DNA of 64,000 bases. Source: a virus. Its lineage: Duplodnaviria > Caudoviricetes. The notes under the pieces are model-generated. The model was not told the origin of the DNA and ran no database searches. It saw only the letters and a list, made by a program, of their open reading frames with translations. Position 1 is the stretch's first letter. The number at the start of each line of letters is the position of its first letter. The position numbers and the translations under genes were made by a program. Shown piece after piece: positions 1 to 64,000 of this stretch. The stretch covers positions 1-64,000 of IMG/VR virus record IMGVR_UViG_3300037590_000079; one strand, written 5' to 3'.

Positions 1-2
1 CC

Positions 3-197
3 CTCGTCGAAAAACCTCCCAAGACGCACACGATCCTGCGCTTCAAGGTGCCGCTGGCCGACGCGGAACGCATCACCGCGCTCGTTTCGCGCACCCAGAA
101 CGAACAGGGCCTGACCGAAGAGGATGGCCTGACCAATGCCGGCGACGCGCTGGTGCATCTTCTCAACGACAAGATGGCAGGGGAGACATCGGAATGA
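3..197 (+). CDS. C-terminal fragment of a probable ParB-like protein (5' truncated)
   Basis: Open frame LVEKPPKTHTILRFKVPLADAERI...NAGDALVHLL...SE*; its TGA overlaps the next ATG (ATGA); ParB call rests on resemblance and synteny only. Confidence 0.5.
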   Translation, partial: LVEKPPKTHTILRFKVPLADAERITALVSRTQNEQGLTEEDGLTNAGDALVHLLNDKMAGETSE

Positions 198-868
198 CCG
201 ACTCCGAGAACGCACACAAGATCGAGGCGTGGAATGTCGAGGATCTCGTTCCCTACGAGAACAACGCCAAGAAGCACCCGCCCGAGCAGGTCGAGAACAT
301 CGTCAATTCGATCCGGAAATTCGGATGGACACAGCCGATCGTGATCTGGAAAAACGGCGAGATCATCGCGGGACACGGGCGGCGGCTGGCCGCCATCGAG
401 CTGGGCCTGAAGAAGGTTCCGGTCATCGTTCGCCGTGATCTGACGCAGACCGAGGCCAACACCCTGCGGCTGGCCGACAACAAGGTCAGCTCCAACGAAT
501 ACGACCAGGCAATGATGGCCTCCGAGATGAACCAGATCCTGATCGACGATCCGGGAATGGATTTTCTCAGCCTGGGCTGGAACGACAGCGAAATGGAGAT
601 GATCCAGGAAGATCCCGGCGACATGGATATCGATCATTTCGAGGACGAGATCGCCGAAGCGGTCGAAAACCAGCGTGCCGAGAACGAGAAGAGCATCCAG
701 AACGCCGATGATACGGCGGCGCCGGTTGTCGATGCGCTCGGCTTCAAGCGGGTCAAGATCGCGCAGTCGCGCCGCTTGCGCGAACTCATGGTCACGATTC
801 ACGCGAAATCCGAGGATCCGGTCGAAGGGATGATTTCCGCCATCGAGAAAGGACTGGGCGCGTCATGA
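194..868 (+). CDS. ParB/Srx N-terminal domain protein
   Basis: LVPYENNAKKH...SIRKFGWTQPIVI...IIAGHGRRLAA...LRLADNK motifs. Confidence 0.85.
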   Translation: MTDSENAHKIEAWNVEDLVPYENNAKKHPPEQVENIVNSIRKFGWTQPIVIWKNGEIIAGHGRRLAAIELGLKKVPVIVRRDLTQTEANTLRLADNKVSSNEYDQAMMASEMNQILIDDPGMDFLSLGWNDSEMEMIQEDPGDMDIDHFEDEIAEAVENQRAENEKSIQNADDTAAPVVDALGFKRVKIAQSRRLRELMVTIHAKSEDPVEGMISAIEKGLGAS

Positions 869-1269
869 CCGACGGTTCGGTAATCGATCTTCGAAGCCGT
901 CGCCCGGCCGAGGAGGCCGACCGGATCGACGAGGAAATGGAGCGCAAGCTCGAAGAGATCAGGCGAGAGGCAAAAGAGGATAACCGCGAGCGGATGCTTT
1001 TGCTGCTCGGTGCCGTTCGCGAAATGGTGGAGTCGGGTCAGATCGACAGCCTGGCGATCCTCGGACGCAACCCTGAAAACGGCATATTCCTCTCCGAGCT
1101 GCTGATCGCCGACGGCGTGCCGCCCGACGTGGTGACGGGTTTCGTCGGCGCGCTGGAGATCATGAAGACCGAGGCGACCGACATGGCCATCTCCGGCCCG
1201 CGCATGCTCTCCGACGGCACCTACTTCAGCCTGGAGGCCGAGATGGAGATTTACGGAGACGGAGAATGA
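865..1269 (+). CDS. hypothetical protein
   Basis: ATGA overlaps at both ends, typical codon usage. Confidence 0.7.
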   Translation: MTDGSVIDLRSRRPAEEADRIDEEMERKLEEIRREAKEDNRERMLLLLGAVREMVESGQIDSLAILGRNPENGIFLSELLIADGVPPDVVTGFVGALEIMKTEATDMAISGPRMLSDGTYFSLEAEMEIYGDGE

Positions 1270-1904
1270 CGACCTATACCATCAGTAAGTCCTTCATTAG
1301 CTCCGTCGAACGGACACCGCGCGTCCTCGAAGTCGCCGAGAGCTTCGGCATGGGCCTGTCGGACAAGAAATTCGTGATCTACGACAACCTCGAAATCGAT
1401 ATCCGCCAGGGCGACGTGATCTACATCACCGGCCAGTCCGGCTCCGGGAAGTCGCTGCTGCTTCGCGATCTGACCGCGAAGATGCGCGAGGAAGGGCTGA
1501 AGGTCGCCGACCTGGCAGAGGTCGATCTCCGCGAAAAGCCGGTGATCGACCAGCTCGGCGAGACCACGACGAACGCGACCGACCTTCTCGCCAAGGCCGG
1601 CATATCCGACGCCTGGATCTACATCCGCAAGCCCTCCGAGCTGTCCGACGGGCAGCGTTATCGTCTCCGTCTGGCGAAGGTGATGGAGACGGACGCCGAT
1701 GTCTGGGTCGCGGACGAGTTCGGCGCGGTTCTCGACCGCGAGACCGCGAAGGTCGTCGCCTTCAACATGGCAAAGGTGGCTCGGCGCATGGGCAAGACCC
1801 TGATGGTCGCGACCACTCACGCCGACCTTTTCGAAGAGCTGGCTCCCAGCCTGAAAATCACCAAGCGGTTTCGCGACCGCGTCGATCTGGAGAGCGCCAC
1901 ATGA
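1266..1904 (+). CDS. soluble ABC-family ATPase
   Basis: Walker A GQSGSGKS, signature LSDGQ, Walker B WVADE, H-loop ATTH; no membrane partner nearby. Confidence 0.85.
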   Translation: MTTYTISKSFISSVERTPRVLEVAESFGMGLSDKKFVIYDNLEIDIRQGDVIYITGQSGSGKSLLLRDLTAKMREEGLKVADLAEVDLREKPVIDQLGETTTNATDLLAKAGISDAWIYIRKPSELSDGQRYRLRLAKVMETDADVWVADEFGAVLDRETAKVVAFNMAKVARRMGKTLMVATTHADLFEELAPSLKITKRFRDRVDLESAT

Positions 1905-2140
1905 AGATCTTCCTGGTCATCATCTTCACCATCTCCGGCGAGCCCGCCGTCATCGAGGGCTTCCTGCCGCGGGAACATTCCAGCCAGGCGGGCTGCGAGG
2001 CAGCGGCGCTTTTCGCGCTCGACCACTTTGCCGGGAACCGCGCGGCCTATCCCGAGCTTCGTGTCGTGGATTGCGTCGAGGCCGATTCCATGAAGGAAGC
2101 GATCGAGACCTTCGGCGTGCTTCCGGGCGAGCTGACCTGA
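1901..2140 (+). CDS. hypothetical protein
   Basis: Translationally coupled ORF with a hydrophobic N-terminus. Confidence 0.55.
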   Translation: MKIFLVIIFTISGEPAVIEGFLPREHSSQAGCEAAALFALDHFAGNRAAYPELRVVDCVEADSMKEAIETFGVLPGELT

Positions 2141-2154
2141 CCGGGGAGTCGTTT

Positions 2155-2265
2155 ATGTCGTCACCATCGACGTCTTTCGTGTCGCGAGTTCGTTTCGACT
2201 GCTTCCCGAGACACGCAGATAGCGCTGAGACGCGCAGAGAGCGCGCAGGAGTAGCATCCGCATGA
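2155..2265 (+). CDS. putative 36-aa small ORF
   Basis: GGGGAG upstream, fills the gap, TGA overlaps the ATG at 2262. Confidence 0.3.
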   Translation: MSSPSTSFVSRVRFDCFPRHADSAETRRERAGVASA

Positions 2266-3146
2266 TTTCAGACACCGAGACACTCATCGAGCGCGTGGAC
2301 GCACCCTGTGCGCGTTTCTCGCTTGCGGACGACATGTTCGTCGAGCGCGGGACCAAGGCCGACTGGGATCTGCTCCACGAGCTGCACTACAAGGCAGAGG
2401 GCCTGCCGATCGGTCCGCGCTTCTGGCGGCTCGACCTGAAGGGCGAGACCGTGGGCGTGCTTGTAACCGGAACACCGAAGGGCATGCTGCGCGAGCGGCA
2501 CATCGTCTTTCCGCGCCTCAAGCCCAGGTCGGGCGACACGCGGATGACCAACACGCTGCGCTACAAGTATATCAACGCCAATTTCCGGGTGATCTCGCGC
2601 TTCGTGATCGACACGATGTTCCGCGGCATCGGCGCCGGCTATCGCATGATGAACCTGGTCAGCCGCATGGAAGGGAACACCTTCATGGAGATCCAGTCCT
2701 CCATGTCGAAGTTCAACTATTTCGGCCAGAAGGCGGGATTTCGCTTCGTCAAGCCGATGAACGCCAACAATTACGACAAGGTGATGCGCTTCTTCCGGTC
2801 GCATTTCGAGGCGAGCCCGCAGGATTTCCAGTCGATCATCGAGGAGATCGAGGCGAAATCTCCCGAGGAGCAGGCGCGCTACCTGGAAATGTGCAAGGAT
2901 TTCTACTTCCGCAACTCCGCGATGGAGAACACCTCGAAGGGCGGCAAGAACATGGAGGATCGCCGGCAGCGGCTCGATCTTCGCTACATCGTGAAGGGCA
3001 TCCAGCAGATCGGTCTCAGCTCGCCGCTTTACGGCGTGTGGAAGTGCCCCGACGAGAAGGGAAAGGTGCCTCAGAAGCTGCCGCTTTCCGCTTTCGACCT
3101 TCAGGGGCCGACAGAGCCGCTACTTTACCGGGAGGATCAGAAATGA
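2262..3146 (+). CDS. GNAT-fold (Mom-like) acyltransferase, possibly DNA-modifying
   Basis: HELHYK and ISRFVIDTMFRGIGAG (acyl-CoA-binding motif A); adjacent to ABC ATPase and ParB genes. Confidence 0.65.
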   Translation: MISDTETLIERVDAPCARFSLADDMFVERGTKADWDLLHELHYKAEGLPIGPRFWRLDLKGETVGVLVTGTPKGMLRERHIVFPRLKPRSGDTRMTNTLRYKYINANFRVISRFVIDTMFRGIGAGYRMMNLVSRMEGNTFMEIQSSMSKFNYFGQKAGFRFVKPMNANNYDKVMRFFRSHFEASPQDFQSIIEEIEAKSPEEQARYLEMCKDFYFRNSAMENTSKGGKNMEDRRQRLDLRYIVKGIQQIGLSSPLYGVWKCPDEKGKVPQKLPLSAFDLQGPTEPLLYREDQK

Positions 3147-3415
3147 CACACAGACCGGTTCGGATCACACGAAAGCAGAAGGCCATCATGGGGACCATTC
3201 TGCGCGAAGCCGGGGAGGGGCGGTTTCTCAGCCTGAAGGAGCTGCACGAAGCCATTCCGCATGGTGACAAGTGCAGCTATGGCGCAATGCGGCTTTCCCT
3301 GGACCGGCTGGAAGAAGCCGGACTGATCGTGCGTGAGCGCGTCACGGGAACGACGAAGAAAGCCGTGACACCCACCGATCTCGGCTTCAAGTGGTTCAGA
3401 CCTCTCCGGGAGTGA
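3143..3415 (+). CDS. winged-helix DNA-binding protein
   Basis: LSLKELHEAI...YGAMRLSLDRLEEAGLIVRER...TPTDLG; GGAGG RBS and ATGA overlap. Confidence 0.7.
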   Translation: MTHRPVRITRKQKAIMGTILREAGEGRFLSLKELHEAIPHGDKCSYGAMRLSLDRLEEAGLIVRERVTGTTKKAVTPTDLGFKWFRPLRE

Positions 3416-3418
3416 TTT

Positions 3419-3495
3419 CCCGAGCCGCGCTGTATCTTTATAGATTAGTTGTTAAGTTACCTCTTACTTATTATAAAGATACAGCGCGGCTCGGG
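3419..3495. repeat. Inverted repeat element IR1 (24-bp perfect arms, 29-bp AT-rich core)
   Basis: CCCGAGCCGCGCTGTATCTTTATA (3419-3442) / TATAAAGATACAGCGCGGCTCGGG (3472-3495). Confidence 0.95.
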
Positions 3496-3510
3496 GAAAA
3501 AGAGGCGAAA

Positions 3511-4110
3511 ATGAGCGACGAGGAAAGCAACAACTCCGGAAGCGAACGCCTTTCCCAAGAGGTTTTTGACCGGATCCGGTATGAATACGAGACCGGTCAG
3601 AAGAACCTCGGCGACCTTGCGGAAGAGGCGGGTGTGTCGCGACAGGGACTGTCCCGGCGTCTGAAGCGTGCCGGCGCGGTCAAGAACTCGCGCATCCACG
3701 AGCTGAAGAAGCCGGAAAACGCTCCGGAACCGGACAAGAGCTACTCGGCCAATCGCGCAAAGTGGATCGAGGAGACGCGCGTCTCCGGGTTCAATGCACT
3801 GAAGCAGGCCCAGATCATCGCGCGCAAGACCGTCGCCGACGCCGTCAGAAGCAATCAGTCCCTGGCGACCATCGACGACGATCTCAAGGCGATCCAGCGC
3901 TACAACAAGACGCTCGCGGACAACATCCTGGCAACCCTCAACCTGCTCGATGCCGACAATTACATCGACGAGGAGGATCTGCCGCAGCTGCTGATCCAGG
4001 ATCTGACCGACGAGGAGATTCTCGAACATCACAAGGCCACCGGGGCACTGCCGGAAGACGCGACCATCGAGGATCTGAACTCCGAAGAGATCGTGGCGGA
4101 AGAAATCTGA
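3511..4110 (+). CDS. terminase small subunit (putative)
   Basis: N-terminal HTH (LGDLAEEAGVSRQGLSRRLK); directly upstream of and coupled to TerL. Confidence 0.7.
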   Translation: MSDEESNNSGSERLSQEVFDRIRYEYETGQKNLGDLAEEAGVSRQGLSRRLKRAGAVKNSRIHELKKPENAPEPDKSYSANRAKWIEETRVSGFNALKQAQIIARKTVADAVRSNQSLATIDDDLKAIQRYNKTLADNILATLNLLDADNYIDEEDLPQLLIQDLTDEEILEHHKATGALPEDATIEDLNSEEIVAEEI

Positions 4111-5384
4111 TGGCCCTGATGGAAAATAACATCCTGAAGCTGCACCGGCTTCAGAAGAAGGTCATGGGCGACAAGCACCGATTTCGCGTCGTCGTGGCCG
4201 GGCGCAGATGGGGCAAGACCCAGGTCGCCAAGATCTCCCTGATCACCTTTGCCGCGTCGAAGCGCAAGCAGCTGGTCTGGTATGTCGCGCCGACCTATCA
4301 GCAGGCGCGCGATATCCTGTGGGAAGATCTCAAGGCCAGCATTCCGCGCAGCTGGATCCACAAGATCAACGAGACCCGGATGACCATCCGGCTCATCAAC
4401 GGATCCTGGATTGCCCTGAAAGGGGCCGACAAGCCCGACAGCCTGCGCGGCATCGGTCTGAACTTCGTCGTGGTGGACGAGGCCCAGGACATCAAGGAAG
4501 AGACCTGGGAGATGGTCCTTCAGCCGACGCTCTCGACCACCAACGGCCGGGCGCTCTTCATCGGCACGCCGAAGTCCTACAACTGGCTCTATGATCGCTA
4601 CATGCTCGGCCAGCGCGGCACTATCGTTCGCGACGAGCGCCGGCGGAAGGTGCTCAACGAGTGGAAGTCGTGGCAGTTCCCGACCATCACCTCGCCGTTC
4701 ATCCCCAAGCGCGAGATCGAGAGCAAGCGCCGCGACATGGATCCCAAGTCGTTCCGGCAGGAATACGAGGCGTCGTTCGAGACGATGTCCGGGCGCGTCT
4801 ACTACTCCTTCGACCGCAAGACGCATGTCGGGAACTACCCGTTCAATCCGCGCCTGCCGATCTATATCGGCATGGACTTCAACATCGATCCGATGTCGGC
4901 CATCATCTGCCAGGAGCAGAGCGACGGCATGATCTGGGTCGTGGACGAGTGCGTGCTTTACGGCTCGAACGTGCAGGACACGGCGGACGAGCTTGGCCGG
5001 CGCTACTTCCGGTATATGCGCCAGATCGAGATCTACCCGGATCCGGCGGGCAACAATCGCAACCACGACCGCGGCGAAAGCTCGCTCGACGTGCTGCGCG
5101 AGGCCGGCTTCCGGAAGATCTACTACAAGCCGAAGCATCCGCTGGTGATGGATCGCGTGATGGCCGTCAACCGGATCATGCGGGCTGCCGACGGGTCGGT
5201 TCGTCTCGGTGTCAACGAGCACTGCAAGCACTTCATCGAGAGCGCCGAGCAGACCATCTTCAAGGAAGGCTCGCGCGAGGTGGACAAGAAGCAGGGCACC
5301 GAGCACGCGATGGACGCCTTCGGCTACTACATCGATTACCGGCACCCGATGAGCAAGCACGACATTGTCGGCGTCTCCATTTGA
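4110..5384 (+). CDS. terminase large subunit
   Basis: VVAGRRWGKT Walker A, FVVVDEA Walker B, IGTP, GMDFN nuclease motif, EHAMDA. Confidence 0.95.
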   Translation: MALMENNILKLHRLQKKVMGDKHRFRVVVAGRRWGKTQVAKISLITFAASKRKQLVWYVAPTYQQARDILWEDLKASIPRSWIHKINETRMTIRLINGSWIALKGADKPDSLRGIGLNFVVVDEAQDIKEETWEMVLQPTLSTTNGRALFIGTPKSYNWLYDRYMLGQRGTIVRDERRRKVLNEWKSWQFPTITSPFIPKREIESKRRDMDPKSFRQEYEASFETMSGRVYYSFDRKTHVGNYPFNPRLPIYIGMDFNIDPMSAIICQEQSDGMIWVVDECVLYGSNVQDTADELGRRYFRYMRQIEIYPDPAGNNRNHDRGESSLDVLREAGFRKIYYKPKHPLVMDRVMAVNRIMRAADGSVRLGVNEHCKHFIESAEQTIFKEGSREVDKKQGTEHAMDAFGYYIDYRHPMSKHDIVGVSI

Positions 5385-5386
5385 TC

Positions 5387-5415
5387 TTGCAATTAGGTCA
5401 GTGCTTACTTATGGT
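5387..5415 (+). promoter_or_regulatory. sigma70-like promoter with the 18-bp operator in its spacer
   Basis: TTGCAA-N17-TATGGT; operator TAGGTCAGTGCTTACTTA at 5394-5411. Confidence 0.65.
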
Positions 5416-5435
5416 TTGCGGGAAAGGATCGAAGA

Positions 5436-7031
5436 ATGCCCCAGACCGACGGTTCAGCGCAATACACCGAGAATGCCCTGCGGTCGTTTTACGACCGCCG
5501 GCATCCGATGTATCTCGAACTGATCGAGCACTGGCGGTTTCTCTTCGAGACATACCGGGGCGGCCGGCACTGGTTCGAGAACCACATCCACAAGTATCAC
5601 AAGGAAGGCACCCAGGAATACAAAAACCGTCTCGATCGCGCCTACCGGTTCAACCACACGCGCGAGGTCGTCGATCTGGTCCAGAAATACCTCTTCAAGG
5701 GGCATATCAACCGGAACACGGACGAGGCACCCGAGACGGTGACGGCTTTCTGGAAGGCTGCGATGCGCGGCGGTGCCGGGATCAAGACGCTGATGCGCGA
5801 GGCGTCGGTGAAGGCGTCGATCGGCGGCCGCACCGCGATCGTCGTGGACAACAATTTCCCCAGCAATGTCGATGAAGAGGGAAATCGCATTCCGGTCTCG
5901 ATCTCCGCGATGCAGGGGCATCGCGTCTACGCCTATTGCGTGCCGGTGACGGATATTCTCGACTATGCCTGGGACGAGGATGGCGACGGCGAGCTTCTCT
6001 GGATCAAGCTGCGGGAATGGGTGCGCGACGATACCGATCCGTTCGAGGCGGCCGAGCTTGTCGAGCCGCGCGTGCGTCTGTGGACCCGTGACAGTTGGTA
6101 TCTCTACCAGGAGGTTGACGAGCCCGACAAGACCAATCGGCCTGCGCGCGGAAAGGAGAACCCGAAGGAGATCAGGAGTATCGGTTCGGGCAAGCACGAC
6201 CTGGGCGAGGTGCCCGTTCGGCTGCTCGACAACACCATCTCGGCCGATCCCTACAACGCGCCGAGCCTGATCGAGGATATTGCCTATCTCGACCGCGCGG
6301 TCGCGAACTATCTGTCGAACCTGGACGCGATCATCCAGGATCAGACCTTCAGCCAGCTTGCGATCCCCGCGCAGGGGCTCAATCGCGGCGACGACGCTTA
6401 CAAGAAGGTGCTCGAAATGGGCACCAAGCGTATCTTCACCTATGACGCCGGAATGGGCAGCGACGCGGCTCCGCGTTTCATCTCGCCCGATCCGAAGCAG
6501 GCCGGCGTCATCCTGAGCGTGATCAACAAGATCATCAACGAGATCTACCACACGGTCGGTCTCGCCGGTGAACGCACGAAGGAGGATAACTCCGTCGGGA
6601 TCGACAACAGCTCGGGCGTGGCGAAGGCTTACGATTTCGAGCGGGTCAACTCGCTTCTGACGAGCAAGGCCGCCGCGTGCGAGGAAATCGAGAACTGGAT
6701 GGTTCGGATCGTGCAGAAATGGCACGGGGCCGAAACCGTCATCGACGATCTGGTCTCCTATCCCGAAGGTTTCGATGTTCTCAACCTTCAGGACGAACTG
6801 ACGACCGCCGAGGCACTGGGCAAGATCAACGCGCCCGAAGAGGTTCGGCGGCATCACATGCGTCAGCTCGTGGAAAAGCTGTTCCCGCAGCTGAAAAAGG
6901 ACATCAAGGAAGGCATCATCAAGGCGATCTCCGAATGGCAGAAGCCCGAGGAAAGTGATGCACAGCCGTCCGGCGATCCTGTCTCCGCGCCCAACAGGCA
7001 GGGACAGGTGACGCGGGACACCCCCGACTAA
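5436..7031 (+). CDS. portal protein
   Basis: 531 aa after TerL; HDLGEVPV, SLIEDIAYLDRAVAN, SSGVAKAYDF portal-like motifs. Confidence 0.85.
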   Translation: MPQTDGSAQYTENALRSFYDRRHPMYLELIEHWRFLFETYRGGRHWFENHIHKYHKEGTQEYKNRLDRAYRFNHTREVVDLVQKYLFKGHINRNTDEAPETVTAFWKAAMRGGAGIKTLMREASVKASIGGRTAIVVDNNFPSNVDEEGNRIPVSISAMQGHRVYAYCVPVTDILDYAWDEDGDGELLWIKLREWVRDDTDPFEAAELVEPRVRLWTRDSWYLYQEVDEPDKTNRPARGKENPKEIRSIGSGKHDLGEVPVRLLDNTISADPYNAPSLIEDIAYLDRAVANYLSNLDAIIQDQTFSQLAIPAQGLNRGDDAYKKVLEMGTKRIFTYDAGMGSDAAPRFISPDPKQAGVILSVINKIINEIYHTVGLAGERTKEDNSVGIDNSSGVAKAYDFERVNSLLTSKAAACEEIENWMVRIVQKWHGAETVIDDLVSYPEGFDVLNLQDELTTAEALGKINAPEEVRRHHMRQLVEKLFPQLKKDIKEGIIKAISEWQKPEESDAQPSGDPVSAPNRQGQVTRDTPD

Positions 7032-7114
7032 GGACGCCGTCGAGAAACCGCACGGCATCCTGCAACAGAAACCGGCCGAGAGACTGGCCACCTGACATGC
7101 CCGAGAGACTGGGC
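7031..7114 (+). promoter_or_regulatory. three hairpins with GAGA(G/A)AC loops in the scaffold leader
   Basis: GGCC-GAGAGACT-GGCC (7074-7089), GCCC-GAGAGACT-GGGC (7099-7114), and a longer stem at 7031-7061 whose loop contains GAGAAACC. Confidence 0.6.
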
Positions 7115-7128
7115 GGAAGGAGAAAGAC

Positions 7129-8100
7129 ATGGATAAGTCCATCATGGGGCTGCTGCCCTTTTTCGCGTTTGCAGCCATGAATGTGCTGCGCGACAAGGAT
7201 GACGAAACCGGGAGCAAGTCTGGCGACGACACCGATCAGAACGGCGACAAGGGCGACGACAAGAGCGGCGACAAGGGCGACGATGAGACCGATGCCGAGC
7301 GTCAGGCACGCGAGGCGAAGGAGGCCGATGAGGCCGAGCGCCAGGCGCGCGAGGATGCCGACAAGGCCAAGAAGAAGGCCGACAAGACCGGCGACTCCGC
7401 CGACAAGAAGGAGGCCGAGGAGAAGGCCGACCTGCTCAAGGAGGTCATGGACAAGAAGCAGAAGCTCCGTGACACCGAGAAGGAGAAGGCCGATCTCGAA
7501 GCGAAGCTCAAGGCATATGGCGACATCGATCCCGACAAGGCCAAGGAGCTTGTCCGCAAGGAGCAGGAGGCCCAGCAGGCCGCGCTCGAAGCGAAGGGCG
7601 AGTTCGAACGCGTCAAGGAGATGATGCGGGAGCAGAGTGAGAAGGAGAGCGAAGAGCTCCGCGCGGAACTGGAGCGCGAGCGCGAGGCCAACAAGTCGAA
7701 GGATGCGATCATCGACGATCTCACCGTCGGCAACGCCTTCTCGTCCTCGAAGTTCATCCAGGAAAACCTGGTGATCTCGTCGAACAAGGCTCGCCAGCTC
7801 TACGCCGGTCATTTCGAGATGGTCGATGGCCAGCTGGTCGGTTTCGACAAGCCCGCCGGCGCCAAGGATCGCACCCAGCTCGTGAACGGATCGGGCGATC
7901 CGGTTTCCTTCGACGAGGCGATGAAGCGTATCATCGAAGCGGATCCCGACAAGAACGATCTCACCCGGTCGAACGCGCGGCCGGGCGGCGGATCGAAGAC
8001 GAACTCCGGCGGGGAAAAGAAACCCGGTGCCGACAAGAAGAAGAGTGACGGTCTCTACGGCCGGACGCGCATCGCAAATGCGCTGAAGGAAGACACCTGA
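7129..8100 (+). CDS. head scaffolding protein
   Basis: Acidic low-complexity N-terminus and coiled coil; lies between portal and capsid genes. Confidence 0.8.
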   Translation: MDKSIMGLLPFFAFAAMNVLRDKDDETGSKSGDDTDQNGDKGDDKSGDKGDDETDAERQAREAKEADEAERQAREDADKAKKKADKTGDSADKKEAEEKADLLKEVMDKKQKLRDTEKEKADLEAKLKAYGDIDPDKAKELVRKEQEAQQAALEAKGEFERVKEMMREQSEKESEELRAELEREREANKSKDAIIDDLTVGNAFSSSKFIQENLVISSNKARQLYAGHFEMVDGQLVGFDKPAGAKDRTQLVNGSGDPVSFDEAMKRIIEADPDKNDLTRSNARPGGGSKTNSGGEKKPGADKKKSDGLYGRTRIANALKEDT

Positions 8101-8120
8101 TTTTCCCCTCTCTTTGGCCG

Positions 8121-8155
8121 AATGTGCCGCAGCGATCACACCGCTGCGGCATATT
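8121..8155 (+). terminator. stem-loop after the scaffold gene
   Basis: AATGTGCCGCAGCG...CGCTGCGGCATATT. Confidence 0.55.
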
Positions 8156-8255
8156 TGTCACAAAAATCCGTTTTTTCTCTTGAATACATCGCCCTCCTCG
8201 GGTTATGTAAGCGGTGACTTACATCCTGGCGATGCTCTGAACGAGGAGAAGAAAC

Positions 8256-9158
8256 ATGCCCCTTCTGGCGGAAGAAGCCGAAAAGCTGTCGATCGAGGAT
8301 CGCCAGCGCGGCGTCATCGAAGAAATCATCGATCGGGACGAGCTGTTCGCACTTGTTCCGTTCACTGGCACCACCGACGAGACCTATTCCTACGTCCGTG
8401 AAAAGACCGTCGCCGAAGGCGAATGGTTCTCGGCCTACGAAGACCTGGAGGAGAGCGCATCGACGTTCGACCCGGTCAACGTGAAGCTGAAGCGGATCGC
8501 CGGTCAGGTCGATATCGACAACTTCCAGGACGAGGTTCAGTCGAATCTCAACAACCAGGTCGCCATCCAGCTCGCCGCCAAGGCGAAGGGCATGGGCCGG
8601 CAGTTCCGCCGCACTCTCGTGAACGGCGACACCGCCGTGAACGCGAAGGAGTTCGACGGTCTGCGCAAGCTCACCCCTGCGGCCCAGACCATGAATGCCG
8701 GCGCAAATGGCGGCTCGGTGTCCTTCTCGATGCTCGACGAGATGCGCGACATGGTCGATCTCGGCGCCGACGTGCTGATGATGCGCCAGGGCACCTGGCG
8801 CGCGATCCGCGCCCTGAACCGGACGATGGGTGGCAACACCGCCGATCACATCATGCTGGAGAACTTCGGCTTCCCGGTTCGCGCCTATGACGGCACCCCG
8901 GTGATCATCAACGACTTCATCGAGGCCGACGAGACGCAGGGCACCAACGACGCCACGACCTCGATCTACGCTCTGCGCCTGAACGAGGCCGACGGCTTCC
9001 ACGGTCTGTTCGGCGGGCCTTCGGCGGGCTTCCGCATGGAGAAGGTCGGCCTGCTCCAGGGCAAGGACGCGACCCGCTGGCGGATGAAGTGGTATGTTGC
9101 CACGGCGCTCAAGGCCACCCACGCGGTTTCGCGCCTCAAGGGCGTGACCAACATCTGA
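8256..9158 (+). CDS. major capsid protein
   Basis: 300 aa, GVIEEIIDRDELFALVPF...EFDGLRKL; strong GAGGAG RBS, strongly biased codons, position after scaffold. Confidence 0.9.
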   Translation: MPLLAEEAEKLSIEDRQRGVIEEIIDRDELFALVPFTGTTDETYSYVREKTVAEGEWFSAYEDLEESASTFDPVNVKLKRIAGQVDIDNFQDEVQSNLNNQVAIQLAAKAKGMGRQFRRTLVNGDTAVNAKEFDGLRKLTPAAQTMNAGANGGSVSFSMLDEMRDMVDLGADVLMMRQGTWRAIRALNRTMGGNTADHIMLENFGFPVRAYDGTPVIINDFIEADETQGTNDATTSIYALRLNEADGFHGLFGGPSAGFRMEKVGLLQGKDATRWRMKWYVATALKATHAVSRLKGVTNI

Positions 9159-9190
9159 TCTTGTTTTTCGGTCAGTGCTGACTTAACATT

Positions 9191-9215
9191 GGGCGGGAGC
9201 AATCCCGCCCTTTGT
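9191..9215 (+). terminator. Rho-independent terminator after the capsid gene
   Basis: GGGCGGGA-GCAA-TCCCGCCC-TTTGT. Confidence 0.7.
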
Positions 9216-9234
9216 CATTCTGAGAGAGCCCATC

Positions 9235-9876
9235 ATGTCCGATATCTACGAAAAAAAGCGCCTTCGCATCGTCGAGAAGGGGTTCGAGACCTATACCGGC
9301 GAACTGAGCGTCTACATGTTCGAGAACGGCGTCTCCGTCGAGACCATTCCGCGCGTCGAACGCGACCGGATCGCCGCGACGATGGCCTGTGTCGAGGTGG
9401 ACGAAGGTGGCCGCGAGAAGGGCGCCGGCGTCGCCGAGCGTCTCGTGAGCGAATCCAAGGCCCGTGCTCCCGAGCCCGAGCAGACCGAACGCCAGAGCGA
9501 GGATGAGAAGTCGAAGGAGGAGCGGGAGGTGGCCGCCAAGGCGACGATTTCCACCGTCACCTTCTACTCCGAGGATGAGCTCGATGCCGTGATCGCCGAG
9601 GGCGGCATCCATGCGCTGCGCGAGGTGGCGAAGCAGTGGAACCTCAAGGGCCGGTCCATCCCGCAGCTGCGCGATGACGTCCTGAACGCCCAGAAGACCT
9701 TCCTGGAGAACAACCAGGAGATCCGCGAGCAGCGCATGAAGATGATCGAGGCGGGCCAGACCAATCCCGAGCCCGAACCCGGCGCCGACACGAACACCGG
9801 CACCGATCAGGATGCGGTCCAGTCCGCGGCCGAGACCGGCGACATGTCGGCTGCGCTCAACAAGGATCGTGACTGA
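9235..9876 (+). CDS. head-module protein with C-terminal AAETGDMSAALNK tag
   Basis: ORF after the capsid gene; own promoter TTGTTT-N17-TAACAT (9161-9189) with operator at 9168-9185. Confidence 0.75.
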   Translation: MSDIYEKKRLRIVEKGFETYTGELSVYMFENGVSVETIPRVERDRIAATMACVEVDEGGREKGAGVAERLVSESKARAPEPEQTERQSEDEKSKEEREVAAKATISTVTFYSEDELDAVIAEGGIHALREVAKQWNLKGRSIPQLRDDVLNAQKTFLENNQEIREQRMKMIEAGQTNPEPEPGADTNTGTDQDAVQSAAETGDMSAALNKDRD

Positions 9877-9878
9877 GA

Positions 9879-10670
9879 ATGGATATCTATCCGGAGAGCT
9901 ATGACGTCACGCTGTCGGTTCCCGTCCAGGATCCGGCGGGTCGGAACTTCAACCCCGACAGCGTGACGGCGACCCTGTATGATCAGGACGACGAGATGGT
10001 GGCCGATCTCGGCTCCGTCCCGTTCGTCTCCGGACAGACCAGTCTCGATATCACGGTTCCTCGTGCGAATCTGACCGTTCCCCTGCACCAGCGCCGCGCA
10101 GCCTTCACCCTGCGCGTGACCTTCATGTCGCAGAGCGGATCCTTTCCCCGGACGATCGTTTTCGCCGTCGAGCGCGATGCGGCGCTTCGGGTGATGACGA
10201 ACTCGTTCCTGACATTCGCGCGCGCCGAGATGCTCGCCGTCGATCACACCAATGCCGATGGCTGGCACGCCGCGGAGGAATCCGCACGCAAGCACGCCCT
10301 CGTCGAGGCATTCGTGCGCCTGCAACGCATTCCCATGCAGTTCACCCCGCGCGATGACGAAGGCAATCTCCTGCCCGACAAGCGCCAGGTGATCCCGCGT
10401 GATCTCTGGCCGAAGGAAACCAGGGCGGATTTCGACGCCTATCCCGAGCACTTCCGCAACGCCCTGCGCATGGCCCAGTTCGTCGAGGCCGACAACATTC
10501 TCAGAGGCGAGATCGTCGCGCGCAAGCGTGCCGAAGGGATCGTCGAGGAGGAGGTTCACGAAAGCCGTATGGAAATCTCGCCGACGGTCGTCTCCTACGA
10601 CATCTGCGAGGCGGCAATGGTCGTGCTTGCCGGCTATGTCGATTTCGATATCCGTGTCGGGAGGGCGTGA
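9879..10670 (+). CDS. head-tail connector/adaptor protein
   Basis: NSFLTFARAE...W...RKHALVEA pattern typical of adaptors; synteny. Confidence 0.6.
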   Translation: MDIYPESYDVTLSVPVQDPAGRNFNPDSVTATLYDQDDEMVADLGSVPFVSGQTSLDITVPRANLTVPLHQRRAAFTLRVTFMSQSGSFPRTIVFAVERDAALRVMTNSFLTFARAEMLAVDHTNADGWHAAEESARKHALVEAFVRLQRIPMQFTPRDDEGNLLPDKRQVIPRDLWPKETRADFDAYPEHFRNALRMAQFVEADNILRGEIVARKRAEGIVEEEVHESRMEISPTVVSYDICEAAMVVLAGYVDFDIRVGRA

Positions 10671-11008
10671 TGTTCCGGCCCAATCTCACGGGATCCATTC
10701 GGACAAGGATCGGCTATGATGTTCATGGCCGTCCGAAACTGTCGCAGCCGCGGCCCGTGCGTTTTTCGCAGGCGGAATTCGGCCGCGATATCATGCGCAC
10801 GCCTGATGGGGCGGCGTCGGCAGGTGCGGCAGGGCAGGGGACGGCGGCCGACAGCGTGATCCTGATAGATCGGAAGGCGAAGATCGACATCGAGGATGTC
10901 TTCACCTTCGACGGCCAGGACTACCGCGTGATGGCCGTCTATCCGCGCCGCGACATCACCGGATTCGTGGATCACTACGAGGCCGCCCTGGAGCTGTTCG
11001 AGGGATGA
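10670..11008 (+). CDS. head-closure protein (putative)
   Basis: GYDVHGRP N-terminus, beta-rich, about 112 aa; synteny. Confidence 0.55.
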   Translation: MFRPNLTGSIRTRIGYDVHGRPKLSQPRPVRFSQAEFGRDIMRTPDGAASAGAAGQGTAADSVILIDRKAKIDIEDVFTFDGQDYRVMAVYPRRDITGFVDHYEAALELFEG

Positions 11009-11490
11009 TGAAGGGAAGCATCTCCGCGACGGGCATCGGCCACGTCAGGACGATGTTCCGCAACCTGGGCCGCAAGGTTCCGGACCAGGCGCGCGGCCAG
11101 ATGCGCCGGGCGTCGCGGCGCATCGTCGAGCAGGCGCAGATCAACGTGCCCGAGGATGAAGCGCTGCTGCGCGACTCCATTCGCATCGAGCGCACCACGG
11201 GCTTCAGGGGCCGGCTTCAGATCGATATCGTCGTCGGTGGGCAGGTGGTCACGAACGCGCGCGGAAAGCAGATCGACCTGGACCGCTATGCCCTTCTCGT
11301 TCACGAAGCCTACGAGACGGCCGTGGCCACGAAGGGGCCGGGCAAGCGGACGCGCGAGAAGATGCTCCAGTATCCGCAGGCCACGATCGGCTCGAAATTC
11401 CTTGAGCGTGCGGTCGATAAGGAGCGGGCGCGCTTGCAACGCAACATGACGACGATCATCGACCAGATCATTGAGAGGGAACAGCGGTGA
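11005..11490 (+). CDS. HK97 gp10-like neck/tail completion protein
   Basis: VPEDEALLRDSI, YALLVHE, KFLERA motifs. Confidence 0.7.
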   Translation: MMKGSISATGIGHVRTMFRNLGRKVPDQARGQMRRASRRIVEQAQINVPEDEALLRDSIRIERTTGFRGRLQIDIVVGGQVVTNARGKQIDLDRYALLVHEAYETAVATKGPGKRTREKMLQYPQATIGSKFLERAVDKERARLQRNMTTIIDQIIEREQR

Positions 11491-11903
11491 TTCACGATAT
11501 CGTCGAACGCAAGATCGAGAGAGCGGGGCTCGCGCGAACGGCGCGCAGCCTGTTTCGCGAGCACATGCCGCCCGATGTCTCGGAAGCGGTCATGACACGG
11601 CTGCCCATCGAAGGGGTGAGCATCGACTTCAACATGCCCGGATTTCACCGGACGAGCATGCAGGTCATCGTGCGCAATCCCGACCCCGAGAAGGGGATGA
11701 AGCTGGCCACGGACATCATGAACGTGCTGAGCGTCACGGGTGGGCAGGAGCTGCATCCCGCGACGCGGGAGCGCGGCGAGGTGCGTCTGAAGCTGTTTCA
11801 TCCGCGTCACCTGCCGGCGCGGTTTCCGCGTCTCGAAGGCGACGAGCTTGAATTTTCCATCAATTTCCTGGTGGTTTTCTCGATCAGGCCGCTGGGGGTC
11901 TAG
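11487..11903 (+). CDS. tail terminator/minor structural protein
   Basis: MQVIVRN...FSINF pattern; immediately before the major tail protein. Confidence 0.6.
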   Translation: MIHDIVERKIERAGLARTARSLFREHMPPDVSEAVMTRLPIEGVSIDFNMPGFHRTSMQVIVRNPDPEKGMKLATDIMNVLSVTGGQELHPATRERGEVRLKLFHPRHLPARFPRLEGDELEFSINFLVVFSIRPLGV

Positions 11904-11986
11904 GCTTAGACCTTGCCTGGGACCATATCGTCTGATAGGTTCTAAGTAACTGCTGACTTACCCTCATTCTCGCACGGAGTATCGAA

Positions 11987-12808
11987 ATGGGCACCGAAAA
12001 TGTAAAACTGGGCGTTTGCAACGTCTTTTTCGACGGCCAGGATCTTGGCCTCACCAAGGGCGGCGTCGAGGTCGAGGCCGCAACCGAAACCCACGAAGTC
12101 ACCGTTGACCAGTATGGCAACACGGTGATCAACGAGATCATCATCGGTCGGTCGGTTTCCGCGAATGTGCCGATGGTCGAGACCACGCTGGACAACATGG
12201 TCCGGATCATGCCGGGCGGCGTGCTCGTGACCGATGGCGATTTCGCCTCGGGCACCGTGACGCTTTCGGCCGCACCGGCCGACGGCGACACCGTCGGTGT
12301 CTTTGGCACGACCTTCACCTTTCGCACCACGCCGAGCGCGCAGCACGATGTGCTGATCGGTGCCGACGAGGTCGCATCGGCCGAAAACCTGGCCGACACC
12401 GTGAATGGCGCGGTCATCCCGATCTCCGCCGAGGTCACGGCCGATGGCGAAGTCACGATTACCGCCAACAGCCGCGGCTCGGAATGGAACCTGACCGTGT
12501 CGAGTAGCGGTGTCGCGATCACCACGGCCGACATGACCGGTGGGGTCGATGTGACCAAGGCGCGCGTTGACGTGCCGACCGGCGTGAACATCAGCCTCTC
12601 GTCGATCGCCAAGAAACTGGTCCTGCGTCCCATCGGCACCTCGGGCGAGGATGACTTCATCATCTACAAGGCAGCCGCACCCGGCGCGCTGAACTTCACC
12701 TACAACGTCGATCAGGAGCGCATCTACACGGCCAACTTCAAGGGCTATGTCGATCCGCAGTCCGGCGGCGCCCTCTTCGCGGTCGGCGACGAAGACGCAA
12801 CCGCGTGA
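11987..12808 (+). CDS. major tail tube protein with an inserted beta-domain
   Basis: NVKLGVCNVFFDGQDLGLTKGGVEV N-terminus; promoter TTGCCT-N17-TAGGTT and operator at 11943-11960; followed by a terminator and chaperones. Confidence 0.85.
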   Translation: MGTENVKLGVCNVFFDGQDLGLTKGGVEVEAATETHEVTVDQYGNTVINEIIIGRSVSANVPMVETTLDNMVRIMPGGVLVTDGDFASGTVTLSAAPADGDTVGVFGTTFTFRTTPSAQHDVLIGADEVASAENLADTVNGAVIPISAEVTADGEVTITANSRGSEWNLTVSSSGVAITTADMTGGVDVTKARVDVPTGVNISLSSIAKKLVLRPIGTSGEDDFIIYKAAAPGALNFTYNVDQERIYTANFKGYVDPQSGGALFAVGDEDATA

Positions 12809-12813
12809 TCGTG

Positions 12814-12846
12814 ACCGGGCCTGAAAAGGCCCGGTTCTTCCTTCTC
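12814..12846 (+). terminator. terminator after the tail tube gene
   Basis: ACCGGGCC-TGAAAA-GGCCCGGT followed by a pyrimidine tract. Confidence 0.65.
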
Positions 12847-12869
12847 TCAAGACATCAGGATAACACAGT

Positions 12870-13229
12870 ATGACCACCGAGGTTCTCAATCTCGAAGACC
12901 TGAAGACCGCTCCGAAAGTGGCTCTTCAGCTGCCCGACGGCACGCGGCACGAGATGCGGCAGGCAACCGTTCAGAGCTTCATCGATCACGTCAAGATGGT
13001 CGAGGACATGCCTCCCAATGCCGGCATTTCCCAGGAAATGGAGATGCTGATCAAGGTCATCCTGAGCGCCTTTCCGACGCTCAGCGAGGAGATTGTGCGG
13101 TCCTGGCCGCTTCCCTACCTGGAGCAGATCAACGAGTTCGTGCAGGCCAAGTCCGGCATGGTCGCCACCCAGGACGGGCAGAAGGCCGAGGAGGCCGAAG
13201 CGTCGGGAAACGGTTCGACGGCGACCTGA
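12870..13229 (+). CDS. tail assembly chaperone (gpG-like)
   Basis: Between tail tube and tape measure genes; in-frame slippery G GGA AAC at 13205-13211. Confidence 0.8.
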   Translation: MTTEVLNLEDLKTAPKVALQLPDGTRHEMRQATVQSFIDHVKMVEDMPPNAGISQEMEMLIKVILSAFPTLSEEIVRSWPLPYLEQINEFVQAKSGMVATQDGQKAEEAEASGNGSTAT

Positions 13230-13570
13230 AATCCGTCGATCTCGGATTTCTCGTCGCCAAGGTCGTGCGCGAATACCGGATGGGGCTCGACGAGGTTCTC
13301 GATCTTCGCCTGCGCAGGTTCTGGTTCCTGGTGAACACCGCGGACCGGCTCAAGGCGGAAGAGGATATCCGCCTTTTGCAGATCTTCGGGTCTGCGCAGA
13401 GCGAGAAGGGGTTCGAAGAGGCTCAGAAGGCCCTGCGTGCCGAAATGGGTCAACAGGTCTTCGTCTGGGAAGAGAAGACCAGGGATGAAATGAGGATCGT
13501 GCCTGACAACGGTCTCGATCCCGAATTCGACAGGAAGGGGCTGCAAGCCCTGAAGGCGATGGCGGGCTGA
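13211..13570 (+). CDS. tail assembly chaperone -1 frameshift extension (gpT-like)
   Basis: The -1 frame is open from the slippery site (RFDGDLKSVDLGFLVAKVVREY...) to TGA at 13570. Confidence 0.8.
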   Translation, partial: RFDGDLKSVDLGFLVAKVVREYRMGLDEVLDLRLRRFWFLVNTADRLKAEEDIRLLQIFGSAQSEKGFEEAQKALRAEMGQQVFVWEEKTRDEMRIVPDNGLDPEFDRKGLQALKAMAG

Positions 13571-13583
13571 CAGGAAGGTCGAG

Positions 13584-16500
13584 ATGACGAGCAATATCCG
13601 GGTCGATCTTGAGCTGCGGGACGGCTCCTTCACGTCAGCCATGCTCCGGGCCAACCAGTCCCTGTCGTCGTTCCGCAGGGAGCTGGCCCGCGTCGATCCG
13701 CATTTCCGCAAGATGACGGCCAGCAGCAAGAACGCCGTGGTCGGCGTTCAGCGCACCGACAAGGCAAGCCGGTCGCTGCTCGGCACCATGCGCGATCTCA
13801 CCATCGTCGCGGGCGGCCTCTCGATGGCCTTCCACACGCTGACCGGCACCGGCAGCAACCTGATCGGTCAGATCACCAACATCAACGCGCAGATCGAGCG
13901 GATGCGCTTCCAGATGATGGCGATGTCCACCTCGGCCAAGCCGATGGAAGAGGCCGCGAACTCGGTCGATTTCCTGCGGCAGAAGGCCAAGGAAGCGCCG
14001 TTCTCCCTGCGCCAGCTCTCCGACAGCTTCGTCAAGATGAAGGCGACGGGAATCGATCCGATGAACGGATCGCTGACCGCGCTGGCCGACGGCATCGCGG
14101 CCTTCGGCGGCTCCGACCAGGAACTGCACCGCGTCTCGCTCGGCATCCGGCAGATGTCGGGCAAGTCGGTGATCCAGATGGAAGAGCTTCGCCAGCAGCT
14201 CGGCGAGGCGATGCCCAATGCCATGAACGTGATGGCGCGCTCGATGGGCGTCTCTGTGGCCGAGCTGACCGATGCCGTCTCGACGGGTCGTGTCGAGGCG
14301 TCGTCGGCGCTGAGCGCCTTCTTCGACGAGCTTGACCGCACCTATGGCGGCGCCGCGCAGCACATGATCGAGAGCTTCTCCGGCCAGGTCTCGCTGCTTC
14401 AGGCGAATCTTCAGATCCTCGCGACCCAGGGTGGGCTCAAGCGCTTCTTCGAGGAAGAGAAGGAGGCGATGGTCGGCCTCAACGACTTTCTCCAGGGCGC
14501 AGAGGCGGCGCAGTTCGCGAACGCGCTCGGCGACACGCTGACGGCGGTCATGAGCGGTCTGAAGGCCGTGACCCAGACCGCTTTCGAGTTCCGCTCCGAG
14601 ATCGGCACCCTGGCCAAGGTTCTGGCTGCCGGAATTGGTCTGCGCATGCTCGTGGGCAGTCTCGGGATGGTCGCGACGAGCTTCCGCTCGGCCGCCCTCT
14701 CGGCGACCGCGTTCCGGTCGTCGATGGCGCTTGCCTCGGCCGATTTCATGATGGGTGTGCGCGGGCTGCGGCAGGGTCAGCACGCAACGACCGCCTTCCA
14801 GATCGCCGCCGGCGGCGCGAGCCGCATGATGAGCACTCTCGGCGGCACCCTCATTCGTGCGATTCCGGGTGTCGGTCTCTTGGCTTCGGGGGTGCTGCTT
14901 CTGGCCGAGAACTTCGATCTGATGGGCAGCTCCACCAAGCAGGCGTATGAGGAGCTGCGCGAATTCGGTGCCGCCTCGAAGGAAGAAGCCGAGAAGATCG
15001 TCAGTGCCGAAGAGCAGCGCCTGAACGAACAGATCGCGCTTCGTCAAGAAAACCTGAGCCGTCTTGAGAACATTCGGAATGAGGGATCTGTCGAACGCAG
15101 CCTTTTCCGTAACGAAGAGGATCTCAATAAGGCGATTGAAAACACCAGTGCCGCGCTTCAGTCTCTTATCGATGAGCGCGACCAGCTTCGCGAGAATAGT
15201 GTCGATCTGATCGAGGAAGCGGGTAACACCGAGGAGGCGTCCAGCGGCCGTCGCTTCGAGCGGGCTCTGCGCGAGCGCCTGCGCGAAAGCAGGCAGATCT
15301 ACACGCGGGAAATCGTCGAGGCCGAGAAAGCCTATGCCGAGGCGCGCAAGGTCGCCGAGGAAGGTGACAACAGCATGATCAGCGCGCGTGAGAAGTTCCG
15401 CGATCGCCTCGACGAGATCACCCAGAAGCAGAACGAGAGCGTCGTCTCCATGCTCGAAAAGGAGGAGACGCAGGTTCGCGCGAAGATCGAGGATGCGCAG
15501 GGGCAGGAGCGTGAGAACCTGCTCCGGCATCTCGCGATCATCGAGCGGATGCAGGCTGATGCGTATCGCAAGATGCGCCAGGAACGCGCCGAGGGTATCA
15601 GCCTCGTGCCCGAGACGATCTCGAACGAGCAGCGGATTGATCGCGGTGCCGACAGGCTGCGCCAGGTCACTGAGGAGGTCCAGGGTCTCCAGGCTTCGCT
15701 CGCCGGGGCGGGCAGCGAGTTCGCGCGGCTCCAGTTCCGCATCCAGCGCGGTGATTACGGCGAGATCGAAGGTGCGACCGAGGCGGTCAAGGAGATGCAC
15801 GAGGCACTGCTTCGCGCGACCCAGCAGAAGGAAGCCCTCGACAAGCTGATGCAGGGTCAGAATCGCGCCGAGAACGATATCGAGGCGATCGAGGATGACA
15901 TTCGGCAGCGTCAGATGGCGCTGGAATTCGCCGCGTCCGGACGCGACATGAACGAAGCCGACAGGTTCCTGGCCCGGCTCAGGAATGGGGCTTTCGAGGG
16001 TCTCGGGCCGGTGGAGAATATCCGTCGCTCGATCAATCGCGTGACCGAGTCTCTTGGCGGCCAGGGGTCGATCGCCCAGAATGTCGGCAAGGTGATGCGC
16101 GAGAACACCTTCGGCAAGGGCACGTTCGAGAAGATCAGGACCATTCGCGACGCGATCCGGGAAGTGGGCGACGCGCTCACCGACCTGAAGACCGGCGATC
16201 TGTTCGGCCCGGTCAGCACGTTCCTGGGCGGCGCAATGCCGTCGGTCGGCAATTTCACCAATGCCGGGCCGAGCACCGCCATGCTGGATCTGATCGCACG
16301 CGCCGAAGGCACCGTCGGCAAGTCGCGGAGCCGCGGCTTCAACACGACCCTGGGCTTCGGGGCCTTCACGGGTGGCGAGCGCGACCTGGTGAACATGACG
16401 CTGCGCGAAATCCTCGCGCTTCAGCGCCAGATGCTTCAGCATCCCGACAATCACTTCAACTCGTCCGCGCTCGGCAAGTTCCAGATCGTCGGCTCCACGC

Positions 16501-18206
16501 TCGGTGGTAAGGGAATCGACGGCAAGGGCGGTCTGATCGAGCAGCTCGGGCTGAGCCTCGATCAGAAGTTCACGCCGGAGCTTCAGAACCGTCTCGCGAT
16601 GACGCTCCTGGAGCGCCGTGGCGGCAATGTCTCCGAGCTGCGCAAGGAGTGGCAGGGGCTGCGCGATGTCAGCGCCGAGGAGATCAGGCGTGCCTATCTC
16701 GAAGGCGCCGAGCAGGGCCTGCGCGAGGCGGGGCTGCCCGAGAACGTGCCGACCTTCGACTTCGAGGATATGGTTCGGCGCCAGGTCAACACGACGGCGA
16801 ATCTTGAGGGGCGCGGAGAGGCCGCCAGGGCGGAGCTGGAGCGGCTTCGCGTCGCCGAGCTGGAACAGGAGCGCGCGGATCGCGAGCGCGCACTCAGCGC
16901 CGAGCTGGAGGCTCTGAACGCGTCCCTGGGTGACGTGGGCACCGGCAATGTCACGCGGCGCATGATGGAGCGCATTCGCGCCGGCGATCTCGGTGACAAC
17001 CTCGATCCGCAGTCGGAGCAGTATCGCGAGATCCTGCGGCTCGCTCGCGAGATCGATGCGACCGAGGAACGGCTTCAGGAAAAGCGGCAGGCACAGAGCC
17101 AGTCCACCTCGCAGCTCGAAGCGCTTGAGCGGCAGCGCCTCGATATCCAGCGTCAGATCACCGAGGCGAACCGGCGTGCCGAAGATCCCGATTACCAGGG
17201 GCAGAGCCGCGATCTTCAGCGCCTGATCGAACAGCTCGATGACTATGTCGAGAATATTCGGATCGCGTCCGGCGAGGACAGCAAGGCGTTCCGCGACGCG
17301 ACGCGGTTCCGTCAGGAGATGATCGCGAGCCAGCGGCGCCTCGATGCGGCCGAGAGCTTCGCCGATTTCCGCAAGGACACGCGCGATCTCGAAGATAACC
17401 TGCGCACGCGCGATCAGATGCGCCGTGTCCAGATGCAGCGCGATATCGCAAAGGTCGATGCCTGGCTTCAGCGTCAGCGCGAAGCGGGTGCCGAAGAGGT
17501 GGCGATCGTGCGCGAGGCAGAGCGGCGCAAGGCCGCGATCCGCGAGCGTTTCGCACGGCAGACCAGCCCGGTCACGCAGCAGATGAAGGAATGGGCCGAC
17601 TTCTCCGGGAACATCAAGGAGAAGACGACCGGCTGGCTCGACAGCCTGTCATCGGGAATGGCCGGGCTCATCACGGGCACCGGGAGTCTGCGCAACGCGA
17701 TCAACGGAATCCTCAATGATATCGTGACCTCGCAGATCCGCTTTCTGTGGTCGAGCATGGCCGGCGAAAAGACGCAGGAAGCCGGCAGCAAGCTCGGCGC
17801 GGCCATCGGTGTAAAGCACGGCGGCGGCATTGCCGGGCAGAGCAGGGGTCGCAGGCGGCGCGTGTCGATGGCGACCTTCGCCAATGCGCCGCGCTACCAC
17901 ACCGGCGACATCGTGAAGCCGAGGCTGAAGACCGGCGAGGTGCCGATCATTGCCAAGCGCGGCGAAGGCATTTTCACGCCCGAGCAGATGAAGGCTCTGG
18001 CACCCGTCGGCACGCAGGGACAGGCGATCACGATCAACTCCCCGATCACCGTCGAGGGAAGCGCCGGCACGCCCGAGCAGAATCAGGATCTGGCAAAGCG
18101 CATGTCGCGCGAGATGGAGAAATCGATGCGCGGTGTCGTCGTCGAGGAGCTTCGGCGGCAGTCCAGGCCCGGCAACATGCTCGGTAACACGAGAGGGCGC
18201 AGGTAA
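13584..18206 (+). CDS. tape measure protein with an embedded lysozyme-like domain
   Basis: 1540 aa, helical; tape-measure motif QMSGKSVIQMEELRQQLGEAMP; LDLIARAEG...SSALGKFQIV...LRKEWQGL at about 16278-16661. Confidence 0.92.
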   Translation: MTSNIRVDLELRDGSFTSAMLRANQSLSSFRRELARVDPHFRKMTASSKNAVVGVQRTDKASRSLLGTMRDLTIVAGGLSMAFHTLTGTGSNLIGQITNINAQIERMRFQMMAMSTSAKPMEEAANSVDFLRQKAKEAPFSLRQLSDSFVKMKATGIDPMNGSLTALADGIAAFGGSDQELHRVSLGIRQMSGKSVIQMEELRQQLGEAMPNAMNVMARSMGVSVAELTDAVSTGRVEASSALSAFFDELDRTYGGAAQHMIESFSGQVSLLQANLQILATQGGLKRFFEEEKEAMVGLNDFLQGAEAAQFANALGDTLTAVMSGLKAVTQTAFEFRSEIGTLAKVLAAGIGLRMLVGSLGMVATSFRSAALSATAFRSSMALASADFMMGVRGLRQGQHATTAFQIAAGGASRMMSTLGGTLIRAIPGVGLLASGVLLLAENFDLMGSSTKQAYEELREFGAASKEEAEKIVSAEEQRLNEQIALRQENLSRLENIRNEGSVERSLFRNEEDLNKAIENTSAALQSLIDERDQLRENSVDLIEEAGNTEEASSGRRFERALRERLRESRQIYTREIVEAEKAYAEARKVAEEGDNSMISAREKFRDRLDEITQKQNESVVSMLEKEETQVRAKIEDAQGQERENLLRHLAIIERMQADAYRKMRQERAEGISLVPETISNEQRIDRGADRLRQVTEEVQGLQASLAGAGSEFARLQFRIQRGDYGEIEGATEAVKEMHEALLRATQQKEALDKLMQGQNRAENDIEAIEDDIRQRQMALEFAASGRDMNEADRFLARLRNGAFEGLGPVENIRRSINRVTESLGGQGSIAQNVGKVMRENTFGKGTFEKIRTIRDAIREVGDALTDLKTGDLFGPVSTFLGGAMPSVGNFTNAGPSTAMLDLIARAEGTVGKSRSRGFNTTLGFGAFTGGERDLVNMTLREILALQRQMLQHPDNHFNSSALGKFQIVGSTLGGKGIDGKGGLIEQLGLSLDQKFTPELQNRLAMTLLERRGGNVSELRKEWQGLRDVSAEEIRRAYLEGAEQGLREAGLPENVPTFDFEDMVRRQVNTTANLEGRGEAARAELERLRVAELEQERADRERALSAELEALNASLGDVGTGNVTRRMMERIRAGDLGDNLDPQSEQYREILRLAREIDATEERLQEKRQAQSQSTSQLEALERQRLDIQRQITEANRRAEDPDYQGQSRDLQRLIEQLDDYVENIRIASGEDSKAFRDATRFRQEMIASQRRLDAAESFADFRKDTRDLEDNLRTRDQMRRVQMQRDIAKVDAWLQRQREAGAEEVAIVREAERRKAAIRERFARQTSPVTQQMKEWADFSGNIKEKTTGWLDSLSSGMAGLITGTGSLRNAINGILNDIVTSQIRFLWSSMAGEKTQEAGSKLGAAIGVKHGGGIAGQSRGRRRRVSMATFANAPRYHTGDIVKPRLKTGEVPIIAKRGEGIFTPEQMKALAPVGTQGQAITINSPITVEGSAGTPEQNQDLAKRMSREMEKSMRGVVVEELRRQSRPGNMLGNTRGRR

Positions 18207-18556
18207 TGGCATTCGAGACTTTCAATCCGCCGGTGAGCCCGTCGCCCGGCGCAAGCCACGATTACGCACCGGCGGTCAACCGCGCGGAGTTCGGCGATGG
18301 CTACACCCAGTCGTCGCCGCGTGGGCTGAATCATGTGAAGCTGAAGATCAAGTTCACCTGGGACGGCGTCGTCGATCAGGACATGCAGACGATCATCGGC
18401 TTCTTCGATGCGCGGGGCGGCACTGAGCCGTTCTGGTATCAGCCGCACGGCTACACGGCGGCGCGCAAATGGACCTGCGCGAAATGGTCCGTCACCGACG
18501 GACCGCCCTGGCGCATCACGGCCGATTTCGAGGAGTCGTTCATTCCCGATCCGTAG
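18206..18556 (+). CDS. distal tail protein (lambda gpM-like)
   Basis: FGDGYTQ...GLN...FFDARGGTEPFWYQP. Confidence 0.85.
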   Translation: MAFETFNPPVSPSPGASHDYAPAVNRAEFGDGYTQSSPRGLNHVKLKIKFTWDGVVDQDMQTIIGFFDARGGTEPFWYQPHGYTAARKWTCAKWSVTDGPPWRITADFEESFIPDP

Positions 18557-18609
18557 GCGCCTCTTGCTTATCAGTCAGTTGTTACTTATGCTTGGTCCGA
18601 GAGGTGAGC

Positions 18610-19323
18610 ATGAGCGATATTTCGTCTGAAAACCAGAGCCTGACGCCGTCGAGCATCATCCCGCTGTTCACGCTCGATGCGTCGAGCATCAACGGGCCTG
18701 TTCTGCATTTCACGATGAACCAGAAGGCGGGAGGTCAGAGTGTCGTATTCGACGGCGTGACCTACGCGGTCACGGATATCGAGTTCGACGGGCTGGAAAC
18801 GAGCGGGCTGGGATCGCTGCCCACGCCGAAAATCCGCATCGCGAGCCAGGACAACACGATCCAGGCCCTCGGCAACACCTACGGCGATCTGAACGGCTGC
18901 GTGCTCAAGCGCATCCGGACCTACAAGCGCTTTCTCGACGGCGAGCCCGACGCCGACCCGACCGCCTTCATCGGCCCCGATGTCTTCCGTTTCGAGCGCA
19001 AGACGGCCGACAGCCCGGACATGTTCGAGTGGGAGCTGTCCGCAGCGATCGACCAGGAAGGCGCGATGTTTCCCGGCCGCGTGGTGGTCGCCAATACCTG
19101 CATGTGGCGCTACCGCGTCTGGAATCCCGACACCGAGACCTTCGACTATTCCAAGGCCCAGTGCCCGTATACCGGCGCACAGTCCTACGACATCAACAAC
19201 AACCCCGTCAGCAGCGGCGCGGATGACGTGCCCTCGCGCGATCTGAAGTGCTGCAAGACACGCTTCGGCGCGGATCAGCCGTTGCCCTTCGGGGGATTTC
19301 CGGGAGCTGCGAGGATCGGATGA
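18610..19323 (+). CDS. minor tail protein L
   Basis: RTYKRFLD, NTCMWRYR, CPYTG, CKTRFG, PFGGFPG; promoter TTGCTT-N17-TATGCT with operator at 18571-18588. Confidence 0.9.
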   Translation: MSDISSENQSLTPSSIIPLFTLDASSINGPVLHFTMNQKAGGQSVVFDGVTYAVTDIEFDGLETSGLGSLPTPKIRIASQDNTIQALGNTYGDLNGCVLKRIRTYKRFLDGEPDADPTAFIGPDVFRFERKTADSPDMFEWELSAAIDQEGAMFPGRVVVANTCMWRYRVWNPDTETFDYSKAQCPYTGAQSYDINNNPVSSGADDVPSRDLKCCKTRFGADQPLPFGGFPGAARIG

Positions 19324-20126
19324 CCGAATTCAAGGAAGCCTACGAACAGGCCAGGCGGCACGCGCGCGATCTCTACCCCGAGGAGGCGTGCGGTTTCATC
19401 GTGAAGGGGGAATACGTTCCGGTGAAGAACGTCGCGAGCGACCCGAAAAGCCATGTCGATGATCCCGACGCCTGCACCTGCCGCAAGTGCTGTTTCCGCG
19501 TCGCGAAGAAGGACGTCGCGAAATACCTGCCCGACGCGGATATGTTTCTGCACTCACACCCCGACGGCCCGCTCTACCCGTCGCGCACCGACATGCAGAG
19601 CCAGATCAGCATGGGAATTCCCTGGGGGATCATCGCGCTCGACGAGGAGCGGATCGGGCAGCCCGAGATCTGGGGCGACACGCTGCCGATCCAGCCGCTG
19701 GTCGGCCGCACTTTCCTGCATGGCATCCGCGACTGCTACAGCCTGATCCGCGACGTCTACCGCCTCGGTCGGGAAAGACTGGCGCTCGACGACATCACGC
19801 GGGAATGGCCTTTCGATCCGATCTATCTCGCGGACAAGCCGCGTGATCATGCCTGGTGGGAAATGGATCTCGATTACTACGAGACCGAGCCCGGAAAGTG
19901 GGGCTTCGTCCCGATCGCTCAGCACGAGGCCCAGCCCGGCGACGTGTTCCTGGCCTCGATCCGCGCGAACGGCAAGATCAATCACGGCGGCGTGCTGCTT
20001 TCGAACGACCTGATCCTGCATCATCTGCCGCAGCGCGTGTCGCGCCGCGAGCCCGCCGGCATCTGGGCACGGCACGCGGCCAAGTGGGTGCGCTATGTCG
20101 GCGAGGGTTCGATCCATGCTGTGTGA
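19320..20126 (+). CDS. tail tip assembly protein K (JAB plus NlpC/P60)
   Basis: YPEEACG, HSHPDG..PS..D, DCYSLIRD, NHGGV, LHH. Confidence 0.9.
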   Translation: MTEFKEAYEQARRHARDLYPEEACGFIVKGEYVPVKNVASDPKSHVDDPDACTCRKCCFRVAKKDVAKYLPDADMFLHSHPDGPLYPSRTDMQSQISMGIPWGIIALDEERIGQPEIWGDTLPIQPLVGRTFLHGIRDCYSLIRDVYRLGRERLALDDITREWPFDPIYLADKPRDHAWWEMDLDYYETEPGKWGFVPIAQHEAQPGDVFLASIRANGKINHGGVLLSNDLILHHLPQRVSRREPAGIWARHAAKWVRYVGEGSIHAV

Positions 20127-20790
20127 CGTCCACGTATACGGCAAGCTCGCCGATATCTGCGGCGACACCCTGCGGCTCGATATCGCGACCGCATCGGAAG
20201 CCGTGCAGGCGATCTGCGTGAACTTTCCCGAAGCGGCGAATGTCATTCGTGACGAGTCCTGGACCCTGTTCAGGGGTGACGAGAAGGAGGTCGCGCTCGG
20301 CGAGGAGGCGATCGCGCTTCTGAACCTGGGCGGTCGCTCCGTTCACATCATGCCCGAGGCGATCGGTGCGAAGGAAGGCAACGGGATTCTCAAGGTGGTT
20401 CTCGGCGTGACGCTGATCGCGCTGTCCTTCGGCTCTGCGGCTTTTCTTTCGCAGCCGATTGCCGGCGCTATTCTCGGCCAGACCACCTGGGGGAACGCCA
20501 TCGGCCAGATCGGCGTCGTCATGGCGCTTTCCGGCGTGTCGCAGATGATGGCGCCCGAGAAGAACACCGACGAGGAAGAGACCAAGGAGAGCTTCGTCTT
20601 TTCGGGGCCGCGCGGCACCGTCGGGCAGGGGAACGCCGTGCCGGTGATCTACGGCGAGGTGATTACGTCGGGTGTTCTCGTATCCGCCGGTGTCGATGCC
20701 GAAGACATGCTCCCCGTCGAGGATAACGGCACCATCGAGCCCGGCAATACCGCGCCGACATTCCCGCGCCCCGCGCTCGGGCAGAGGTGA
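20116..20790 (+). CDS. tail assembly protein I
   Basis: VYGKLA...EAVQAI...QGNAVPVIYGE. Confidence 0.85.
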   Translation: MLCDVHVYGKLADICGDTLRLDIATASEAVQAICVNFPEAANVIRDESWTLFRGDEKEVALGEEAIALLNLGGRSVHIMPEAIGAKEGNGILKVVLGVTLIALSFGSAAFLSQPIAGAILGQTTWGNAIGQIGVVMALSGVSQMMAPEKNTDEEETKESFVFSGPRGTVGQGNAVPVIYGEVITSGVLVSAGVDAEDMLPVEDNGTIEPGNTAPTFPRPALGQR

Positions 20791-20794
20791 TCTC

Positions 20795-23700
20795 ATGACC
20801 GAACACATCAAGAAGCCCGCTCGGGATATCGAAGGTCGCGGCGGCGGGGGCGGCAAGAAGGGCGGCAGCGCCGGGTCCGACGCCGAGAACACGCTGCGCT
20901 CCAATTCCAAGGCGCGCATGGTCGAGCTGCTCTCGGAAGGCCCGATCGAGGGGCTCGTGAATGGCGCGCAGTCGATCTATTTCGACCGCACCCCGCTTGA
21001 GAACAGCGACGGCAGCACGAATTTCGAAGGCGTGATCTGGGAAGAGCGCAAGGGCCTTCCCGACGACGAGCATCTTCAGGGGCACGGCGCTGTCGAGCAG
21101 ATCAATCCCGTCGGTGTCGAAGTGACCCAGGCCGTCGGCCGCGTGACGCGCGAGATCACCGATCCCGAGGTCGATGCCGTCCGTATGGTCATCCAGCTCA
21201 ATTCGCTCTTCAAGGTCGATTCGAACGGCAATCTTCAGCGCTTCAGCGTCGGATATGCGATTGACGTCCAGTCCTACGGCGGCGCCTGGCAGACCCTTCA
21301 CACTCAGAACATCCAGTCCCAGAAGACCACGTCGCCCTACCAGCTCGCCCACAAGATCAAGCTGCCCGTGGGTGGTGCGCCCTGGAAGATTTCGGTTCGG
21401 CGCACGACACCCGATGACGCGAACGACCGCGAGGCGAGCGACTTTTCCTGGCAGAGCTATGTCGCCCTGAAAGAGGGCAAGTTCACCTATCCCCACAGCG
21501 CCCTGGTGGGTATCGAGGTGGATGCCGAAAGCCTCGGCCAGAACGCACCGCCCCGGACCTATCACCTGAAAGGGCGCATCATCGACGTGCCCAGCAATTA
21601 CGATCCGGAGACCCGGACCTACTCGGGCATCTGGGACGGCACGTTCAAGTCCGCCTATTCGAACAACCCCGCCTGGATCTTCAATGACGCGGTCACGCAC
21701 GACCGCTACGGCCTGGGTGAGTTCGTCGATCAGTCGATGATGAACAAGTGGACCCTCTACCAGATCGGCCAGTATTGCGACGAGGCGGTGCCGTCTGGCT
21801 TCACAGACGGCGCCGGAGACATGGTCTATGAGCCGCGCTTCACCTTCAACGCGCAAATCCGCGACCGCAGAGAGGCGTATTACGCGCTTCAGACGATCTC
21901 GCGTGCCTTCCGTGGCATGGGGTTCTGGTCGCTCGGGCAGGTCTTCGCATCGGCCGACATGCCGGCTGATCCGGTCAAGCTGGTGACGCCTGCCAATGTC
22001 ATCGAGGGGCGGTTCAACTACTCGAATACGGCCATGAAGGCGCGGCACACCGTCGCCATCGTGCGCTTCAACGATCCCGTCAATCACTTCACCCCGACGA
22101 CCGAACTGGTGATCCACGAGGAAGGGCTGAAGCGCTTCGGCTGGCGCGAAAAGCGCCTCGACTTCGAGGGATGCTCGTCGCGCGGACTGGCACGCCGCTA
22201 CGGAAAATGGGTGCTCGATACCGAGCAGAACGAGATCGAGACGGTCGAATACAAGGCCGGCTTCGATCATATCGACGTCAAGCCGGGCGACATCGTCACG
22301 ATCCTCGATCCCCGCAAGACCTCGATCCGCCGCGGTGGCCGGATCAAGGGGCACGACACCTCGACCAACAAGGTGACGCTCGACGCGCCCGTGACGCTCG
22401 ACGCGCAGGTGACTTATACGCTGAAGCTGGTCAACGATGCAGGCGAGATCGTCGATTTCCCCGTCTCCGAGACAGGCGAGGTGAGCGAGATCGATATCGG
22501 CGCGACCGCGCACAGCTTCTCTCCGGCCGCCGTCTTCATCATGACGGGGTCCGATCTCAAGCCCCGTCCGTTTCGCGTCGTGTCGATGGATGAGACCGAG
22601 GAGAATATCTTCCAGATCACGGCGCTTGAGCACGATCCCACGAAATACGCGCGCGTCGAGCAGAATATCAGCTTCGATCCGCCGCCCTATTACGCGCACC
22701 CCGCGATCAAGGCGCCGAAAAATCTCACTGCCGACGAGATCGCCTATATCAGCTCCGAGCGGGTGCGGACCAAAATCCGCCTCTCCTGGGAGAGACCCGA
22801 AGGCATCGCGGTTCGCGAATACGTGATCCGTGTCAACTCGGAGACGGAGTTCAACGCCAACGTCGCCGCGACACCCGCGACGAATTTCGACCTGGAAGGC
22901 TACGAGCCGGGCGATTACGTGTTCGGCGTTCAGGCGATCGACAGACGCGGCCATATCTCCAAGGTTGCGGAAGTCAGCATCACGGTTCTGGGTGCAAGCG
23001 CGCTCAGCAATGGCGAGGTGCAGGATCTCGAACTCGAAGAGAACCCCGGCGGATCGAACTTCACCGGCAAGGATGTGAAGATCGCGTGGAAGAACATCTT
23101 TCCGCAGACATCCGAGGATGCACAGCAGACGCAAGAGGGCTCGCCCACCTATTCGCACAACCTCGTCGAGGTCTATGACGACGACACCAACACGCTGCTC
23201 AGATCGGCACGCGTGAGCGGCGAGCGCTACGTCTACTCCTTCGAGGAAAACGAAGCGGACTCCATCGATAAGCTCTTCGCGGGCGCGCGGCGCAGCCTGC
23301 GCTTCAGCGTGTCGGTTCACACCATGTCGGGCGGTGCTTCCAGCCCGGTCACACTGAGCGTGTCGAACGCGCCACCCACGGCTGTCTCTCCGGTCGTGAC
23401 CGTCAATACCAATCAGATCGGCATTTCCGCACCGCAGGAGGTGGATAACGATTTCGCCGGTATGAAGGTGTGGATCGAGGAAGTCAGCGGCTTCGACGAG
23501 AGCCTGAAGACGCCGAAATACAACGGGCCGTCGAATTACACCTCGTGGTCGGGGGCCTATGGCAGAACCTACCACGTCAAGGCCGGCTATCGCGATCTCT
23601 TCGATGACACCTATACGATCACGCCTGAAGTGACCGTCATCACCGAGGCGAGCGCGATCGGGGCCGAGCCTGCCGTGCCGGCCAATCTCGTCGTGACCTC

Positions 23701-26317
23701 TGAACTCGCCGGTAACGGCCTGGCCCGGCTGATCGCCGACTGGGACGACAATTCCGAAAGCTGGGTGACGGGTTACGAGCTGACCTTCACGCAAGGGTCG
23801 AATGTCACGACGGCCGTGGTGAACGTGAGTCATTACGAGACCCTTGTCGAGCGCGGGGCCGATATCGATGTCACCGTGAAGGCGATCGGCCCCTTCGGCG
23901 GCAAGTCCGATGAAACCAGCGCCGTCTCGATCACCACGGCCACGGACACGGGCGCCCCGGCGACACCGGGCACGATCACCGTGACCAGCGGCTTCGAGAC
24001 CCTCTGGCTGCAATGGCCGAAGAACACCGAAGAGGATCTCTCGCATTACGAGCTGAGCGTGAACTATAGCCCCAATACGGGTCAGAATTACATCGATCCG
24101 TCTCTGATCCAGCCTGATTTCATTGCGCAGGGTGAAAGTTTCGCGATCACCGGGATCTATGACGGCTCTTCGCGCTACATCATGCTGCGTGCCGTCGATA
24201 CCTCGGGGAACGTGTCGCCCTGGACCTCGGAGATCCAGGCGACACCGACCAGCCTGCCCGATACCGTCGGGCAGGAACAGATCATCGCCTACACCGCGAA
24301 CATCAAGGACGCGGTTATCACCGATGCCAAGATCGCGAACCTGAGCGCGGCGAAGCTGGCGGCCGGCACGGCGATCGCGAACAGCATCACGGTGGACGGC
24401 ACGGCCCTGGGCACGGTCAACAGCCGCGCGGCCAATCCCGCGGCGCGGATCAATACCGGCACCACGCAGATCGATCCGGGCAAGATCGTTATCTCGGGCA
24501 GCACCTCGCTGGCCGACTGGCGCGGCAGCGACACGACCACGATCGACGGCGGCAAGATCGAGACGAACTCCATCCGGGCCGACCAGATCATCGTCGGTGA
24601 CTTCACGAACTTCGCGGACGGATCGGATTTCGAGACGCCGGCCGCGAACCCCTGGATCTTCAACGACATCAACACGGGGATTGGATCCACGGAGTCGCGG
24701 TCGGGCAGCTGGTCGATGCAGATCGGCCCGACCGCGACACTCGCGAAGCGCGCGGAACTCGCCAAGAAGATCCGGCTCATCGAGGGCGCGGAGATTGTTC
24801 TGCGCGCCTGGATCCATCCCGACGCGAGTTTCGACGGAACGAGCGCGTCCGAGTTCCGTTTTTACGACCAGATGAGCAATCTTCTGGCGTCCTTTCCCTT
24901 CGACTCTATGGCTACCGGGGAATGGACGGGTTTCGTGCGCAACGTCTCAGTGCCGACGGATACGCAGGAAATCTCCGTCGAGATCTGGACCGACAACGCC
25001 GCGGGAAACGTCTACATCGACGACATCGAGATCTTCCGCAAGGTCTCCGGCGACATGATCGTCAACGGATCCGTCACCGTGAACTCCCTCGCGGCGGGCG
25101 TGCTTTCCGCCGACAATATCGTCGCTGGCACGATGAGTGTCGCGCGGCTCGCGGTTGATGACATCCTGGAAATCTCCGCGGCAAATTCCGGGTTTTCCAT
25201 GTCGAAAACCAGCGCCTATGACGTGACCGTTGACGGCGTCTACATGGGTCGCACGCTGGAAGAGGATGGATCGGTCGGCTTCGGGCTGTCGATGTCGAAG
25301 ACGACCGATTCCGGCGCCGTCCAGAGCTTGCAGGCCACCGAGGGCACCGGGCTGCGCATCCAGAATGCGAGCTTCGTCCGCGAGCTTTCCACGCCGTCGA
25401 GCCCCACGATGTATACCTCGACGCAGACGATCTCCCTGGCTGCCGCGACAAAGTCCATTTCGCTCGACATGATCGGTGCAGGCGGCGGCGGGGCAGGGGG
25501 CTCGACCAGCACGCCGGGTGGTGACGGTCAGGACACGACGGTTGTTCTCAAGGACGGAACGACCGTAATCAAGACATGGGTCGTGGAAGGCGGCGCAGGG
25601 GCGACCGGAACTGCCATCTACGGCGGTGGTCAGGCGGGCGAAAGCTCGCCCTGGGGTGTCGGCGGGCCGGGCGGCGATTACGCGAAATATTACGTCTCCG
25701 ATGGCGGAGGAGAGTCGGGAAGTCCGACCTATGTGAGCGAGCCCGCCACACCCGGCGGAAACGGCTCGGGCTACGGTTCGGGCGGCGGCGGTGGCGGCCA
25801 CGCCACGCAGAACAATCCCTATGGCGGCCGGGGCGGCAAGTCCGGCTCGTTCGTCAGCGTGATGGATTATGACGTCTCGACCCTCACGGATCCCAAGCTG
25901 GAAATCACCATCGGCACCGGCGGCCAGGGCGTCATCGGTGGGAACGCGAACGGTGGCAACGGTGCGCCCGGCAGGGTCGATGTGACCGAGATCGAGACCG
26001 TTCCGGTCGTCTCGGATGTGATCCCGATCGAGCCCACCTTCATCGGCCAGTTCAACAGCGATTTCATGGGCGCGAGCACCAACCAGAAGATTCCCGCGGA
26101 TCACGGTGCCGGCTTCTATGTGATCTGGACGAACGATCTCTACACCGGAAGCATGGAGCTTGGCTTTCTCGACGTCGATGATATTTCCGGCTCGGTCAAT
26201 ATCGGCGCGTTCGACAGGACGATCGCCTTCGTCTCGAACAAGACGCCGGTCGTGACGAATTCCCAGCGCGGATACGATCGCACCCTTCATTACAAGTTCT
26301 ACAAGATGGGAGCGTGA
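20795..26317 (+). CDS. tail tip protein J (host specificity) with an extended C-terminus
   Basis: LLSEGPIEGL, YSNNPAWI, EPRFTFN, FN3-like segments; C-terminal carbohydrate-binding-like and glycine-rich regions. Confidence 0.92.
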   Translation: MTEHIKKPARDIEGRGGGGGKKGGSAGSDAENTLRSNSKARMVELLSEGPIEGLVNGAQSIYFDRTPLENSDGSTNFEGVIWEERKGLPDDEHLQGHGAVEQINPVGVEVTQAVGRVTREITDPEVDAVRMVIQLNSLFKVDSNGNLQRFSVGYAIDVQSYGGAWQTLHTQNIQSQKTTSPYQLAHKIKLPVGGAPWKISVRRTTPDDANDREASDFSWQSYVALKEGKFTYPHSALVGIEVDAESLGQNAPPRTYHLKGRIIDVPSNYDPETRTYSGIWDGTFKSAYSNNPAWIFNDAVTHDRYGLGEFVDQSMMNKWTLYQIGQYCDEAVPSGFTDGAGDMVYEPRFTFNAQIRDRREAYYALQTISRAFRGMGFWSLGQVFASADMPADPVKLVTPANVIEGRFNYSNTAMKARHTVAIVRFNDPVNHFTPTTELVIHEEGLKRFGWREKRLDFEGCSSRGLARRYGKWVLDTEQNEIETVEYKAGFDHIDVKPGDIVTILDPRKTSIRRGGRIKGHDTSTNKVTLDAPVTLDAQVTYTLKLVNDAGEIVDFPVSETGEVSEIDIGATAHSFSPAAVFIMTGSDLKPRPFRVVSMDETEENIFQITALEHDPTKYARVEQNISFDPPPYYAHPAIKAPKNLTADEIAYISSERVRTKIRLSWERPEGIAVREYVIRVNSETEFNANVAATPATNFDLEGYEPGDYVFGVQAIDRRGHISKVAEVSITVLGASALSNGEVQDLELEENPGGSNFTGKDVKIAWKNIFPQTSEDAQQTQEGSPTYSHNLVEVYDDDTNTLLRSARVSGERYVYSFEENEADSIDKLFAGARRSLRFSVSVHTMSGGASSPVTLSVSNAPPTAVSPVVTVNTNQIGISAPQEVDNDFAGMKVWIEEVSGFDESLKTPKYNGPSNYTSWSGAYGRTYHVKAGYRDLFDDTYTITPEVTVITEASAIGAEPAVPANLVVTSELAGNGLARLIADWDDNSESWVTGYELTFTQGSNVTTAVVNVSHYETLVERGADIDVTVKAIGPFGGKSDETSAVSITTATDTGAPATPGTITVTSGFETLWLQWPKNTEEDLSHYELSVNYSPNTGQNYIDPSLIQPDFIAQGESFAITGIYDGSSRYIMLRAVDTSGNVSPWTSEIQATPTSLPDTVGQEQIIAYTANIKDAVITDAKIANLSAAKLAAGTAIANSITVDGTALGTVNSRAANPAARINTGTTQIDPGKIVISGSTSLADWRGSDTTTIDGGKIETNSIRADQIIVGDFTNFADGSDFETPAANPWIFNDINTGIGSTESRSGSWSMQIGPTATLAKRAELAKKIRLIEGAEIVLRAWIHPDASFDGTSASEFRFYDQMSNLLASFPFDSMATGEWTGFVRNVSVPTDTQEISVEIWTDNAAGNVYIDDIEIFRKVSGDMIVNGSVTVNSLAAGVLSADNIVAGTMSVARLAVDDILEISAANSGFSMSKTSAYDVTVDGVYMGRTLEEDGSVGFGLSMSKTTDSGAVQSLQATEGTGLRIQNASFVRELSTPSSPTMYTSTQTISLAAATKSISLDMIGAGGGGAGGSTSTPGGDGQDTTVVLKDGTTVIKTWVVEGGAGATGTAIYGGGQAGESSPWGVGGPGGDYAKYYVSDGGGESGSPTYVSEPATPGGNGSGYGSGGGGGGHATQNNPYGGRGGKSGSFVSVMDYDVSTLTDPKLEITIGTGGQGVIGGNANGGNGAPGRVDVTEIETVPVVSDVIPIEPTFIGQFNSDFMGASTNQKIPADHGAGFYVIWTNDLYTGSMELGFLDVDDISGSVNIGAFDRTIAFVSNKTPVVTNSQRGYDRTLHYKFYKMGA

Positions 26318-26318
26318 C

Positions 26319-26867
26319 ATGCTGGTCTATCACGACACCGACGGGAATATCACCCTGACCCTGAAAGGTCCGAAACACCTCGCTCCGCAGGGTGACTTCA
26401 TCGAGGTCGATGACGCGACGGTCATCGATCCGATCTCCGCATACAAGATCGAGAATGGAGCCGTGGTCCTCAAGACCATCGAGCCGCGCAGGAAAAGCGC
26501 GATCCTGGCCGTGAACAAGCGCATCGAAAGGGAGCGCACCGTCTATACCACCGACATATCCGGCCAGGAAATGATCTACCGGGAAAAGGAGAACGAGGCG
26601 CGGCTTTACGTCACCCTCGATCCCGAGCCCGCGACGCTTGAAGACTTCCCCTTCATCGCGCAGGAAGTGGGCAAGACCGGAGACACGGCATACGAGGTCG
26701 CGCAGGTCTATCTGAACCTCGCCGCGCAGTGGAAACAGATCGGATCCGCGCTCGAAGGTCTGCGTATCTATGCCATCAATCAGATCAGATCCGCCACGAC
26801 CGAACAGGAGATCGACCAGGCTCTCGACAGCTTCGAAGGTGAAATCGACGCACTAGGACCGTCATGA
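26319..26867 (+). CDS. tail fibre-associated/assembly protein
   Basis: GQEMIYREKENEAR...FPFIAQE motif; follows the J gene. Confidence 0.6.
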   Translation: MLVYHDTDGNITLTLKGPKHLAPQGDFIEVDDATVIDPISAYKIENGAVVLKTIEPRRKSAILAVNKRIERERTVYTTDISGQEMIYREKENEARLYVTLDPEPATLEDFPFIAQEVGKTGDTAYEVAQVYLNLAAQWKQIGSALEGLRIYAINQIRSATTEQEIDQALDSFEGEIDALGPS

Positions 26868-26944
26868 TTGCAAAATGCGGTCCCATGAGTTAGGTAAGTG
26901 GTGACTTATGCCCAGAGATAGAAAAGGCGAGCGAAGGAAACGCG

Positions 26945-27289
26945 ATGAATCAATACGAGCGTGACGAGATTGGTCAACTGCGATCCTACCTCAACAAGAT
27001 GGTATTCGGGGCGACGGGTGCGGCACTCACCGTCGGTCTCGCCCTCGGCGGTTTCAGCATCAAGCAGCAGATGCAGATCACCACTGCAAAGGCGCTTGCC
27101 GAAAGCGCCGTGAAAACCTCCGACGAGAACAGAGAGGACATCAAGACGCTCACCTCGAAATTCTCCGACATGAACGGCGTGCTCGAAGGGGTTCGCTCCG
27201 AGCTTGGCGCGCAGCGCCGGGCCGTCGAGGCGATGAACGAAAGCGTCGCCGAACTGACGCGGTATCTCAGGGGAGGCAACATCAAGTGA
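26945..27289 (+). CDS. membrane protein with coiled coil (lysis cassette; holin/antiholin-like)
   Basis: One hydrophobic segment then a coiled coil; operator at 26891-26908 upstream. Confidence 0.5.
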   Translation: MNQYERDEIGQLRSYLNKMVFGATGAALTVGLALGGFSIKQQMQITTAKALAESAVKTSDENREDIKTLTSKFSDMNGVLEGVRSELGAQRRAVEAMNESVAELTRYLRGGNIK

Positions 27290-27507
27290 AGCTGCTGCCC
27301 GACTGGCGCGAGATCATCCGCGACGCATGGTCGATCCGCCTCATCATCATTGCCGGCATTCTCAGCGGCCTGGAGGTCGCGATTGCCCTGACCGGCCCCG
27401 CGCTTTTCGGAATCAGGCCCGGCACGTTCGCGGCGCTTTCCGGGCTCGTCACGATGGCAGCCTTCGTCGCGCGGCTCATTGCACAGAAGGAAAACGACGA
27501 TGGGTGA
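27286..27507 (+). CDS. holin (putative)
   Basis: 73 aa with two TM segments, immediately before the endolysin. Confidence 0.7.
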   Translation: MKLLPDWREIIRDAWSIRLIIIAGILSGLEVAIALTGPALFGIRPGTFAALSGLVTMAAFVARLIAQKENDDG

Positions 27508-28069
27508 CGGTCACGATCCCAGGAAGAGAAAGAAGACGCAAGGCCCCGTCAAGCGCGCAGGGGTTGCGGGAATGGCCGCGACCATCGCGTTCGTCGGTGG
27601 CTGGGAGGGGCTGCGCCTGCAAGCCTACAAGGACTCGGTCGGCGTGCCGACGGTCTGCTACGGCGAGACGCGCGGCGTGGAAATGGGCGACAGCTACACC
27701 AAGGCCCAGTGCGACGCCATGCTGGTCGCGGCGCTCGCCGAGTTCGAGGCAGGAGTCTCGAACTGCATCGATCCCTGGCGCGACCTGCCGGTGAACACCC
27801 AGATCGCCCTGGTCTCCTGGGCCTACAATGTCGGCATCGGCGCGGCCTGCGGCTCGACCGCCGTCAAGCGATTCAACCGGGGTGACTACGTTGCCGCCTG
27901 CGACGCGATCACCTGGTTCCGGAAGGGCACGATCGGCGGGGTCAAGGTCGTGATCCCCGGCCTCGTGAACCGGCGCTCCGCGGAATACAACCTGTGCGTC
28001 GAGGATCTGGATCAGCCAAGAGTCGCTGAGACGCTCACACAGTCGCGCTACGGGTCGCAGAGCACATGA
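27500..28069 (+). CDS. GH24 lysozyme endolysin, possibly SAR-type
   Basis: E-X8-D-X5-T triad (EGLRLQAYKDSVGVPT), CYGET, GLVNRR; Gly/Ala-rich N-terminal segment. Confidence 0.92.
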   Translation: MGDGHDPRKRKKTQGPVKRAGVAGMAATIAFVGGWEGLRLQAYKDSVGVPTVCYGETRGVEMGDSYTKAQCDAMLVAALAEFEAGVSNCIDPWRDLPVNTQIALVSWAYNVGIGAACGSTAVKRFNRGDYVAACDAITWFRKGTIGGVKVVIPGLVNRRSAEYNLCVEDLDQPRVAETLTQSRYGSQST

Positions 28070-28488
28070 CAGCGCTGAAGATGCCTGGCGCGCTCCTGTG
28101 CGCTTCTCTGTCGCTCTCAGCGTGCAGCCCTATCGATGCGCTCGGGGCTTTCACGGGCAGCGGGGTCAATACTGCTGCGGCCGTCGATCTTCAGGCGGGC
28201 AAGAACAACGCCGATACCAGCGTCGGTGACTCGACCGTGGTCGATCAGCGGGTGACGCGGCCGAAGGCGCGCGACATCGAGCAGTCCACCGGTGACACCA
28301 AGCTGCGGACCGAGAGAATTCACACCGTTCGCATCGAGGAGAAGGACAGCTCGTGGCTTATCCTCGCGCTGGCGCTCGCCGCAGCTCTGGCCGGTGCGAG
28401 CTTTGTCTATGGCTGGCTGAGCTCCTCTCCGCGCGAGCGTAAACTTCAGCGCCGGATCGGTGAACTTGAGAAAACGGCACGGGAGTGA
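28066..28488 (+). CDS. unimolecular spanin (putative)
   Basis: Lipobox LSAC, beta-rich middle region, C-terminal TM helix. Confidence 0.7.
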   Translation: MTALKMPGALLCASLSLSACSPIDALGAFTGSGVNTAAAVDLQAGKNNADTSVGDSTVVDQRVTRPKARDIEQSTGDTKLRTERIHTVRIEEKDSSWLILALALAAALAGASFVYGWLSSSPRERKLQRRIGELEKTARE

Positions 28489-28496
28489 GCAGGATG

Positions 28497-28574
28497 TTCC
28501 CGAGCCGCGCTGTATCTATATCTAAATAGATAGCTAGCTAAGAAAGTATTATATGATACAGCGCGGCTCGGGAA
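28497..28574. repeat. Inverted repeat element IR2 (20-bp perfect arms, 38-bp AT-rich core)
   Basis: TTCCCGAGCCGCGCTGTATC (28497-28516) / GATACAGCGCGGCTCGGGAA (28555-28574); arm sequence shared with IR1. Confidence 0.95.
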
Positions 28575-28825
28575 AAACACGCGATGAGGATTTCGCCAGG
28601 GTCTACAATGACGTCAAGACCTATCCGGCTCTGAAAGACGTCGCGGATCATTTCTCCTGCTCCGTGAAATCGGTGCGCAGACACGCTGTCCGGATCAGGA
28701 AGCGCGCGCGTTCCGACAAGTCCACTCCGCGGTTGATCAACCGCGTCGAACTCAAGACACCGCCGAGACCGAGCAGCATGTCCGAGCGCGAATTGCGCCG
28801 GTTGCGGAGGCTCATGCGGTCCTGA
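28553..28825 (+). CDS. small basic HTH-like protein
   Basis: LKDVADHFSCSVKSVRRH; the start codon overlaps the IR2 arm. Confidence 0.5.
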   Translation: MIQRGSGKTRDEDFARVYNDVKTYPALKDVADHFSCSVKSVRRHAVRIRKRARSDKSTPRLINRVELKTPPRPSSMSERELRRLRRLMRS

Positions 28826-28910
28826 AATTCCGCGTCAAGTCAAAGTCATCCCTTACTTATTTTCCGGATTTGCGATATCCTTCCGAAAACACGGTTCAAT
28901 CGGAGAAGAC

Positions 28911-29648
28911 ATGGCAAAGCGTCGCAACGGCAAGAATGCCACGACCCGCTCGGAACGCAGAGAGTATCAAAGGGGGAATGGCTGCACGTCTACCGAATTC
29001 ACCAAGGTTCCGGTCAGGCCCAGGGTCATCACCGTCCGGCCGCTCAACGCCGCACAGAAGCGCTACGACGCGGCAATGAAATCCAGCTCCATCGTGTTCG
29101 GGATCGGCCCCGCGGGGACCGGCAAGACCTGGATGGCCGCGCAGCGGGCCGCCGAGGCGCTCGAAGAGGGACGGATCGAGCGGATCATCGTGACCAGGCC
29201 GGCCGAGACCGTCCAGGAGAATCCCGGCTTTCTCCCCGGCGACCTGATGGAGAAATACGAGCCTTTCCTGGCACCGGTCAAGGAAGCTCTGGAGGATCGC
29301 TTCGGCACCGGTCATCTCGAATACCTCATCCGGAAAGAGGTCATCAAGCCGATCCCGCTGGGTTTCATCCGCGGCCTCACGCTCAGGAACTGCTGGGTGA
29401 TCGCCGACGAGATGCAGAATGCCACCCATATTCAGACCAAGACGCTGCTGACCCGGATCGGGGAGAACGCCCGTTACCTGATCAACGGCGATCCGCGCCA
29501 GATCGACATTCCGCAGCGCAGTTCCGGACTGCTCGATGCGGTCAGGCGGCTGAGTCATCATGCCGACATCTCCGTCGTCCGCTTCGGTCGCCAGGATATC
29601 GTCCGGTCGGGGCTCTGCCAGGATATCGTGGAAGCCTACGAAGACTGA
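28911..29648 (+). CDS. phoH: PhoH-family ATPase
   Basis: GPAGTGKT, TRP, GFLPGDL, RGLT, DEMQN, GDPRQID. Confidence 0.92.
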   Translation: MAKRRNGKNATTRSERREYQRGNGCTSTEFTKVPVRPRVITVRPLNAAQKRYDAAMKSSSIVFGIGPAGTGKTWMAAQRAAEALEEGRIERIIVTRPAETVQENPGFLPGDLMEKYEPFLAPVKEALEDRFGTGHLEYLIRKEVIKPIPLGFIRGLTLRNCWVIADEMQNATHIQTKTLLTRIGENARYLINGDPRQIDIPQRSSGLLDAVRRLSHHADISVVRFGRQDIVRSGLCQDIVEAYED

Positions 29649-29716
29649 TCGCCGCTCTGCTCTGCCATTGAGATATCGCTATATCTTCAAGTGCAGCAGC
29701 AGACAGCGAGGCCATT

Positions 29717-30442
29717 GTGACAAGGACGTTCTTCAAGATGCGGTTCGACATGGACGCAGATCGAAAGCTCGATATCGAGGAGGACGTCCTTGTCCACAAG
29801 TATGTGCCCAAGCGGCTTCAGAAGATGGATCCCGAGCTGTTCTCGACCAAGTGGTTCGACTATCGGCGCATGACGCCTTTCCAGGCCACCCTATGCTACA
29901 TCGACGAGTATCGCGCCGCCTATCGCAGAACCTATCGCAAGGAGTTCGATGCCGCGCGGGCCGAGCACGTTCAGCCGATCAACGGCTCGAAGCTGACGGC
30001 CGACCTGATACGCGGTCACTCGCCCTCGAAGCGCAAGTTCAGCGCGTTCTGGCGCGGCCGGCAGGTCGCGGACGCTCTGACCATTCCCTACAATCTCTAT
30101 CTCGACTGGGCCTTCTATTACAGGATGCGCCACTGGAGCCAGGGGTTCATGCCGCAGCCGCAGCACCTCTATCACGAGTTCGACGTGGAGCGCATTCAGG
30201 AGACATGGGAGGAGCAGCAGGCGTCGATCTTCTTCCGGCCCAAGGATCCGGCCTTCCTGGTTCACAATTATCGTGGAATTTCCTACCAGAACGATTTTCA
30301 CGAATGGCTCTTCAAGCAGGCATGGCTGCGCAATCACCCTTACGAGATACTCGCCATGTTCATCGAGGAGAATTTTCTCCCGGTCGAGAAGGTCGAACAG
30401 CGGCTGGGTGACGAGTTTCACAAGGTCGAAGCGCATTTGTGA
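29717..30442 (+). CDS. phage protein preceding the helicase
   Basis: 241-aa ORF with typical codon usage; function unknown. Confidence 0.65.
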   Translation: MTRTFFKMRFDMDADRKLDIEEDVLVHKYVPKRLQKMDPELFSTKWFDYRRMTPFQATLCYIDEYRAAYRRTYRKEFDAARAEHVQPINGSKLTADLIRGHSPSKRKFSAFWRGRQVADALTIPYNLYLDWAFYYRMRHWSQGFMPQPQHLYHEFDVERIQETWEEQQASIFFRPKDPAFLVHNYRGISYQNDFHEWLFKQAWLRNHPYEILAMFIEENFLPVEKVEQRLGDEFHKVEAHL

Positions 30443-30509
30443 TTCCCAGATACGACGCGCTATAAATGCGACACAGTTTTAAGTCGGTGCTGACTTATAG
30501 GAGACCGGA

Positions 30510-31841
30510 ATGAGCGACGCGACCGAGCAGTCGGTGCAATACGAGTTCGACGAAGCCTTTCAGGAGCGCATCGCCGGAATGTTCATCCGCGACACGATGT
30601 TCGCGATGCAGACCAAGGATCTCGTCGATCCCGAATACTTCACGAGTGACGCGCTGCGCGCGGTGATCGGCGTTGCCCGAGAGCATGTCGAGGTCTACCG
30701 CTCGGCGCCCGAGATTTCGCTGATGCCGATGCTGATCAAGGATGCGATCGCCGCGAAGCGGATCAGGGCGGATACGGTGCCGGAGATCAAGAACGTCCTG
30801 CGCCGCGTCATGAAGATGCCCATGTCGAACCCGAAATTCGTCTCCGACAAGGTGTGCGAGTTCGCGCGGCACCGGGCCATCGAGAACGCGATCATGGAGT
30901 CGGTCGGTCTGCTTGAGAAGAACAAGATCGGCGACATCGAGGATCGCATCAAGAAGGCCGTGGCTGTCGGGGAAAATGACGAGGCCGAGTCCTACAGCTA
31001 CTGGGAAGAGATCGAGAACCGCACGAAGATCCGGCACGATATCAAGAATGGTAAGGCCGTTCGCAACGGGATCACGTCAGGGTATTCCGATATCGACAGC
31101 CATCTCTATCACTACGGGTGGGGCAGGGGTGAGTTGTCGTGCATGATGGGGCCGGCCAAGTCCGGCAAATCGCTGTCTCTCGGCGATTTCTGCAAGAACG
31201 CCTCGCTGGCCGGATACAACGTCCTCTACATCTCCCTCGAAGTGTCGAAGGTCATTATCGCGGATCGCATCGACGCGGCCATTTCCGACACGCTGATGCG
31301 GGAGCTGCACAACGACCCCGACGCCATCGAGTCGAGGGTCAAGAAGATGCACGCCAAGGCAGGCATCTTTGAGATGCGCGACTTTCCGTCCGGCACCATG
31401 AAGCCGTCGCAGCTCAGGCGGCTGATCGAGAGTTACCGGTCCAAGGGCATCAATTTCGATCTGATCGCCGTCGATTACGCGGATATCATGGCCCCGGAAT
31501 ATCGCAGCGACGATCTGCGGGAGTCCCTGCGCACGATCTACATCGATCTGCGCGCTCTGGCGCAGGAGTATAACGTCGCGATGCTGACGGCGACGCAGAC
31601 CAATCGCGACGGTGCGAAGGCATCCACCGCTCAGGCGACCGATGTTGGCGACGACTGGAACAAGGTGCGCACCGTTGACATCCTGATCGGCATCAACGCG
31701 ACCGAGGCCGAGAAACAGGCCGGCGAGGCAAGGCTCTACTGGGCGATCTCGCGCAACACCGAGGATGGCTTCCATATCCGGATCAAGCAGGATCGAGCCC
31801 GGATGAAGTTCATCGACGGCATCGTGGGGAAGAACAAGTGA
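30510..31841 (+). CDS. dnaB: DnaB-like (SF4) replicative helicase
   Basis: GPAKSGKS, YISLE, AVDYAD, TATQTNR. Confidence 0.9.
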   Translation: MSDATEQSVQYEFDEAFQERIAGMFIRDTMFAMQTKDLVDPEYFTSDALRAVIGVAREHVEVYRSAPEISLMPMLIKDAIAAKRIRADTVPEIKNVLRRVMKMPMSNPKFVSDKVCEFARHRAIENAIMESVGLLEKNKIGDIEDRIKKAVAVGENDEAESYSYWEEIENRTKIRHDIKNGKAVRNGITSGYSDIDSHLYHYGWGRGELSCMMGPAKSGKSLSLGDFCKNASLAGYNVLYISLEVSKVIIADRIDAAISDTLMRELHNDPDAIESRVKKMHAKAGIFEMRDFPSGTMKPSQLRRLIESYRSKGINFDLIAVDYADIMAPEYRSDDLRESLRTIYIDLRALAQEYNVAMLTATQTNRDGAKASTAQATDVGDDWNKVRTVDILIGINATEAEKQAGEARLYWAISRNTEDGFHIRIKQDRARMKFIDGIVGKNK

Positions 31842-32203
31842 GGGTGCTCGTGACCGGCGGGCGGCAGTTTCGGGACAGGTCATACCTGTTCGGGGCGCTG
31901 AGCGTCGTTCACAAGGCGAAGGGTATCGACTGCATCATTCATGGTGACGCCGTCGGTGCGGACGAAATGGCCGGAGAATGGGCGGTTGCGCACGGTATCG
32001 CCGTGATTGTGGAGCCCATCACGGCGCGGGACTGGGATATCTACGGCGGCCGTGCCGGGAACGTCCGGAACCAGCGAATGCTCGATCTCGGAAAGCCCGA
32101 TCTCGTCGTCGCGTTTCCTGGGCGTTCCGGCACGTTCGACATGGTCTCGCGCGCCAGGGAAAATCAGATTCCGGTTATCAGGTGCTGGAGGGGAAAAAGG
32201 TGA
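31838..32203 (+). CDS. SLOG-family (DUF2493/YspA-like) protein
   Basis: VLVTGGR, IIHGDAVGAD, AGNVRNQRML, VAFPGRSGT. Confidence 0.85.
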   Translation: MRVLVTGGRQFRDRSYLFGALSVVHKAKGIDCIIHGDAVGADEMAGEWAVAHGIAVIVEPITARDWDIYGGRAGNVRNQRMLDLGKPDLVVAFPGRSGTFDMVSRARENQIPVIRCWRGKR

Positions 32204-32208
32204 GCATC

Positions 32209-33291
32209 ATGAACCTCGACGATATCATCCGCGAGCTGGATTTCGAGTTCTTTCTGGAGCGCGAAAGCATCCCCTTCAAGTCGTCGCACGGCGTGTCGGG
32301 CTTGCAGTTCAACATCAAGACCTGTCCCAATCCCGCTTGCGGCGATACCCGCTGGCGGACCTATTTCGGGAACGATACCGGTGCCGGAAACTGCTTCGTC
32401 TGCGACAAGGGCTTCAACAAGCTGTCGTTCATCCACATGTATCTGGGCAGCCTGCAATGGCGCGACACGATCGCCTTTGCCAAGGACATTCTGCGTGATC
32501 AGGGCTGGAGGCCGCGGCGCGAGGCCGTTGTCGCGACGACCGAGCACAATGTCGTTCTGCCGATCTCGCGGTCGATCCCGCTGGAAGACGGCTCGAATCT
32601 CGCCTATCTCGAAAACCGTGGCTTCACGACCGATATCGCCCGCTACTTCTCTCTCATGTGGTGCGAATTCGGATGGTGGAAGTATCACAGGGACGGCCGG
32701 GAGAAGATCCAGGATTTCTCGGGTCGCGTGATCGTTCCGGTATACGATCTCGACGGAGATCTGAAAACATTCCAGGGTCGCGACATCACAGGTGGAAGTG
32801 ATCGCAAATACCTGTTTCCGGCCAGTCTGCCCGGAACCGGAAAATTCCTTCTGAACGCGCACAATTTCACCGCGACGGACAGTATCGTGATGGGCGAGGG
32901 GGTTTTCGACGTCGCCGCGATCAAGATGGCGCTCGACGAGGATCCCGATCTGCGCAGGGTCGTTCCGGTGGGCTCGTTCGGCAAGCATCTCTCTTACGGC
33001 TCGATGGAAGGGGACGACCAGCTCGGCCGGTTCAATATTCTGAAATCGCGTGGCCTGAAATTCGTGACGATCATGTGGGACGGCGGGGCGAAGGAGATCG
33101 TGTCCGCGCTGAACGCGGCGAAGCTGATCAACAATATCGGCCTGACCGCGCGCCTGGCCTGTCTGCCGAAAGGGAAAGATCCCAACGAGGTCACGCCCGA
33201 TATCGTGCGCAGAGCCTATTACGAGGCGAGCGTGTGGACGCCGGCGCTAGATGTGCGGTGGCGCTTGAGAAATCCCTACGGGAAAGCGTGA
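32209..33291 (+). CDS. DNA primase (Zn finger plus TOPRIM)
   Basis: CPNPAC...CFVC, FQGR, EGVFD, MWDGG, KDPNE. Confidence 0.85.
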   Translation: MNLDDIIRELDFEFFLERESIPFKSSHGVSGLQFNIKTCPNPACGDTRWRTYFGNDTGAGNCFVCDKGFNKLSFIHMYLGSLQWRDTIAFAKDILRDQGWRPRREAVVATTEHNVVLPISRSIPLEDGSNLAYLENRGFTTDIARYFSLMWCEFGWWKYHRDGREKIQDFSGRVIVPVYDLDGDLKTFQGRDITGGSDRKYLFPASLPGTGKFLLNAHNFTATDSIVMGEGVFDVAAIKMALDEDPDLRRVVPVGSFGKHLSYGSMEGDDQLGRFNILKSRGLKFVTIMWDGGAKEIVSALNAAKLINNIGLTARLACLPKGKDPNEVTPDIVRRAYYEASVWTPALDVRWRLRNPYGKA

Positions 33292-33303
33292 TCCCGCGAC
33301 ACG

Positions 33304-33350
33304 CCGCGATCATTCCGTCGCGCTGTCTGCTATAAGTAACTTATGACTAA
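33304..33350 (+). promoter_or_regulatory. TCTGCTATAA promoter element plus operator
   Basis: 28/32 identity to 53108-53139; operator TAAGTAACTTATGACTAA at 33333-33350. Confidence 0.65.
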
Positions 33351-33369
33351 AGTTCGTTGAGGGAGCGAC

Positions 33370-33915
33370 ATGAGTGATCCGTATCCGATGGAGATCTGGG
33401 GCGTTTCTCTGGAGCACGAAAAGGGCACGAAAGCGTATGATATCAAGGTCGTTTCGTCCTCCGCGGGGCCTGCCATCGTAATCTTTCGGTGGGGAAAGGT
33501 CGGTGTGCGCGGTGACATTCTCGTCAAGCGCTTCGACACCTATACCGAGGCGAAAAGCGCGGCCGAGGCCAAGAAAAGGGAGAAAAAGACCAGGGGATAC
33601 GATCAGACCTCCATTTCGGAAGCAAAAGTGGTGAATGGAAGATTTTCTCTGGTCCAGGCCATCGGCCGTCCCACACTGGCCAAGCTCGATCCTGATGACA
33701 TCACGCATATCGATCCCGATTTCGACACAAAGGGCATGCGCAGGCGCGAGCCGCCTCGGCTCGACGAGGACGGTCGGCTGAATCAGCGCGCCCTGCGCGA
33801 TAAGGAGCTGCGCGAGAAAGAGGAGCTGCGAAAGTTCCGCGAGGAACAGCGCAGGAAAGAGGAGGATGAAGCCGAATCCTTCTACAGGAACAACCCGCTA
33901 TACGGAGCATTCTGA
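33370..33915 (+). CDS. WGR-domain protein with C-terminal YRNNPLYGAF tag
   Basis: KAYDI...FRWGKVG...EKKTRGY. Confidence 0.7.
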   Translation: MSDPYPMEIWGVSLEHEKGTKAYDIKVVSSSAGPAIVIFRWGKVGVRGDILVKRFDTYTEAKSAAEAKKREKKTRGYDQTSISEAKVVNGRFSLVQAIGRPTLAKLDPDDITHIDPDFDTKGMRRREPPRLDEDGRLNQRALRDKELREKEELRKFREEQRRKEEDEAESFYRNNPLYGAF

Positions 33916-34439
33916 TGAGCCACTACCAGACGCTTTTCCCCGAAAACCAGCTCAGGATCATCTGCCCGATCTTCAATGCCGAAACGAAGTTCTCGGATTG
34001 CGTGAGGCTGCGCCACAAGGTCTGGCGGGGCGAGCGGCCGGCCGTGCGGCAGGGCTGCCAGGCGTGCATGTCGGCCGGGAAATGCCCGGTTGCCGTGATC
34101 GTTCAGCGCATGGCGATGGCACCGCTTTCCGCACCGATGCCCGACGATTATCACGCGAGCGAACCCCGGCGCGGCAAGCTGAAAGCGGATGTTCTCGAAC
34201 GCATCGCACCGGTGATCGTCACCGAACGCGTGATGGCGCGCTACTCGCTTTCCGACACCGAAATCTCGGCAATCACGTCGGCGAATGCGCGCATCAGCAA
34301 GCAGGCCGGCTCCGCACCCGAGCCCACGTCTTCCTCGCCTTCGCCGCGCAAGAAGCCCGCCAGGAAGCGCGCGCCCGACAATGCCGTCAACCAGGCTGCC
34401 GCGTCCGGCGACATGTCGGCCGCTCTGAACAAGGACTGA
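33915..34439 (+). CDS. Cys-rich (possibly Zn-binding) protein with C-terminal AAASGDMSAALNK tag
   Basis: CPIF...C...CQAC...KCP; translationally coupled. Confidence 0.65.
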   Translation: MSHYQTLFPENQLRIICPIFNAETKFSDCVRLRHKVWRGERPAVRQGCQACMSAGKCPVAVIVQRMAMAPLSAPMPDDYHASEPRRGKLKADVLERIAPVIVTERVMARYSLSDTEISAITSANARISKQAGSAPEPTSSSPSPRKKPARKRAPDNAVNQAAASGDMSAALNKD

Positions 34440-34442
34440 CCC

Positions 34443-35900
34443 ATGAACGAATATCTCAAGATCCGCGAAATCGAGAGTGTCAACGGGCGCAACGCGAAGG
34501 AAGATCTGCTGCGGGAGCTTCTCGCGCTCAAATACGGTCCCTGGATCATCAAGCACGCCTATGATCCGTTCATCACATACGGCATCACTCCGCCGCATCC
34601 CGACAGTATCGAGCAGGGCGATCTGCAAATGAGTTTTCGCCCCGAGCTGGCGCAGGGCCTTCTGGACAATCTGAGGACGCGGAAGCTGACGGGCAGGGCC
34701 GCCGAAAAGGAAGTCCATGATGTCATGAAGGCGTTCGAGCGCGACGGGCGCGATCTGCTCTACCGGATCCTGTCGAAGGATTTGAAATGCGGTATCGGCA
34801 CCACGACGATCGGCAATGTGGCGCCCGAACTGCTTCCGTCCTTCGCCGTGATGCGCGCGCAGCCCTACGAGGAGCGGCACGTCAAGCGCTGGCCGGTCAA
34901 GGTCGAATACAAGCTCGACGGCCAGCGAAATACGTTCCTGTGCCGCAACGGCGAGGGCTCGTTCTTCACCCGCTCGGGCAAGCCCGTTCCGGCGCTCGAT
35001 TTCTTCGTGCCGACGCTGATCGATCTGGCGAAGCGCGCGCCGGGCCTGGATCCTGACCTGGCGCATGTTCTGTGGAACGACGAGAACGAGCCCGATTTCA
35101 TGCTCGATGGCGAGGCGATGATGGGTCTTTTTGCCGAGACAGGTGCTCTTCGGCGCAAGAACGCAAGCGCGGAAAATGCCGAACTGCACCTTTACGACAT
35201 CATGCCTTTCGAGGATTTCGATGCGCCGAAGATAAAGACCCCGCTCCATCTTCGGCGGGCGGCGCTTGAGAGGTTCGTTCGTATCGCGAAGAAGCTCCTG
35301 CACGATACCGACAGGTCTGAAATGATCCAGATCGTGCCGCAGTATTTCGCCAATAGCCACGAGGAGATCGACCGGCTGTTCCGGCGCTCGCAGGTCAAGA
35401 CCCTCGCATCCTATCTGGCACGCGGTGACGCGGCGCGCGAGCGCGATCTGCTCAAGACCACGCTGGACAAGGTCACTGGCAAGCCGAAGGTGCTCGAAGG
35501 CGTCATGATCAAGGATCCGGATGCACCCTACGAGAAGAAGAAATCGCGCGCCTGGATGAAACTCAAGGCCGAGGAAACCGAGGATCTTGAGATCGTTGAT
35601 GCCGAACCGGGCGCGGTCGGCACGAAATACGAGGACTGCCTCGGCGCGCTGGTCGTGGATCGTGCCGGCGTGCGCGTGAAGGTCGGTGGCGGGTTCTCCG
35701 ACGAGGAGCGCGTCCAGCTTTGGAAGGACTATCAGCACGACACGGCAAAATCCGCCGCGATAGAGCCGCTCTTGCTCGGGCGTCTGGTCGAGGTCGAGTT
35801 TCACGAGGTCACGCCCGATGGCTCGCTGCGTCATCCGCGCTTCGTGCGGTTTCGCGACGACAAGCAGGGCGAAATTGAAAGCAAGGAGGATGCGGCATGA
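34443..35900 (+). CDS. ATP-dependent DNA ligase
   Basis: EYKLDGQR, LDGE, EGVMIK, WMKLK, SLRHPRF. Confidence 0.93.
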   Translation: MNEYLKIREIESVNGRNAKEDLLRELLALKYGPWIIKHAYDPFITYGITPPHPDSIEQGDLQMSFRPELAQGLLDNLRTRKLTGRAAEKEVHDVMKAFERDGRDLLYRILSKDLKCGIGTTTIGNVAPELLPSFAVMRAQPYEERHVKRWPVKVEYKLDGQRNTFLCRNGEGSFFTRSGKPVPALDFFVPTLIDLAKRAPGLDPDLAHVLWNDENEPDFMLDGEAMMGLFAETGALRRKNASAENAELHLYDIMPFEDFDAPKIKTPLHLRRAALERFVRIAKKLLHDTDRSEMIQIVPQYFANSHEEIDRLFRRSQVKTLASYLARGDAARERDLLKTTLDKVTGKPKVLEGVMIKDPDAPYEKKKSRAWMKLKAEETEDLEIVDAEPGAVGTKYEDCLGALVVDRAGVRVKVGGGFSDEERVQLWKDYQHDTAKSAAIEPLLLGRLVEVEFHEVTPDGSLRHPRFVRFRDDKQGEIESKEDAA

Positions 35901-37249
35901 GTTTCACCGGCAAGGATCTGATCGAGATGGGCTTCGAGCCCGGTCCCTGGTTCAAGGATGCGATCCAGGCGGGCAGCGACATGCGCGCACGCGGCGCAAG
36001 CGACGAGGAGATTGCACGGGTGCTCGCCAAGTATCGGCCGCCCGAGAAGATCGCGATGCGCGACAAGGAGACGATCGGCACCTATCGCACCTTTTTGCCG
36101 AGGCCGGTCAACGAGACCGAGCTTCGGAACGAGGAAGCGGTCCACAAGGCGATGGACGAGATCATGCGTGTGCCGACCGTCGAAGCCGCGGTCGTCATGC
36201 CCGACGCGTGCCCGGCCGGAACCATTCCTGTCGGCGGTGTCGTTGCGACCAGGGACACGATCCATCCGGGCTATCACAGCGCGGACGTGTGCTGCTCGAT
36301 GGCGGTCAGCGTGTTCGGGGGCGGTGTCGATCCGAAGCGCGCGCTCGACATCATCGAGGTCTTGACGCATTTCGGCCCGACGAAGCGCTCGGCGCGTCCC
36401 GTCGAGGTTGATCCCGATCTGATCGACTCGATGGAGGACAATGTCTTTCTCAGCGGACTTGAGACCGTCGCGGTTGAGCATTTCTCCACGCAGGGCGACG
36501 GCAATCACTTCTACTATGTCGGGCACCTGGAGAACTCGGGCCATCTGGCTGTTGTCAGTCACCACGGCAGCCGCGGGCTCGGTGCCAGGCTCTACAAGCG
36601 CGGCATGCAGGCGGCGCAGCGCGAGACGGCGAAGATCGCGCGCGGCGTGCCCAAGGGGCACGCCTGGCTCAACATCAATACCGATCTGGGCGATCAGTAT
36701 TGGGAGGCGCTTCGGATTGTCCGGGAATGGACGCGACAGAACCACTTCGCCGTTCATGACGCCCTGCGCAGCCTGCTCGGCGTGACACTGCTGGATCGCT
36801 TCTGGAATCCGCACAATTTCGTGTTCCGTCGGAACGGTCTGTTCATGCACGCCAAGGGGGCCACGCCGTCCTACACCGGGCACAGTCGCGACGACGACGG
36901 TCGCACGCTCATCCCGATGAACATGGCCGAGCCGATCCTCGTCACCCGGCACGCCGAGAACGACGCGGCGCTCGGCTTCGCACCGCACGGGGCAGGGCGC
37001 AACATGAGCCGCACGCAGTTCCTGCGCGAGAACATCCCCGAGACGCCGGAGCATATCGACACGCGCTTCGCCTGCGGCATTCCCGACCCTTCGGAGTTGC
37101 CGGCCGCCTACAAGAGCGCGCACACGATCACCAATGCCATCAAGCAGCACGACCTCGCGATCATCGAGGACAGGATTCTGCCCTACGGCTCGATCATGGC
37201 CGGTGACTGGGAGCGCGACGCACCGTGGAAGAAAAGGAGACAGGAATGA
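35897..37249 (+). CDS. rtcB: RtcB-family RNA ligase
   Basis: MPDAC, ADVCCS, GDGNHF, HHGSRG, HAKGAT, HGAGR, ELPAAYK. Confidence 0.9.
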   Translation: MSFTGKDLIEMGFEPGPWFKDAIQAGSDMRARGASDEEIARVLAKYRPPEKIAMRDKETIGTYRTFLPRPVNETELRNEEAVHKAMDEIMRVPTVEAAVVMPDACPAGTIPVGGVVATRDTIHPGYHSADVCCSMAVSVFGGGVDPKRALDIIEVLTHFGPTKRSARPVEVDPDLIDSMEDNVFLSGLETVAVEHFSTQGDGNHFYYVGHLENSGHLAVVSHHGSRGLGARLYKRGMQAAQRETAKIARGVPKGHAWLNINTDLGDQYWEALRIVREWTRQNHFAVHDALRSLLGVTLLDRFWNPHNFVFRRNGLFMHAKGATPSYTGHSRDDDGRTLIPMNMAEPILVTRHAENDAALGFAPHGAGRNMSRTQFLRENIPETPEHIDTRFACGIPDPSELPAAYKSAHTITNAIKQHDLAIIEDRILPYGSIMAGDWERDAPWKKRRQE

Positions 37250-37518
37250 CTTTCGAGGAATGGCAGGGTAGATACGATCCGATCAAAAACATGATCGCCG
37301 ACGGGGAAAGCGCTTTCGACGGCGTCATGTTCGAGACCTTCGGCCCCGAGGTCGATTTCGTCCGGGCGCATCGCGACTCCCGCGTCTGGACGCTCGTCGA
37401 GACCGAGAATGGCAACGCGATCATCAATGGCTTTCACTACGTCAACCGGATCGGGTATTTCGTCACCCGCAACCCCTACATCGAGACGGCCCCGGTCGAG
37501 GTCGTCCTGGCCGACTGA
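37246..37518 (+). CDS. hypothetical protein
   Basis: ATGA-coupled to rtcB; its 3' end overlaps the 3' end of repC. Confidence 0.6.
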   Translation: MTFEEWQGRYDPIKNMIADGESAFDGVMFETFGPEVDFVRAHRDSRVWTLVETENGNAIINGFHYVNRIGYFVTRNPYIETAPVEVVLAD

Positions 37519-38588
37519 TGCCTTCGGCGCATCTCGGTGTCGATCTCGATCTTCCTCTCCGCGGCCATGCGCGTCATGGCCCGGAGATATCCGCCGAAAT
37601 TCCTGATCTGCTGTGCGCCCGGACTGGGGCGTGTCTGCATCTGCACCAGGTGATAGATCATCTTGGCCGCGCCTAGGTCGCCTAGCACGCCGCGCGCTTC
37701 CATCCAGCCGTCGCGACTGACCCCGAGGATGCCTCGGCACCGGCTTGCAAGGGCGAACACCTCGTCGTCGTTCTCCGGCCGGCCGATGATCTGCACGGCG
37801 TCCGGGCATGTCTCGCGCACCAGATCGGCCCCGGCGCATGTTCTGCGCCTGTTACAAGGATTCTCGGGGATATTGGTGTTGGTGTCTTTGTGGCGGCAAA
37901 TGTTGCCGCCAGTGGCGGATAACAGCACGGCCTCGATATCGGCGCGCAGTTCGGCCCAGGCACGCAGCGTCTCGTGCGGGATGACTTTCACGGAGCGTCG
38001 CGGGAGACGCTCAGCGAGCGCCTGGGTGCGCCTTTCGAGTTCTGACGTGTCGATGCTCGGGTGATCGCGCAGGAGCGCTCTCAGAGCTTCCTGTGCGCTC
38101 CTGCGGTGTATGGTGATGGTGTCCAGCGCCTCCTTGCGCTCGCGCTCCTGCGCCTGTCGCTGCGCGACGACCTCTTTGAACTCCGACATCCTGCTCAGAA
38201 GGGGCGTCAGGTCGAAACCGTAGGCGTCGGTGACGCGGCCCTGCCTGTCGCGCCGCGCAAATCGCTTGCCGTTCGGTGAGTCCCGCATGGTGATCAGCCC
38301 GAGCCCGACCAGCCGGCCGATCGCGTGCCGGATCGTTCGCTCGGCGATACCGGTGCGGCTTTGCAGCCAGTCGTTCGACGGCCAGACCAGGATCCTGTCC
38401 CGTATCGGCTCGCCGCCATAGGCCGCGCAGAGCTGGTCGAGCAGAAACCGGCAGCTCGCGGGCAGGTCGAGGGCGCGCGCGGCCATGCGTGCCGTCTCGA
38501 ACAGGTCGGATTTCTCACTGTGATGGGGAGTGGTTGTCGAATCTGCGACGGGCGACGCCTTGCGCCATCCGCTGTGTTGAACCTGCAT
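37476..38588 (-). CDS. repC: plasmid replication initiator RepC (repABC family), solitary
   Basis: SGWRK N-terminus, VWPSN, RDSPNGKRFARR, YGFDLTPL, GGYLRAM; AGAGG RBS before the ATG at 38588. Confidence 0.92.
   Translation of the reverse strand: MQVQHSGWRKASPVADSTTTPHHSEKSDLFETARMAARALDLPASCRFLLDQLCAAYGGEPIRDRILVWPSNDWLQSRTGIAERTIRHAIGRLVGLGLITMRDSPNGKRFARRDRQGRVTDAYGFDLTPLLSRMSEFKEVVAQRQAQERERKEALDTITIHRRSAQEALRALLRDHPSIDTSELERRTQALAERLPRRSVKVIPHETLRAWAELRADIEAVLLSATGGNICRHKDTNTNIPENPCNRRRTCAGADLVRETCPDAVQIIGRPENDDEVFALASRCRGILGVSRDGWMEARGVLGDLGAAKMIYHLVQMQTRPSPGAQQIRNFGGYLRAMTRMAAERKIEIDTEMRRRHQSARTTSTGAVSM
37850..37925. other. putative RepC origin inside repC
   Basis: AT-richer patch with a GANTC site and palindrome TGGCGGCAA-ATG-TTGCCGCCA (37891-37911); repABC origins lie within repC. 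Confidence 0.45.
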
Positions 38589-38671
38589 GATGTGCCTCTT
38601 TGGACAAAGTTTTTCCGTCCCCTTCGAGAGAAGAGGTTGACTTTCCGCAGGTGATTCGAGATAACCGTCTG

Positions 38672-38750
38672 TGACATTTGTTGGTTTTCTCGGACCACAC
38701 GCTCTAGGAAGGAACCTCAAGGCTGCAACCTTGGGGTTCTTTCACTTTCT
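38672..38750 (+). ncRNA. counter-transcribed antisense RNA (ctRNA) controlling repC
   Basis: TTGACT(38637)-N17-GATAAC promoter antisense to the repC leader; terminator GAACCTCAAGG-CTGCAA-CCTTGGGGTTC-TTTCACTTTCT. Confidence 0.7.
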
Positions 38751-38903
38751 GGCTCATCGTCGTGTCATGCGAATCTCCTTTTTCTTGTGGTGTGAGTCAT
38801 AGTGATGCCCTATATGCGCCTAGAAAGAAAGAGTATGGTGGGATGTGAGAGGTGTAACCACTAGGGATGGTTTATGTAAAGGGTTACTTACTTGTTGGTC
38901 GCA

Positions 38904-38931
38904 GATTCGCATAATCCATGTTATGTTAAAT
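38904..38931 (+). other. XerC/XerD dif-like recombination site
   Basis: GATTCGCATAA-TCCATG-TTATGTTAAAT; XerD arm identical to the E. coli dif XerD arm, 6-bp spacer. Confidence 0.85.
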
Positions 38932-39033
38932 CTCAAATTGGATTGCACTTGTGCGCCGCATGAATTTATATACTTCCCCGTCCTGTAGATGCTATAAATA
39001 GTTAGCGTTTACTTACGGCGCAAAGGGAGCGAT

Positions 39034-39396
39034 ATGGAACATATGGAATTCGAAAAATCACGGATCGCGCAGCTCGTGGATGAGCGCGTCCAGGAGCTGC
39101 GTGGTGTAAAGTCCCAGAAGGACATTGCCCGCGAGGCCGGCTACAAGAGCCAGAACATGATCACCATGATCAAGAACGGCGATACCAAGGTTTCGCTGGA
39201 TCGCGTTCCGGATCTTGCACGGGCGCTTGAGGTCAATCCGAAAGCCTTTCTTCTTCTGGCGATGGAGCAGTTCTACTCCGGCGACCTGATCAAGAAGATG
39301 ATGATCATTCTGGAAGTCGATGGCAGCGAGCCCATCAAGAAGGACTTTCGTCCCGAGGTTCGGGAAGATCCCGCGTCTACTACGTTCAGCCGCTGA
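39034..39396 (+). CDS. XRE/Cro-C1 HTH regulator (candidate repressor)
   Basis: SQKDIAREAGYKSQNMITMIKNG...LARALEV; divergent from repC; operator copies upstream. Confidence 0.85.
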   Translation: MEHMEFEKSRIAQLVDERVQELRGVKSQKDIAREAGYKSQNMITMIKNGDTKVSLDRVPDLARALEVNPKAFLLLAMEQFYSGDLIKKMMIILEVDGSEPIKKDFRPEVREDPASTTFSR

Positions 39397-39449
39397 TTTT
39401 CTGCTATAGTTGCAACTATCGAAAGATAGCGCAACTATGGGAGAATGTC

Positions 39450-39659
39450 ATGCGGGATGCAAATGTCGGTCTGTTCTGCGAGCAAGAGATCCTTGGCGAC
39501 GAGGATGCGACGAGTTTCGTCTGCGGTATGACCGACAAGAGTTCCATCTTCGTTGAAGGTGTCGAGGTCGTTCAGGGCAAGGATCCGAACGGCCGTTTCG
39601 TCATTGTCGTCTTGCCCGTCGCGGGCGAAAGTCTCCTTCTCTTCCCTTTTGCAGGGTGA
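39450..39659 (+). CDS. hypothetical protein
   Basis: GGGAG RBS, upstream CTGCTATAG and a GAAA-loop hairpin at 39406-39438. Confidence 0.5.
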   Translation: MRDANVGLFCEQEILGDEDATSFVCGMTDKSSIFVEGVEVVQGKDPNGRFVIVVLPVAGESLLLFPFAG

Positions 39660-39718
39660 TGCGCTGTCATGTTACAAATCATTGTAAGTAAACGATGATT
39701 TAGGACAGAGGGGAAAAC

Positions 39719-42019
39719 ATGAAGCGTGCGATCAGCGACCTTCGCGAGGTCATTCAGAAACTCGTTCCCATGCTTGCAGGCAAGGGCCTGCAAGTCACGC
39801 AGCGCGGCACGGACGCCTATGTTTCCGTCAATGCGCGCACGAAGAAGCCCGAGCGTGTCAACATTCCGAACATCCCGGATGACGCGCCCGATGATTTCGT
39901 GCGCGCCATCCAGGGCTTTATCGACCACGAGGTCGCGCATGTCCTGATCACCGACTGGGACGTCTACGGCGGCGATCCTGCGCCCACCGAGTCCGAGCTG
40001 CGCGATCCTGTCGTGCGGCGGCGGATGCACATGCACAACATCACCGAGGATACCATGATCGAGCGCGAGATCGTCAGGATCTTTCCTGGCGCGCGGCGTA
40101 ACATCGCGGATCTTCGGAAGCATTTCATCGAAAATGTCACCAAGAAGGCGCTCGCGTCCGCGAAGGATGACCGCGAGCGCTTCAACTATCTTCTCGTGCC
40201 TGCCGTGCGCGCTCTCGCAGGCCACACCGAGTTCGAGGACTTCATGGATAGCGAGGGGCTGTGGTCGGAGCCGATGGTCGATCACCTGGTCCAGTCGCTC
40301 AAGCCCGAGACCATCGATCTGCTCAAGAAATGCACCACGACGCGCGAGACCCTGACCGTCGCGGACGAGTTGATCGACATCCTGCACAAGAAGGTCCAGC
40401 CGCCCGAGCAGAACCAGCCGCAGCAGTCGGGCGGTCAGTCCCAGGACAAGCCCGATCAGGAGGCTGGTGAAGGCGACGGCGATGGTGAGCGCGATCACCA
40501 GGATCAGCCGGATGACGACGGCGATCAGGATCAGGACCAGTCGGGCGAAGCTGACGGTGATCAGGATCAGGACCAGTCGGACGAAAAGGAGGATGACGGC
40601 GATGGCGAGAACAGCGACGGGTCTGACGATGGCGACTCCGAAGAGAGCGATGATGATGGCGACGGGAACGGTTCTGGTGACGCCGATGCCTCCGAGGACG
40701 GCGACGAACAAGCCGATGGTGACGCTGCTGATGATGGCTCCGACGGAGATGAAGGAGCTGATGAACAGGGTGACGGTGATCAGTCCGAAGGCGGTGGAGG
40801 TGATGCTGGGGAGCCTGAAGATGATGGGGATGACGCAGGCGGGTCCGGTGATGGCGATGGATCTGACGGAGGTGACACAGGATCGTCTGATGGGAGTGAA
40901 CAGACAGACGAGGCCGGATCGAGCGTAGGCCAGGCCGGCGGCGATGTTGACGGCGACGGGGATTCCGCCGAGGCCACCAGCGACGCCTCCGAGTCCGAGG
41001 GCGGCGGATATGGCGATGGTGTCGGCAAGTCCATGTTCGATTACGACGACGACGCCTTCGAGAACGCTGCTCTTGGCGAGGCGATGGCCGCCGAGATTTC
41101 GCGCAAGAGCGCCGAGGTCATGAACGTCTCCGACTGGACCGCCTACACGCGCGACTGGGACGTGATCGATTACCTGGAGCCGCCCGAGAAGATGAACAAG
41201 TCGTGGGTGCCCAAGCTCGAAGAGGACGTGCGCAGCATGGTCGGCGTCATGCAGAAGGATGTCGAGCGTATGATGGCCTCGCAGAGCCATGTCGTGAACA
41301 TTCCCGGCCAGCGCAGCGGCCGGCTGCATTCGCCCTCGCTCTACCGCGTCGGTCAGGGCGATCCTCGTGTTTTCACGCAGCGCCAGGAGCATCACTCCAA
41401 GGCGACGGCCGTCAGTCTCGTGATCGACAATTCCGGCTCGATGCACGGCTCGAAGATGGATCTGGCGATGGTCTCGGGCTATGCTCTTTCTGCCACGCTT
41501 GAGCGTGTCGGGATCGCGCACGAGGTGCTCGGTTTCACGACCGGCAACTACGGCAACCTGCCCCAGAGCATCATCGACTCCATCAACAAGGAAGTGGTCG
41601 ATAACGCGGGGCTTTATGATCGGCTCACCCCGATCGTCATGCCGATCTACAAGGCGTTCAATGACAGGCTCGACGCGACCGTCAAGAAGCGCATGGCCTA
41701 CGCGCGCAATGCGCAGAAAGGACTGGCCACGAATATCGACGGCGAGTCCCTGCTGATCGCTGCCGAACGGATGCGCACGCGCACGGAGAAGCGCAAGGTG
41801 ATGATCGTCCTGTCGGATGGCCGGCCGGTCGGCGGGCCGCGCTCCGGCACCCATCTGCGCTCGACCGTCAAGCTGCTCAACGAGAGCGGCATCGAGACGG
41901 TCGGTGTCGGGATCATGGATCGGAACGTGATGTCCTACTACGACAATCACACCGTAATCGACTCCATCGACGAGCTGCCGGGCCGCGTCATGGGCGAGAT
42001 CAAGCGCATCCTTGCGTGA
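39719..42019 (+). CDS. CobT-like protein: HExxH domain, acidic linker, VWA domain
   Basis: DHEVAH, long D/G/E/S/Q-rich linker, MIDAS DNSGSM, VLSDGRP. Confidence 0.85.
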   Translation: MKRAISDLREVIQKLVPMLAGKGLQVTQRGTDAYVSVNARTKKPERVNIPNIPDDAPDDFVRAIQGFIDHEVAHVLITDWDVYGGDPAPTESELRDPVVRRRMHMHNITEDTMIEREIVRIFPGARRNIADLRKHFIENVTKKALASAKDDRERFNYLLVPAVRALAGHTEFEDFMDSEGLWSEPMVDHLVQSLKPETIDLLKKCTTTRETLTVADELIDILHKKVQPPEQNQPQQSGGQSQDKPDQEAGEGDGDGERDHQDQPDDDGDQDQDQSGEADGDQDQDQSDEKEDDGDGENSDGSDDGDSEESDDDGDGNGSGDADASEDGDEQADGDAADDGSDGDEGADEQGDGDQSEGGGGDAGEPEDDGDDAGGSGDGDGSDGGDTGSSDGSEQTDEAGSSVGQAGGDVDGDGDSAEATSDASESEGGGYGDGVGKSMFDYDDDAFENAALGEAMAAEISRKSAEVMNVSDWTAYTRDWDVIDYLEPPEKMNKSWVPKLEEDVRSMVGVMQKDVERMMASQSHVVNIPGQRSGRLHSPSLYRVGQGDPRVFTQRQEHHSKATAVSLVIDNSGSMHGSKMDLAMVSGYALSATLERVGIAHEVLGFTTGNYGNLPQSIIDSINKEVVDNAGLYDRLTPIVMPIYKAFNDRLDATVKKRMAYARNAQKGLATNIDGESLLIAAERMRTRTEKRKVMIVLSDGRPVGGPRSGTHLRSTVKLLNESGIETVGVGIMDRNVMSYYDNHTVIDSIDELPGRVMGEIKRILA

Positions 42020-42028
42020 TCGGGAAAT

Positions 42029-42071
42029 AGCACGGGGAGTCGATATCCCATTTGCTCCCCGTGCTGTTTTT
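42029..42071 (+). terminator. terminator between the VWA and AAA genes
   Basis: AGCACGGGGAG...CTCCCCGTGCT-GTTTTT. Confidence 0.65.
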
Positions 42072-42119
42072 CAGTAAACACTAACTTACAAGCGAGCGAC
42101 AATTCAGAGGGGAAAATCA

Positions 42120-43379
42120 ATGTCAGACCAGAAAGCCGTCAACGAGGCGCAGGCCGAAAAAGTGCCCTCTTCGGAGGACAAGATCGTGTGCCATATCGAC
42201 AATGCTCGGGTGCATTCGATTCACAATCACATCCGGAACAACTATGCCGAGACGTGGACGGTCGAGCGCTACAAGGCCGAGTTTCCGGACGAGCCGCTTC
42301 TGTCGGACTACGCCAAGCACGTTCTGATGGAGCGCAAGCGCAAGCGCGAGGCCGAGGCTGCCGCCGTCGCGCCCTCGAACGCGGCCACGCCCGGCATGGT
42401 CAGTGCTGACGGTCAGTCGGTCACGCAGCCCGCGATGATCCAGGCCAACCTCAAGACCTTTCATGACGTGTTCGACCTGGGCGAGGCGCCCGCCGCGCGC
42501 AACGCGAACGGCAACCCGATCCAGATCGACGTGCTGAGCGGGCACAATCACGAGGGCATGGATTACCTTCCCGAGATCGACGAGGACTACGTGTTCAACA
42601 TCGACCTGCTCAAGAAGGTGATCATCGGCTTGCAGCTGAACATGCCGGTCTATCTCTGGGGCTATCACGGCACCGGCAAGACGACCATTCTGGAGCAGGC
42701 CAGTGCGCGCACCAAGCGGCCGTTCGTGCGTGTCCAGCACACCCTGAACATGCAGGAGTCGGATGTGCTTGGCCAGTGGACCGTGCGCGACGGCTCGACC
42801 GTGTTCCAGCTCGGGCCGCTTGCGATGGCGATGATCAACGGCTGGACCTACTGCGCGGACGAATACGACACCGCCATGCCGAACGTCACGACGGTCTATC
42901 AGCCCGTGCTTGAAGGCAAGCCGCTGCTGATCAAGGAAGCGCCGCCGCACTTCCGCAAGATCGTGCCGCATCCGCAGTTCCGCTTCTGCGCGACCGGCAA
43001 CACCAACGGCATCGGTGACGAGACCGGCCTCTATCAAGGCACGCTGATGCAGAACGCGGCGAACTACTCGCGCTTCCGCATCACCGAAGAGGTGCCCTAC
43101 ATGGAAGCGAATATCGAGACCGCCATCATCCAGGCGCGCGCCAAGATCGCGAAGAAGGATGCCGAGCGGATCGTGCGCTTCGCGAGGGATGTGCGCCAGA
43201 TGTTCATGGACGGCAAGATCTCCATGACCGTCAGCCCGCGCGAGTTGATCACGGCGGCTCAGCTCGGGCTGGCCTATGGCCGGAACTGGCGTATCGGTCT
43301 GGAACTCGCCTTCGTCAATCGTCTGAGCCGTGTCGATCGCCAGACTGTCGGTGAATACATGCAGAGGATCTTCGGCTGA
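42120..43379 (+). CDS. CobS/MoxR-like AAA+ ATPase
   Basis: GYHGTGKT, ADEYD, ATGNT, SRF, SPREL. Confidence 0.9.
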   Translation: MSDQKAVNEAQAEKVPSSEDKIVCHIDNARVHSIHNHIRNNYAETWTVERYKAEFPDEPLLSDYAKHVLMERKRKREAEAAAVAPSNAATPGMVSADGQSVTQPAMIQANLKTFHDVFDLGEAPAARNANGNPIQIDVLSGHNHEGMDYLPEIDEDYVFNIDLLKKVIIGLQLNMPVYLWGYHGTGKTTILEQASARTKRPFVRVQHTLNMQESDVLGQWTVRDGSTVFQLGPLAMAMINGWTYCADEYDTAMPNVTTVYQPVLEGKPLLIKEAPPHFRKIVPHPQFRFCATGNTNGIGDETGLYQGTLMQNAANYSRFRITEEVPYMEANIETAIIQARAKIAKKDAERIVRFARDVRQMFMDGKISMTVSPRELITAAQLGLAYGRNWRIGLELAFVNRLSRVDRQTVGEYMQRIFG

Positions 43380-44020
43380 TGCAGGAGAACTATGCAGATC
43401 CCAAGCGCAGCGAGCACCTTGTGCGTTCGCTGCGCGCGAAAGTCCAGCGAAGGCTCTCCTCGATCTCCACACCCGTCATGTCCGGCGAAGATATCGAACA
43501 GGAATTGTGGATCGCATGGTGCAAGGCGCGCGACAGCTTCGATCCTGATCGGGGCATCCCATTCGGGGCCTATGTGTGGCGCGGCATGATGCAGCATATC
43601 AACAGACAGATCGAGCGGCACATCAGTCGCTTCAAGGGACAGACCTTCGCGCTTTCGATCAACGCCGGTCGTCTGTCGGATGATGGTGAAATGAACGAGG
43701 GAATCCCCATCCCCGACAAGGATATCGGCCAGGAGGAGAAATCGATCCGGCGCAGCTGCTATCGCCGGGCCATCAAGAAGCTGTCGCCTGACGCGCGCAC
43801 CTTCGTTCGCATTCTGGACGAGCAGCCGCCCGAGATCCTTCAGGAAGTGATGCTTGCGACCGACAAGGAGGAACACGCGAAGAATATCGGCGCTCCCTTT
43901 GTCAATCCGCGCCGGATCACGTCGAAGATGGTCTTCGACCTCATGGGGCTGGATCGAAGCGAGCGCCGGGGAATTCTCAAGGAAGTCAAGGAGATGGGAG
44001 TCAATCTGTCCAATGAGTGA
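43379..44020 (+). CDS. sigma-factor-like protein
   Basis: EDIEQELWIAWCKARDSFDPDRGIPFGAYV resembles sigma region 2. Confidence 0.6.
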   Translation: MQENYADPKRSEHLVRSLRAKVQRRLSSISTPVMSGEDIEQELWIAWCKARDSFDPDRGIPFGAYVWRGMMQHINRQIERHISRFKGQTFALSINAGRLSDDGEMNEGIPIPDKDIGQEEKSIRRSCYRRAIKKLSPDARTFVRILDEQPPEILQEVMLATDKEEHAKNIGAPFVNPRRITSKMVFDLMGLDRSERRGILKEVKEMGVNLSNE

Positions 44021-44558
44021 TGTAACAGACGTTCCTTATCTCGCGCCCGGCTGCTTCGGATCGGCGCTGATGTTTCGCGACGACGACATGGTCTGCAACG
44101 CCTGCCCCTTCAAGGAGCAGTGCGAGCCCGCGCACCAGCACGCGCTGTCGGAGCTGCGCAGGACTCTGGGCATCGTGCCGCCGAAAGCGAAGAAGGTCGC
44201 GCAGAAGCCCGAGGTCGTGACCGCGGGTGAGCGGCATCCCGAGCGCACCGTTCTGCCCAAGAAGGTTCAGGAGCTGCTCGCGCGGATCGATCGGGGCTCC
44301 TTCGATATCGTCGGCAGTATGAAACGGGGCGAAAATCCCTTCGTGGGCCGCAAGGGCTTCGGTTTCATGGCCGTTGCCTGCCACCTCGTGATCCGGCTCA
44401 AGAGACCCGTCACGCGCGAGATCATATCCTACGCGCTCATGAAGCGGAACAACTGGACCAAGGGCACGGCAGACGCGCACGCGCGCATGGCGATCCAGGC
44501 GCTGGAGCATGTCGGTGCGATCAAGAATACGGACGGTATTCTGACCGTCGCGAAATAA
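44013..44558 (+). CDS. hypothetical protein with an N-terminal Cys cluster
   Basis: GCFG...CNACPFKEQC. Confidence 0.65.
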   Translation: MSDVTDVPYLAPGCFGSALMFRDDDMVCNACPFKEQCEPAHQHALSELRRTLGIVPPKAKKVAQKPEVVTAGERHPERTVLPKKVQELLARIDRGSFDIVGSMKRGENPFVGRKGFGFMAVACHLVIRLKRPVTREIISYALMKRNNWTKGTADAHARMAIQALEHVGAIKNTDGILTVAK

Positions 44559-44572
44559 GTAAGGGGAAACTA

Positions 44573-47500
44573 ATGCACTCCGTTCTTGCGGCCCGCACGG
44601 ATTTCTCGCTGGGCGAGTCCATTCTCACGACCGAAGATCTCGTCGAGGAGGCGGAACGTATCGGTCAGAAAACCATCGCCTTCTCGGACACGATGTCCCT
44701 TTCCGCCCTGATCGATCTTTCCGAGAAGGCGAAGGAGCACGAGATCGGGGTCATTCCCGGCGTGCGGTTGCGGATGACAGATGATCCCGGCTGGCGGCCG
44801 GGGCCGGGCGAGAAGAAGAAGCACATGCCGCGCGCCCACTTCATCAGTGCCTATGCGCTCACGGAAGCGGGGCTCAAGGCGCTCTTCCGGCTTCTGACGC
44901 TCGCCAACAGCGAGGCGCGCTTCTACTACGTGCCCAAGCTGGGCTGGAGCGACCTGTATGCCGAGCTGGACGCGATCGATGTAGGCGATCTTGCCTTCGT
45001 GATCGGCGACGAGCTGTCGGCGCTGGAGCATCCCGACGCAGAAGGAATCGCGAAGCGCATTTCCCAGGGCTCGGAGCATGTCTATGCCGGCATGGTCGCG
45101 ATCGACACGCCCTATTTCGGCCGGTGCAACCAGATTGCGGCGGGGCTGTGCGCGCTGCCCGGTGTCGAGCCGCTCGTCATTCGGCCCGCTCTCTACTGCA
45201 AGGGGCAGGCCGATGCGCAGGAGATCATGACGGGGATCTGCGAGGGCTCGAAGATCACGGATGGATGGTTTCGGTCGCGCTACAAGCGCGACCTGCACTT
45301 GCAGTCCTTTGGTGAGATGATGCCCGAGGTCAAGGCGTGCATCCTGCATCTGCGCCAGCGCGGCGTGGCCGACGCGAAGGAGATCTTCACCGCCGGGATG
45401 CAGAACACGGACGCCTTCGTGGACGCGGCGCGCTATCGCTGGGAGAAGATGCCCGTTTCCCTGCCCAGGATGGCCCCGGATGAGTTCCAGGCGGTCGTCG
45501 ATGAATGCCGCAAGGGCTGGAAGGAGCGATTCGCCGCCGAGGTGTTCGGACACAAGCCGGGCCAGAAGGAGCTCAACGAGGTCTACATGCCGCGGCTCAA
45601 ATACGAGCTGGGCATTCTCAAGGAGCTGGAGTTTTCCGGCTACTTTCTGCTGGTCCAGGAGATCGTTCAGTTCGCCAAGAAAAGCGACATCCTCGTCGGT
45701 CCCGGCCGTGGCTCCGTCGGTGGCTCGCTGGTCGCGTATCTGATGGGGATCACCGAGTGCGACCCCATCCGTTTCGAATTGATGTTCGAGCGCTTCATCA
45801 ACCCCGAGCGGATCGACCTGCCCGACGCCGACCTCGATTTCATGTCCGAGCGGCGGCACGAAGTGGTCGAATATCTCGTCTCGAAATACGGACGCTCGAA
45901 GGTCGGCGGCGTGTCGAATTATGGCAGGCTTGCCGCGGCTTCTGCAATTCGTGATGTCGGACGCATCATCGGCATTCCCGAGAAGGACTTCTCTGTCTCG
46001 AAGATGGTGCCCAAGAAGCACGGTGCGAATGTTCCCCTGCCCGAGTGCCGCGAGGCCGTTGCGGAGATTGATCAGTTCGCGCAGGCGTATTCAGAAATCT
46101 GGCCTGTCATGGAGCTGCTTGAAGGCAAGGTGCGCAACATGAGCCAGCACGCGGCCGGGCTGGTGATCGCGGGGGTCGATCTGTGCGACCGCGCGGTGAT
46201 CGAGAAGCGCAAGGATAACGAGGTGGTCTGCTGGGACAAGCGCACGGTCGAGAACATGGGGCTTGTCAAGATCGACATTCTCGGCCTGAGCAATCTCGAC
46301 CATATCGCGCTCGCGCTGGAATACATCTCGGAGCGGCACGGGCACAAGCCTGCCATCGGGCGCATCCCGCTCGACGACCCCGATGTGATCGACCGTTTCG
46401 CGCGGGGCAAGACAACGGGTATCTTCCAGTTCGAAAGCGGCGGCATGCGTGGTCTGCTCAAGGAGCTTGGTGCGGACGGAACGCTGTCTTTCGAGGAGAT
46501 CGCCGCGGCCAGTGCCCTCTATCGCCCCGGCCCGATGGAGTCGGGCATGATGGAGAGCTTTTCGCGCCGCAAGCAGGGCTACGAGCCGATCGAATACGAT
46601 CATCCGCTCATGGAGCCGATCCTGAAACCGACCTACGGTGTGATCGTCTACCAGGAGCAGGTCATGAAAATCTCCCAGGCGATCGCGGGCTATACCGGTC
46701 CGGAAGCGGATAACCTTCGCAAGATCATGGGGAAAAAGCTGCCCGAGAAGATGGCCAAGGAGCGCGACAAGTTCGTGCGCGGCTGCGTTGAAACCATCCA
46801 GTGCGTCGAGGAGTGGGCCGGTGCGCTTTTCGACAAGATCGAGGGCTTCGCGGGCTATGGCTTCAATCGCAGTCACTCGGTGGAGTATTCGCTGATTTCC
46901 TACCAGTCGATGTGGCTCAAGGTGCATTATCCGGTCGAATTCTACGCCGCAGCGCTTACGATCATGCCCGAGGAGAAGCTGCCCGGCCTGATCAAGGAGG
47001 CGGCGCAAGACGGCATCACCGTCGCGATGCCCGATATCAACAAATCGACGGATCGGTTCGAGATCGTGACCGACAAGTCGCTCGCTATTCCCTTTCAGCG
47101 CGTCAAGGGTATCTCCGAAAAGACGGCTGCCGCGATCATGCAGGCGCGTTCGAGCGGTCCTTTTTCCGACAAGGCGGATTTTCTCGCGCGTGTCGAGAAG
47201 CGGCGCTGCAACATCAGGCACCAGGATATTCTCGACAGGATCGGCGCCTTCGCGCGGATCGAGCCGGGCCAGCTTCCCGCAGACCATCCGGATCGTGTCA
47301 GGGATCAGATCGAGTTGATCCCCGGCCTTGTCACGGCCAACGTGATGATCGGGCGCGACATGCACCGTGACAAGCTGACGCGCGGAGAGCTGAGCAAGGT
47401 GGTCGATGAATACCGCGACCAGGCCGGTGACGCGTCGATGCCGGTCAAGCCGCATTTCGGTCGCAAGCCGCGCTTCATGATCGTGTCGGACGCCCCGAAC

Positions 47501-47917
47501 AACGAGGATGATCGCAACGGCGTCATGGGTTACGGGATGTCGAACAGTGCCGTGACCGAGGCGCTGGCCGAGGCGGGGCTCGACATGACTGCCGTCTACT
47601 GGACCGCCCTGTGCAAGGTGCCCAAGGCCGATCGCCAGGTTACGCCCGAGCAGATTGCGCTATACAGAAAGTATCTCGAAAGGGAAATCGACCTGTTGAA
47701 GCCGCCGATCATCGTCATGCTTGGGAGCGTGACCACGCGCTTCTTTCTGCCGGGCTTCAAGGGCAAGGCGTCGGACGCGGCCGGAAAGGTGGAATACAAT
47801 GCCGATTTCGACGCGAACCTGATCGTCGCGTTCTCGCCCGGTGAAATCTATCACGCGCCCGAGAAGCAGGAAAACATGAACGCGGTCTTTGCGAAGGTCG
47901 CGGAACTTCTGGACTGA
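44573..47917 (+). CDS. dnaE: DNA polymerase III alpha subunit with a C-terminal UDG-like domain
   Basis: GPGRGS, PDADLDF, KIDILGL, FQFES, YRPGP, YQEQVM, YGFNRSH; C-terminal SDAP...LEREIDLLKPPIIVMLG. Confidence 0.93.
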   Translation: MHSVLAARTDFSLGESILTTEDLVEEAERIGQKTIAFSDTMSLSALIDLSEKAKEHEIGVIPGVRLRMTDDPGWRPGPGEKKKHMPRAHFISAYALTEAGLKALFRLLTLANSEARFYYVPKLGWSDLYAELDAIDVGDLAFVIGDELSALEHPDAEGIAKRISQGSEHVYAGMVAIDTPYFGRCNQIAAGLCALPGVEPLVIRPALYCKGQADAQEIMTGICEGSKITDGWFRSRYKRDLHLQSFGEMMPEVKACILHLRQRGVADAKEIFTAGMQNTDAFVDAARYRWEKMPVSLPRMAPDEFQAVVDECRKGWKERFAAEVFGHKPGQKELNEVYMPRLKYELGILKELEFSGYFLLVQEIVQFAKKSDILVGPGRGSVGGSLVAYLMGITECDPIRFELMFERFINPERIDLPDADLDFMSERRHEVVEYLVSKYGRSKVGGVSNYGRLAAASAIRDVGRIIGIPEKDFSVSKMVPKKHGANVPLPECREAVAEIDQFAQAYSEIWPVMELLEGKVRNMSQHAAGLVIAGVDLCDRAVIEKRKDNEVVCWDKRTVENMGLVKIDILGLSNLDHIALALEYISERHGHKPAIGRIPLDDPDVIDRFARGKTTGIFQFESGGMRGLLKELGADGTLSFEEIAAASALYRPGPMESGMMESFSRRKQGYEPIEYDHPLMEPILKPTYGVIVYQEQVMKISQAIAGYTGPEADNLRKIMGKKLPEKMAKERDKFVRGCVETIQCVEEWAGALFDKIEGFAGYGFNRSHSVEYSLISYQSMWLKVHYPVEFYAAALTIMPEEKLPGLIKEAAQDGITVAMPDINKSTDRFEIVTDKSLAIPFQRVKGISEKTAAAIMQARSSGPFSDKADFLARVEKRRCNIRHQDILDRIGAFARIEPGQLPADHPDRVRDQIELIPGLVTANVMIGRDMHRDKLTRGELSKVVDEYRDQAGDASMPVKPHFGRKPRFMIVSDAPNNEDDRNGVMGYGMSNSAVTEALAEAGLDMTAVYWTALCKVPKADRQVTPEQIALYRKYLEREIDLLKPPIIVMLGSVTTRFFLPGFKGKASDAAGKVEYNADFDANLIVAFSPGEIYHAPEKQENMNAVFAKVAELLD

Positions 47918-47933
47918 AAAGGATAAGTAAGCC

Positions 47934-48263
47934 ATGAGTGATAATACGAACGGCCGGTTCGTCTCGCCCTGCCCGCCGCCTACGGCGCATGAAAGCGAAG
48001 TGCTGACCATCCTCATCGAGGAGGCGGCCGAGGTGCAGCAGCGCGCCACCAAGATGCTGCGCTTCGGCGTCAAGGAGATGCAGCCCGGCCAGTCCCTGTC
48101 GAACCGCGCGCGTCTGTCCGATGAGGTCGGTGATCTGATGGCCATCATCGATATGGCGAAGGGCATCGGCCTGATCGACACCTTCAGGATCAACAAGGCG
48201 CGCGCCGAGAAATTCATCAAGCTGGACAAATACATGCAGACCAATCCGGAGACCGGGAAATGA
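47934..48263 (+). CDS. MazG-like NTP pyrophosphohydrolase (putative)
   Basis: LIEEAAEV...LSDEVGDL. Confidence 0.65.
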   Translation: MSDNTNGRFVSPCPPPTAHESEVLTILIEEAAEVQQRATKMLRFGVKEMQPGQSLSNRARLSDEVGDLMAIIDMAKGIGLIDTFRINKARAEKFIKLDKYMQTNPETGK

Positions 48264-48790
48264 GCGAGAATGGCAAATACGAAATCCGCGACTTCATCGA
48301 CGCCGACCAGCTGCGCCGGGACATGGCCTTTTCGACCAATGACCTGACGAACGCCATGATGGAGCAGTCCTCGCTGTTCGCGCATTACGGTGTTCTGCAC
48401 GCCAAGGCGCAGCGCCAGGTGGACGCGGTCAAGATGCTGCTGGAGAGCACCGAGAGCGCCGTCTACAAGGCGCTGCGCAACAAGATGGAGTCGGATGGCA
48501 AGAAGCCGACCGAGGCGCTGCTCGACAAGATGGTGACGAGCCATCCGCGCGTGGTCGGAATGAAGCGTGCGCTCGCCGAAGCGCGGCAGGTCGAGGCAAT
48601 CGGCAAGACCGCCGTAGAGGGTTTCCGGCATCGGCGCGACATGCTCATCCAGCAAGGGCTGATCTCGCGTGAGGAGATGAAGGGCGAGGCGCGCATCGCC
48701 GAGCGCAACGCGCGCGACGACGCTTATGGCATGCAGAAGGAAAGCGTTCTCCAGCGCCTGCGCGAGCGGGATTCCGGCGCTGAAAATTGA
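48260..48790 (+). CDS. helical protein, possible UvsY-like recombination mediator
   Basis: Coiled coil, KKPTEA, next to SSB/RecA genes; assignment is inference. Confidence 0.45.
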   Translation: MSENGKYEIRDFIDADQLRRDMAFSTNDLTNAMMEQSSLFAHYGVLHAKAQRQVDAVKMLLESTESAVYKALRNKMESDGKKPTEALLDKMVTSHPRVVGMKRALAEARQVEAIGKTAVEGFRHRRDMLIQQGLISREEMKGEARIAERNARDDAYGMQKESVLQRLRERDSGAEN

Positions 48791-48923
48791 TCAGTAACCG
48801 CTGATTTTTTTTCGCACGCCCAGATAAGTCGTGCTATATATGATCTAGCTGTTTAGCTTGATAGCTAGCAGCAAGAACCCAAGCAGCCGTGATGGCAGCA
48901 GGAAGCAGAAAAGGAAGTGAAAA

Positions 48924-49838
48924 ATGGCACTTGATCCGCGCCTTCGTAAGATGGTCAGTCAGTCCAAGTCGAAATACAAGAGTAACGCCGGCGACATCCT
49001 CAAGCCCAAGGATGGGCGCAATCGCTATCGGCTGATCGCGCCGCGCCCCGAGCAGGCGAGCTGGGTTCCCGCCTCGTGCCAGTTCTGGGCGGATCTCGGT
49101 GTCCACTGGATCAAGCCCGCCGAAAACGCCAAGCCGATCGCTGTCGTCGGCGACCGCGAGATCGTCTACCAGGAGCCGAACCCGATCAACACCGCGATCA
49201 ACGCGGCCATCGATTCCGCCGTGGACGAGGAGTCGCAGGAGCTCTACAAGGGCTGGCGCTCGCGGCACACCGTGCTGGTCAACGTCGTGGATCGCGACAA
49301 CAACGACAACGAGGAGATCCTGGAACTCACGCGCAACACGTTCAGCGCCGTTCTGGATCTGATGGACATGTATGCCGAGGAGGGTCAGGATATCACCGAC
49401 CCGAACGAAGGCATCGATATCTTCATCACTCGCACCGGCAAGGGGCTCAACACCGAATACACGGTGTCGATCGCGCCGGGCAAGTCGCAGCCGATTCCCG
49501 AGGAAACCGTCACCAATGCCACGAACCTGTTCGAATTCATCGAGCAGAAATTCTTCCGCATGGGCGACGAGCAGAAGGCGCTGAACGCGATCCAGCAGAT
49601 CGCCGGCGTCGCGGTGCCCTCGCTGGAGAACAAGTCGGCAGCAAGCACGCCGACGGCGGCGCTGACCTCGTCGGCCGCGACTGTCGGTGACGCCGACGAG
49701 AGCGAGCCGGAAAAGGCCAAGGCCAAGCCCGAGACCCCGCCGCAGGCCGAGACCCAGGTTTCGGACGACGAGCTGGCAGCAAGCGGCATCGACGAAGAGG
49801 ATACCGATCAGATCCTCTCGGAGCTTGACGGAATCTGA
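48924..49838 (+). CDS. single-stranded DNA-binding protein (gp32-like)
   Basis: GRNRYRL...HW...GKGLNTEYTV, acidic C-terminal tail, biased codons. Confidence 0.65.
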   Translation: MALDPRLRKMVSQSKSKYKSNAGDILKPKDGRNRYRLIAPRPEQASWVPASCQFWADLGVHWIKPAENAKPIAVVGDREIVYQEPNPINTAINAAIDSAVDEESQELYKGWRSRHTVLVNVVDRDNNDNEEILELTRNTFSAVLDLMDMYAEEGQDITDPNEGIDIFITRTGKGLNTEYTVSIAPGKSQPIPEETVTNATNLFEFIEQKFFRMGDEQKALNAIQQIAGVAVPSLENKSAASTPTAALTSSAATVGDADESEPEKAKAKPETPPQAETQVSDDELAASGIDEEDTDQILSELDGI

Positions 49839-49881
49839 TCGCGTAGTCCCCTCACGCGGTCAGGCCACGTTCGCGTGGCGC

Positions 49882-49918
49882 AACGGGGGTGGTTCGCTTG
49901 CCACCCCCGTTTTCTTTC
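49882..49918 (+). terminator. Rho-independent terminator
   Basis: AACGGGGGTGG...CCACCCCCGTT-TTCTTTC. Confidence 0.75.
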
Positions 49919-49931
49919 AAGCGAGGCTATC

Positions 49932-50867
49932 ATGAAAAACTACTTCCTCGTGGATGGCAACAGCCTCGGGCACTTCGCCAATGCAGGTGCGCGGCTGAGC
50001 ATCGGTGAGCTTCCCGTTCAGGCCATCTACAATTTCCTCAAGAACCTGCGCAGAAGCACCGCGCTCGCGCAGCACTATCGTTTCGCGGTGCTCTGGGACG
50101 GCGCGTCGTGGCGCAACATGGAATATCCCGAATACAAGGCAAATCGCGAGAAGAAGGACACGAAAAGTGAGCGCCATCTTCATGAAATGAAGGCGATGTA
50201 TCACAAGCAGCGTCCTTACATCCAGAAGGCGCTGCGTCTTCTCGGCGTGACCCAGGTCAAGGCCGCGAACATGGAGGCCGACGATCTCGCCGCGATCATG
50301 GCGGATCGCTACGCGCGCAACGGCCGGGTCGTTCTCTGGACAGGTGACAAGGACTGGATCCAGCTCGTTCAGCCCAATGTGATCTGGCGCGATTTCGCCA
50401 ATGACAGGCGTATCAATCACGAGAATTTCGAGGAAATGACCGGTGTGAAAACACCGCGGCAGTTCGTCGAGGTGAAGGCGCTGTCCGGCGATCAGGGTGA
50501 CAATATTGCCGGTGTCGGCGGTATCGGCGAGACGGGCGCGATCCAGTTCGTCAACAAGTTCGGCAGCTTTTCCGATTTCGTGAACATGGTCACGCTGGAA
50601 AAGAGCGTCGATTTCGAGAAGCTGCCGAAGAAATACAGGGCTCTGATCGAGGACGAAACGAAGGCGCTCAGGTTCCAGGCGAATCTTGATCTGGTCGATC
50701 TGCGCACGTCCATGCGTCCCGCGCCCGTCAACTTGCAGATCGACAAGGGCGAGCCGGATGCGGAGAGATTTCGCAAGCTGTGCGACCTGTTGCTGTTCGA
50801 ATCCATCACGCGTGATCTGGACGAATGGCTGTCGGTCTTTCCCGCCTGGAGAAAGGAGCCCTCATGA
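49932..50867 (+). CDS. 5'-3' exonuclease (FEN/PolA N-terminal-like)
   Basis: LVDGNS, YKANR, EADD, TGDKD, GDQGDNIAGVGGIG. Confidence 0.9.
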   Translation: MKNYFLVDGNSLGHFANAGARLSIGELPVQAIYNFLKNLRRSTALAQHYRFAVLWDGASWRNMEYPEYKANREKKDTKSERHLHEMKAMYHKQRPYIQKALRLLGVTQVKAANMEADDLAAIMADRYARNGRVVLWTGDKDWIQLVQPNVIWRDFANDRRINHENFEEMTGVKTPRQFVEVKALSGDQGDNIAGVGGIGETGAIQFVNKFGSFSDFVNMVTLEKSVDFEKLPKKYRALIEDETKALRFQANLDLVDLRTSMRPAPVNLQIDKGEPDAERFRKLCDLLLFESITRDLDEWLSVFPAWRKEPS

Positions 50868-51118
50868 TTCCGATGCGCATTTCCAATGCCACGCGCATTC
50901 TTGCCGAAAACCAGGACGAGTATCACGCCCTCGCGATCCACGACCATCAGGACGCGCAGGGTAACAACGTGATGATCTCGCTCTGGGAGCCCACCCCGGC
51001 AGAGATCGAGCATATCAAGGCGGGTGGTCATATCCGGCTCGGTATTCTCGGCCGCATCCACCCGCCCGTTCACATCACCACGCAGGCGCCGCCTGCTGTC
51101 GAAGAAGGAGAGACGTAA
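50864..51118 (+). CDS. hypothetical phage protein
   Basis: ATGA-coupled, SLWEPTPAE...HPPV. Confidence 0.6.
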   Translation: MIPMRISNATRILAENQDEYHALAIHDHQDAQGNNVMISLWEPTPAEIEHIKAGGHIRLGILGRIHPPVHITTQAPPAVEEGET

Positions 51119-52197
51119 TGTCCAGACCCAAGGATATCGCAAGCGTTCTGGGAAGCGCGATCGGTGGCAATGACGAGGAGAGCACCGTCACGCAGTTTCT
51201 CGAAAGCGGGTTTCCGCCTCTGAACCACGCCAGCCATGCCGCCTGGGAAGGCTGCTTTCCGGTCGGCCGCATCTCCGAGATCGCCGGTCCGGCCTCGGCC
51301 GGCAAGACCGCCTTGTCCACCATCGCCATGATCAGTGCGCAGAAGGCGGGCGGTATCGCGTGCTTCATGGATCACGAGCGCAGCTTCCAGTTCACCCTGG
51401 CCAAGAAGCTCGGGCTCGACACGTCCGAAGGCCGCTTCGTCTACAAGAAGCCCAATACCTTCGAGCAGTCCATCGATATCTTCCACCGGGTCTGCTCGAC
51501 GGTGCGTGACGGGAAGCTGATCCCGAAAACCGCGCCGATCTGCTTCGTGTTCGACAGCCTTGCCGCGATGGTTCCTCAGTCGGTTCTGACTGACGCGAAA
51601 GGGAAAGAGCGCGACGCCAAGGACCGGAACATGAACGACAACACCGCCCTGGCGCGCGCCACGAGCGCACACTTTCCGGCCGTCTCGATGCTGACCGAGG
51701 AATACGATGTGGCGACCATCTTCCTTAACCAGATGCGCAACAAGATCGGCGTGATGTTCGGCGATCCGCGCAAGACCACCGGCGGCGACGCGCCCGAGTT
51801 CTACTTCGCGCAGCGGCTGTGGCTGTCGGCGAAGCAGATCAAGAAGGGCACCGAGGTGATCGGTAACGAGGTCACGGGCAAGTTCGTCAAGAACAAGGTC
51901 TCGCGGCCCTTCGTGTCGGCGTCCTGGCGCTTCATGTTCGAGGAGGACGGCTCCGGTCGCTTCGACCAGGAGCGCTCGATGATCGACTTCCTCGAAGGCG
52001 AGGGCATCCTTGAGCAGGGCTCGAAGGCCGGCACGGTGATCTGGGAGGGCAAGCAGCGCGGTCGGCAGGAGCTTGCCGACATGATCCGCTCGGCCAATGC
52101 CTTCGACCAGCTCAAGGCGCTTCTGCCGAAGGCATACGAGCCGAAGATCGTCGAGTCCGTTCCGAAAATGACGGAGGAAGCTGAAAAGCCCGGCTGA
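51118..52197 (+). CDS. recA: RecA/UvsX-like recombinase
   Basis: GRISEIAGPASAGKT, DSLAAMVP, FLNQMR.KIGVMFGDP..TTGG, KNKV. Confidence 0.9.
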   Translation: MSRPKDIASVLGSAIGGNDEESTVTQFLESGFPPLNHASHAAWEGCFPVGRISEIAGPASAGKTALSTIAMISAQKAGGIACFMDHERSFQFTLAKKLGLDTSEGRFVYKKPNTFEQSIDIFHRVCSTVRDGKLIPKTAPICFVFDSLAAMVPQSVLTDAKGKERDAKDRNMNDNTALARATSAHFPAVSMLTEEYDVATIFLNQMRNKIGVMFGDPRKTTGGDAPEFYFAQRLWLSAKQIKKGTEVIGNEVTGKFVKNKVSRPFVSASWRFMFEEDGSGRFDQERSMIDFLEGEGILEQGSKAGTVIWEGKQRGRQELADMIRSANAFDQLKALLPKAYEPKIVESVPKMTEEAEKPG

Positions 52198-52254
52198 CCC
52201 TTCTCATGCGCGCCTGTTCTGCTATAACACCTGAAATAGCAGAACAGGCGTATC

Positions 52255-52782
52255 ATGAAGGTCATAAGCATCTGGCAGCCGTTCGCCTCTCTCGTCGTTC
52301 ATGGCTGCAAGGTTTTCGAAACACGAGGATGGCCCGCGCCGCAATCGCTGATCGGTCGAGAGCTGGGTATCGCCGCGACCAAGTCGATCAATCCCGCACA
52401 GCGCGCTCACTGCGCCCAGGAGAGCTTCCAGCTGTCTTATGCTGCTACTGCCCTGCCCGAGTGGGAAACGCTTCCCAGGGGCGCTCTGCTGGGCCATGTG
52501 ACGCTCTGCGCGGTCGAGGAGATCGACGAGGAGCTTCTGGAGAACGTCTCCGTGCATGAGCAGGCGTTCGGCTGGTGGGAGCCGGGTGGATACGCCTGGC
52601 GCCTGACGAACCCGGTGATCTACCCCGAGCCCGTTCCGATCCGCGGCAGGCAGGGCATCTTCGACTGGAACGGGAATCCGTATCATGTCGGATCTTCGGA
52701 GGATGAAGCAGGCCGCCAAGGAGCTGGTCCGGGGCGGCCGGACGAACCGGAGACTTTACGGCGGCATCTACGAGCTGTCTGA
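52255..52782 (+). CDS. ASCH-domain protein
   Basis: ISIWQPFASLVVHGCKVFETRGW...RGRQGIF. Confidence 0.85.
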   Translation: MKVISIWQPFASLVVHGCKVFETRGWPAPQSLIGRELGIAATKSINPAQRAHCAQESFQLSYAATALPEWETLPRGALLGHVTLCAVEEIDEELLENVSVHEQAFGWWEPGGYAWRLTNPVIYPEPVPIRGRQGIFDWNGNPYHVGSSEDEAGRQGAGPGRPDEPETLRRHLRAV

Positions 52783-53101
52783 CGGCCGCAACGTCTACCT
52801 CGCCTATCGCTGGCGCAAGGAGATCTTCCTCAATGGCGAGAAATCCATCAACGCGGCCCTCGACAAGGGGGTCGCGTGCTGGGCGATGGACCAGGACACC
52901 CTGTTCAACATGCGGATCAGGATGATCGAGATCGTCGGGGTCTACATGCGCGACGAGCGCAATATCTACATCACCCGGCTGGAAAATTTCTTCGATACCG
53001 ACAAGTCCAGGATCATGAATTTCGAACGGCGGGGTGGTGCGTTGCAGCGATATCTTCCGCTGCAATATTTCGACATGCTCAAGGGAAGATCGAAGATTTA
53101 G
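52685..53101 (+). CDS. hypothetical protein
   Basis: ORF with typical codon usage; start uncertain. Confidence 0.6.
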   Translation: MSDLRRMKQAAKELVRGGRTNRRLYGGIYELSDGRNVYLAYRWRKEIFLNGEKSINAALDKGVACWAMDQDTLFNMRIRMIEIVGVYMRDERNIYITRLENFFDTDKSRIMNFERRGGALQRYLPLQYFDMLKGRSKI

Positions 53102-53169
53102 AAGTTCCCGCGATCATTTCGTCGCGTGTTCTGCTATAAAGTAAGTAAGACATGACATAAGAGGGGCTT

Positions 53170-53892
53170 ATGAAACAGGACAAGACAGGCCAGATCGTCG
53201 CCAATCCCAACAGCAATGGCCAGGAAATGATCAAGGCTATGGACTTCGCGATGAGGGTTCGTCCCGACCTGACCAAGTCGGTTCTTTCGAGGCTCCTCGC
53301 GTGGATGCGCGAGGATGGCGTTGTCGAGATGAAGAAGGGCGACGGTCTGGGTGTCGCCTATCACTTCGCGGAGCGCGACAAGGCCGCGTTCATGGCGTTC
53401 ATTCGTGACCAGAGAAACGTCGGTGTCGCGATCTCCGAAATCTGCAAGATGTCCTCGGGCAAGCCCATCATCGACGAGGAGATCGACGGTGTTCGTCTGA
53501 GGGCCGGAACGCGCGAGGAGGCGCGGGATCTCATTCGCATGGCGTTCGGCATCAACGAACAAATAACGGACGAGAAGAATGCCCTGATCGAGCGCGTGAA
53601 AAGTCGCGACGAGGTGATCGAGGCTCTCAAGAAGGAGCTTCGGAGGGCTGGAAGGACCAAGGACGAATATTGGCGGCGCGTGCGCATTGCCGAGCACGGC
53701 AACAAGGAGCGTGACGCGCAGATCAACAACCTGCAAGAGAATGTGGGCTCGCTGATCGAGCAGATGGCGGAACAGGGAATGCGGCCGCGTCTCAAGATCC
53801 GCTCCCCTGTCCCCCTTCCCAGGAAGAAAGCGCGCCCGTCGAAAAAGATGTGCGATGTTATCTCCGAGATCGAGAAGAGGATCATCAAGTGA
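53170..53892 (+). CDS. hypothetical coiled-coil protein
   Basis: GAGG RBS; upstream TCTGCTATAA and operator at 53142-53159. Confidence 0.65.
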   Translation: MKQDKTGQIVANPNSNGQEMIKAMDFAMRVRPDLTKSVLSRLLAWMREDGVVEMKKGDGLGVAYHFAERDKAAFMAFIRDQRNVGVAISEICKMSSGKPIIDEEIDGVRLRAGTREEARDLIRMAFGINEQITDEKNALIERVKSRDEVIEALKKELRRAGRTKDEYWRRVRIAEHGNKERDAQINNLQENVGSLIEQMAEQGMRPRLKIRSPVPLPRKKARPSKKMCDVISEIEKRIIK

Positions 53893-54965
53893 CCTATGCA
53901 GTCGTTTCCGACATTCACGCGCACGCGTGGAACCTGTTCTCCACGACGCTCGACAGCGGCGTCAACTCCCGGCTCCAGGTTGTTCTGGACGAATTGCGCA
54001 GGACGGCATCGACGCTTCGCGCAAAGGGCGGAAAGTCCCTGATCGTCGCCGGCGACGTGTTTCACAAGCGCGAATTTCTCGACCAGGAGGTGCTCAATCC
54101 GGTGCGTGCCGTGTTCCGCGAAATCGCGGAGAGCGGTATCACGGTCGTGATCATCCCCGGCAATCACGATCTCAAGTCCGAGGAGACCTGCGAGCTGTCC
54201 AGCTCGGTGCAGAATTTACGCCAGAGCACCGCGAAGGGCTCGGTGCATGTCGTCAACGAGCCCAAGATGATCGCGCTGAACGGATACATTGTCGGCCTTG
54301 TGCCCTGGCGGCCGCGGCGCGAGGATCTTCTGGCCGACATGGAAGCGCTCTCGAAGCACGGCAAGGCGGCAGAGGCCGACGTGTTCATTCATGCCGGTAT
54401 CGACGGCGTGCTCTCGGGTGTGCCGGCGAACGGGCTGACGGCGTCGGATCTTGCGGCTTTCGGCTTCCGGCGCGTTTTCGCCGGGCATTATCATCATCAC
54501 AAGGACATGGGCAGCGGCGTCTATTCCATCGGCGCCACGACGCATCACAACTGGGGTGACATCGGCACGCTCGCAGGCTTTCTCACGGTCGATGAAAGCA
54601 GTGTCGAATTCCACGACACCCAGGCGCCGAAATTCATCGATATCTCCGGCATGTCCGAGGATGACATGGAGCTTGAAGTGCCCGGCAACTACGCGCGCTT
54701 CCGTGGCCCGCAGATGTCCCAGGAGGATATCAACGCGTTTCGCAGGCAGCTGCGGGACTGGGGTGCGAAAGGTGTTTCCATCGAGGTGCCGCGCGCAGTC
54801 GTCGCCGCACGCGCACCCGCGTCATCCGGCAAGTCCCTCGCGGAGTCGCTGCGCGATTTCGTCCGGCAGGACAAGAATGTCCCGCAGCATCTCGACCGCG
54901 ACAAGATCTCCGCGCGCGCCGAGGAGGTGCTGACGGAAGTCCAGAGCGTCACGGAGGATGCCTGA
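53889..54965 (+). CDS. sbcD: SbcD/Mre11-like metallophosphoesterase
   Basis: SDIH, AGDVF, PGNHD, GHYH. Confidence 0.85.
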   Translation: MTYAVVSDIHAHAWNLFSTTLDSGVNSRLQVVLDELRRTASTLRAKGGKSLIVAGDVFHKREFLDQEVLNPVRAVFREIAESGITVVIIPGNHDLKSEETCELSSSVQNLRQSTAKGSVHVVNEPKMIALNGYIVGLVPWRPRREDLLADMEALSKHGKAAEADVFIHAGIDGVLSGVPANGLTASDLAAFGFRRVFAGHYHHHKDMGSGVYSIGATTHHNWGDIGTLAGFLTVDESSVEFHDTQAPKFIDISGMSEDDMELEVPGNYARFRGPQMSQEDINAFRRQLRDWGAKGVSIEVPRAVVAARAPASSGKSLAESLRDFVRQDKNVPQHLDRDKISARAEEVLTEVQSVTEDA

Positions 54966-55192
54966 TGGAGCAGTGGCACTGGAGCGAGTGGATCGCGCAT
55001 GACGACAAGGGCTGGCCCGAGGGCGTCGAGCCCGACGAGATCGTTCTCGCCGATATCGATGGCGACATCATGACGCCCATGCCGGCATGCCGGATTTCCT
55101 GGCACTGTCCGGGCGACCCGGTGCGCCGGTTCAGGCGGCGCATCTGGTCTGCGCCTGCACAGGCCGAAAAGACCCGCGAGCATTCCGTCTAA
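54965..55192 (+). CDS. hypothetical protein
   Basis: Coupled ORF, WSEWIAHD. Confidence 0.55.
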   Translation: MEQWHWSEWIAHDDKGWPEGVEPDEIVLADIDGDIMTPMPACRISWHCPGDPVRRFRRRIWSAPAQAEKTREHSV

Positions 55193-55243
55193 GTATCTGT
55201 TATAAGTGACTAAATGCAGAGACAAGCAAGAGGGGAAAGTCTC

Positions 55244-55618
55244 ATGGCGCAGCTTTACGATATCAGCTTCACGACCTCGAAGATCGCGAGTGTCTACGAC
55301 GAGAAAGGCAATCTCACCACGCAGCGGTCGATGAACGAACCGATCCGGCTGACCGCCCTGCCCTACAGCACCGCCAAGGCGTATAGCGGCTGCGACAACT
55401 TCGAGATGGTTCCGCACGAGCCCGAGGCACGGCGTGGGCGCAAGACGCAGTCCGGCAGGGCCAAGTGGGGCGAGGCCGCGCCGCTCAAGACCGAGCGCGT
55501 GTCGAAGGGCAAGCGGACCGGCGAGATCACCGTGACCAAGGCGGGCAAGAACAGCGGCAAGTCGAGCGTGCAGCGCGCCGCCGAAACCGGCGATTATTCC
55601 GCCGCGATCAATAAGTAA
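55244..55618 (+). CDS. basic protein with C-terminal AAETGDYSAAINK tag
   Basis: GAGGGG RBS; upstream TCTGTTATAA promoter/operator-like element. Confidence 0.7.
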   Translation: MAQLYDISFTTSKIASVYDEKGNLTTQRSMNEPIRLTALPYSTAKAYSGCDNFEMVPHEPEARRGRKTQSGRAKWGEAAPLKTERVSKGKRTGEITVTKAGKNSGKSSVQRAAETGDYSAAINK

Positions 55619-55621
55619 GGA

Positions 55622-55843
55622 GTGACGAACATGATCGATTCCCGAATGGTCGAGGAGATGGCCGACGCCGGCTACGCACCCGATTTCGACGATACCGATC
55701 CGTGGAAGCCGGAGAGCAATGTCGATGAACATCCCATCTACACCGTCGAGGAGTGGAAGATGGATGTCGCGCTCGACCAGACCCGGCTCGGATATCACGC
55801 CTACGTGAACAAGTGCCTGGCGCTTGAGGAAGCGGGGCGCTGA
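55622..55843 (+). CDS. hypothetical protein
   Basis: AAGGAG RBS, acidic 73-aa ORF. Confidence 0.55.
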   Translation: MTNMIDSRMVEEMADAGYAPDFDDTDPWKPESNVDEHPIYTVEEWKMDVALDQTRLGYHAYVNKCLALEEAGR

Positions 55844-56064
55844 TGAATGTCTCGGTTGAAATGGCGACCGGCTTCAAGCGTAACAAGGCGCGAGTGCTTC
55901 TCGATCCCGATCGCTTCAAGCGGATCGGAGATGCCGAAGTGACGCGCGCCGATGTCGAGCGCGAGCTGGGTGAGGAGGCGGCGCTGGCCTGGGAGGATGT
56001 GCAGGCTGCGCGGCGCTCCTATTGGCGGGCCGTCGAGCGCTATCTGGAACGGAGGCGCGTATGA
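55843..56064 (+). CDS. hypothetical protein
   Basis: Coupled at both ends. Confidence 0.55.
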
Positions 56065-56678
56065 TCACGGTAACGGCTTACACGGATGGATCGTGCAAGC
56101 GCAATCCCGGTGGTCCGGGTGGCTGGGGTGTCGTTCTGCGTGCGCGCAAGGACGGCGTTCTCGTCAAGGAAGCGGAGCTGCGCGGATATTCCTACTGCAC
56201 GACCAACAATCGCATGGAGTTGATGGCCGCGATCGTGGCGCTCGAAGCGCTTGAGCATCCGGCGCAGATCAAGGTCCATTCGGACAGCAAATACGTCATT
56301 GACGGCATCTCCAAGTGGATCAAGGGCTGGAAAGCCCGGAGGTGGCGCACGAAGGCCGGCAAGGAAGTGGCGAATGTCGATCTGTGGCAGCGGCTCTGGC
56401 GCGCGCAGATGCCCCACGATGTCACCTGGAAATGGGTCAAGGGTCACAACGGGCACGAGCAGAACGAGCGCGCCGACGAGATCGCCTTCGAGATGAGCGG
56501 CGTCGCCGCAGGTGTTGTGCCGATGCCGACCTGCACGGAATGCGGCACCTCGCTCGATCAGGTGCCGTTCAACGCATGCCGCGAGCATGATCGCTTCATG
56601 CGGTTCGACATGACGGAGATGGAAATCGAGCAGGCGGTCGAGGCCGCCACGGGCGAAACAATCGGGGAGTATATGTGA
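56061..56678 (+). CDS. rnhA: ribonuclease HI
   Basis: [39 protein letters not shown]. Confidence 0.95.
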
Positions 56679-56869
56679 TGAAAAGCGATCTTCTGGATCT
56701 GGACATGCAGATCCACGTCGAGACGGGCAAGGCGGTGCTCGCCTCGACCAGCGGTGAAAAGGACCAGGCCGTGTGGCTGCCGCTCTCGCAGATCGAGATC
56801 GAGCGCAAGGGCGATCTCGCGGTCGTGACGATGCCGGAATGGCTCGCGGTGGACAAGGAGCTGGTCTGA
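56675..56869 (+). CDS. hypothetical phage protein
   Basis: [10 protein letters not shown]...MPEWLA. Confidence 0.6.
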
Positions 56870-57339
56870 TGGATACGCCGAAGCCCTTCGTGCCGATCGA
56901 CGTGTATTCCGAAAGGGACAACACTCGGCACGTCAACTGCTGCTGGTCGCCCGAGCGCGGCTTCTTCGAGCCGATTACCAATGTCAGTTTCGAGGATCTG
57001 CATCTGGAAGTGGTGGACTGGCACTACTCGCCGGTCACGCTTCTGCCCGGCGCGGTCGTGTCTCATCGCAAGCGTGGCACGAATTACACGGTCAAGGCCG
57101 TGTTCTTGGCCAACGCGATCACCGCTGTGAACGACACGACCGACGGAGAGACGATCACGCTGCAACCGGACGCGGGTCATCCTGATGCGCACCCGCCGCA
57201 CAGGGTCATGGTGCAGCGCTCGACCACCCGGCACTCACCCGAATGGGCGCTCTACGAGAACAAAGATGGCATGCTGTTCGCGCGTCCCCTGTCCGAGTTC
57301 ACCGAGGATCGCTTCAAGATCCTCTACAACGGAGCCTGA
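56869..57339 (+). CDS. hypothetical protein, DUF1653-like
   Basis: HRKRGTNYTV...LY...LFARPLSEF. Confidence 0.5.
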   Translation: MDTPKPFVPIDVYSERDNTRHVNCCWSPERGFFEPITNVSFEDLHLEVVDWHYSPVTLLPGAVVSHRKRGTNYTVKAVFLANAITAVNDTTDGETITLQPDAGHPDAHPPHRVMVQRSTTRHSPEWALYENKDGMLFARPLSEFTEDRFKILYNGA

Positions 57340-57340
57340 C

Positions 57341-57640
57341 ATGGAAAGCATGGAGTTGACGCACGCGGTCGAGAATGGCCACATCGATTTTCGGATTGGC
57401 GCCGGCATCATCCATATCGACCTGATCTGGGTGGATGAGGATTCTCGCATCAGGGGTGTTGGCACCGATCTTCTTCTGAAAGTCCTGAGCCTTGCAGACA
57501 ATCTCGGCTTTTCTGTGGAGCTGGAGTCGCGCGGCGATATCGACCGGGCCGTGCTTCGCGCCTTCTACGAGAAGCACGGCTTCGTGATGGTCGATAACAC
57601 ACCCTGGATTCAGCTTATGCGCAGAGAGGTGCAACAATGA
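57341..57640 (+). CDS. small GNAT acetyltransferase
   Basis: VDEDSRIRGVGTDLL...FYEKHGF. Confidence 0.75.
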   Translation: MESMELTHAVENGHIDFRIGAGIIHIDLIWVDEDSRIRGVGTDLLLKVLSLADNLGFSVELESRGDIDRAVLRAFYEKHGFVMVDNTPWIQLMRREVQQ

Positions 57641-59577
57641 AATTCCCCAAGCTCAAGATTGAAAATTTCCTGGCTATCACAGAGGCTGAAATAAGTCTTG
57701 CAGATAGGGGTTTGTGCCTTATCCAGGGCCGCAACGAGGCGGATAGCTCCGCAAAGTCGAACGGCGCCGGCAAGTCCTCGATCGCCGACGCACTGTGCTG
57801 GTGCTGGTTCGGCACGACGGCACGCGGCGAAAGCGGTGACGATGTGATCAACGCGGGCGTCGGCAAGGGGTGTCGCGTGACGTCCACGCTCGTCGATGGT
57901 GGGATCACCTACACCGCGACCCGGCATCGCAAGCACCCCAAGGGCAAGAACCGGCTCTGGCTGGAAATGGATGATGGGCTCAAGACGACCGATCTAACCA
58001 AGGGCACCGACAAGCTGACGCAGGAGGTGGCCAACAGGATCATCGGCGCGTCCCTCGACGTGTTCACGGGCTCGATCTACGCAGGCCAGGAGAAGATGCC
58101 CGACCTGCCGGCCATGACCGACAAGACGCTCAAGATGCTGATCGAGGAGGCGGCCGGCGTCACGCTGCTGGAGGAAGCCTACAGGAAGGCGCGCGACAAC
58201 CTCGCCGGCGCGCAGGCCGCGGTTGATCATGCCACGCGCGAGGCGGACGAAATCGGCCGCAAGATCGTGGATATCGACACGCAGATCACCGACGCGGCCC
58301 AGAGCGAGACGGACTGGGAAAGTGATCGCACCCGGCGCGTCGAGGAGAAGCAGAAGGAGGCGCGCGATCTGCTGGCGATCGTCAAGCGGATCGACGCCGA
58401 CATGAAGGGCTACGACCGGGCCGGTATCGAGGCCGAGATCGCGCGGATCGATGCCCGGATCGGATCGGTCTCGCAGGAAAGCGCCGAGTTGGCCCGGCTG
58501 AATCGCGAGGTGAACAGTATCGAGGTCGATCTCGAATACCACAATCGCAACTACCAGGGCGCGAAACGCAATCTGGACAATATCGAACGGCAGCTGAAAG
58601 ACGTGGAGGGCAAGATCGGCCAGCCCTGTCCCAAATGCGGCCGGCCGATCACCGAGCAGGAGATGGCCGCGACGAGAAATGCCCTTGAGAAGGACGCCGC
58701 CGAGGTCAGGGACGAGGCGAAGGCGCTCAAGGATCAGATCGAGTCCGTGGAGAGCGCGCGTCAGAAGGCCGCTCAGGCGCGTGACGCGTTTGAAGGGGGT
58801 ATGACCGATATCAGCGCCGAACAGCACTCACGCAAGCGCCAGGAGGCTCTGCTGGCCGATCTCAACGATCTGGAGAGTGACCGGAGGCTGCGCGTGACGC
58901 AGGCGAGGGCGCTCAAGCAATCTATCGAGGATATCAAGAGCGAGGCCAACCCCTATTCGGGCCGGGCGGAAAAACTGCGCGCCGAGAAGAAGCGCCAGGA
59001 GGCGCTGGCTGCCGATGCTGCGAAGATCGTGGCCGCGCGCCGCGAGAAATTCGAGATCGAGGAGCAGGTCGTGCGCGTGTTCAGCCCGGCCGGCGTCCGG
59101 GCGCGCGTTCTCGACGAGGTCACGCCGTTTCTCAACACGCAGACCGCGCGCTACCTCTCGGTGCTGTCCGACGGCAATCTCAGCGCCAACTGGACGACGC
59201 TCACGCCGGGCTCGAAACCCGGTGAGTTCAAGGAGAAGTTCTCCATCGAGGTGGCGAACGCGACGGGCGGCGGGAAATTCAAGCTGATCTCCGGCGGCGA
59301 GAAGCGCAAGGTCCGGATCGCGACGTCGATGGCCTTGCAGGATCTGGTGGCGACGCGCGCCTCGAAACCGATCGACCTGTTCATCGGTGACGAGATCGAC
59401 GATGCGCTCGACAGTTCCGGGCTTGAGCGGCTGATGATCATCCTGGAGGAGAAGGCGCGCGAGCGTGGCTCGGTTTTCGTGATCTCCCACAATGAGTTGT
59501 CGGATCACATCAGGCAGGTGCTTACGATCAAGAAAACCGCATCCGGCGAGACCGAGATCAGCGAGGTGGCGGTATGA
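57637..59577 (+). CDS. sbcC: SbcC/Rad50-like SMC ATPase
   Basis: NGAGKSS, CPKCG zinc hook, ISGGE, IGDEIDDALD, ISH. Confidence 0.9.
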   Translation: MKFPKLKIENFLAITEAEISLADRGLCLIQGRNEADSSAKSNGAGKSSIADALCWCWFGTTARGESGDDVINAGVGKGCRVTSTLVDGGITYTATRHRKHPKGKNRLWLEMDDGLKTTDLTKGTDKLTQEVANRIIGASLDVFTGSIYAGQEKMPDLPAMTDKTLKMLIEEAAGVTLLEEAYRKARDNLAGAQAAVDHATREADEIGRKIVDIDTQITDAAQSETDWESDRTRRVEEKQKEARDLLAIVKRIDADMKGYDRAGIEAEIARIDARIGSVSQESAELARLNREVNSIEVDLEYHNRNYQGAKRNLDNIERQLKDVEGKIGQPCPKCGRPITEQEMAATRNALEKDAAEVRDEAKALKDQIESVESARQKAAQARDAFEGGMTDISAEQHSRKRQEALLADLNDLESDRRLRVTQARALKQSIEDIKSEANPYSGRAEKLRAEKKRQEALAADAAKIVAARREKFEIEEQVVRVFSPAGVRARVLDEVTPFLNTQTARYLSVLSDGNLSANWTTLTPGSKPGEFKEKFSIEVANATGGGKFKLISGGEKRKVRIATSMALQDLVATRASKPIDLFIGDEIDDALDSSGLERLMIILEEKARERGSVFVISHNELSDHIRQVLTIKKTASGETEISEVAV

Positions 59578-59789
59578 AGAAAACAGGACGCTATCGCTAT
59601 CGCGTGATGACCATCGGCTTTCTGTGCTTCCGGCGCCGGGTTGTCGTGTTGCAGGAGGAGATCGAGCGGCGCGAGATGCTCGCGCCCTATACGTTCGAAA
59701 AGGTTCGCCGGTGGGTGGATGCCGATCCGGAAAGCCTCATCGTCGCGCCTTTCCCTAATGACACCCTCTCTGAATCTGCTATAAGTTAA
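59574..59789 (+). CDS. hypothetical protein
   Basis: ATGA-coupled to sbcC. Confidence 0.45.
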   Translation: MKKTGRYRYRVMTIGFLCFRRRVVVLQEEIERREMLAPYTFEKVRRWVDADPESLIVAPFPNDTLSESAIS

Positions 59790-59811
59790 GTCAGCACTGA
59801 CGGAGGCACGC

Positions 59812-60276
59812 ATGGCAAAAAGCAAGACCAGGAGCAAGATGTCAGATCGCGAGATCGAGGTGATCGAGACCACTGCTATCGAGGTGGTCGAGACCCTGAG
59901 CGGTCACGAATTCGAGGTCGAAAGCGATATTGTGACGAGCGTCAAATACGCCGACGGGTCGTTCAGGAAAAAGACGCTGCCGACGGGGCTCAGCTTCTTC
60001 CTCGAATACGCTTATCTGGGCGCGCGCGGAAAGACGATTTTCGGGTTCGGCCCCGAGGACTCGCAGGAATACGATTACGCCGAGTTCTCCGAGGACGAGG
60101 TTGACAAGACCTTTCCGCTCGCAGGCGCCGTGCTGGCCAAGGCTCACAATCTCGAAACGGAGAATTTCGGGCAGGCGTTCGCCAAGATGCAGACCCAGGT
60201 CGCCGAGATCGTCGAATCCGAGGAAATCGAGGATGAGGAGATCTACAAGAACAACCCCATGTGCGGAGCATTTTGA
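59812..60276 (+). CDS. hypothetical protein with C-terminal YKNNPMCGAF tag
   Basis: GGAGG RBS; upstream TCTGCTATAA and operator at 59787-59804. Confidence 0.7.
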   Translation: MAKSKTRSKMSDREIEVIETTAIEVVETLSGHEFEVESDIVTSVKYADGSFRKKTLPTGLSFFLEYAYLGARGKTIFGFGPEDSQEYDYAEFSEDEVDKTFPLAGAVLAKAHNLETENFGQAFAKMQTQVAEIVESEEIEDEEIYKNNPMCGAF

Positions 60277-60851
60277 TGGGAAAGATCAGGATTGCCGGTA
60301 TCGACGGCTCCAAGACTAATTTCGGAATTTCGCTCTTGTCGCTCGATACCGATACGATGGCGCTGTCCGTCGAGGACTTGATTCTCGTCAAGACCGAAAA
60401 GACCAAGGTTAAGCAGGTGCGCGCGTCGTCCGACAATCTGCGCCGCGCCCGCGAGATCTATCTCGTGACGCGCGAGGCTTTGAAGGGATGCGCCGCCGTG
60501 TTCGTGGAGGTTCCGAGCGGCGGGCAGTCGTATGACGCGGTGCTCGGCTTCGGCATCGTGATCGGTCTTTACGCCTCGTTGGAGCTGGAGCCGATCGAGG
60601 TCTCTCCGGCCGAGACCAAGAAGGCCGCCCTCGGCACGAGCACGGCGAGCAAGAGCGAGATGATCGAGTGGGCGGTCGAGAAGTTCCCCGAGGCGCCGTG
60701 GCGTATGCGCAAGCTCCACGGTGAAATGGTCCCCAAGAAGGACAACGAGCACCTGGCCGATGGCGTTGCTATTGCCCATGCCGGCATCATGCTTCCCTCG
60801 TTCCGGCAGACACTGTCGATCCTGGCCGCGAATTCCGCTGTCAGCGCCTGA
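60276..60851 (+). CDS. ruvC: RuvC-like Holliday junction resolvase
   Basis: AGIDGSKTNFG, VFVE, P..TKKA, ASKSEM, EHLADGVAI. Confidence 0.8.
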   Translation: MGKIRIAGIDGSKTNFGISLLSLDTDTMALSVEDLILVKTEKTKVKQVRASSDNLRRAREIYLVTREALKGCAAVFVEVPSGGQSYDAVLGFGIVIGLYASLELEPIEVSPAETKKAALGTSTASKSEMIEWAVEKFPEAPWRMRKLHGEMVPKKDNEHLADGVAIAHAGIMLPSFRQTLSILAANSAVSA

Positions 60852-60897
60852 TGTCAAGCCTTTTAATTCAGTCCTGACTGAATTACTGTGAGGGATC

Positions 60898-60913
60898 ACA
60901 CCAAATCTAGTAG
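60898..60913. promoter_or_regulatory. NrdR-box-like site
   Basis: ACACCAAATCTAGTAG just upstream of the nrdJ start. Confidence 0.55.
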
Positions 60914-60922
60914 GGATGACCC

Positions 60923-63394
60923 ATGACTGACACATTCTTTTGCCGGGAATACTTTCCCGGAATGGGAGATGCTGTAGCCGATCGCACGATCAATCGGCGT
61001 ATCTTTACCGAGGAGCAGAAGGCCGCCCTGCCCGAGCCGCTGGTTCTCAATCCGGAAGATCCGCTCTTCAAGGAATGGAAGAACGCAGCCGATCTGTCCG
61101 AACATGCCGTTCGGCTCGACAATGAAGCGCCTTTCGTCACGAAAGAGCCCGAACTGCGCATCGAGAAATGGCGCGACGTCGCAGAGCGTGTCGCGCATGG
61201 GAACGCAAGCCTGCACCAGAGCGGCATGAAGGACGAGGGAAATCTGCGCGATCACCTGATGCGCGGCACCGTGCTTCTCTCCGGTCGTCACCTTCAGCAC
61301 GGCGACGCGAACCAGAAGAACAGGCCGATGGAGGTTCTGACCAACTGTGCCACATCGGCCTCGACCTTCATCCTGTTCTATCTGCTGCTCAACGGCTCCG
61401 GCGTCGGTCGCGCCTATGACGACAGCATGATGAAGGTGGACTGGACCAGGCTGCCGCATGTGAAGGTGGTGATCGACGGCAACTACCCGGATCGCGGCAT
61501 CATGGAGCCGCACTGGAACGGGGTCGAGATGGGTGAGCGGCCGAAGGTGCCGCATGTCATGACGCCGCAGGACGCGCGTGCGGGGTATTCCGAGGACATG
61601 GATCGCGTCACCTGGTTCGAGGTGCCCGACAGTCGCGGTGGCTGGGCACAGGCCCTGGAGATCATGGAGAACATGGCCTACGAGGGCCGCACCGACGAGG
61701 TGCTGGTGCTCGATTTCTCGAAGGTGCGGCCCTATGGCAGCCCGATCCGCGGCATGCAGAACCGCCCCTCTTCCGGCCCCGGCCCGCTGATGTATGCGAT
61801 CATGGAGATCGCCAAGCTGCGCGGCCGCGATATGGCGCCCTGGAAAGCGGCCATGTTCGCCGATCACTACGCCGCCGAGTGCGTGCTTGTCGGCGGTGCG
61901 CGCCGCGCCGCGCGCATGGCCACGAAGAACTGGCGCGATCCTGATATCCTGGAATTCATTCGGCTCAAGTGGACTCACGACCTGTGGAGCTCGAACAATT
62001 CCGTCACCATCGACGACGAGTTCCGTGAGCGCTGCAACAAGGTGCGCGACCTGATCAAGTATCGCACCACGCCGGTCTCGCGTGACGATCCGGACGCGCT
62101 GATCACCATCGCGAAGATGATGCGGCTCTCCAACGAGATCGATCATATCGACCTGCATGCCTGGACCGTGTTGATCAACATCGCCGACAGCGCCTTCCAG
62201 GGGCCGCATGGCGAGCCCGGCCGCGGCGAGCCCGGTATCATCAACCAGGATCGGCTCAAGGTGGATGACAGCGGCATCGAGGCGTATATCGACGGGCTCT
62301 ACGCGCGCTCGCTGGACTTCCAGGTCAGCGAGCGCTCCATGCCGATGATGCGCGACATGGCCCGCGAAATGCTCTCCGTGCGCTATACCATGATCACCAA
62401 CCCCTGCGGCGAGATCGCCCTGCTCATGCTCGGGGGATACTGTGTGATCGCCGACAACGTGCCCTTTCATGCGCGTGACGACGATGATGCCGAAAGCGCG
62501 TTCCGCGCCTCTGTGCGCGCCCTGATGCGCGTGAACACGATGGACTCGCTCTACAATCGCGAGGTCGCGCGCACCAATCGCATCGGCGTCGGGATCACCG
62601 GCTTTCACGAATGGGCCTATGATCGCTTCGGCTTCACCTGGCACGATCTGATCGACGAGGAGAAGTCGAAGAAGCTGTGGCTCACGCTGTCGCGTTTCAG
62701 GCGGGCGATCAGCGACGAGGCGCGCAAGTATGCCGAGGTGCTCGGCGTGACGGTGCCGCACACCGATACGACCTTCAAGCCGGCCGGCACCACGTCGAAG
62801 CTGTTCGGCCTGTCGGAAGGGGCACACCTGCCCTCGATGCGCTGGCTGCTTCGCTGGGTCCAGTTCCGCAACGACGATCCGCTGGTGCAGGAATACATCG
62901 CCAAGGGCTACCCGTCGAAGCAGCTCAAGTCCTATTCCGGCACCACGGTGATCGGCTTCCCGACCGCGCCGGCAATCACCCGGCTCGGCGGCGGGGAATG
63001 GGTCGTGACCGCGGCCGAGGCCACGCCTGCGGAGCAGTATGAGTTCCTGCGCCTGCTGGAGAAATACTGGATTCGCGGTGTTGACGAGAACGGTGAGCCG
63101 CTCGCAGAGGACCGCGGCAACCAGATCTCCTACACGCTGAAATACGATCCCGCAAAGGTCACTTTCGGCGATTACCTGGAGACGCTTATGAGCGGCCAGT
63201 TCTCGATCCGCTGCTGCTCGATCATGCCGCAGACCGACACGACCGGCTACGAGTATCAGCCCGAGGAGCCGATCAGCCAGGCAGAGTATGCCAGCCTGAT
63301 GGCGAATATCGACGATGGCATGAAAGAGGATATCGGCTTCGAGCATGTCGATTGCGCGTCCGGGGCGTGCCCGGTCGATTTTGCAGCCGAGTGA
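60923..63394 (+). CDS. nrdJ: class II (B12-dependent) ribonucleotide reductase
   Basis: TNC, GGARRAA, EPG, TNPCGEI, KPAGT, C-terminal CASGAC; no beta subunit adjacent. Confidence 0.85.
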   Translation: MTDTFFCREYFPGMGDAVADRTINRRIFTEEQKAALPEPLVLNPEDPLFKEWKNAADLSEHAVRLDNEAPFVTKEPELRIEKWRDVAERVAHGNASLHQSGMKDEGNLRDHLMRGTVLLSGRHLQHGDANQKNRPMEVLTNCATSASTFILFYLLLNGSGVGRAYDDSMMKVDWTRLPHVKVVIDGNYPDRGIMEPHWNGVEMGERPKVPHVMTPQDARAGYSEDMDRVTWFEVPDSRGGWAQALEIMENMAYEGRTDEVLVLDFSKVRPYGSPIRGMQNRPSSGPGPLMYAIMEIAKLRGRDMAPWKAAMFADHYAAECVLVGGARRAARMATKNWRDPDILEFIRLKWTHDLWSSNNSVTIDDEFRERCNKVRDLIKYRTTPVSRDDPDALITIAKMMRLSNEIDHIDLHAWTVLINIADSAFQGPHGEPGRGEPGIINQDRLKVDDSGIEAYIDGLYARSLDFQVSERSMPMMRDMAREMLSVRYTMITNPCGEIALLMLGGYCVIADNVPFHARDDDDAESAFRASVRALMRVNTMDSLYNREVARTNRIGVGITGFHEWAYDRFGFTWHDLIDEEKSKKLWLTLSRFRRAISDEARKYAEVLGVTVPHTDTTFKPAGTTSKLFGLSEGAHLPSMRWLLRWVQFRNDDPLVQEYIAKGYPSKQLKSYSGTTVIGFPTAPAITRLGGGEWVVTAAEATPAEQYEFLRLLEKYWIRGVDENGEPLAEDRGNQISYTLKYDPAKVTFGDYLETLMSGQFSIRCCSIMPQTDTTGYEYQPEEPISQAEYASLMANIDDGMKEDIGFEHVDCASGACPVDFAAE

Positions 63395-63402
63395 TCATCG
63401 AG

Positions 63403-63432
63403 AGGGCGGCTTGCGGGCCGCCCTTTTCTTTC
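63403..63432 (+). terminator. Rho-independent terminator
   Basis: AGGGCGGC-TTGCGG-GCCGCCCT followed by a T-tract. Confidence 0.7.
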
Positions 63433-63446
63433 TGCACGGAGAGGTC

Positions 63447-63692
63447 ATGTCACCCGTCATCCATGTTATTTCGAAGCGGAACTGCTCCTATTGCGCACTG
63501 GCAAAGGGCGTTCTGCGAAAGCACGGACTTCGCTTCGAGGAGAAGATCCTCGAAACCAACACCGATATCATCTCGTTTCTGGAATCCGGCCTCAAGACCG
63601 TGCCGCAGATCTACGTGAACGGCAGCAATATCGGTGGATACGAGGATCTTCTGCACTGGATCGAACAGCGCGAAACCGAGGCTGCGCGTTGA
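63447..63692 (+). CDS. glutaredoxin
   Basis: CSYC, TVPQI, IGGYEDL. Confidence 0.9.
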   Translation: MSPVIHVISKRNCSYCALAKGVLRKHGLRFEEKILETNTDIISFLESGLKTVPQIYVNGSNIGGYEDLLHWIEQRETEAAR

Positions 63693-63757
63693 CTTTCTGC
63701 GATCAGTCAGGCATTACTTATCCGAATTTCGGACTTCACACATGAGGAGATCTTCCA

Positions 63758-64000
63758 ATGGACCTGAGTAACAATCACTACATTCCCGAGGGTGCCGTGA
63801 CCGCGCCGCTCGGGGCGCTGCGCGAGGGTCGGCTGGGTGCTCCGCGCACCATCACCGGCGGCGGGCAGAAGCACATCGTGGATATCCAGTTCACCGGCCG
63901 CCCGGTCGTCGGCGACACGCTGACCATCAACGGCGTCACCTGGACCTTCATCGCGAATGGCGGCTCGCCGGCGGGCAACGAGATCGCGCTCGGCACGACC
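63758..64000 (+). CDS. partial ORF (3' truncated), probable virion decoration protein
   Basis: GAGGAG RBS; MDLSNNHY...FTGRPVVGDTLTINGVTWTF...NEIALG resembles the domain inserted in the tail tube protein; operator at 63703-63720. Confidence 0.6.
   Translation, partial: MDLSNNHYIPEGAVTAPLGALREGRLGAPRTITGGGQKHIVDIQFTGRPVVGDTLTINGVTWTFIANGGSPAGNEIALGTT

Follow-up and report, generated by a model that had tools for sequence, protein, structure and literature searches.

What do two inverted repeats with a shared arm and different AT-rich cores do on either side of the terminase-to-lysis block of this virus? In the window, that is, the whole 64,000-nt stretch of DNA that was analysed, the first-pass annotation had described two such elements, here called E1 (IR1) and E2 (IR2), and had read them as a twin bracket delimiting a 25-kb virion/lysis module. 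Both elements are real, but the family carries three of them per genome (four in some), the third one being single-armed, so that E1 and E2 do not bracket the virion genes for excision or inversion. E1, E2 and this third element, E3, represent a single cis-element that is conserved in SSU5-type phage-plasmids. No published description of it was found in the literature searched, and what stands in front of the main gene blocks of every SSU5-type phage-plasmid examined is an apparently undescribed control element.

The 18-nt arm CCCGAGCCGCGCTGTATC is found at 3419-3436 (+), 3478-3495 (-), 28499-28516 (+) and 28555-28572 (-), which makes two inverted pairs with 41 bp (E1) and 38 bp (E2) between the 18-mers, and a search of the window with up to 3 mismatches gave 4 matches, where shuffles led us to expect 0.17. 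The arm itself is non-palindromic, lacking an internal dyad. The cores stand out in a genome of 61% G+C and are two of the five stretches of the window with at least 70% A+T. When the A/T extensions are included, pairing reaches 27 nt at E1 (with one mismatch) and 20 nt at E2. The features of the two loci are the following.

3143-3415, + strand: winged-helix-like gene (wHTH), 90 aa, phrog_900, next to E1 on its upstream side in all relatives, SSU5 and pMT1 among them
3416-3442, + strand: E1 left arm, with the GC-rich 18-mer at 3419-3436 and pairing that runs on through TTT and CTTTATA
3443-3471, + strand: E1 AT-rich core, which includes the degenerate operator AAGTTA..TTACTT and, directly adjoining the right arm, a TATAAA hexamer
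3472-3498, + strand: E1 right arm, with the 18-mer at 3478-3495; the terS Shine-Dalgarno AAGAGG begins 2 nt downstream
3511-4110, + strand: terS-like gene, phrog_867, with an N-terminal HTH, first gene past E1, followed by terL (4107-5384)
28066-28488, + strand: Rz-like spanin, final gene of the late/lysis block ahead of E2
28497-28516, + strand: E2 left arm, from the 18-mer search and pairing
28517-28554, + strand: E2 AT-rich core, including the 10-bp palindrome TAGCTAGCTA
28555-28574, + strand: E2 right arm, doubling as codons 2-7 of ORF 28553-28825
28553-28825, + strand: HTH-like ORF, 90 aa, first gene past E2
28911-33291, + strand: PhoH, phrog_2500 protein, DnaB-like helicase and DnaG-like primase, the replication block headed by E2

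The neighbouring genes of the elements are all on the + strand. As first reported, the genes upstream of E1 and E2 both terminate in CGGGAGTGA and small HTH genes abut the elements, ORF 3143-3415 stopping 3 nt before E1 and the ATG of ORF 28553-28825 forming the border between core and right arm. The latter ORF is a truncated form of a protein of ~215 aa (..RVYND..TYP..DVA..SYQTVRN..) that follows E2 in 6 of the 10 relatives checked. The operator copy claimed for the E1 core needs qualification, since AAGTTA..TTACTT is there but only as a degenerate form of the palindrome TAAGTAATTACTTA. This palindrome is family-wide, occurring in the E1 cores of relatives and, in this genome, after about 10 'CTGCTATAA' promoters.

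The window indeed holds no further copy of the arm, and the full record of 109.7 kb adds a fifth one at 91,004-91,021, which matches 18/18 and is the right arm of E3 (90,950-91,021, outside the window), an element with an AT-rich core and no left arm; the record total is five arms in three elements. E3 is set in a non-coding stretch of 1.4-1.7 kb, and in this record it lies 60 nt past a canonical terminator detected in the terminator scan. When related phage-plasmids were searched for arms at these junctions, as the first-pass annotation had proposed, the elements proved to be conserved at orthologous sites. Eleven complete alphaproteobacterial relatives carry the triad of E1, E2 and E3, as do SSU5 and another three or four enterobacterial records; Yersinia pestis pMT1 has a reduced set. 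In about 40 loci E1 is flanked by the wHTH gene and terS. E2 follows the lysis genes at the head of the helicase-primase block, and E3 is found 13-22 kb upstream of terS across the family. SSU5-type phage-plasmids are widespread in Enterobacterales and soil Alphaproteobacteria, and the family includes pMT1 as well as Klebsiella and E. coli elements, SSU5 being the type phage of the SSU5/pHCM2 group.

Within one genome the arms are nearly identical at all three sites, and between genomes there are at least 12 arm types. E1 always retains both arms, and their complementarity is kept. Where pLM21S1 has GACAGT, G006 has GACGAT; this holds for all three loci, and the left arms of E1 and E2 are changed to match. 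Single-arm elements are conserved in at least six genomes; a right-only E3 is common to X66, B1VFA, pLM21S1 and G006, and the RHEph10 clade keeps left arms, even where an overlapping ORF constrains the right arm of E2. The conservation of single arms rules out a hairpin as the sole function, and the spacing between arms, which varies from 56 to 82 bp across elements and is unphased, argues against a rigid bridging dimer. Concerted evolution is imperfect, with X66 E3 bearing an inner arm of the G006 type. The interpretation of the elements as functional, selected, sequence-specific sites, and not chance repeats, is supported, which upholds this part of the earlier proposal of protein-bound sites; binding by a protein is the most likely explanation of it. 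No arm reader that co-varies with the arms was found among five candidate DNA-binding proteins (wHTH, TerS HTH, the post-E2 HTH protein, a Cro/CI-type HTH_3 protein at 39034-39396 and the post-E3 protein), whose recognition regions stay conserved across different arms.

We tentatively propose that the elements are operon-head control cassettes, in which a promoter/operator core is flanked by sites for a putative lineage-specific factor. The anatomy, conservation, co-variation and positions of the elements are established here, as are the exclusions given below; promoter activity, protein binding and the direction of control are inferences. Each element heads a long rightward gene block, with E1 leading into the terminase-to-lysis block, E2 into the helicase-primase and nucleotide-metabolism block, and E3 into the terminal-repeat genes, which are probably early. 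The AT-rich core of 25-45 bp, with a -10-like hexamer abutting the right arm and usually an operator of the TAAGTAATTACTTA type, would be a regulated promoter. In all clades such hexamers directly adjoin the right arm, and the cores contain operator copies. A scan with the strict sigma-70 consensus found no promoter in E1, E2 or E3, so it is the -10-like hexamers and their position that suggest promoter activity. Between the wHTH stop and the terS start, no AT-rich or promoter-like sequence was found besides E1.

The arm, a GC-rich non-palindromic sequence of 17-20 bp present in one or two copies that are inverted either side of the core, would be the binding site of a phage-encoded sequence-specific factor acting on all three units together. 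Its most likely role would be the silencing of lytic transcription units in the plasmid state, as an immunity-type operator, and the same asymmetric site with a lineage-specific sequence is found at several putative lytic promoters, as expected for such an operator. One arm may suffice for action and two inverted arms may give tighter or cooperative control, which would explain why E1, at the late/lysis unit, never loses either. As a secondary effect, the read-through transcript of a two-armed element could fold its arms into a very stable hairpin, with the possible effect of insulating or processing such RNA and, at E2, of concealing the start codon. The operators of P1 C1 are asymmetric sites of ~17 bp, single or in inverted pairs, at several promoters of a plasmid-prophage. 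Our elements are similar in their plasmid-prophage setting, their scattered asymmetric sites and the proposed control of several lytic units by one factor, but they differ in having 3-4 sites per genome, paired round an AT-rich core of 25-45 bp, and GC-rich arms; no C1-like protein was found here and the sequences are unrelated.

Nothing on the control of lysogeny and lytic timing in SSU5-type phage-plasmids was found in the literature searched. The triad at the heads of the three main gene blocks provides concrete handles for finding a master regulator, could account for heteroimmunity or incompatibility among co-resident relatives and could be a route to stable or inducible derivatives in laboratory strains, while the at least 12 arm types with matched partners are a ready-made specificity code to test.

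It is possible, though rather unlikely, that the element acts mainly in RNA, its within-genome identity coming from a common RNA reader or from gene conversion. With two arms, the read-through hairpin would serve for RNase III-type processing, for insulation or for gating of translation, and the right arm alone would be a shared 5' leader of core-started transcripts, e.g. one that signals nut/put-like antitermination or is recognised by an RNA-binding factor. The predicted folds of read-through RNA are very stable (-51.3 and -43.8 kcal/mol for E1 and E2, z = -10 and -7.6), and compensatory double changes within single elements are seen between Pararhizobium E2 (CTCTCTTC/GAAGAGAG) and its E1 and E3 (CTCCCTTC/GAAGGGAG), as well as between pLM21S1 E2 and G006 E2. 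Mismatches of the G-U (wobble) type favour the + strand RNA (20 vs 8, p = 0.036, uncorrected for relatedness), which suggests that selection acts to some extent on the RNA. In this genome and in RHEph10, G008, G009, pLM21S1 and G006 the post-E2 ORF has its start codon at the loop/stem border, the terS Shine-Dalgarno follows closely on the E1 stem, and terminator-like hairpins in the late block (9191-9210 and 12813-12836) would need read-through. However, the conservation of one-armed elements is unlike a 5'-leader or hairpin-only role, the arm better kept in the RHEph10 clade is the left one, upstream of where any core promoter would be, and a hairpin alone needs no shared sequence at three loci; there is also no Rfam match and no U-tract. 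An RNase III processing hairpin would need a stem of at least 20 bp at every site, for which E1 and E2 of this genome qualify but the conserved single-arm elements do not. In T7, RNase III sites are long double-stranded RNA stems between transcription units, and copies within the genome are alike. The elements share the long stems, the position between transcription units and the within-genome resemblance, but not the loop, which here has 29-45 nt and an AT-rich, promoter-like content, nor the constant presence of two arms. Lambdoid nut and HK022 put sites are small RNA hairpins downstream of a promoter; like them, the elements are associated with putative operon-head promoters and are near-identical within a phage and different between related phages, but here the promoter would lie between the two arms of the stem, and single arms are conserved in either orientation.

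The lambda cosB site has R3-I1-R2 sites for the winged helix of gpNu1 and lies upstream of Nu1. E1 resembles it in its inverted sites round a bendable AT-rich segment just upstream of the small terminase gene, in the winged-helix gene nearby and in its lineage-dependent specificity. The elements could then be terminase or packaging assembly sites of this kind, with inverted sites for TerS or the winged-helix protein flanking the AT-rich segment, E1 as the main site and the remaining copies auxiliary or regulatory, but we consider this improbable. In every member E1 directly precedes terS and has the wHTH gene on its other flank; the GenBank record of SSU5 is linearised within the E1 core, between ...ACTTATTA and AATATATACGG; and the Cyrano record begins 1 nt from this opening point. 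Cyrano, however, is plasmid pLF82 re-annotated for comparison with SSU5 and was probably opened to match it, so that it is not an independent observation. With TerL accounted for, arm distance still tracks that of TerS (partial Mantel r = 0.42, p = 0.003), but this signal is spread over the whole TerS and is weakest in the HTH, and the HTH (GVSRQALS.R) is conserved across at least nine arm types, which argues for linkage rather than recognition. Three or four copies per genome also speak against packaging sites, as does phage B1VFA, which has fixed 3.6-kb terminal repeats (PMC12509600). Its 3,605-bp repeat is inferred to lie at 39.65-43.26 kb, the only place in the 28 kb tested where both reported repeat lengths can be accommodated; this interval includes E3, ~0.4 kb inside the inferred left end, and excludes E1 and E2, which speaks against the earlier suggestion of pac or end-processing sites there. 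Copy number, the terminal repeats of this end-mapped member and a TerS HTH that does not track arm type also set the elements apart from lambda cosB.

Improbable too is a two-level boundary, in which the element would tell locally started from read-through transcripts by having a promoter in the loop closed by a potential 20-27-bp stem. Transcripts initiated in the core would carry a free right arm, readable by a lineage-specific factor, e.g. as a nut-like signal that carries RNA polymerase past the internal terminators of 25-60-kb operons. RNA from the upstream unit would hold both arms, whose folding could mask the signal and, at E2, the start codon, and in double-stranded DNA the arm would be the operator silencing all three lytic units in the plasmid state. 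If true, this would be a new kind of transcription-unit boundary across the whole phage-plasmid family, including pMT1 and SSU5.

The lytic origins and ParB loading sites named in the first-pass annotation are possible but not positively supported readings of the elements. As lytic replication origins, which we find quite improbable, they would combine an AT-rich unwinding element and promoter with inverted initiator sites, several per genome as in T4. The AT-rich cores are conspicuous at this G+C content, E2 is directly upstream of the helicase-primase block in this genome and in SSU5, E3 is within a long non-coding stretch, and lineage-specific asymmetric sites of 18-20 bp resemble iterons. 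Against this, each element has one or two inverted arms and no direct-repeat arrays were found, unlike an iteron-type origin; neither E1 nor E2 marks a turning point of cumulative GC skew, the arms have no co-varying initiator, and RepC-type plasmid replication is encoded elsewhere (37476-38720).

It is very unlikely that a ParB/KorB-like protein uses the elements as dispersed centromeres or silencing sites, comparable to N15 dispersed centromeres or RK2 KorB operators. Two ParB_N proteins (194-868 of the window and 109048-109656 of the record) are encoded in the operon ending at E1 and evolve faster than their neighbours (41-55% vs ~70% identity), and the sites adjoin putative promoters, as N15 and RK2 sites adjoin promoters. 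However, ParB-parS and KorB-OB systems have a palindromic 13-16-bp site and an HTH-bearing ParB, whereas the arm lacks a dyad, the phage ParB/Srx-type proteins of ~220 aa match 'ParB-like nuclease' families with no recognised HTH, and the plasmid ParA is paired with a different small adaptor gene.

Ordinary terminators, with a short GC-rich stem, a 3-8-nt loop and a U-tract, do not describe E1 and E2 either, the loops being of 29-38 nt with no U-tract and the terminator scan finding none at these two elements; T-runs precede the left arms and A-runs follow the right arms.

Site-specific recombination sites that invert or excise the virion module, as the first-pass annotation suggested, or a MITE-like mobile repeat, are extremely unlikely: identical inverted 18-mers do lie 25 kb apart, but all 11 relatives agree in the order and orientation of the block from E1 to E2 (15 marker genes collinear and co-oriented), no recombinase was found among the neighbouring genes examined, and orthologous sites with lineage-specific arms are unlike recent mobility. 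Neisseria Correia elements and MITEs have terminal inverted repeats, an internal promoter-like sequence and an RNA hairpin, and our ~75-bp unit shares all of these; it is, however, not dispersed, is absent from host chromosomes and is orthologous across the virus family, with five arms in the record at positions shared by the relatives. Exact-match scans for dispersed copies returned 9 single matches in 596 Gb of genomes (~17 expected by chance) and 1 chance match in IMG/VR, and in Kluyvera and Y. pestis the matches with up to 1 mismatch are confined to the phage-plasmid contig.

The two inverted repeats described in the first-pass annotation, E1 (3419-3495) and E2 (28497-28574), are real, and the gene context assigned to them (wHTH, terS, spanin and HTH ORF) is correct. 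Their arm is the GC-rich 18-mer CCCGAGCCGCGCTGTATC, with four exact matches in the window, against a shuffle expectation of 0.17 for matches with up to 3 mismatches. The cores inside the two arm pairs, 41 bp in E1 and 38 bp in E2, are two of the five stretches with at least 70% A+T in a window of 61% G+C. With A/T extensions, pairing covers 27 nt at E1 and 20 nt at E2, and no other AT-looped inverted repeat in the 109,661-bp record comes close to these two in strength.

Arms and neighboring genes of E1 and E2 in the window
3419, + strand: left arm of E1, exact 18-mer
3478, - strand: right arm of E1, exact 18-mer
28499, + strand: left arm of E2, exact 18-mer
28555, - strand: right arm of E2, exact 18-mer
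stop 3 nt before E1: 90-aa winged-helix-like gene (wHTH), phrog_900
start 13 nt after E1: terS, phrog_867
end 8 nt before E2: Rz-like spanin gene
ATG at the core/right-arm border of E2: HTH-like ORF

The first gene after E2 (28553-28825, 90 aa) is a truncated form of a ~215-aa HTH protein (..RVYND..TYP..DVA..SYQTVRN..) that lies directly 3' of E2 in 6 of the 10 relatives checked. Its N-terminal layout is loosely TerS-like, but BLASTP gave no significant match.

Among the SSU5-like phage-plasmids, the genome belongs to the rhizobial branch, with RHEph10, RHph_X66, B1VFA, pLM21S1 and plasmids of Methylobacterium, Shinella and Pararhizobium among its relatives. The idea of a twin pair bracketing the virion/lysis module had to be revised, since this genome has three elements. 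A fifth arm, at 91,004-91,021 of the record, is of the right-hand type and follows an AT-rich core; no left arm accompanies it. This third element, E3 (90,950-91,021), sits at 91.0 kb within 1.4 kb of non-coding DNA. A search of the rest of the genome for antisense or partial arms gave nothing beyond chance 10-mers. Comparison with related genomes bore out conservation of the structure and not of the arm sequence: the wHTH/terS junction of every relative carries an AT-rich core between inverted arms, but the arm sequences differ. A survey of IMG/VR and GTDB genomes anchored on TerL alignment found the junction element in ~40 loci, including Salmonella phage SSU5, Kluyvera plasmids and Yersinia pestis pMT1, while TerS alone as query returned no related loci. 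The E1 arm recurs at two more fixed places in 11 complete relatives. One, the E3 site, precedes E1 by 13-15 kb, compared with 22 kb in this genome; the other, the E2 site, is 25-31 kb downstream of E1, past the lysis genes. Methylobacterium oryzae NZ_CP090351.1 carries a fourth full element at 34,794-34,856, 22 kb upstream of terS, as well as a single-arm E3 orthologue at 42,880. Enterobacterial members have 3-4 elements each, with the arm RCCTGCTTCCGTATAT; the second element of SSU5 heads a phrog_2500/DnaB/primase block, like E2 here, and its third heads a block including RNase H and an antirepressor. The elements form a conserved set of three cis-acting sites in SSU5-type phage-plasmids, wider than first described, and our literature searches found no published description of them.

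The arms are near-identical across the three sites within one genome and fall into at least 12 types between genomes, with a loose common consensus, TTCCCGnTCCnTCGnnnGTC, in the rhizobial branch. GACAGT in pLM21S1 corresponds to GACGAT in G006 at 3 of 3 loci, a concerted change with matching alterations in the E1 and E2 left arms; the exception is X66, whose E3 retains a G006-type inner arm. The loci are orthologous, since locus-specific bases are kept (AGATGG at E3, GAATGG at E1). Pairing at E1 is nearly perfect across arm types, with interruptions in the RHEph10 clade and Shinella, and Pararhizobium E2 has a private compensated arm pair. On this comparative evidence, the complementarity of the arms is under selection. 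Single arms are conserved as well. The right arm of E3 matches 18/18 in this genome without a left arm, and right-only E3 is common to X66, B1VFA, pLM21S1 and G006. The RHEph10 clade preserves the left arm better than the right, and its E2 right arm shows deviations in the overlap with the beginning of the conserved ~215-aa HTH protein; in Pararhizobium this gene is lost and the E2 right arm is perfect. Conservation of single arms therefore indicates that the arm is a sequence-specific signal, in either orientation, for which a single copy is sufficient.

The cores also have shared features. All clades have a TATAAT-like hexamer directly next to the right arm, and the palindrome TAAGTAATTACTTA is present, whole or as a half, in most cores. 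Motifs of this type occur at ~14 sites in G006 and, in this genome, 3' of ~10 occurrences of another, promoter-like motif, TCTGCTATAA. The cores therefore seem to share a regulator with those promoters. A strict sigma-70 consensus scan gave no promoter in E1, E2 or E3, and the interval from the wHTH stop to the terS start has no alternative start signal. We infer promoter function of the cores from their position, the -10-like hexamers and the absence of another start signal. Promoters for a phage RNA polymerase were ruled out, because none is encoded among the large proteins, which are Pol III alpha, RNR, an SMC-like protein, ligase, RtcB, DnaB and DnaG.

A second promoter-like class was also observed, (CCGCGATCA)-N-TCTGCTATAA with AGTAAGTAAG-type operator halves immediately 3' of it and a start codon 30-45 nt past these halves; the ~10 copies are all on the + strand. 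In addition, a 15-bp perfect inverted repeat, CGCCTGTTCTGCTAT..ATAGCAGAACAGGCG, at 52211-52250 of the window encloses TCTGCTATAA in both orientations.

Starts of (CCGCGATCA)-N-TCTGCTATAA motifs
33327, + strand, window
53131, + strand, window
55197, + strand, window
59776, + strand, window
64552, + strand, record
67018, + strand, record
68561, + strand, record
82357, + strand, record
88884, + strand, record

The reading we prefer, tentatively and with slightly less than even confidence, is that the elements are operon-head control cassettes, each combining a promoter/operator core with one or two sites for a putative lineage-specific factor. The core would serve as promoter/operator at the head of each gene block and the one or two flanking arms would be bound by one such factor, which would act on all three units together and most likely silence them in the plasmid state. 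A read-through hairpin would be a secondary insulating feature. Part of the data would also fit an RNA-only element, a lytic origin, a terminase site or ParB sites, but each of these fails on other points.

An element acting only as RNA would account for the predicted folds of E1 (-51.3 kcal/mol, z = -10) and E2 (-43.8 kcal/mol, z = -7.6). Among 45 unique arm pairs, G-U-type mismatches number 20 on + strand RNA vs 8 on the - strand (p = 0.036, not corrected for relatedness), a bias that makes some selection on a read-through hairpin plausible. The conserved single arms, however, mean that a hairpin cannot be the sole function of the arm. An Rfam search of the whole record returned three tRNAs only. 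Two terminator-like hairpins lie inside the late block, which would therefore need long-range read-through.

Terminator-like hairpins in the late block
9191-9210: directly after the major capsid gene
12813-12836: directly after the tail gene 11987-12808

A terminase site would fit the correlation of arm distance with TerS distance beyond TerL (partial Mantel r = 0.42, p = 0.003), but this signal is spread across the whole protein and weakest in its HTH, and is therefore most likely linkage. The proposed pac or end-processing role of E1 and E2 is unlikely in the rhizobial branch on the evidence of B1VFA, whose repeat probably lies elsewhere. B1VFA has fixed terminal repeats of 3,605 bp and V1VFA-S of 3,939 bp (PMC12509600). 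We searched 28 kb of B1VFA for positions a where a+3605 is homologous to a'+3939 of V1VFA-S, and only 39,639-39,808 qualified. The two repeat lengths and the V1VFA-S alignment together place the B1VFA repeat (MT770738.1) at ~39.65-43.26 kb, in the interval 39,639-43,413. Its right end would then fall where a GG/CC-free stretch (42,408-43,258) stops, and E3 of B1VFA (40,032-40,091) would lie ~0.4 kb inside the left boundary. Within the 28 kb tested, E1 and E2 would therefore be far from any DNA end. The B1VFA record starts at neither a DNA end nor an element. The SSU5 record NC_018843.1 is linearised within the E1 palindrome, between core and right arm, which may reflect a break in assembly or a genuine DNA end. 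The Cyrano record OV696614.1 opens 1 nt from the SSU5 start point, also inside the palindrome; Cyrano is a re-annotation of plasmid pLF82 made to compare it with SSU5, and its record was probably opened to match.

Other readings were discarded. Intrinsic or ordinary terminators do not fit E1 and E2, where loops are long, A-runs follow the right arms, no U-tract is present and terminator scans were negative. Excision or inversion of the module, proposed in the first-pass annotation, finds no sign in 11 relatives, in which 15 marker genes are collinear and co-oriented. Scattered MITE-like copies were not found, and a dispersed repeat is out: exact scans gave 9 matches in 596 Gb of genomes, all single copies, against ~17 expected by chance (our own arithmetic), and 1 in IMG/VR, the one match inspected, which had no AT-rich core, while in Kluyvera and Y. 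pestis arm matches with at most 1 mismatch were confined to the phage-plasmid contig.

A reader of the arm was not found among five DNA-binding candidates aligned across arm types; the recognition regions of the wHTH, the TerS HTH, the post-E2 HTH, a Cro/CI-type HTH_3 and the post-E3 protein are conserved. A whole-proteome identity table against 11 genomes revealed no outlier. Two ParB_N proteins of the operon upstream of E1 are fast-evolving (41-55% identity vs ~70% for a neighbor), and the N-terminal third of the post-E3 protein is variable; these are candidates only. The post-E3 protein has no match in Pfam, PHROG or PDB, and its only similarity is a weak structural one, of ArsR-like type (ESM Atlas).

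Near E3, a canonical intrinsic terminator lies 60 nt upstream of the core, and a purine-rich, strand-lopsided non-coding stretch (~90,300-90,640 of the record) lies upstream of this terminator. The E3 right arm shares its outer end with copy 1 of a 25-nt direct repeat, whose copy 2 sits 132 nt downstream.

Features near E3 (record coordinates)
90,867-90,900: intrinsic terminator, 11-bp stem and TTTTTCTTT U-tract
91,013-91,040: direct repeat CTCGGGAAAAGGGAGYTTTCAGACC, copy 1
91,146-91,172: direct repeat CTCGGGAAAAGGGAGYTTTCAGACC, copy 2

The break in the record falls within the first of the two ParB_N genes (109,048-109,656 of the record; 2-868 of the window), and the ends of the record are therefore almost contiguous on the circular map, with very little sequence missing.

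What the first reader, a model, noticed from the sequence alone, without database searches (positions are those of the whole stretch)
9814..55618. Three unrelated proteins share a C-terminal peptide tag, V-x-x-A-A-x-[TS]-G-D-[MY]-S-A-A-[LI]-N-K
Seen: ORF 9235-9876 (after the capsid gene) ends AVQSAAETGDMSAALNKDRD; ORF 33915-34439 (Cys-rich, before the ligase) ends AVNQAAASGDMSAALNKD; ORF 55244-55618 ends SVQRAAETGDYSAAINK. The rest of the three proteins look unrelated, and each tag follows a low-complexity linker. The DNA copies differ at synonymous positions, which points to selection on the peptide. All three genes are first or second downstream of operator-bearing promoters. Inference: a phage-encoded docking or addressing signal. 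It could mark cargo for capsid loading and ejection, substrates for the phage's CobS/CobT-like AAA+-VWA machine or a host protease, or ligands of a shared host target. I do not recognise it as a described motif.
Basis: partly seen in the sequence, partly recalled or inferred. Interest (0 to 1): 0.85.

Follow-up and report, generated by a model that had tools for sequence, protein, structure and literature searches.

The report
Shared docking peptide on unrelated phage proteins
Three unrelated proteins of this 110-kb phage-plasmid end in the same short peptide, which also sits on at least five protein families in two kinds of mobile elements of Alphaproteobacteria; it looks like an undescribed docking tag whose binding partner is still unknown.

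Summary
Exactly three ORFs in the 109.7-kb genome carry [IVL]-x-x-A-A-x-[ST]-G-D-[MLY]-[ST]-A-A-[IL]-N at the C-terminus; 100 shuffles gave 0 matches. Their cores are unrelated.

The same peptide is on five BLAST-unlinked families:
- A: the protein after the capsid gene
- B: a Cys-rich protein between WGR and ligase
- C: a small protein between SbcD-like and SbcC-like genes
- D: a Phage_TAC_11-like protein
- E: RIIB-like

All 20 alphaproteobacterial relatives searched carry it. So does a separate ~13-kb integrated capsid/terminase/tape-measure element.

Synonymous sites vary freely. Linkers are hypervariable and modelled as disordered, and the tag is modelled as helix, G-D turn, helix. The tag is missing from five Gamma/Betaproteobacteria-infecting relatives that keep the head genes and CobS/CobT. 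It was also not found in 400 other alphaproteobacterial genomes sampled, nor on chromosomal proteins of five host genomes.

Best reading: a tethered docking peptide for one shared partner. That partner is probably not the capsid, portal or CobS/CobT, but a host factor or a clade-specific phage protein. It was not identified.

Other notes from this scan flagged a second shared tail in this genome; I found it independently.

The parts
9235..9876 (+). Family A gene (213 aa), directly after the major capsid gene; phrog_916, no Pfam family; N-terminal domain, helix-hairpin-helix-like segment, linker, tag
   Evidence: orthologues in all relatives including tag-negative ones
9754..9810 (+). Low-complexity linker of A (GQTNPEPEPGADTNTGTDQ)
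   Evidence: not conserved in orthologues
9811..9864 (+). Tag copy 1 (DAVQSAAETGDMSAALNK), 3 residues before the stop
   Evidence: (36.6 bits, E 9e-10)
33915..34439 (+). Family B gene (174 aa) between the WGR gene and the DNA ligase gene; core 1-131 with four invariant Cys
   Evidence: (core pLDDT >90); no fold match
34308..34379 (+). Basic/Pro/Ser-rich linker of B, hypervariable with indels, modelled at pLDDT about 50
34380..34433 (+). Tag copy 2 (NAVNQAAASGDMSAALNK), 1 residue before the stop; modelled as helix 157-164, G-D turn, helix 168-173
   Evidence: (35.9 bits)
55244..55618 (+). Family C gene (124 aa from ATG 55244), in the stretch between the SbcD-like (53850-54965) and SbcC-like (57637-59577) genes; beta-rich core 1-60
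   Evidence: position confirmed in pLM21S1; Metallophos hit for 53850-54965
55424..55561 (+). Basic linker of C, hypervariable, modelled at pLDDT 47-63
55562..55615 (+). Tag copy 3 (SSVQRAAETGDYSAAINK), ends at the stop; modelled as helix 108-115, turn, helix 119-122
   Evidence: (35.1 bits)

Best explanation
The tail is a short linear docking motif. Its core is A-A-x-[ST]-G-D-[MLY]-[ST/A]-A-A-[IL]-N with a hydrophobic residue three positions upstream, and the most persistent part is D-[MLY]-[SA]-x-[AV]-[IV]-N. It hangs on a flexible, fast-evolving linker and probably folds into a small helix-turn-helix hairpin with the G-D at the turn when it binds. In this way it tethers otherwise unrelated phage proteins to one common partner. 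The tagged proteins include the post-capsid packaging-position protein A, the Cys-rich partner B of the WGR/ligase repair cassette, the small protein C of the SbcCD-like cassette, RIIB-like proteins in relatives, and a TAC-like protein of a small integrated element. The partner is most likely specific to the alphaproteobacterial setting: either a host protein or one of about ten phage proteins restricted to the tag-bearing clade, of which the RIIA-like ATPase is the largest. It is unlikely to be a conserved virion protein or the CobS/CobT machine. Shown: the conservation, peptide-level selection, modular architecture, clade restriction and absence from host proteomes. Inferred: binding, folding on binding, a single shared partner, and the partner's identity.
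For: (1) Recurrence. 42 of 44 viral-contig hits, 8 genome hits and 20 metagenome hits are tag copies, most within 1-9 residues of a stop, in five BLAST-unlinked families. All 20 relatives searched have 1-4 copies. (2) Peptide-level selection. All four Ala codons and both Ser codon classes are used. Positions the search pattern left free are still constrained: -3 is I/V/L in 36 of 48, and position 6 is only M/L/Y. (3) Architecture. A conserved core, a hypervariable linker with indels and a near-invariant tag. AlphaFold gives cores at pLDDT >90, linkers at about 50, and the tag as helix, G-D turn, helix. (4) The motif need not be terminal. It sits in an internal linker of RIIB-like proteins and of some A and B proteins, as expected of a linear motif rather than a carboxy-terminal signal. 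(5) One shared partner. Tags of different families within one genome are more alike at variable columns than across genomes (0.53 vs 0.465, permutation p about 0.006), with no excess third-base identity (0.446 vs 0.444), so this is not gene conversion. (6) Clade restriction. There are 0 matches in five Gamma/Betaproteobacteria-infecting relatives that keep the head genes, the A orthologue and CobS/CobT. The B analogue in phage nickie keeps the same layout with a different terminal peptide. (7) Not host mimicry. Five host genomes hold it only in prophage or phage-plasmid regions, and 0 of 400 other sampled alphaproteobacterial genomes match. (8) Family B behaves like an adaptor with a string of motifs. 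107 of 150 representatives carry the tag, and about 30 add a further terminal motif ...SLLE[RLM]AR....
Against: No partner was identified, so binding is entirely inferred. The within-genome similarity effect is modest, rests mostly on the residue after the N and on upstream columns, and is not corrected for relatedness of the genomes. The family D element shares no BLAST-detectable candidate receptor with the phage-plasmids apart from tape-measure segments and a homing endonuclease. A phage-encoded partner therefore requires the extra assumption that this element depends on such phage-plasmids as helpers. A 16-residue hairpin could also act by self-association. The functional theme linking the five families is unclear.
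Confidence: 0.55

Rival explanations
1. Capsid-loading signal: the tag binds the inner surface of the procapsid (coat, scaffold or portal), so that tagged proteins are packaged and ejected with the DNA, as with encapsulin cargo-loading peptides or T4 capsid-targeting sequences.
For: Families A and D are encoded next to capsid genes. A lies directly after the major capsid gene. D lies between the portal and the protease::capsid fusion in all 12 loci examined. The layout, a short helical peptide on a flexible linker on unrelated proteins, matches known cargo tags (my knowledge of encapsulins, T4 and the P22 scaffold).
Against: Portal, DUF6651 scaffold-position protein and capsid are conserved (36-52% identity to phage nickie) in relatives with no tag at all. 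The family D element has the same tag but head proteins with no BLAST similarity to this phage's. B, C and E sit in repair and rII modules.
Confidence: 0.1
2. Client tag for the phage CobT-like VWA / CobS-like MoxR AAA+ machine: the invariant Asp at the hairpin tip completes the MIDAS metal site of the VWA domain, and the ATPase then remodels the tethered client.
For: The G-D is invariant at a predicted turn. The CobT-like protein (39719-42019) has an intact MIDAS motif with D570, S572, S574 and D700 invariant in 61 homologues. MIDAS sites bind ligand carboxylates (established for integrin and VWA domains). Nickie's B analogue ends with S-T-A-D-F, also [ST]-x-D-hydrophobic.
Against: CobT/CobS are present in tag-negative relatives and absent from the family D element, so they do not track the tag. 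No alternative shared tail was seen in nickie.
Confidence: 0.07
3. Degradation tag: the peptide is a degron or adaptor-binding site that delivers transiently needed phage proteins to a host AAA+ protease.
For: It is usually near the C-terminus, is Ala-rich, and many copies end in -AA or -AAA. Some carriers sit at positions held by assembly factors (A after the capsid gene, D TAC-like).
Against: Residues after the motif vary freely (K, KD, KDRD, AEA, GVK, NRSK...), and the motif can lie 13-97 residues from the end. The conserved part is an internal helix-turn-helix, not the terminal residues. No host protein carries it. A ClpP-family gene does not co-occur with it.
Confidence: 0.1
4. Self-association module: tags pack against each other through their small-residue faces and so oligomerise or co-assemble the tagged proteins without any separate receptor.
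For: It resembles one Sel1/TPR-type hairpin: most chance hits in bacterial genomes are Sel1-type repeats of the form WFxxAAxSGDLTAAFNLG. The faces are Ala-rich. Elements with a single tagged protein exist (G015). Weak within-genome concerted evolution would also fit tag-tag contacts.
Against: Sixteen residues is very short for a stable bundle. The models give low confidence for the tag alone. Self-association does not explain the restriction to phages of Alphaproteobacteria.
Confidence: 0.1
5. Chance similarity, a recombining DNA cassette, or a nucleic-acid signal at 3' gene ends.
For: In this genome the last tag codons (AAC/AAT AAG ...) lie just upstream of tightly coupled downstream genes.
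Against: 0 of 100 shuffles give any match. Synonymous sites are unconstrained across 48 copies. There is no excess third-base identity within genomes. The residues after the N vary between genomes.
Confidence: 0.01

Closest known systems
Sliding-clamp-binding C-terminal tails of phage T4 (gp43, gp33, gp55 binding gp45) and bacterial clamp-binding motifs (QL[SD]LF)
   Same: Unrelated phage proteins share a short, usually C-terminal peptide on a flexible tail that docks them onto one hub.
   Different: The sequence is unrelated to clamp-binding motifs, and no link to a clamp was found. The carriers include proteins at head-module positions, not only replication or transcription factors. (The T4 and clamp facts come from my own knowledge, not from a tool.)
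Acidic C-terminal tails of SSB and of T7 gp2.5/gp4
   Same: A conserved terminal peptide acts as a protein-recruitment handle in phage DNA metabolism.
   Different: This tag is not acidic or aromatic. That description fits the second tail in this genome better (acidic run plus ...NPxxG[AR]F).
Encapsulin cargo-loading peptides, T4 capsid-targeting sequences, and the C-terminal helix-turn-helix of the P22 scaffolding protein
   Same: A short peptide or mini helix-turn-helix on a linker, found on unrelated proteins and associated with HK97-fold shells. Two carrier families are encoded beside capsid genes.
   Different: The tag does not track the shell genes. It is absent from relatives with conserved capsids and present with BLAST-unrelated capsid proteins.
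Adaptor tethering motifs for AAA+ proteases (the SspB XB motif binding the ClpX N-domain) and ssrA-type degrons
   Same: A C-terminal peptide shared by unrelated proteins and recognised by one machine.
   Different: There is no sequence resemblance, the position is not strictly terminal, and no host protein carries it.
Sel1-like / TPR repeat hairpin
   Same: The pattern A-A-x-x-G-[DN]-x-x-A-x-x-x-L matches the helix A / turn / helix B junction of Sel1 repeats. Most chance hits of the search pattern in bacterial genomes are such repeats.
   Different: It is a single 16-residue hairpin on a disordered linker, not a tandem array, and there is no Pfam Sel1/TPR hit. No Sel1/TPR-like protein was seen in the tag-bearing genomes by a crude motif scan.

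Membership tests
Capsid/encapsulin-type cargo-targeting peptide | Short terminal peptide on a flexible linker, shared by otherwise unrelated cargo proteins | tested here: met
Capsid/encapsulin-type cargo-targeting peptide | The peptide co-occurs with the shell (or scaffold/portal) protein that holds its binding site | tested here: not met
   Head genes are conserved in five tag-negative relatives. The same tag occurs with head proteins that have no BLAST similarity.
Capsid/encapsulin-type cargo-targeting peptide | Tagged proteins are present inside particles | not testable with these tools
   Needs virion mass spectrometry
Clamp-binding motif proteins | Consensus QL[SD]LF or a related hydrophobic penta/hexapeptide | tested here: not met
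   The tag consensus AAx[ST]GD[MLY]SAA[IL]N does not contain it
ssrA/ClpX-type C-terminal degron | Recognition depends on the extreme C-terminal residues and carboxylate | tested here: not met
   Residues after the motif are variable, and the motif lies 13-97 residues from the end in RIIB-like proteins and in some A and B proteins
Sel1-like repeat proteins | Tandem 36-44-residue repeats detectable by the family profile | tested here: not met
   Single hairpin only; no Pfam hit at E<=1
VWA/MIDAS ligand motif | Exposed acidic residue that completes the MIDAS site of a co-encoded VWA domain | tested here: inconclusive
   An invariant Asp at a predicted turn and an intact MIDAS are present, but the VWA gene does not track the tag. 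Binding was not testable.
Phage_TAC_11 (GTA gp10-type tail assembly chaperone), for family D | Profile match above the curated cut-off | tested here: met
   78.2 and 49.8 bits against a cut-off of 27.8; phrog_8985
Phage_TAC_11 (GTA gp10-type tail assembly chaperone), for family D | Encoded between the tail tube and tape-measure genes | tested here: not met
   It lies between the portal and the protease::capsid fusion in 12 of 12 loci. The tape measure is in the same element but not adjacent.
Capsid-forming PICI satellites, for the family D element | Integrase plus own capsid, portal, protease, connectors, HNH and TerL, about 14 kb, no tail or lysis genes (PMC10085698) | tested here: inconclusive
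   It has an integrase, portal, protease::capsid, adaptor, head closure, HNH and TerL within about 13 kb, bounded by housekeeping genes, with no tube, baseplate, fibre or lysis genes. It also carries a tape measure, tail-completion proteins and a TAC-like protein. No regulator or primase module was seen between the integrase and the portal. Helper dependence is not testable here.

The most novel reading that the evidence does not exclude
The tag is a shared address used by a helper phage and its satellite. The ~13-kb integrated elements (integrase, portal, tagged TAC-like protein, protease::capsid, connectors, TerL, tape measure; no tube, baseplate or lysis genes) would be a new kind of capsid-forming satellite that brings its own tape measure. 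They would parasitise the SSU5/RHEph10-like phage-plasmids of Alphaproteobacteria, and their TAC-like protein would carry the helper's docking tag so that it plugs into the same helper-encoded hub (for example the RIIA-like ATPase or another clade-specific protein) that organises the helper's own tagged proteins.
Probability: 0.15. Interest if true: 0.85.

Novelty: new variant of a known kind. Interest (0 to 1): 0.62.

Why it matters
Short docking peptides shared by unrelated proteins are how some well-studied phages wire their proteins to a hub; the T4 clamp and SSB tails are examples. Few such motifs are known in phages, and none that I could find for phage-plasmids. No paper in the searched library contains the peptide strings.

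This tag is clean, strongly conserved and easy to synthesise. It marks proteins of unknown function in the repair, rII and head modules of a widespread group of rhizobial and roseobacter phage-plasmids. A single pull-down could therefore name the hub and assign a context to five uncharacterised families at once, RIIB-like proteins among them.

The tag is also portable, which may make it useful for recruiting proteins in these hosts. Its presence on a compact capsid/terminase/tape-measure island also hints at a satellite-helper relationship in Alphaproteobacteria that can be tested directly.

Tried and rejected
- **Complex prediction**: CobT-like VWA domain (residues 470-766, 61-row alignment) with the tail of B (residues 130-174) and Mg. 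Score 0.01 against a mark of 0.32, no verdict. It is not evidence either way.
- **ClpP idea**: PF00574 was found in only 1 of 26 records and not in pLM21S1, whose annotation names an S14 peptidase. No co-occurrence, so dropped.
- **Protein shared by this genome and provirus G015** (72486-73022): it carries an HNH motif and is a homing endonuclease, not a receptor.
- **Host mimicry:** no chromosomal host protein carries the tag.
- **Sel1/TPR receptor encoded by the phage:** a crude motif scan of this genome and G015 found none.
- **Fold searches for the cores of B and C:** nothing significant. Foldseek gave E > 0.3. The second aligner's best was Z 3.4 for B and Z 4.8 for C, the latter to phage p56, a uracil-DNA-glycosylase inhibitor; this is only a weak lead.
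- **ESM Atlas look-ups for B and C:** uninformative.
- **An alternative shared tail in tag-negative phage nickie:** none seen.
- **General GTA feature:** rejected. 0 of 400 other sampled alphaproteobacterial genomes match, and family D is not in a tail module.
- **Phyletic filter**: it gave about 12 clade-specific candidates but cannot choose among them.
- **Literature:** no paper holds the peptide strings, and I found nothing on a shared motif in papers on RHEph10, pLM21S1 or SSU5.

Full report
**1. What is in the window**

The window is the first 64 kb of a single 109,661-bp virus contig with 61% G+C. Its portal, scaffold-position and capsid genes resemble Rhizobium phages RHph_X66, B1VFA and RHEph10. 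They also resemble roughly 115-kb plasmids of Sinorhizobium (pLM21S1), Shinella, Pararhizobium and Methylobacterium. More distantly they resemble the SSU5-like phage-plasmids of enterobacteria, Aeromonas and Cupriavidus and the Pseudomonas phage nickie. RHEph10, pLM21S1 and SSU5 are all discussed in the published phage-plasmid survey (PMC7969092).

Six-frame scans give exactly three copies in the window and in the whole genome. A back-translated pattern gives 3 matches against 0 in 100 shuffles. A 48-sequence profile gives three matches at E about 1e-9 and nothing weaker. Outside the tail the proteins are unrelated. BLAST does not link them. A profile-profile comparison of B and C aligns only the tag. 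The predicted cores have different folds.

**2. The tag is widespread and selected as a peptide**

Orthologues of protein A at 42-49% identity keep A-A-x-[ST]-G-D-[ML]-S-[AG]-A-I while the linker before it diverges. In one of them the motif lies about 35 residues before the end.

A degenerate DNA pattern was scanned over three public collections:
- Viral contigs: 44 loci, of which 42 are tag copies, most within 1-9 residues of a stop. Many lie on 105-121-kb contigs, and several contigs have more than one copy.
- Bacterial genomes: 8 true copies, all in Alphaproteobacteria (Ruegeria, Shinella, Neorhizobium, Rhizobium, Ancylobacter, Paracoccus, Faunimonas, one unnamed Rhizobiales). The false hits were mostly internal Sel1-type repeats.
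- Metagenomes: 20 further true copies.

Clustering the proteins without their tails gives five BLAST-unlinked families:

| Family | Description | Evidence |
|---|---|---|
| A | phrog_916, encoded after the capsid gene | |
| B | Cys-rich, between the WGR and ligase genes | |
| C | about 115 aa, between the SbcD-like and SbcC-like genes | |
| D | about 130 aa, Pfam Phage_TAC_11 | |
| E | RIIB-like, with the tag in the linker before a C-terminal helix-turn-helix | |

The metagenome scan added no new family. A few lower-scoring tags in relatives sit on ORFs that I could not assign to a family.

Across 48 distinct DNA copies all four Ala codons and both Ser codon classes are used. Positions that the pattern left open are still constrained. 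The residue three before the A-A is I/V/L in 36 of 48 copies, and the residue after G-D is only M, L or Y. Selection therefore acts on the peptide.

**3. Architecture**

The alignments of B (15 sequences) and C (11 sequences) show the same layout: a conserved N-terminal core, a hypervariable basic/Pro-rich linker with indels, then the near-invariant tag. B's core has four invariant Cys. AlphaFold models built on these alignments give core pLDDT above 90 and linker pLDDT about 50. The tag is modelled as two short helices joined at the G-D.

In a profile search of 1.84 billion representative proteins, family B has 221 members. Of the 150 listed, 107 carry the tag at 12 bits or more: 82 within 10 residues of the end, 8 at 11-40 residues, and 17 further in. 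Most of the others have degenerate versions whose best-kept part is D-[MLY]-[SA]-x-[AV]-[IV]-N. About 30 longer members add a further terminal motif after another linker...[LM]SLLE[RLM]AR...K, and some have only that motif. So B looks like a folded domain trailing a string of short motifs.

**4. Distribution and what it says about the receptor**

All 20 alphaproteobacterial relatives searched in full hold 1-4 tags. Five relatives from Gamma- or Betaproteobacteria have none, even at E<=10: nickie, a Cupriavidus plasmid, an Aeromonas plasmid, a Klebsiella phage and a Stenotrophomonas phage.
- They keep terminase, portal, DUF6651 protein, capsid and the A orthologue. That orthologue ends after its helix-hairpin-helix-like segment or in an acidic tail.
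- They also keep CobT and CobS.
- Nickie has a Cys-rich protein at the position of B with the same layout but a different terminal peptide.

Five host genomes hold the tag only in their prophage or phage-plasmid regions. None of the other 400 genomes sampled evenly across the class has a match at E<=0.001. So the tag is not a copy of a host motif and not a general GTA feature.

A phyletic filter over 7 tag-positive and 4 tag-negative complete genomes leaves a short list. These are the proteins present in at least 6 of 7 tag-positive genomes and 0 of 4 tag-negative ones:
- B, C and the RIIB-like protein themselves
- the RIIA-like ATPase
- WGR
- RepC
- an HD-domain protein
- small proteins of 75 and 99 aa
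- a 305-aa unknown protein
- a 198-aa P-loop protein
- an ORF on the opposite strand at 52222-52719, which is probably a shadow of the neighbouring + strand gene (52685-53101; its pLM21S1 match lies in the ASCH-domain region)
- two diverged tail proteins

Tags of different families within one genome are modestly more alike at variable columns than tags from different genomes (0.53 against 0.465, permutation p about 0.006). Third-base identity is the same (0.446 against 0.444). This is weak concerted evolution at the peptide level, not gene conversion.

**5. The family D element**

In all 12 loci examined, D lies between a portal gene and a prohead-protease::capsid fusion. The conserved block reads: integrase, portal, D, protease::capsid, phrog_7493 protein, HNH, adaptor, gp10-like and tail-completion proteins, head closure, TerL, tape measure.

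In Rhizobium sp. PL01 the block is about 13 kb and is bounded by housekeeping genes. A glycosyltransferase and an FAD oxidoreductase lie on one side. Ppx/GppA, an FtsJ methyltransferase, an MFS transporter and IMP dehydrogenase lie on the other. It has no tail tube, baseplate, fibre, lysis or replication genes.

Its tape measure is the only structural protein with similarity to this phage-plasmid. The C-terminal ~215-230 residues are 33% identical, a middle segment is 44% identical, and a 60-residue segment in the Rhizobium copy is 67% identical.

This resembles capsid-forming satellites (PMC10085698), but the element has its own tape measure and TAC-like protein. If these elements use the phage-plasmids as helpers, the shared tag no longer argues for a host receptor. 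For that reason I keep host and clade-specific phage partners as joint favourites.

**6. Mechanism and rivals**

I commit to a tethered docking peptide for one shared partner, at 0.55. The rivals are capsid loading (0.10), a protease degron (0.10), self-association (0.10), a VWA/MIDAS client tag (0.07) and a non-peptide or chance explanation (0.01). Their evidence is given in the fields above. The one complex prediction allowed returned no verdict and is listed only as tried.

**7. Comparison with known systems, and novelty**

The tag works like the hub-docking tails of T4 and of SSB, or like cargo-loading peptides. It fails the defining features of each of those families that could be tested. 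I found no description of it. I rate it a new variant of a known kind: a new motif with an unusual spread over five families and two element types, and an unknown receptor.

Other notes from this scan had already flagged the second shared tail in this genome. I found that tail independently. Its carriers are not paralogues, and variants of it persist in pLM21S1 and even in nickie.

Noticed in passing
window 33862-33915, 60223-60276; G000 78248-78301 (outside the window): A second shared C-terminal tail. The WGR protein, a 154-aa protein and a 148-aa protein, unrelated by BLAST, all end in an acidic run plus [FIY]Y[RK][NH]NPx[YC]G[AR]F-stop. Variants persist in pLM21S1 (...DDNDLYGRF...NNELFGAF) and at the WGR position in phage nickie (...GWGAFG). 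It looks like an SSB-type or T7 gp2.5-type docking tail. Other notes of this scan also flagged it.
   Followed up: partly
L108 (G015) 5089-17880; L243/L244 (Rhizobium sp. PL01) 10066-23392; loci L004, L018, L020, L035, L051, L056, L069: A conserved ~13-kb integrated element: integrase, portal, tagged TAC_11-like protein, protease::capsid, HNH, connectors, tail-completion proteins, TerL and tape measure. It has no tube, baseplate, lysis or replication genes and is bounded by housekeeping genes. Its tape measure shares segments (33-67% identity) with this phage-plasmid's tape measure. It may be a new satellite type.
   Followed up: partly
family B representatives P0131, P0178, P0187 and others; pAMS5a locus L079: About 30 longer family B proteins carry a further terminal motif ...[LM]SLLE[RLM]AR...K after the tag and another linker, and some have only this motif. 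The terminal peptide of phage nickie's B analogue (ADFIKRRAALK) resembles it.
   Followed up: no
window 33292-33369, 53102-53169, 55193-55243: A shared promoter-like motif TCTG[CT]TATAAGT[AG]AC in three intergenic regions, including those upstream of the WGR-B operon and of C.
   Followed up: no
window 39719-42019, residues about 240-440: The CobT-like protein has a ~200-residue Asp/Glu/Gly low-complexity stretch between its N-terminal domain and the VWA domain.
   Followed up: no
G000 71069-72409 (outside the window): This genome's own RIIB-like protein lacks the tag that its orthologues carry in at least seven relatives; its linker is Lys/Glu-rich instead.
   Followed up: partly
window 9191-9210: A G+C-rich hairpin followed by a T-run lies directly after the major capsid gene and before gene A. 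It is terminator-like and may attenuate read-through from the capsid gene.
   Followed up: no
window 55244-55423 (core of C): The best structural match of the C core is phage p56, a uracil-DNA-glycosylase inhibitor (Z 4.8, 48 residues). The match is weak, but C sits in a DNA-repair cassette.
   Followed up: no
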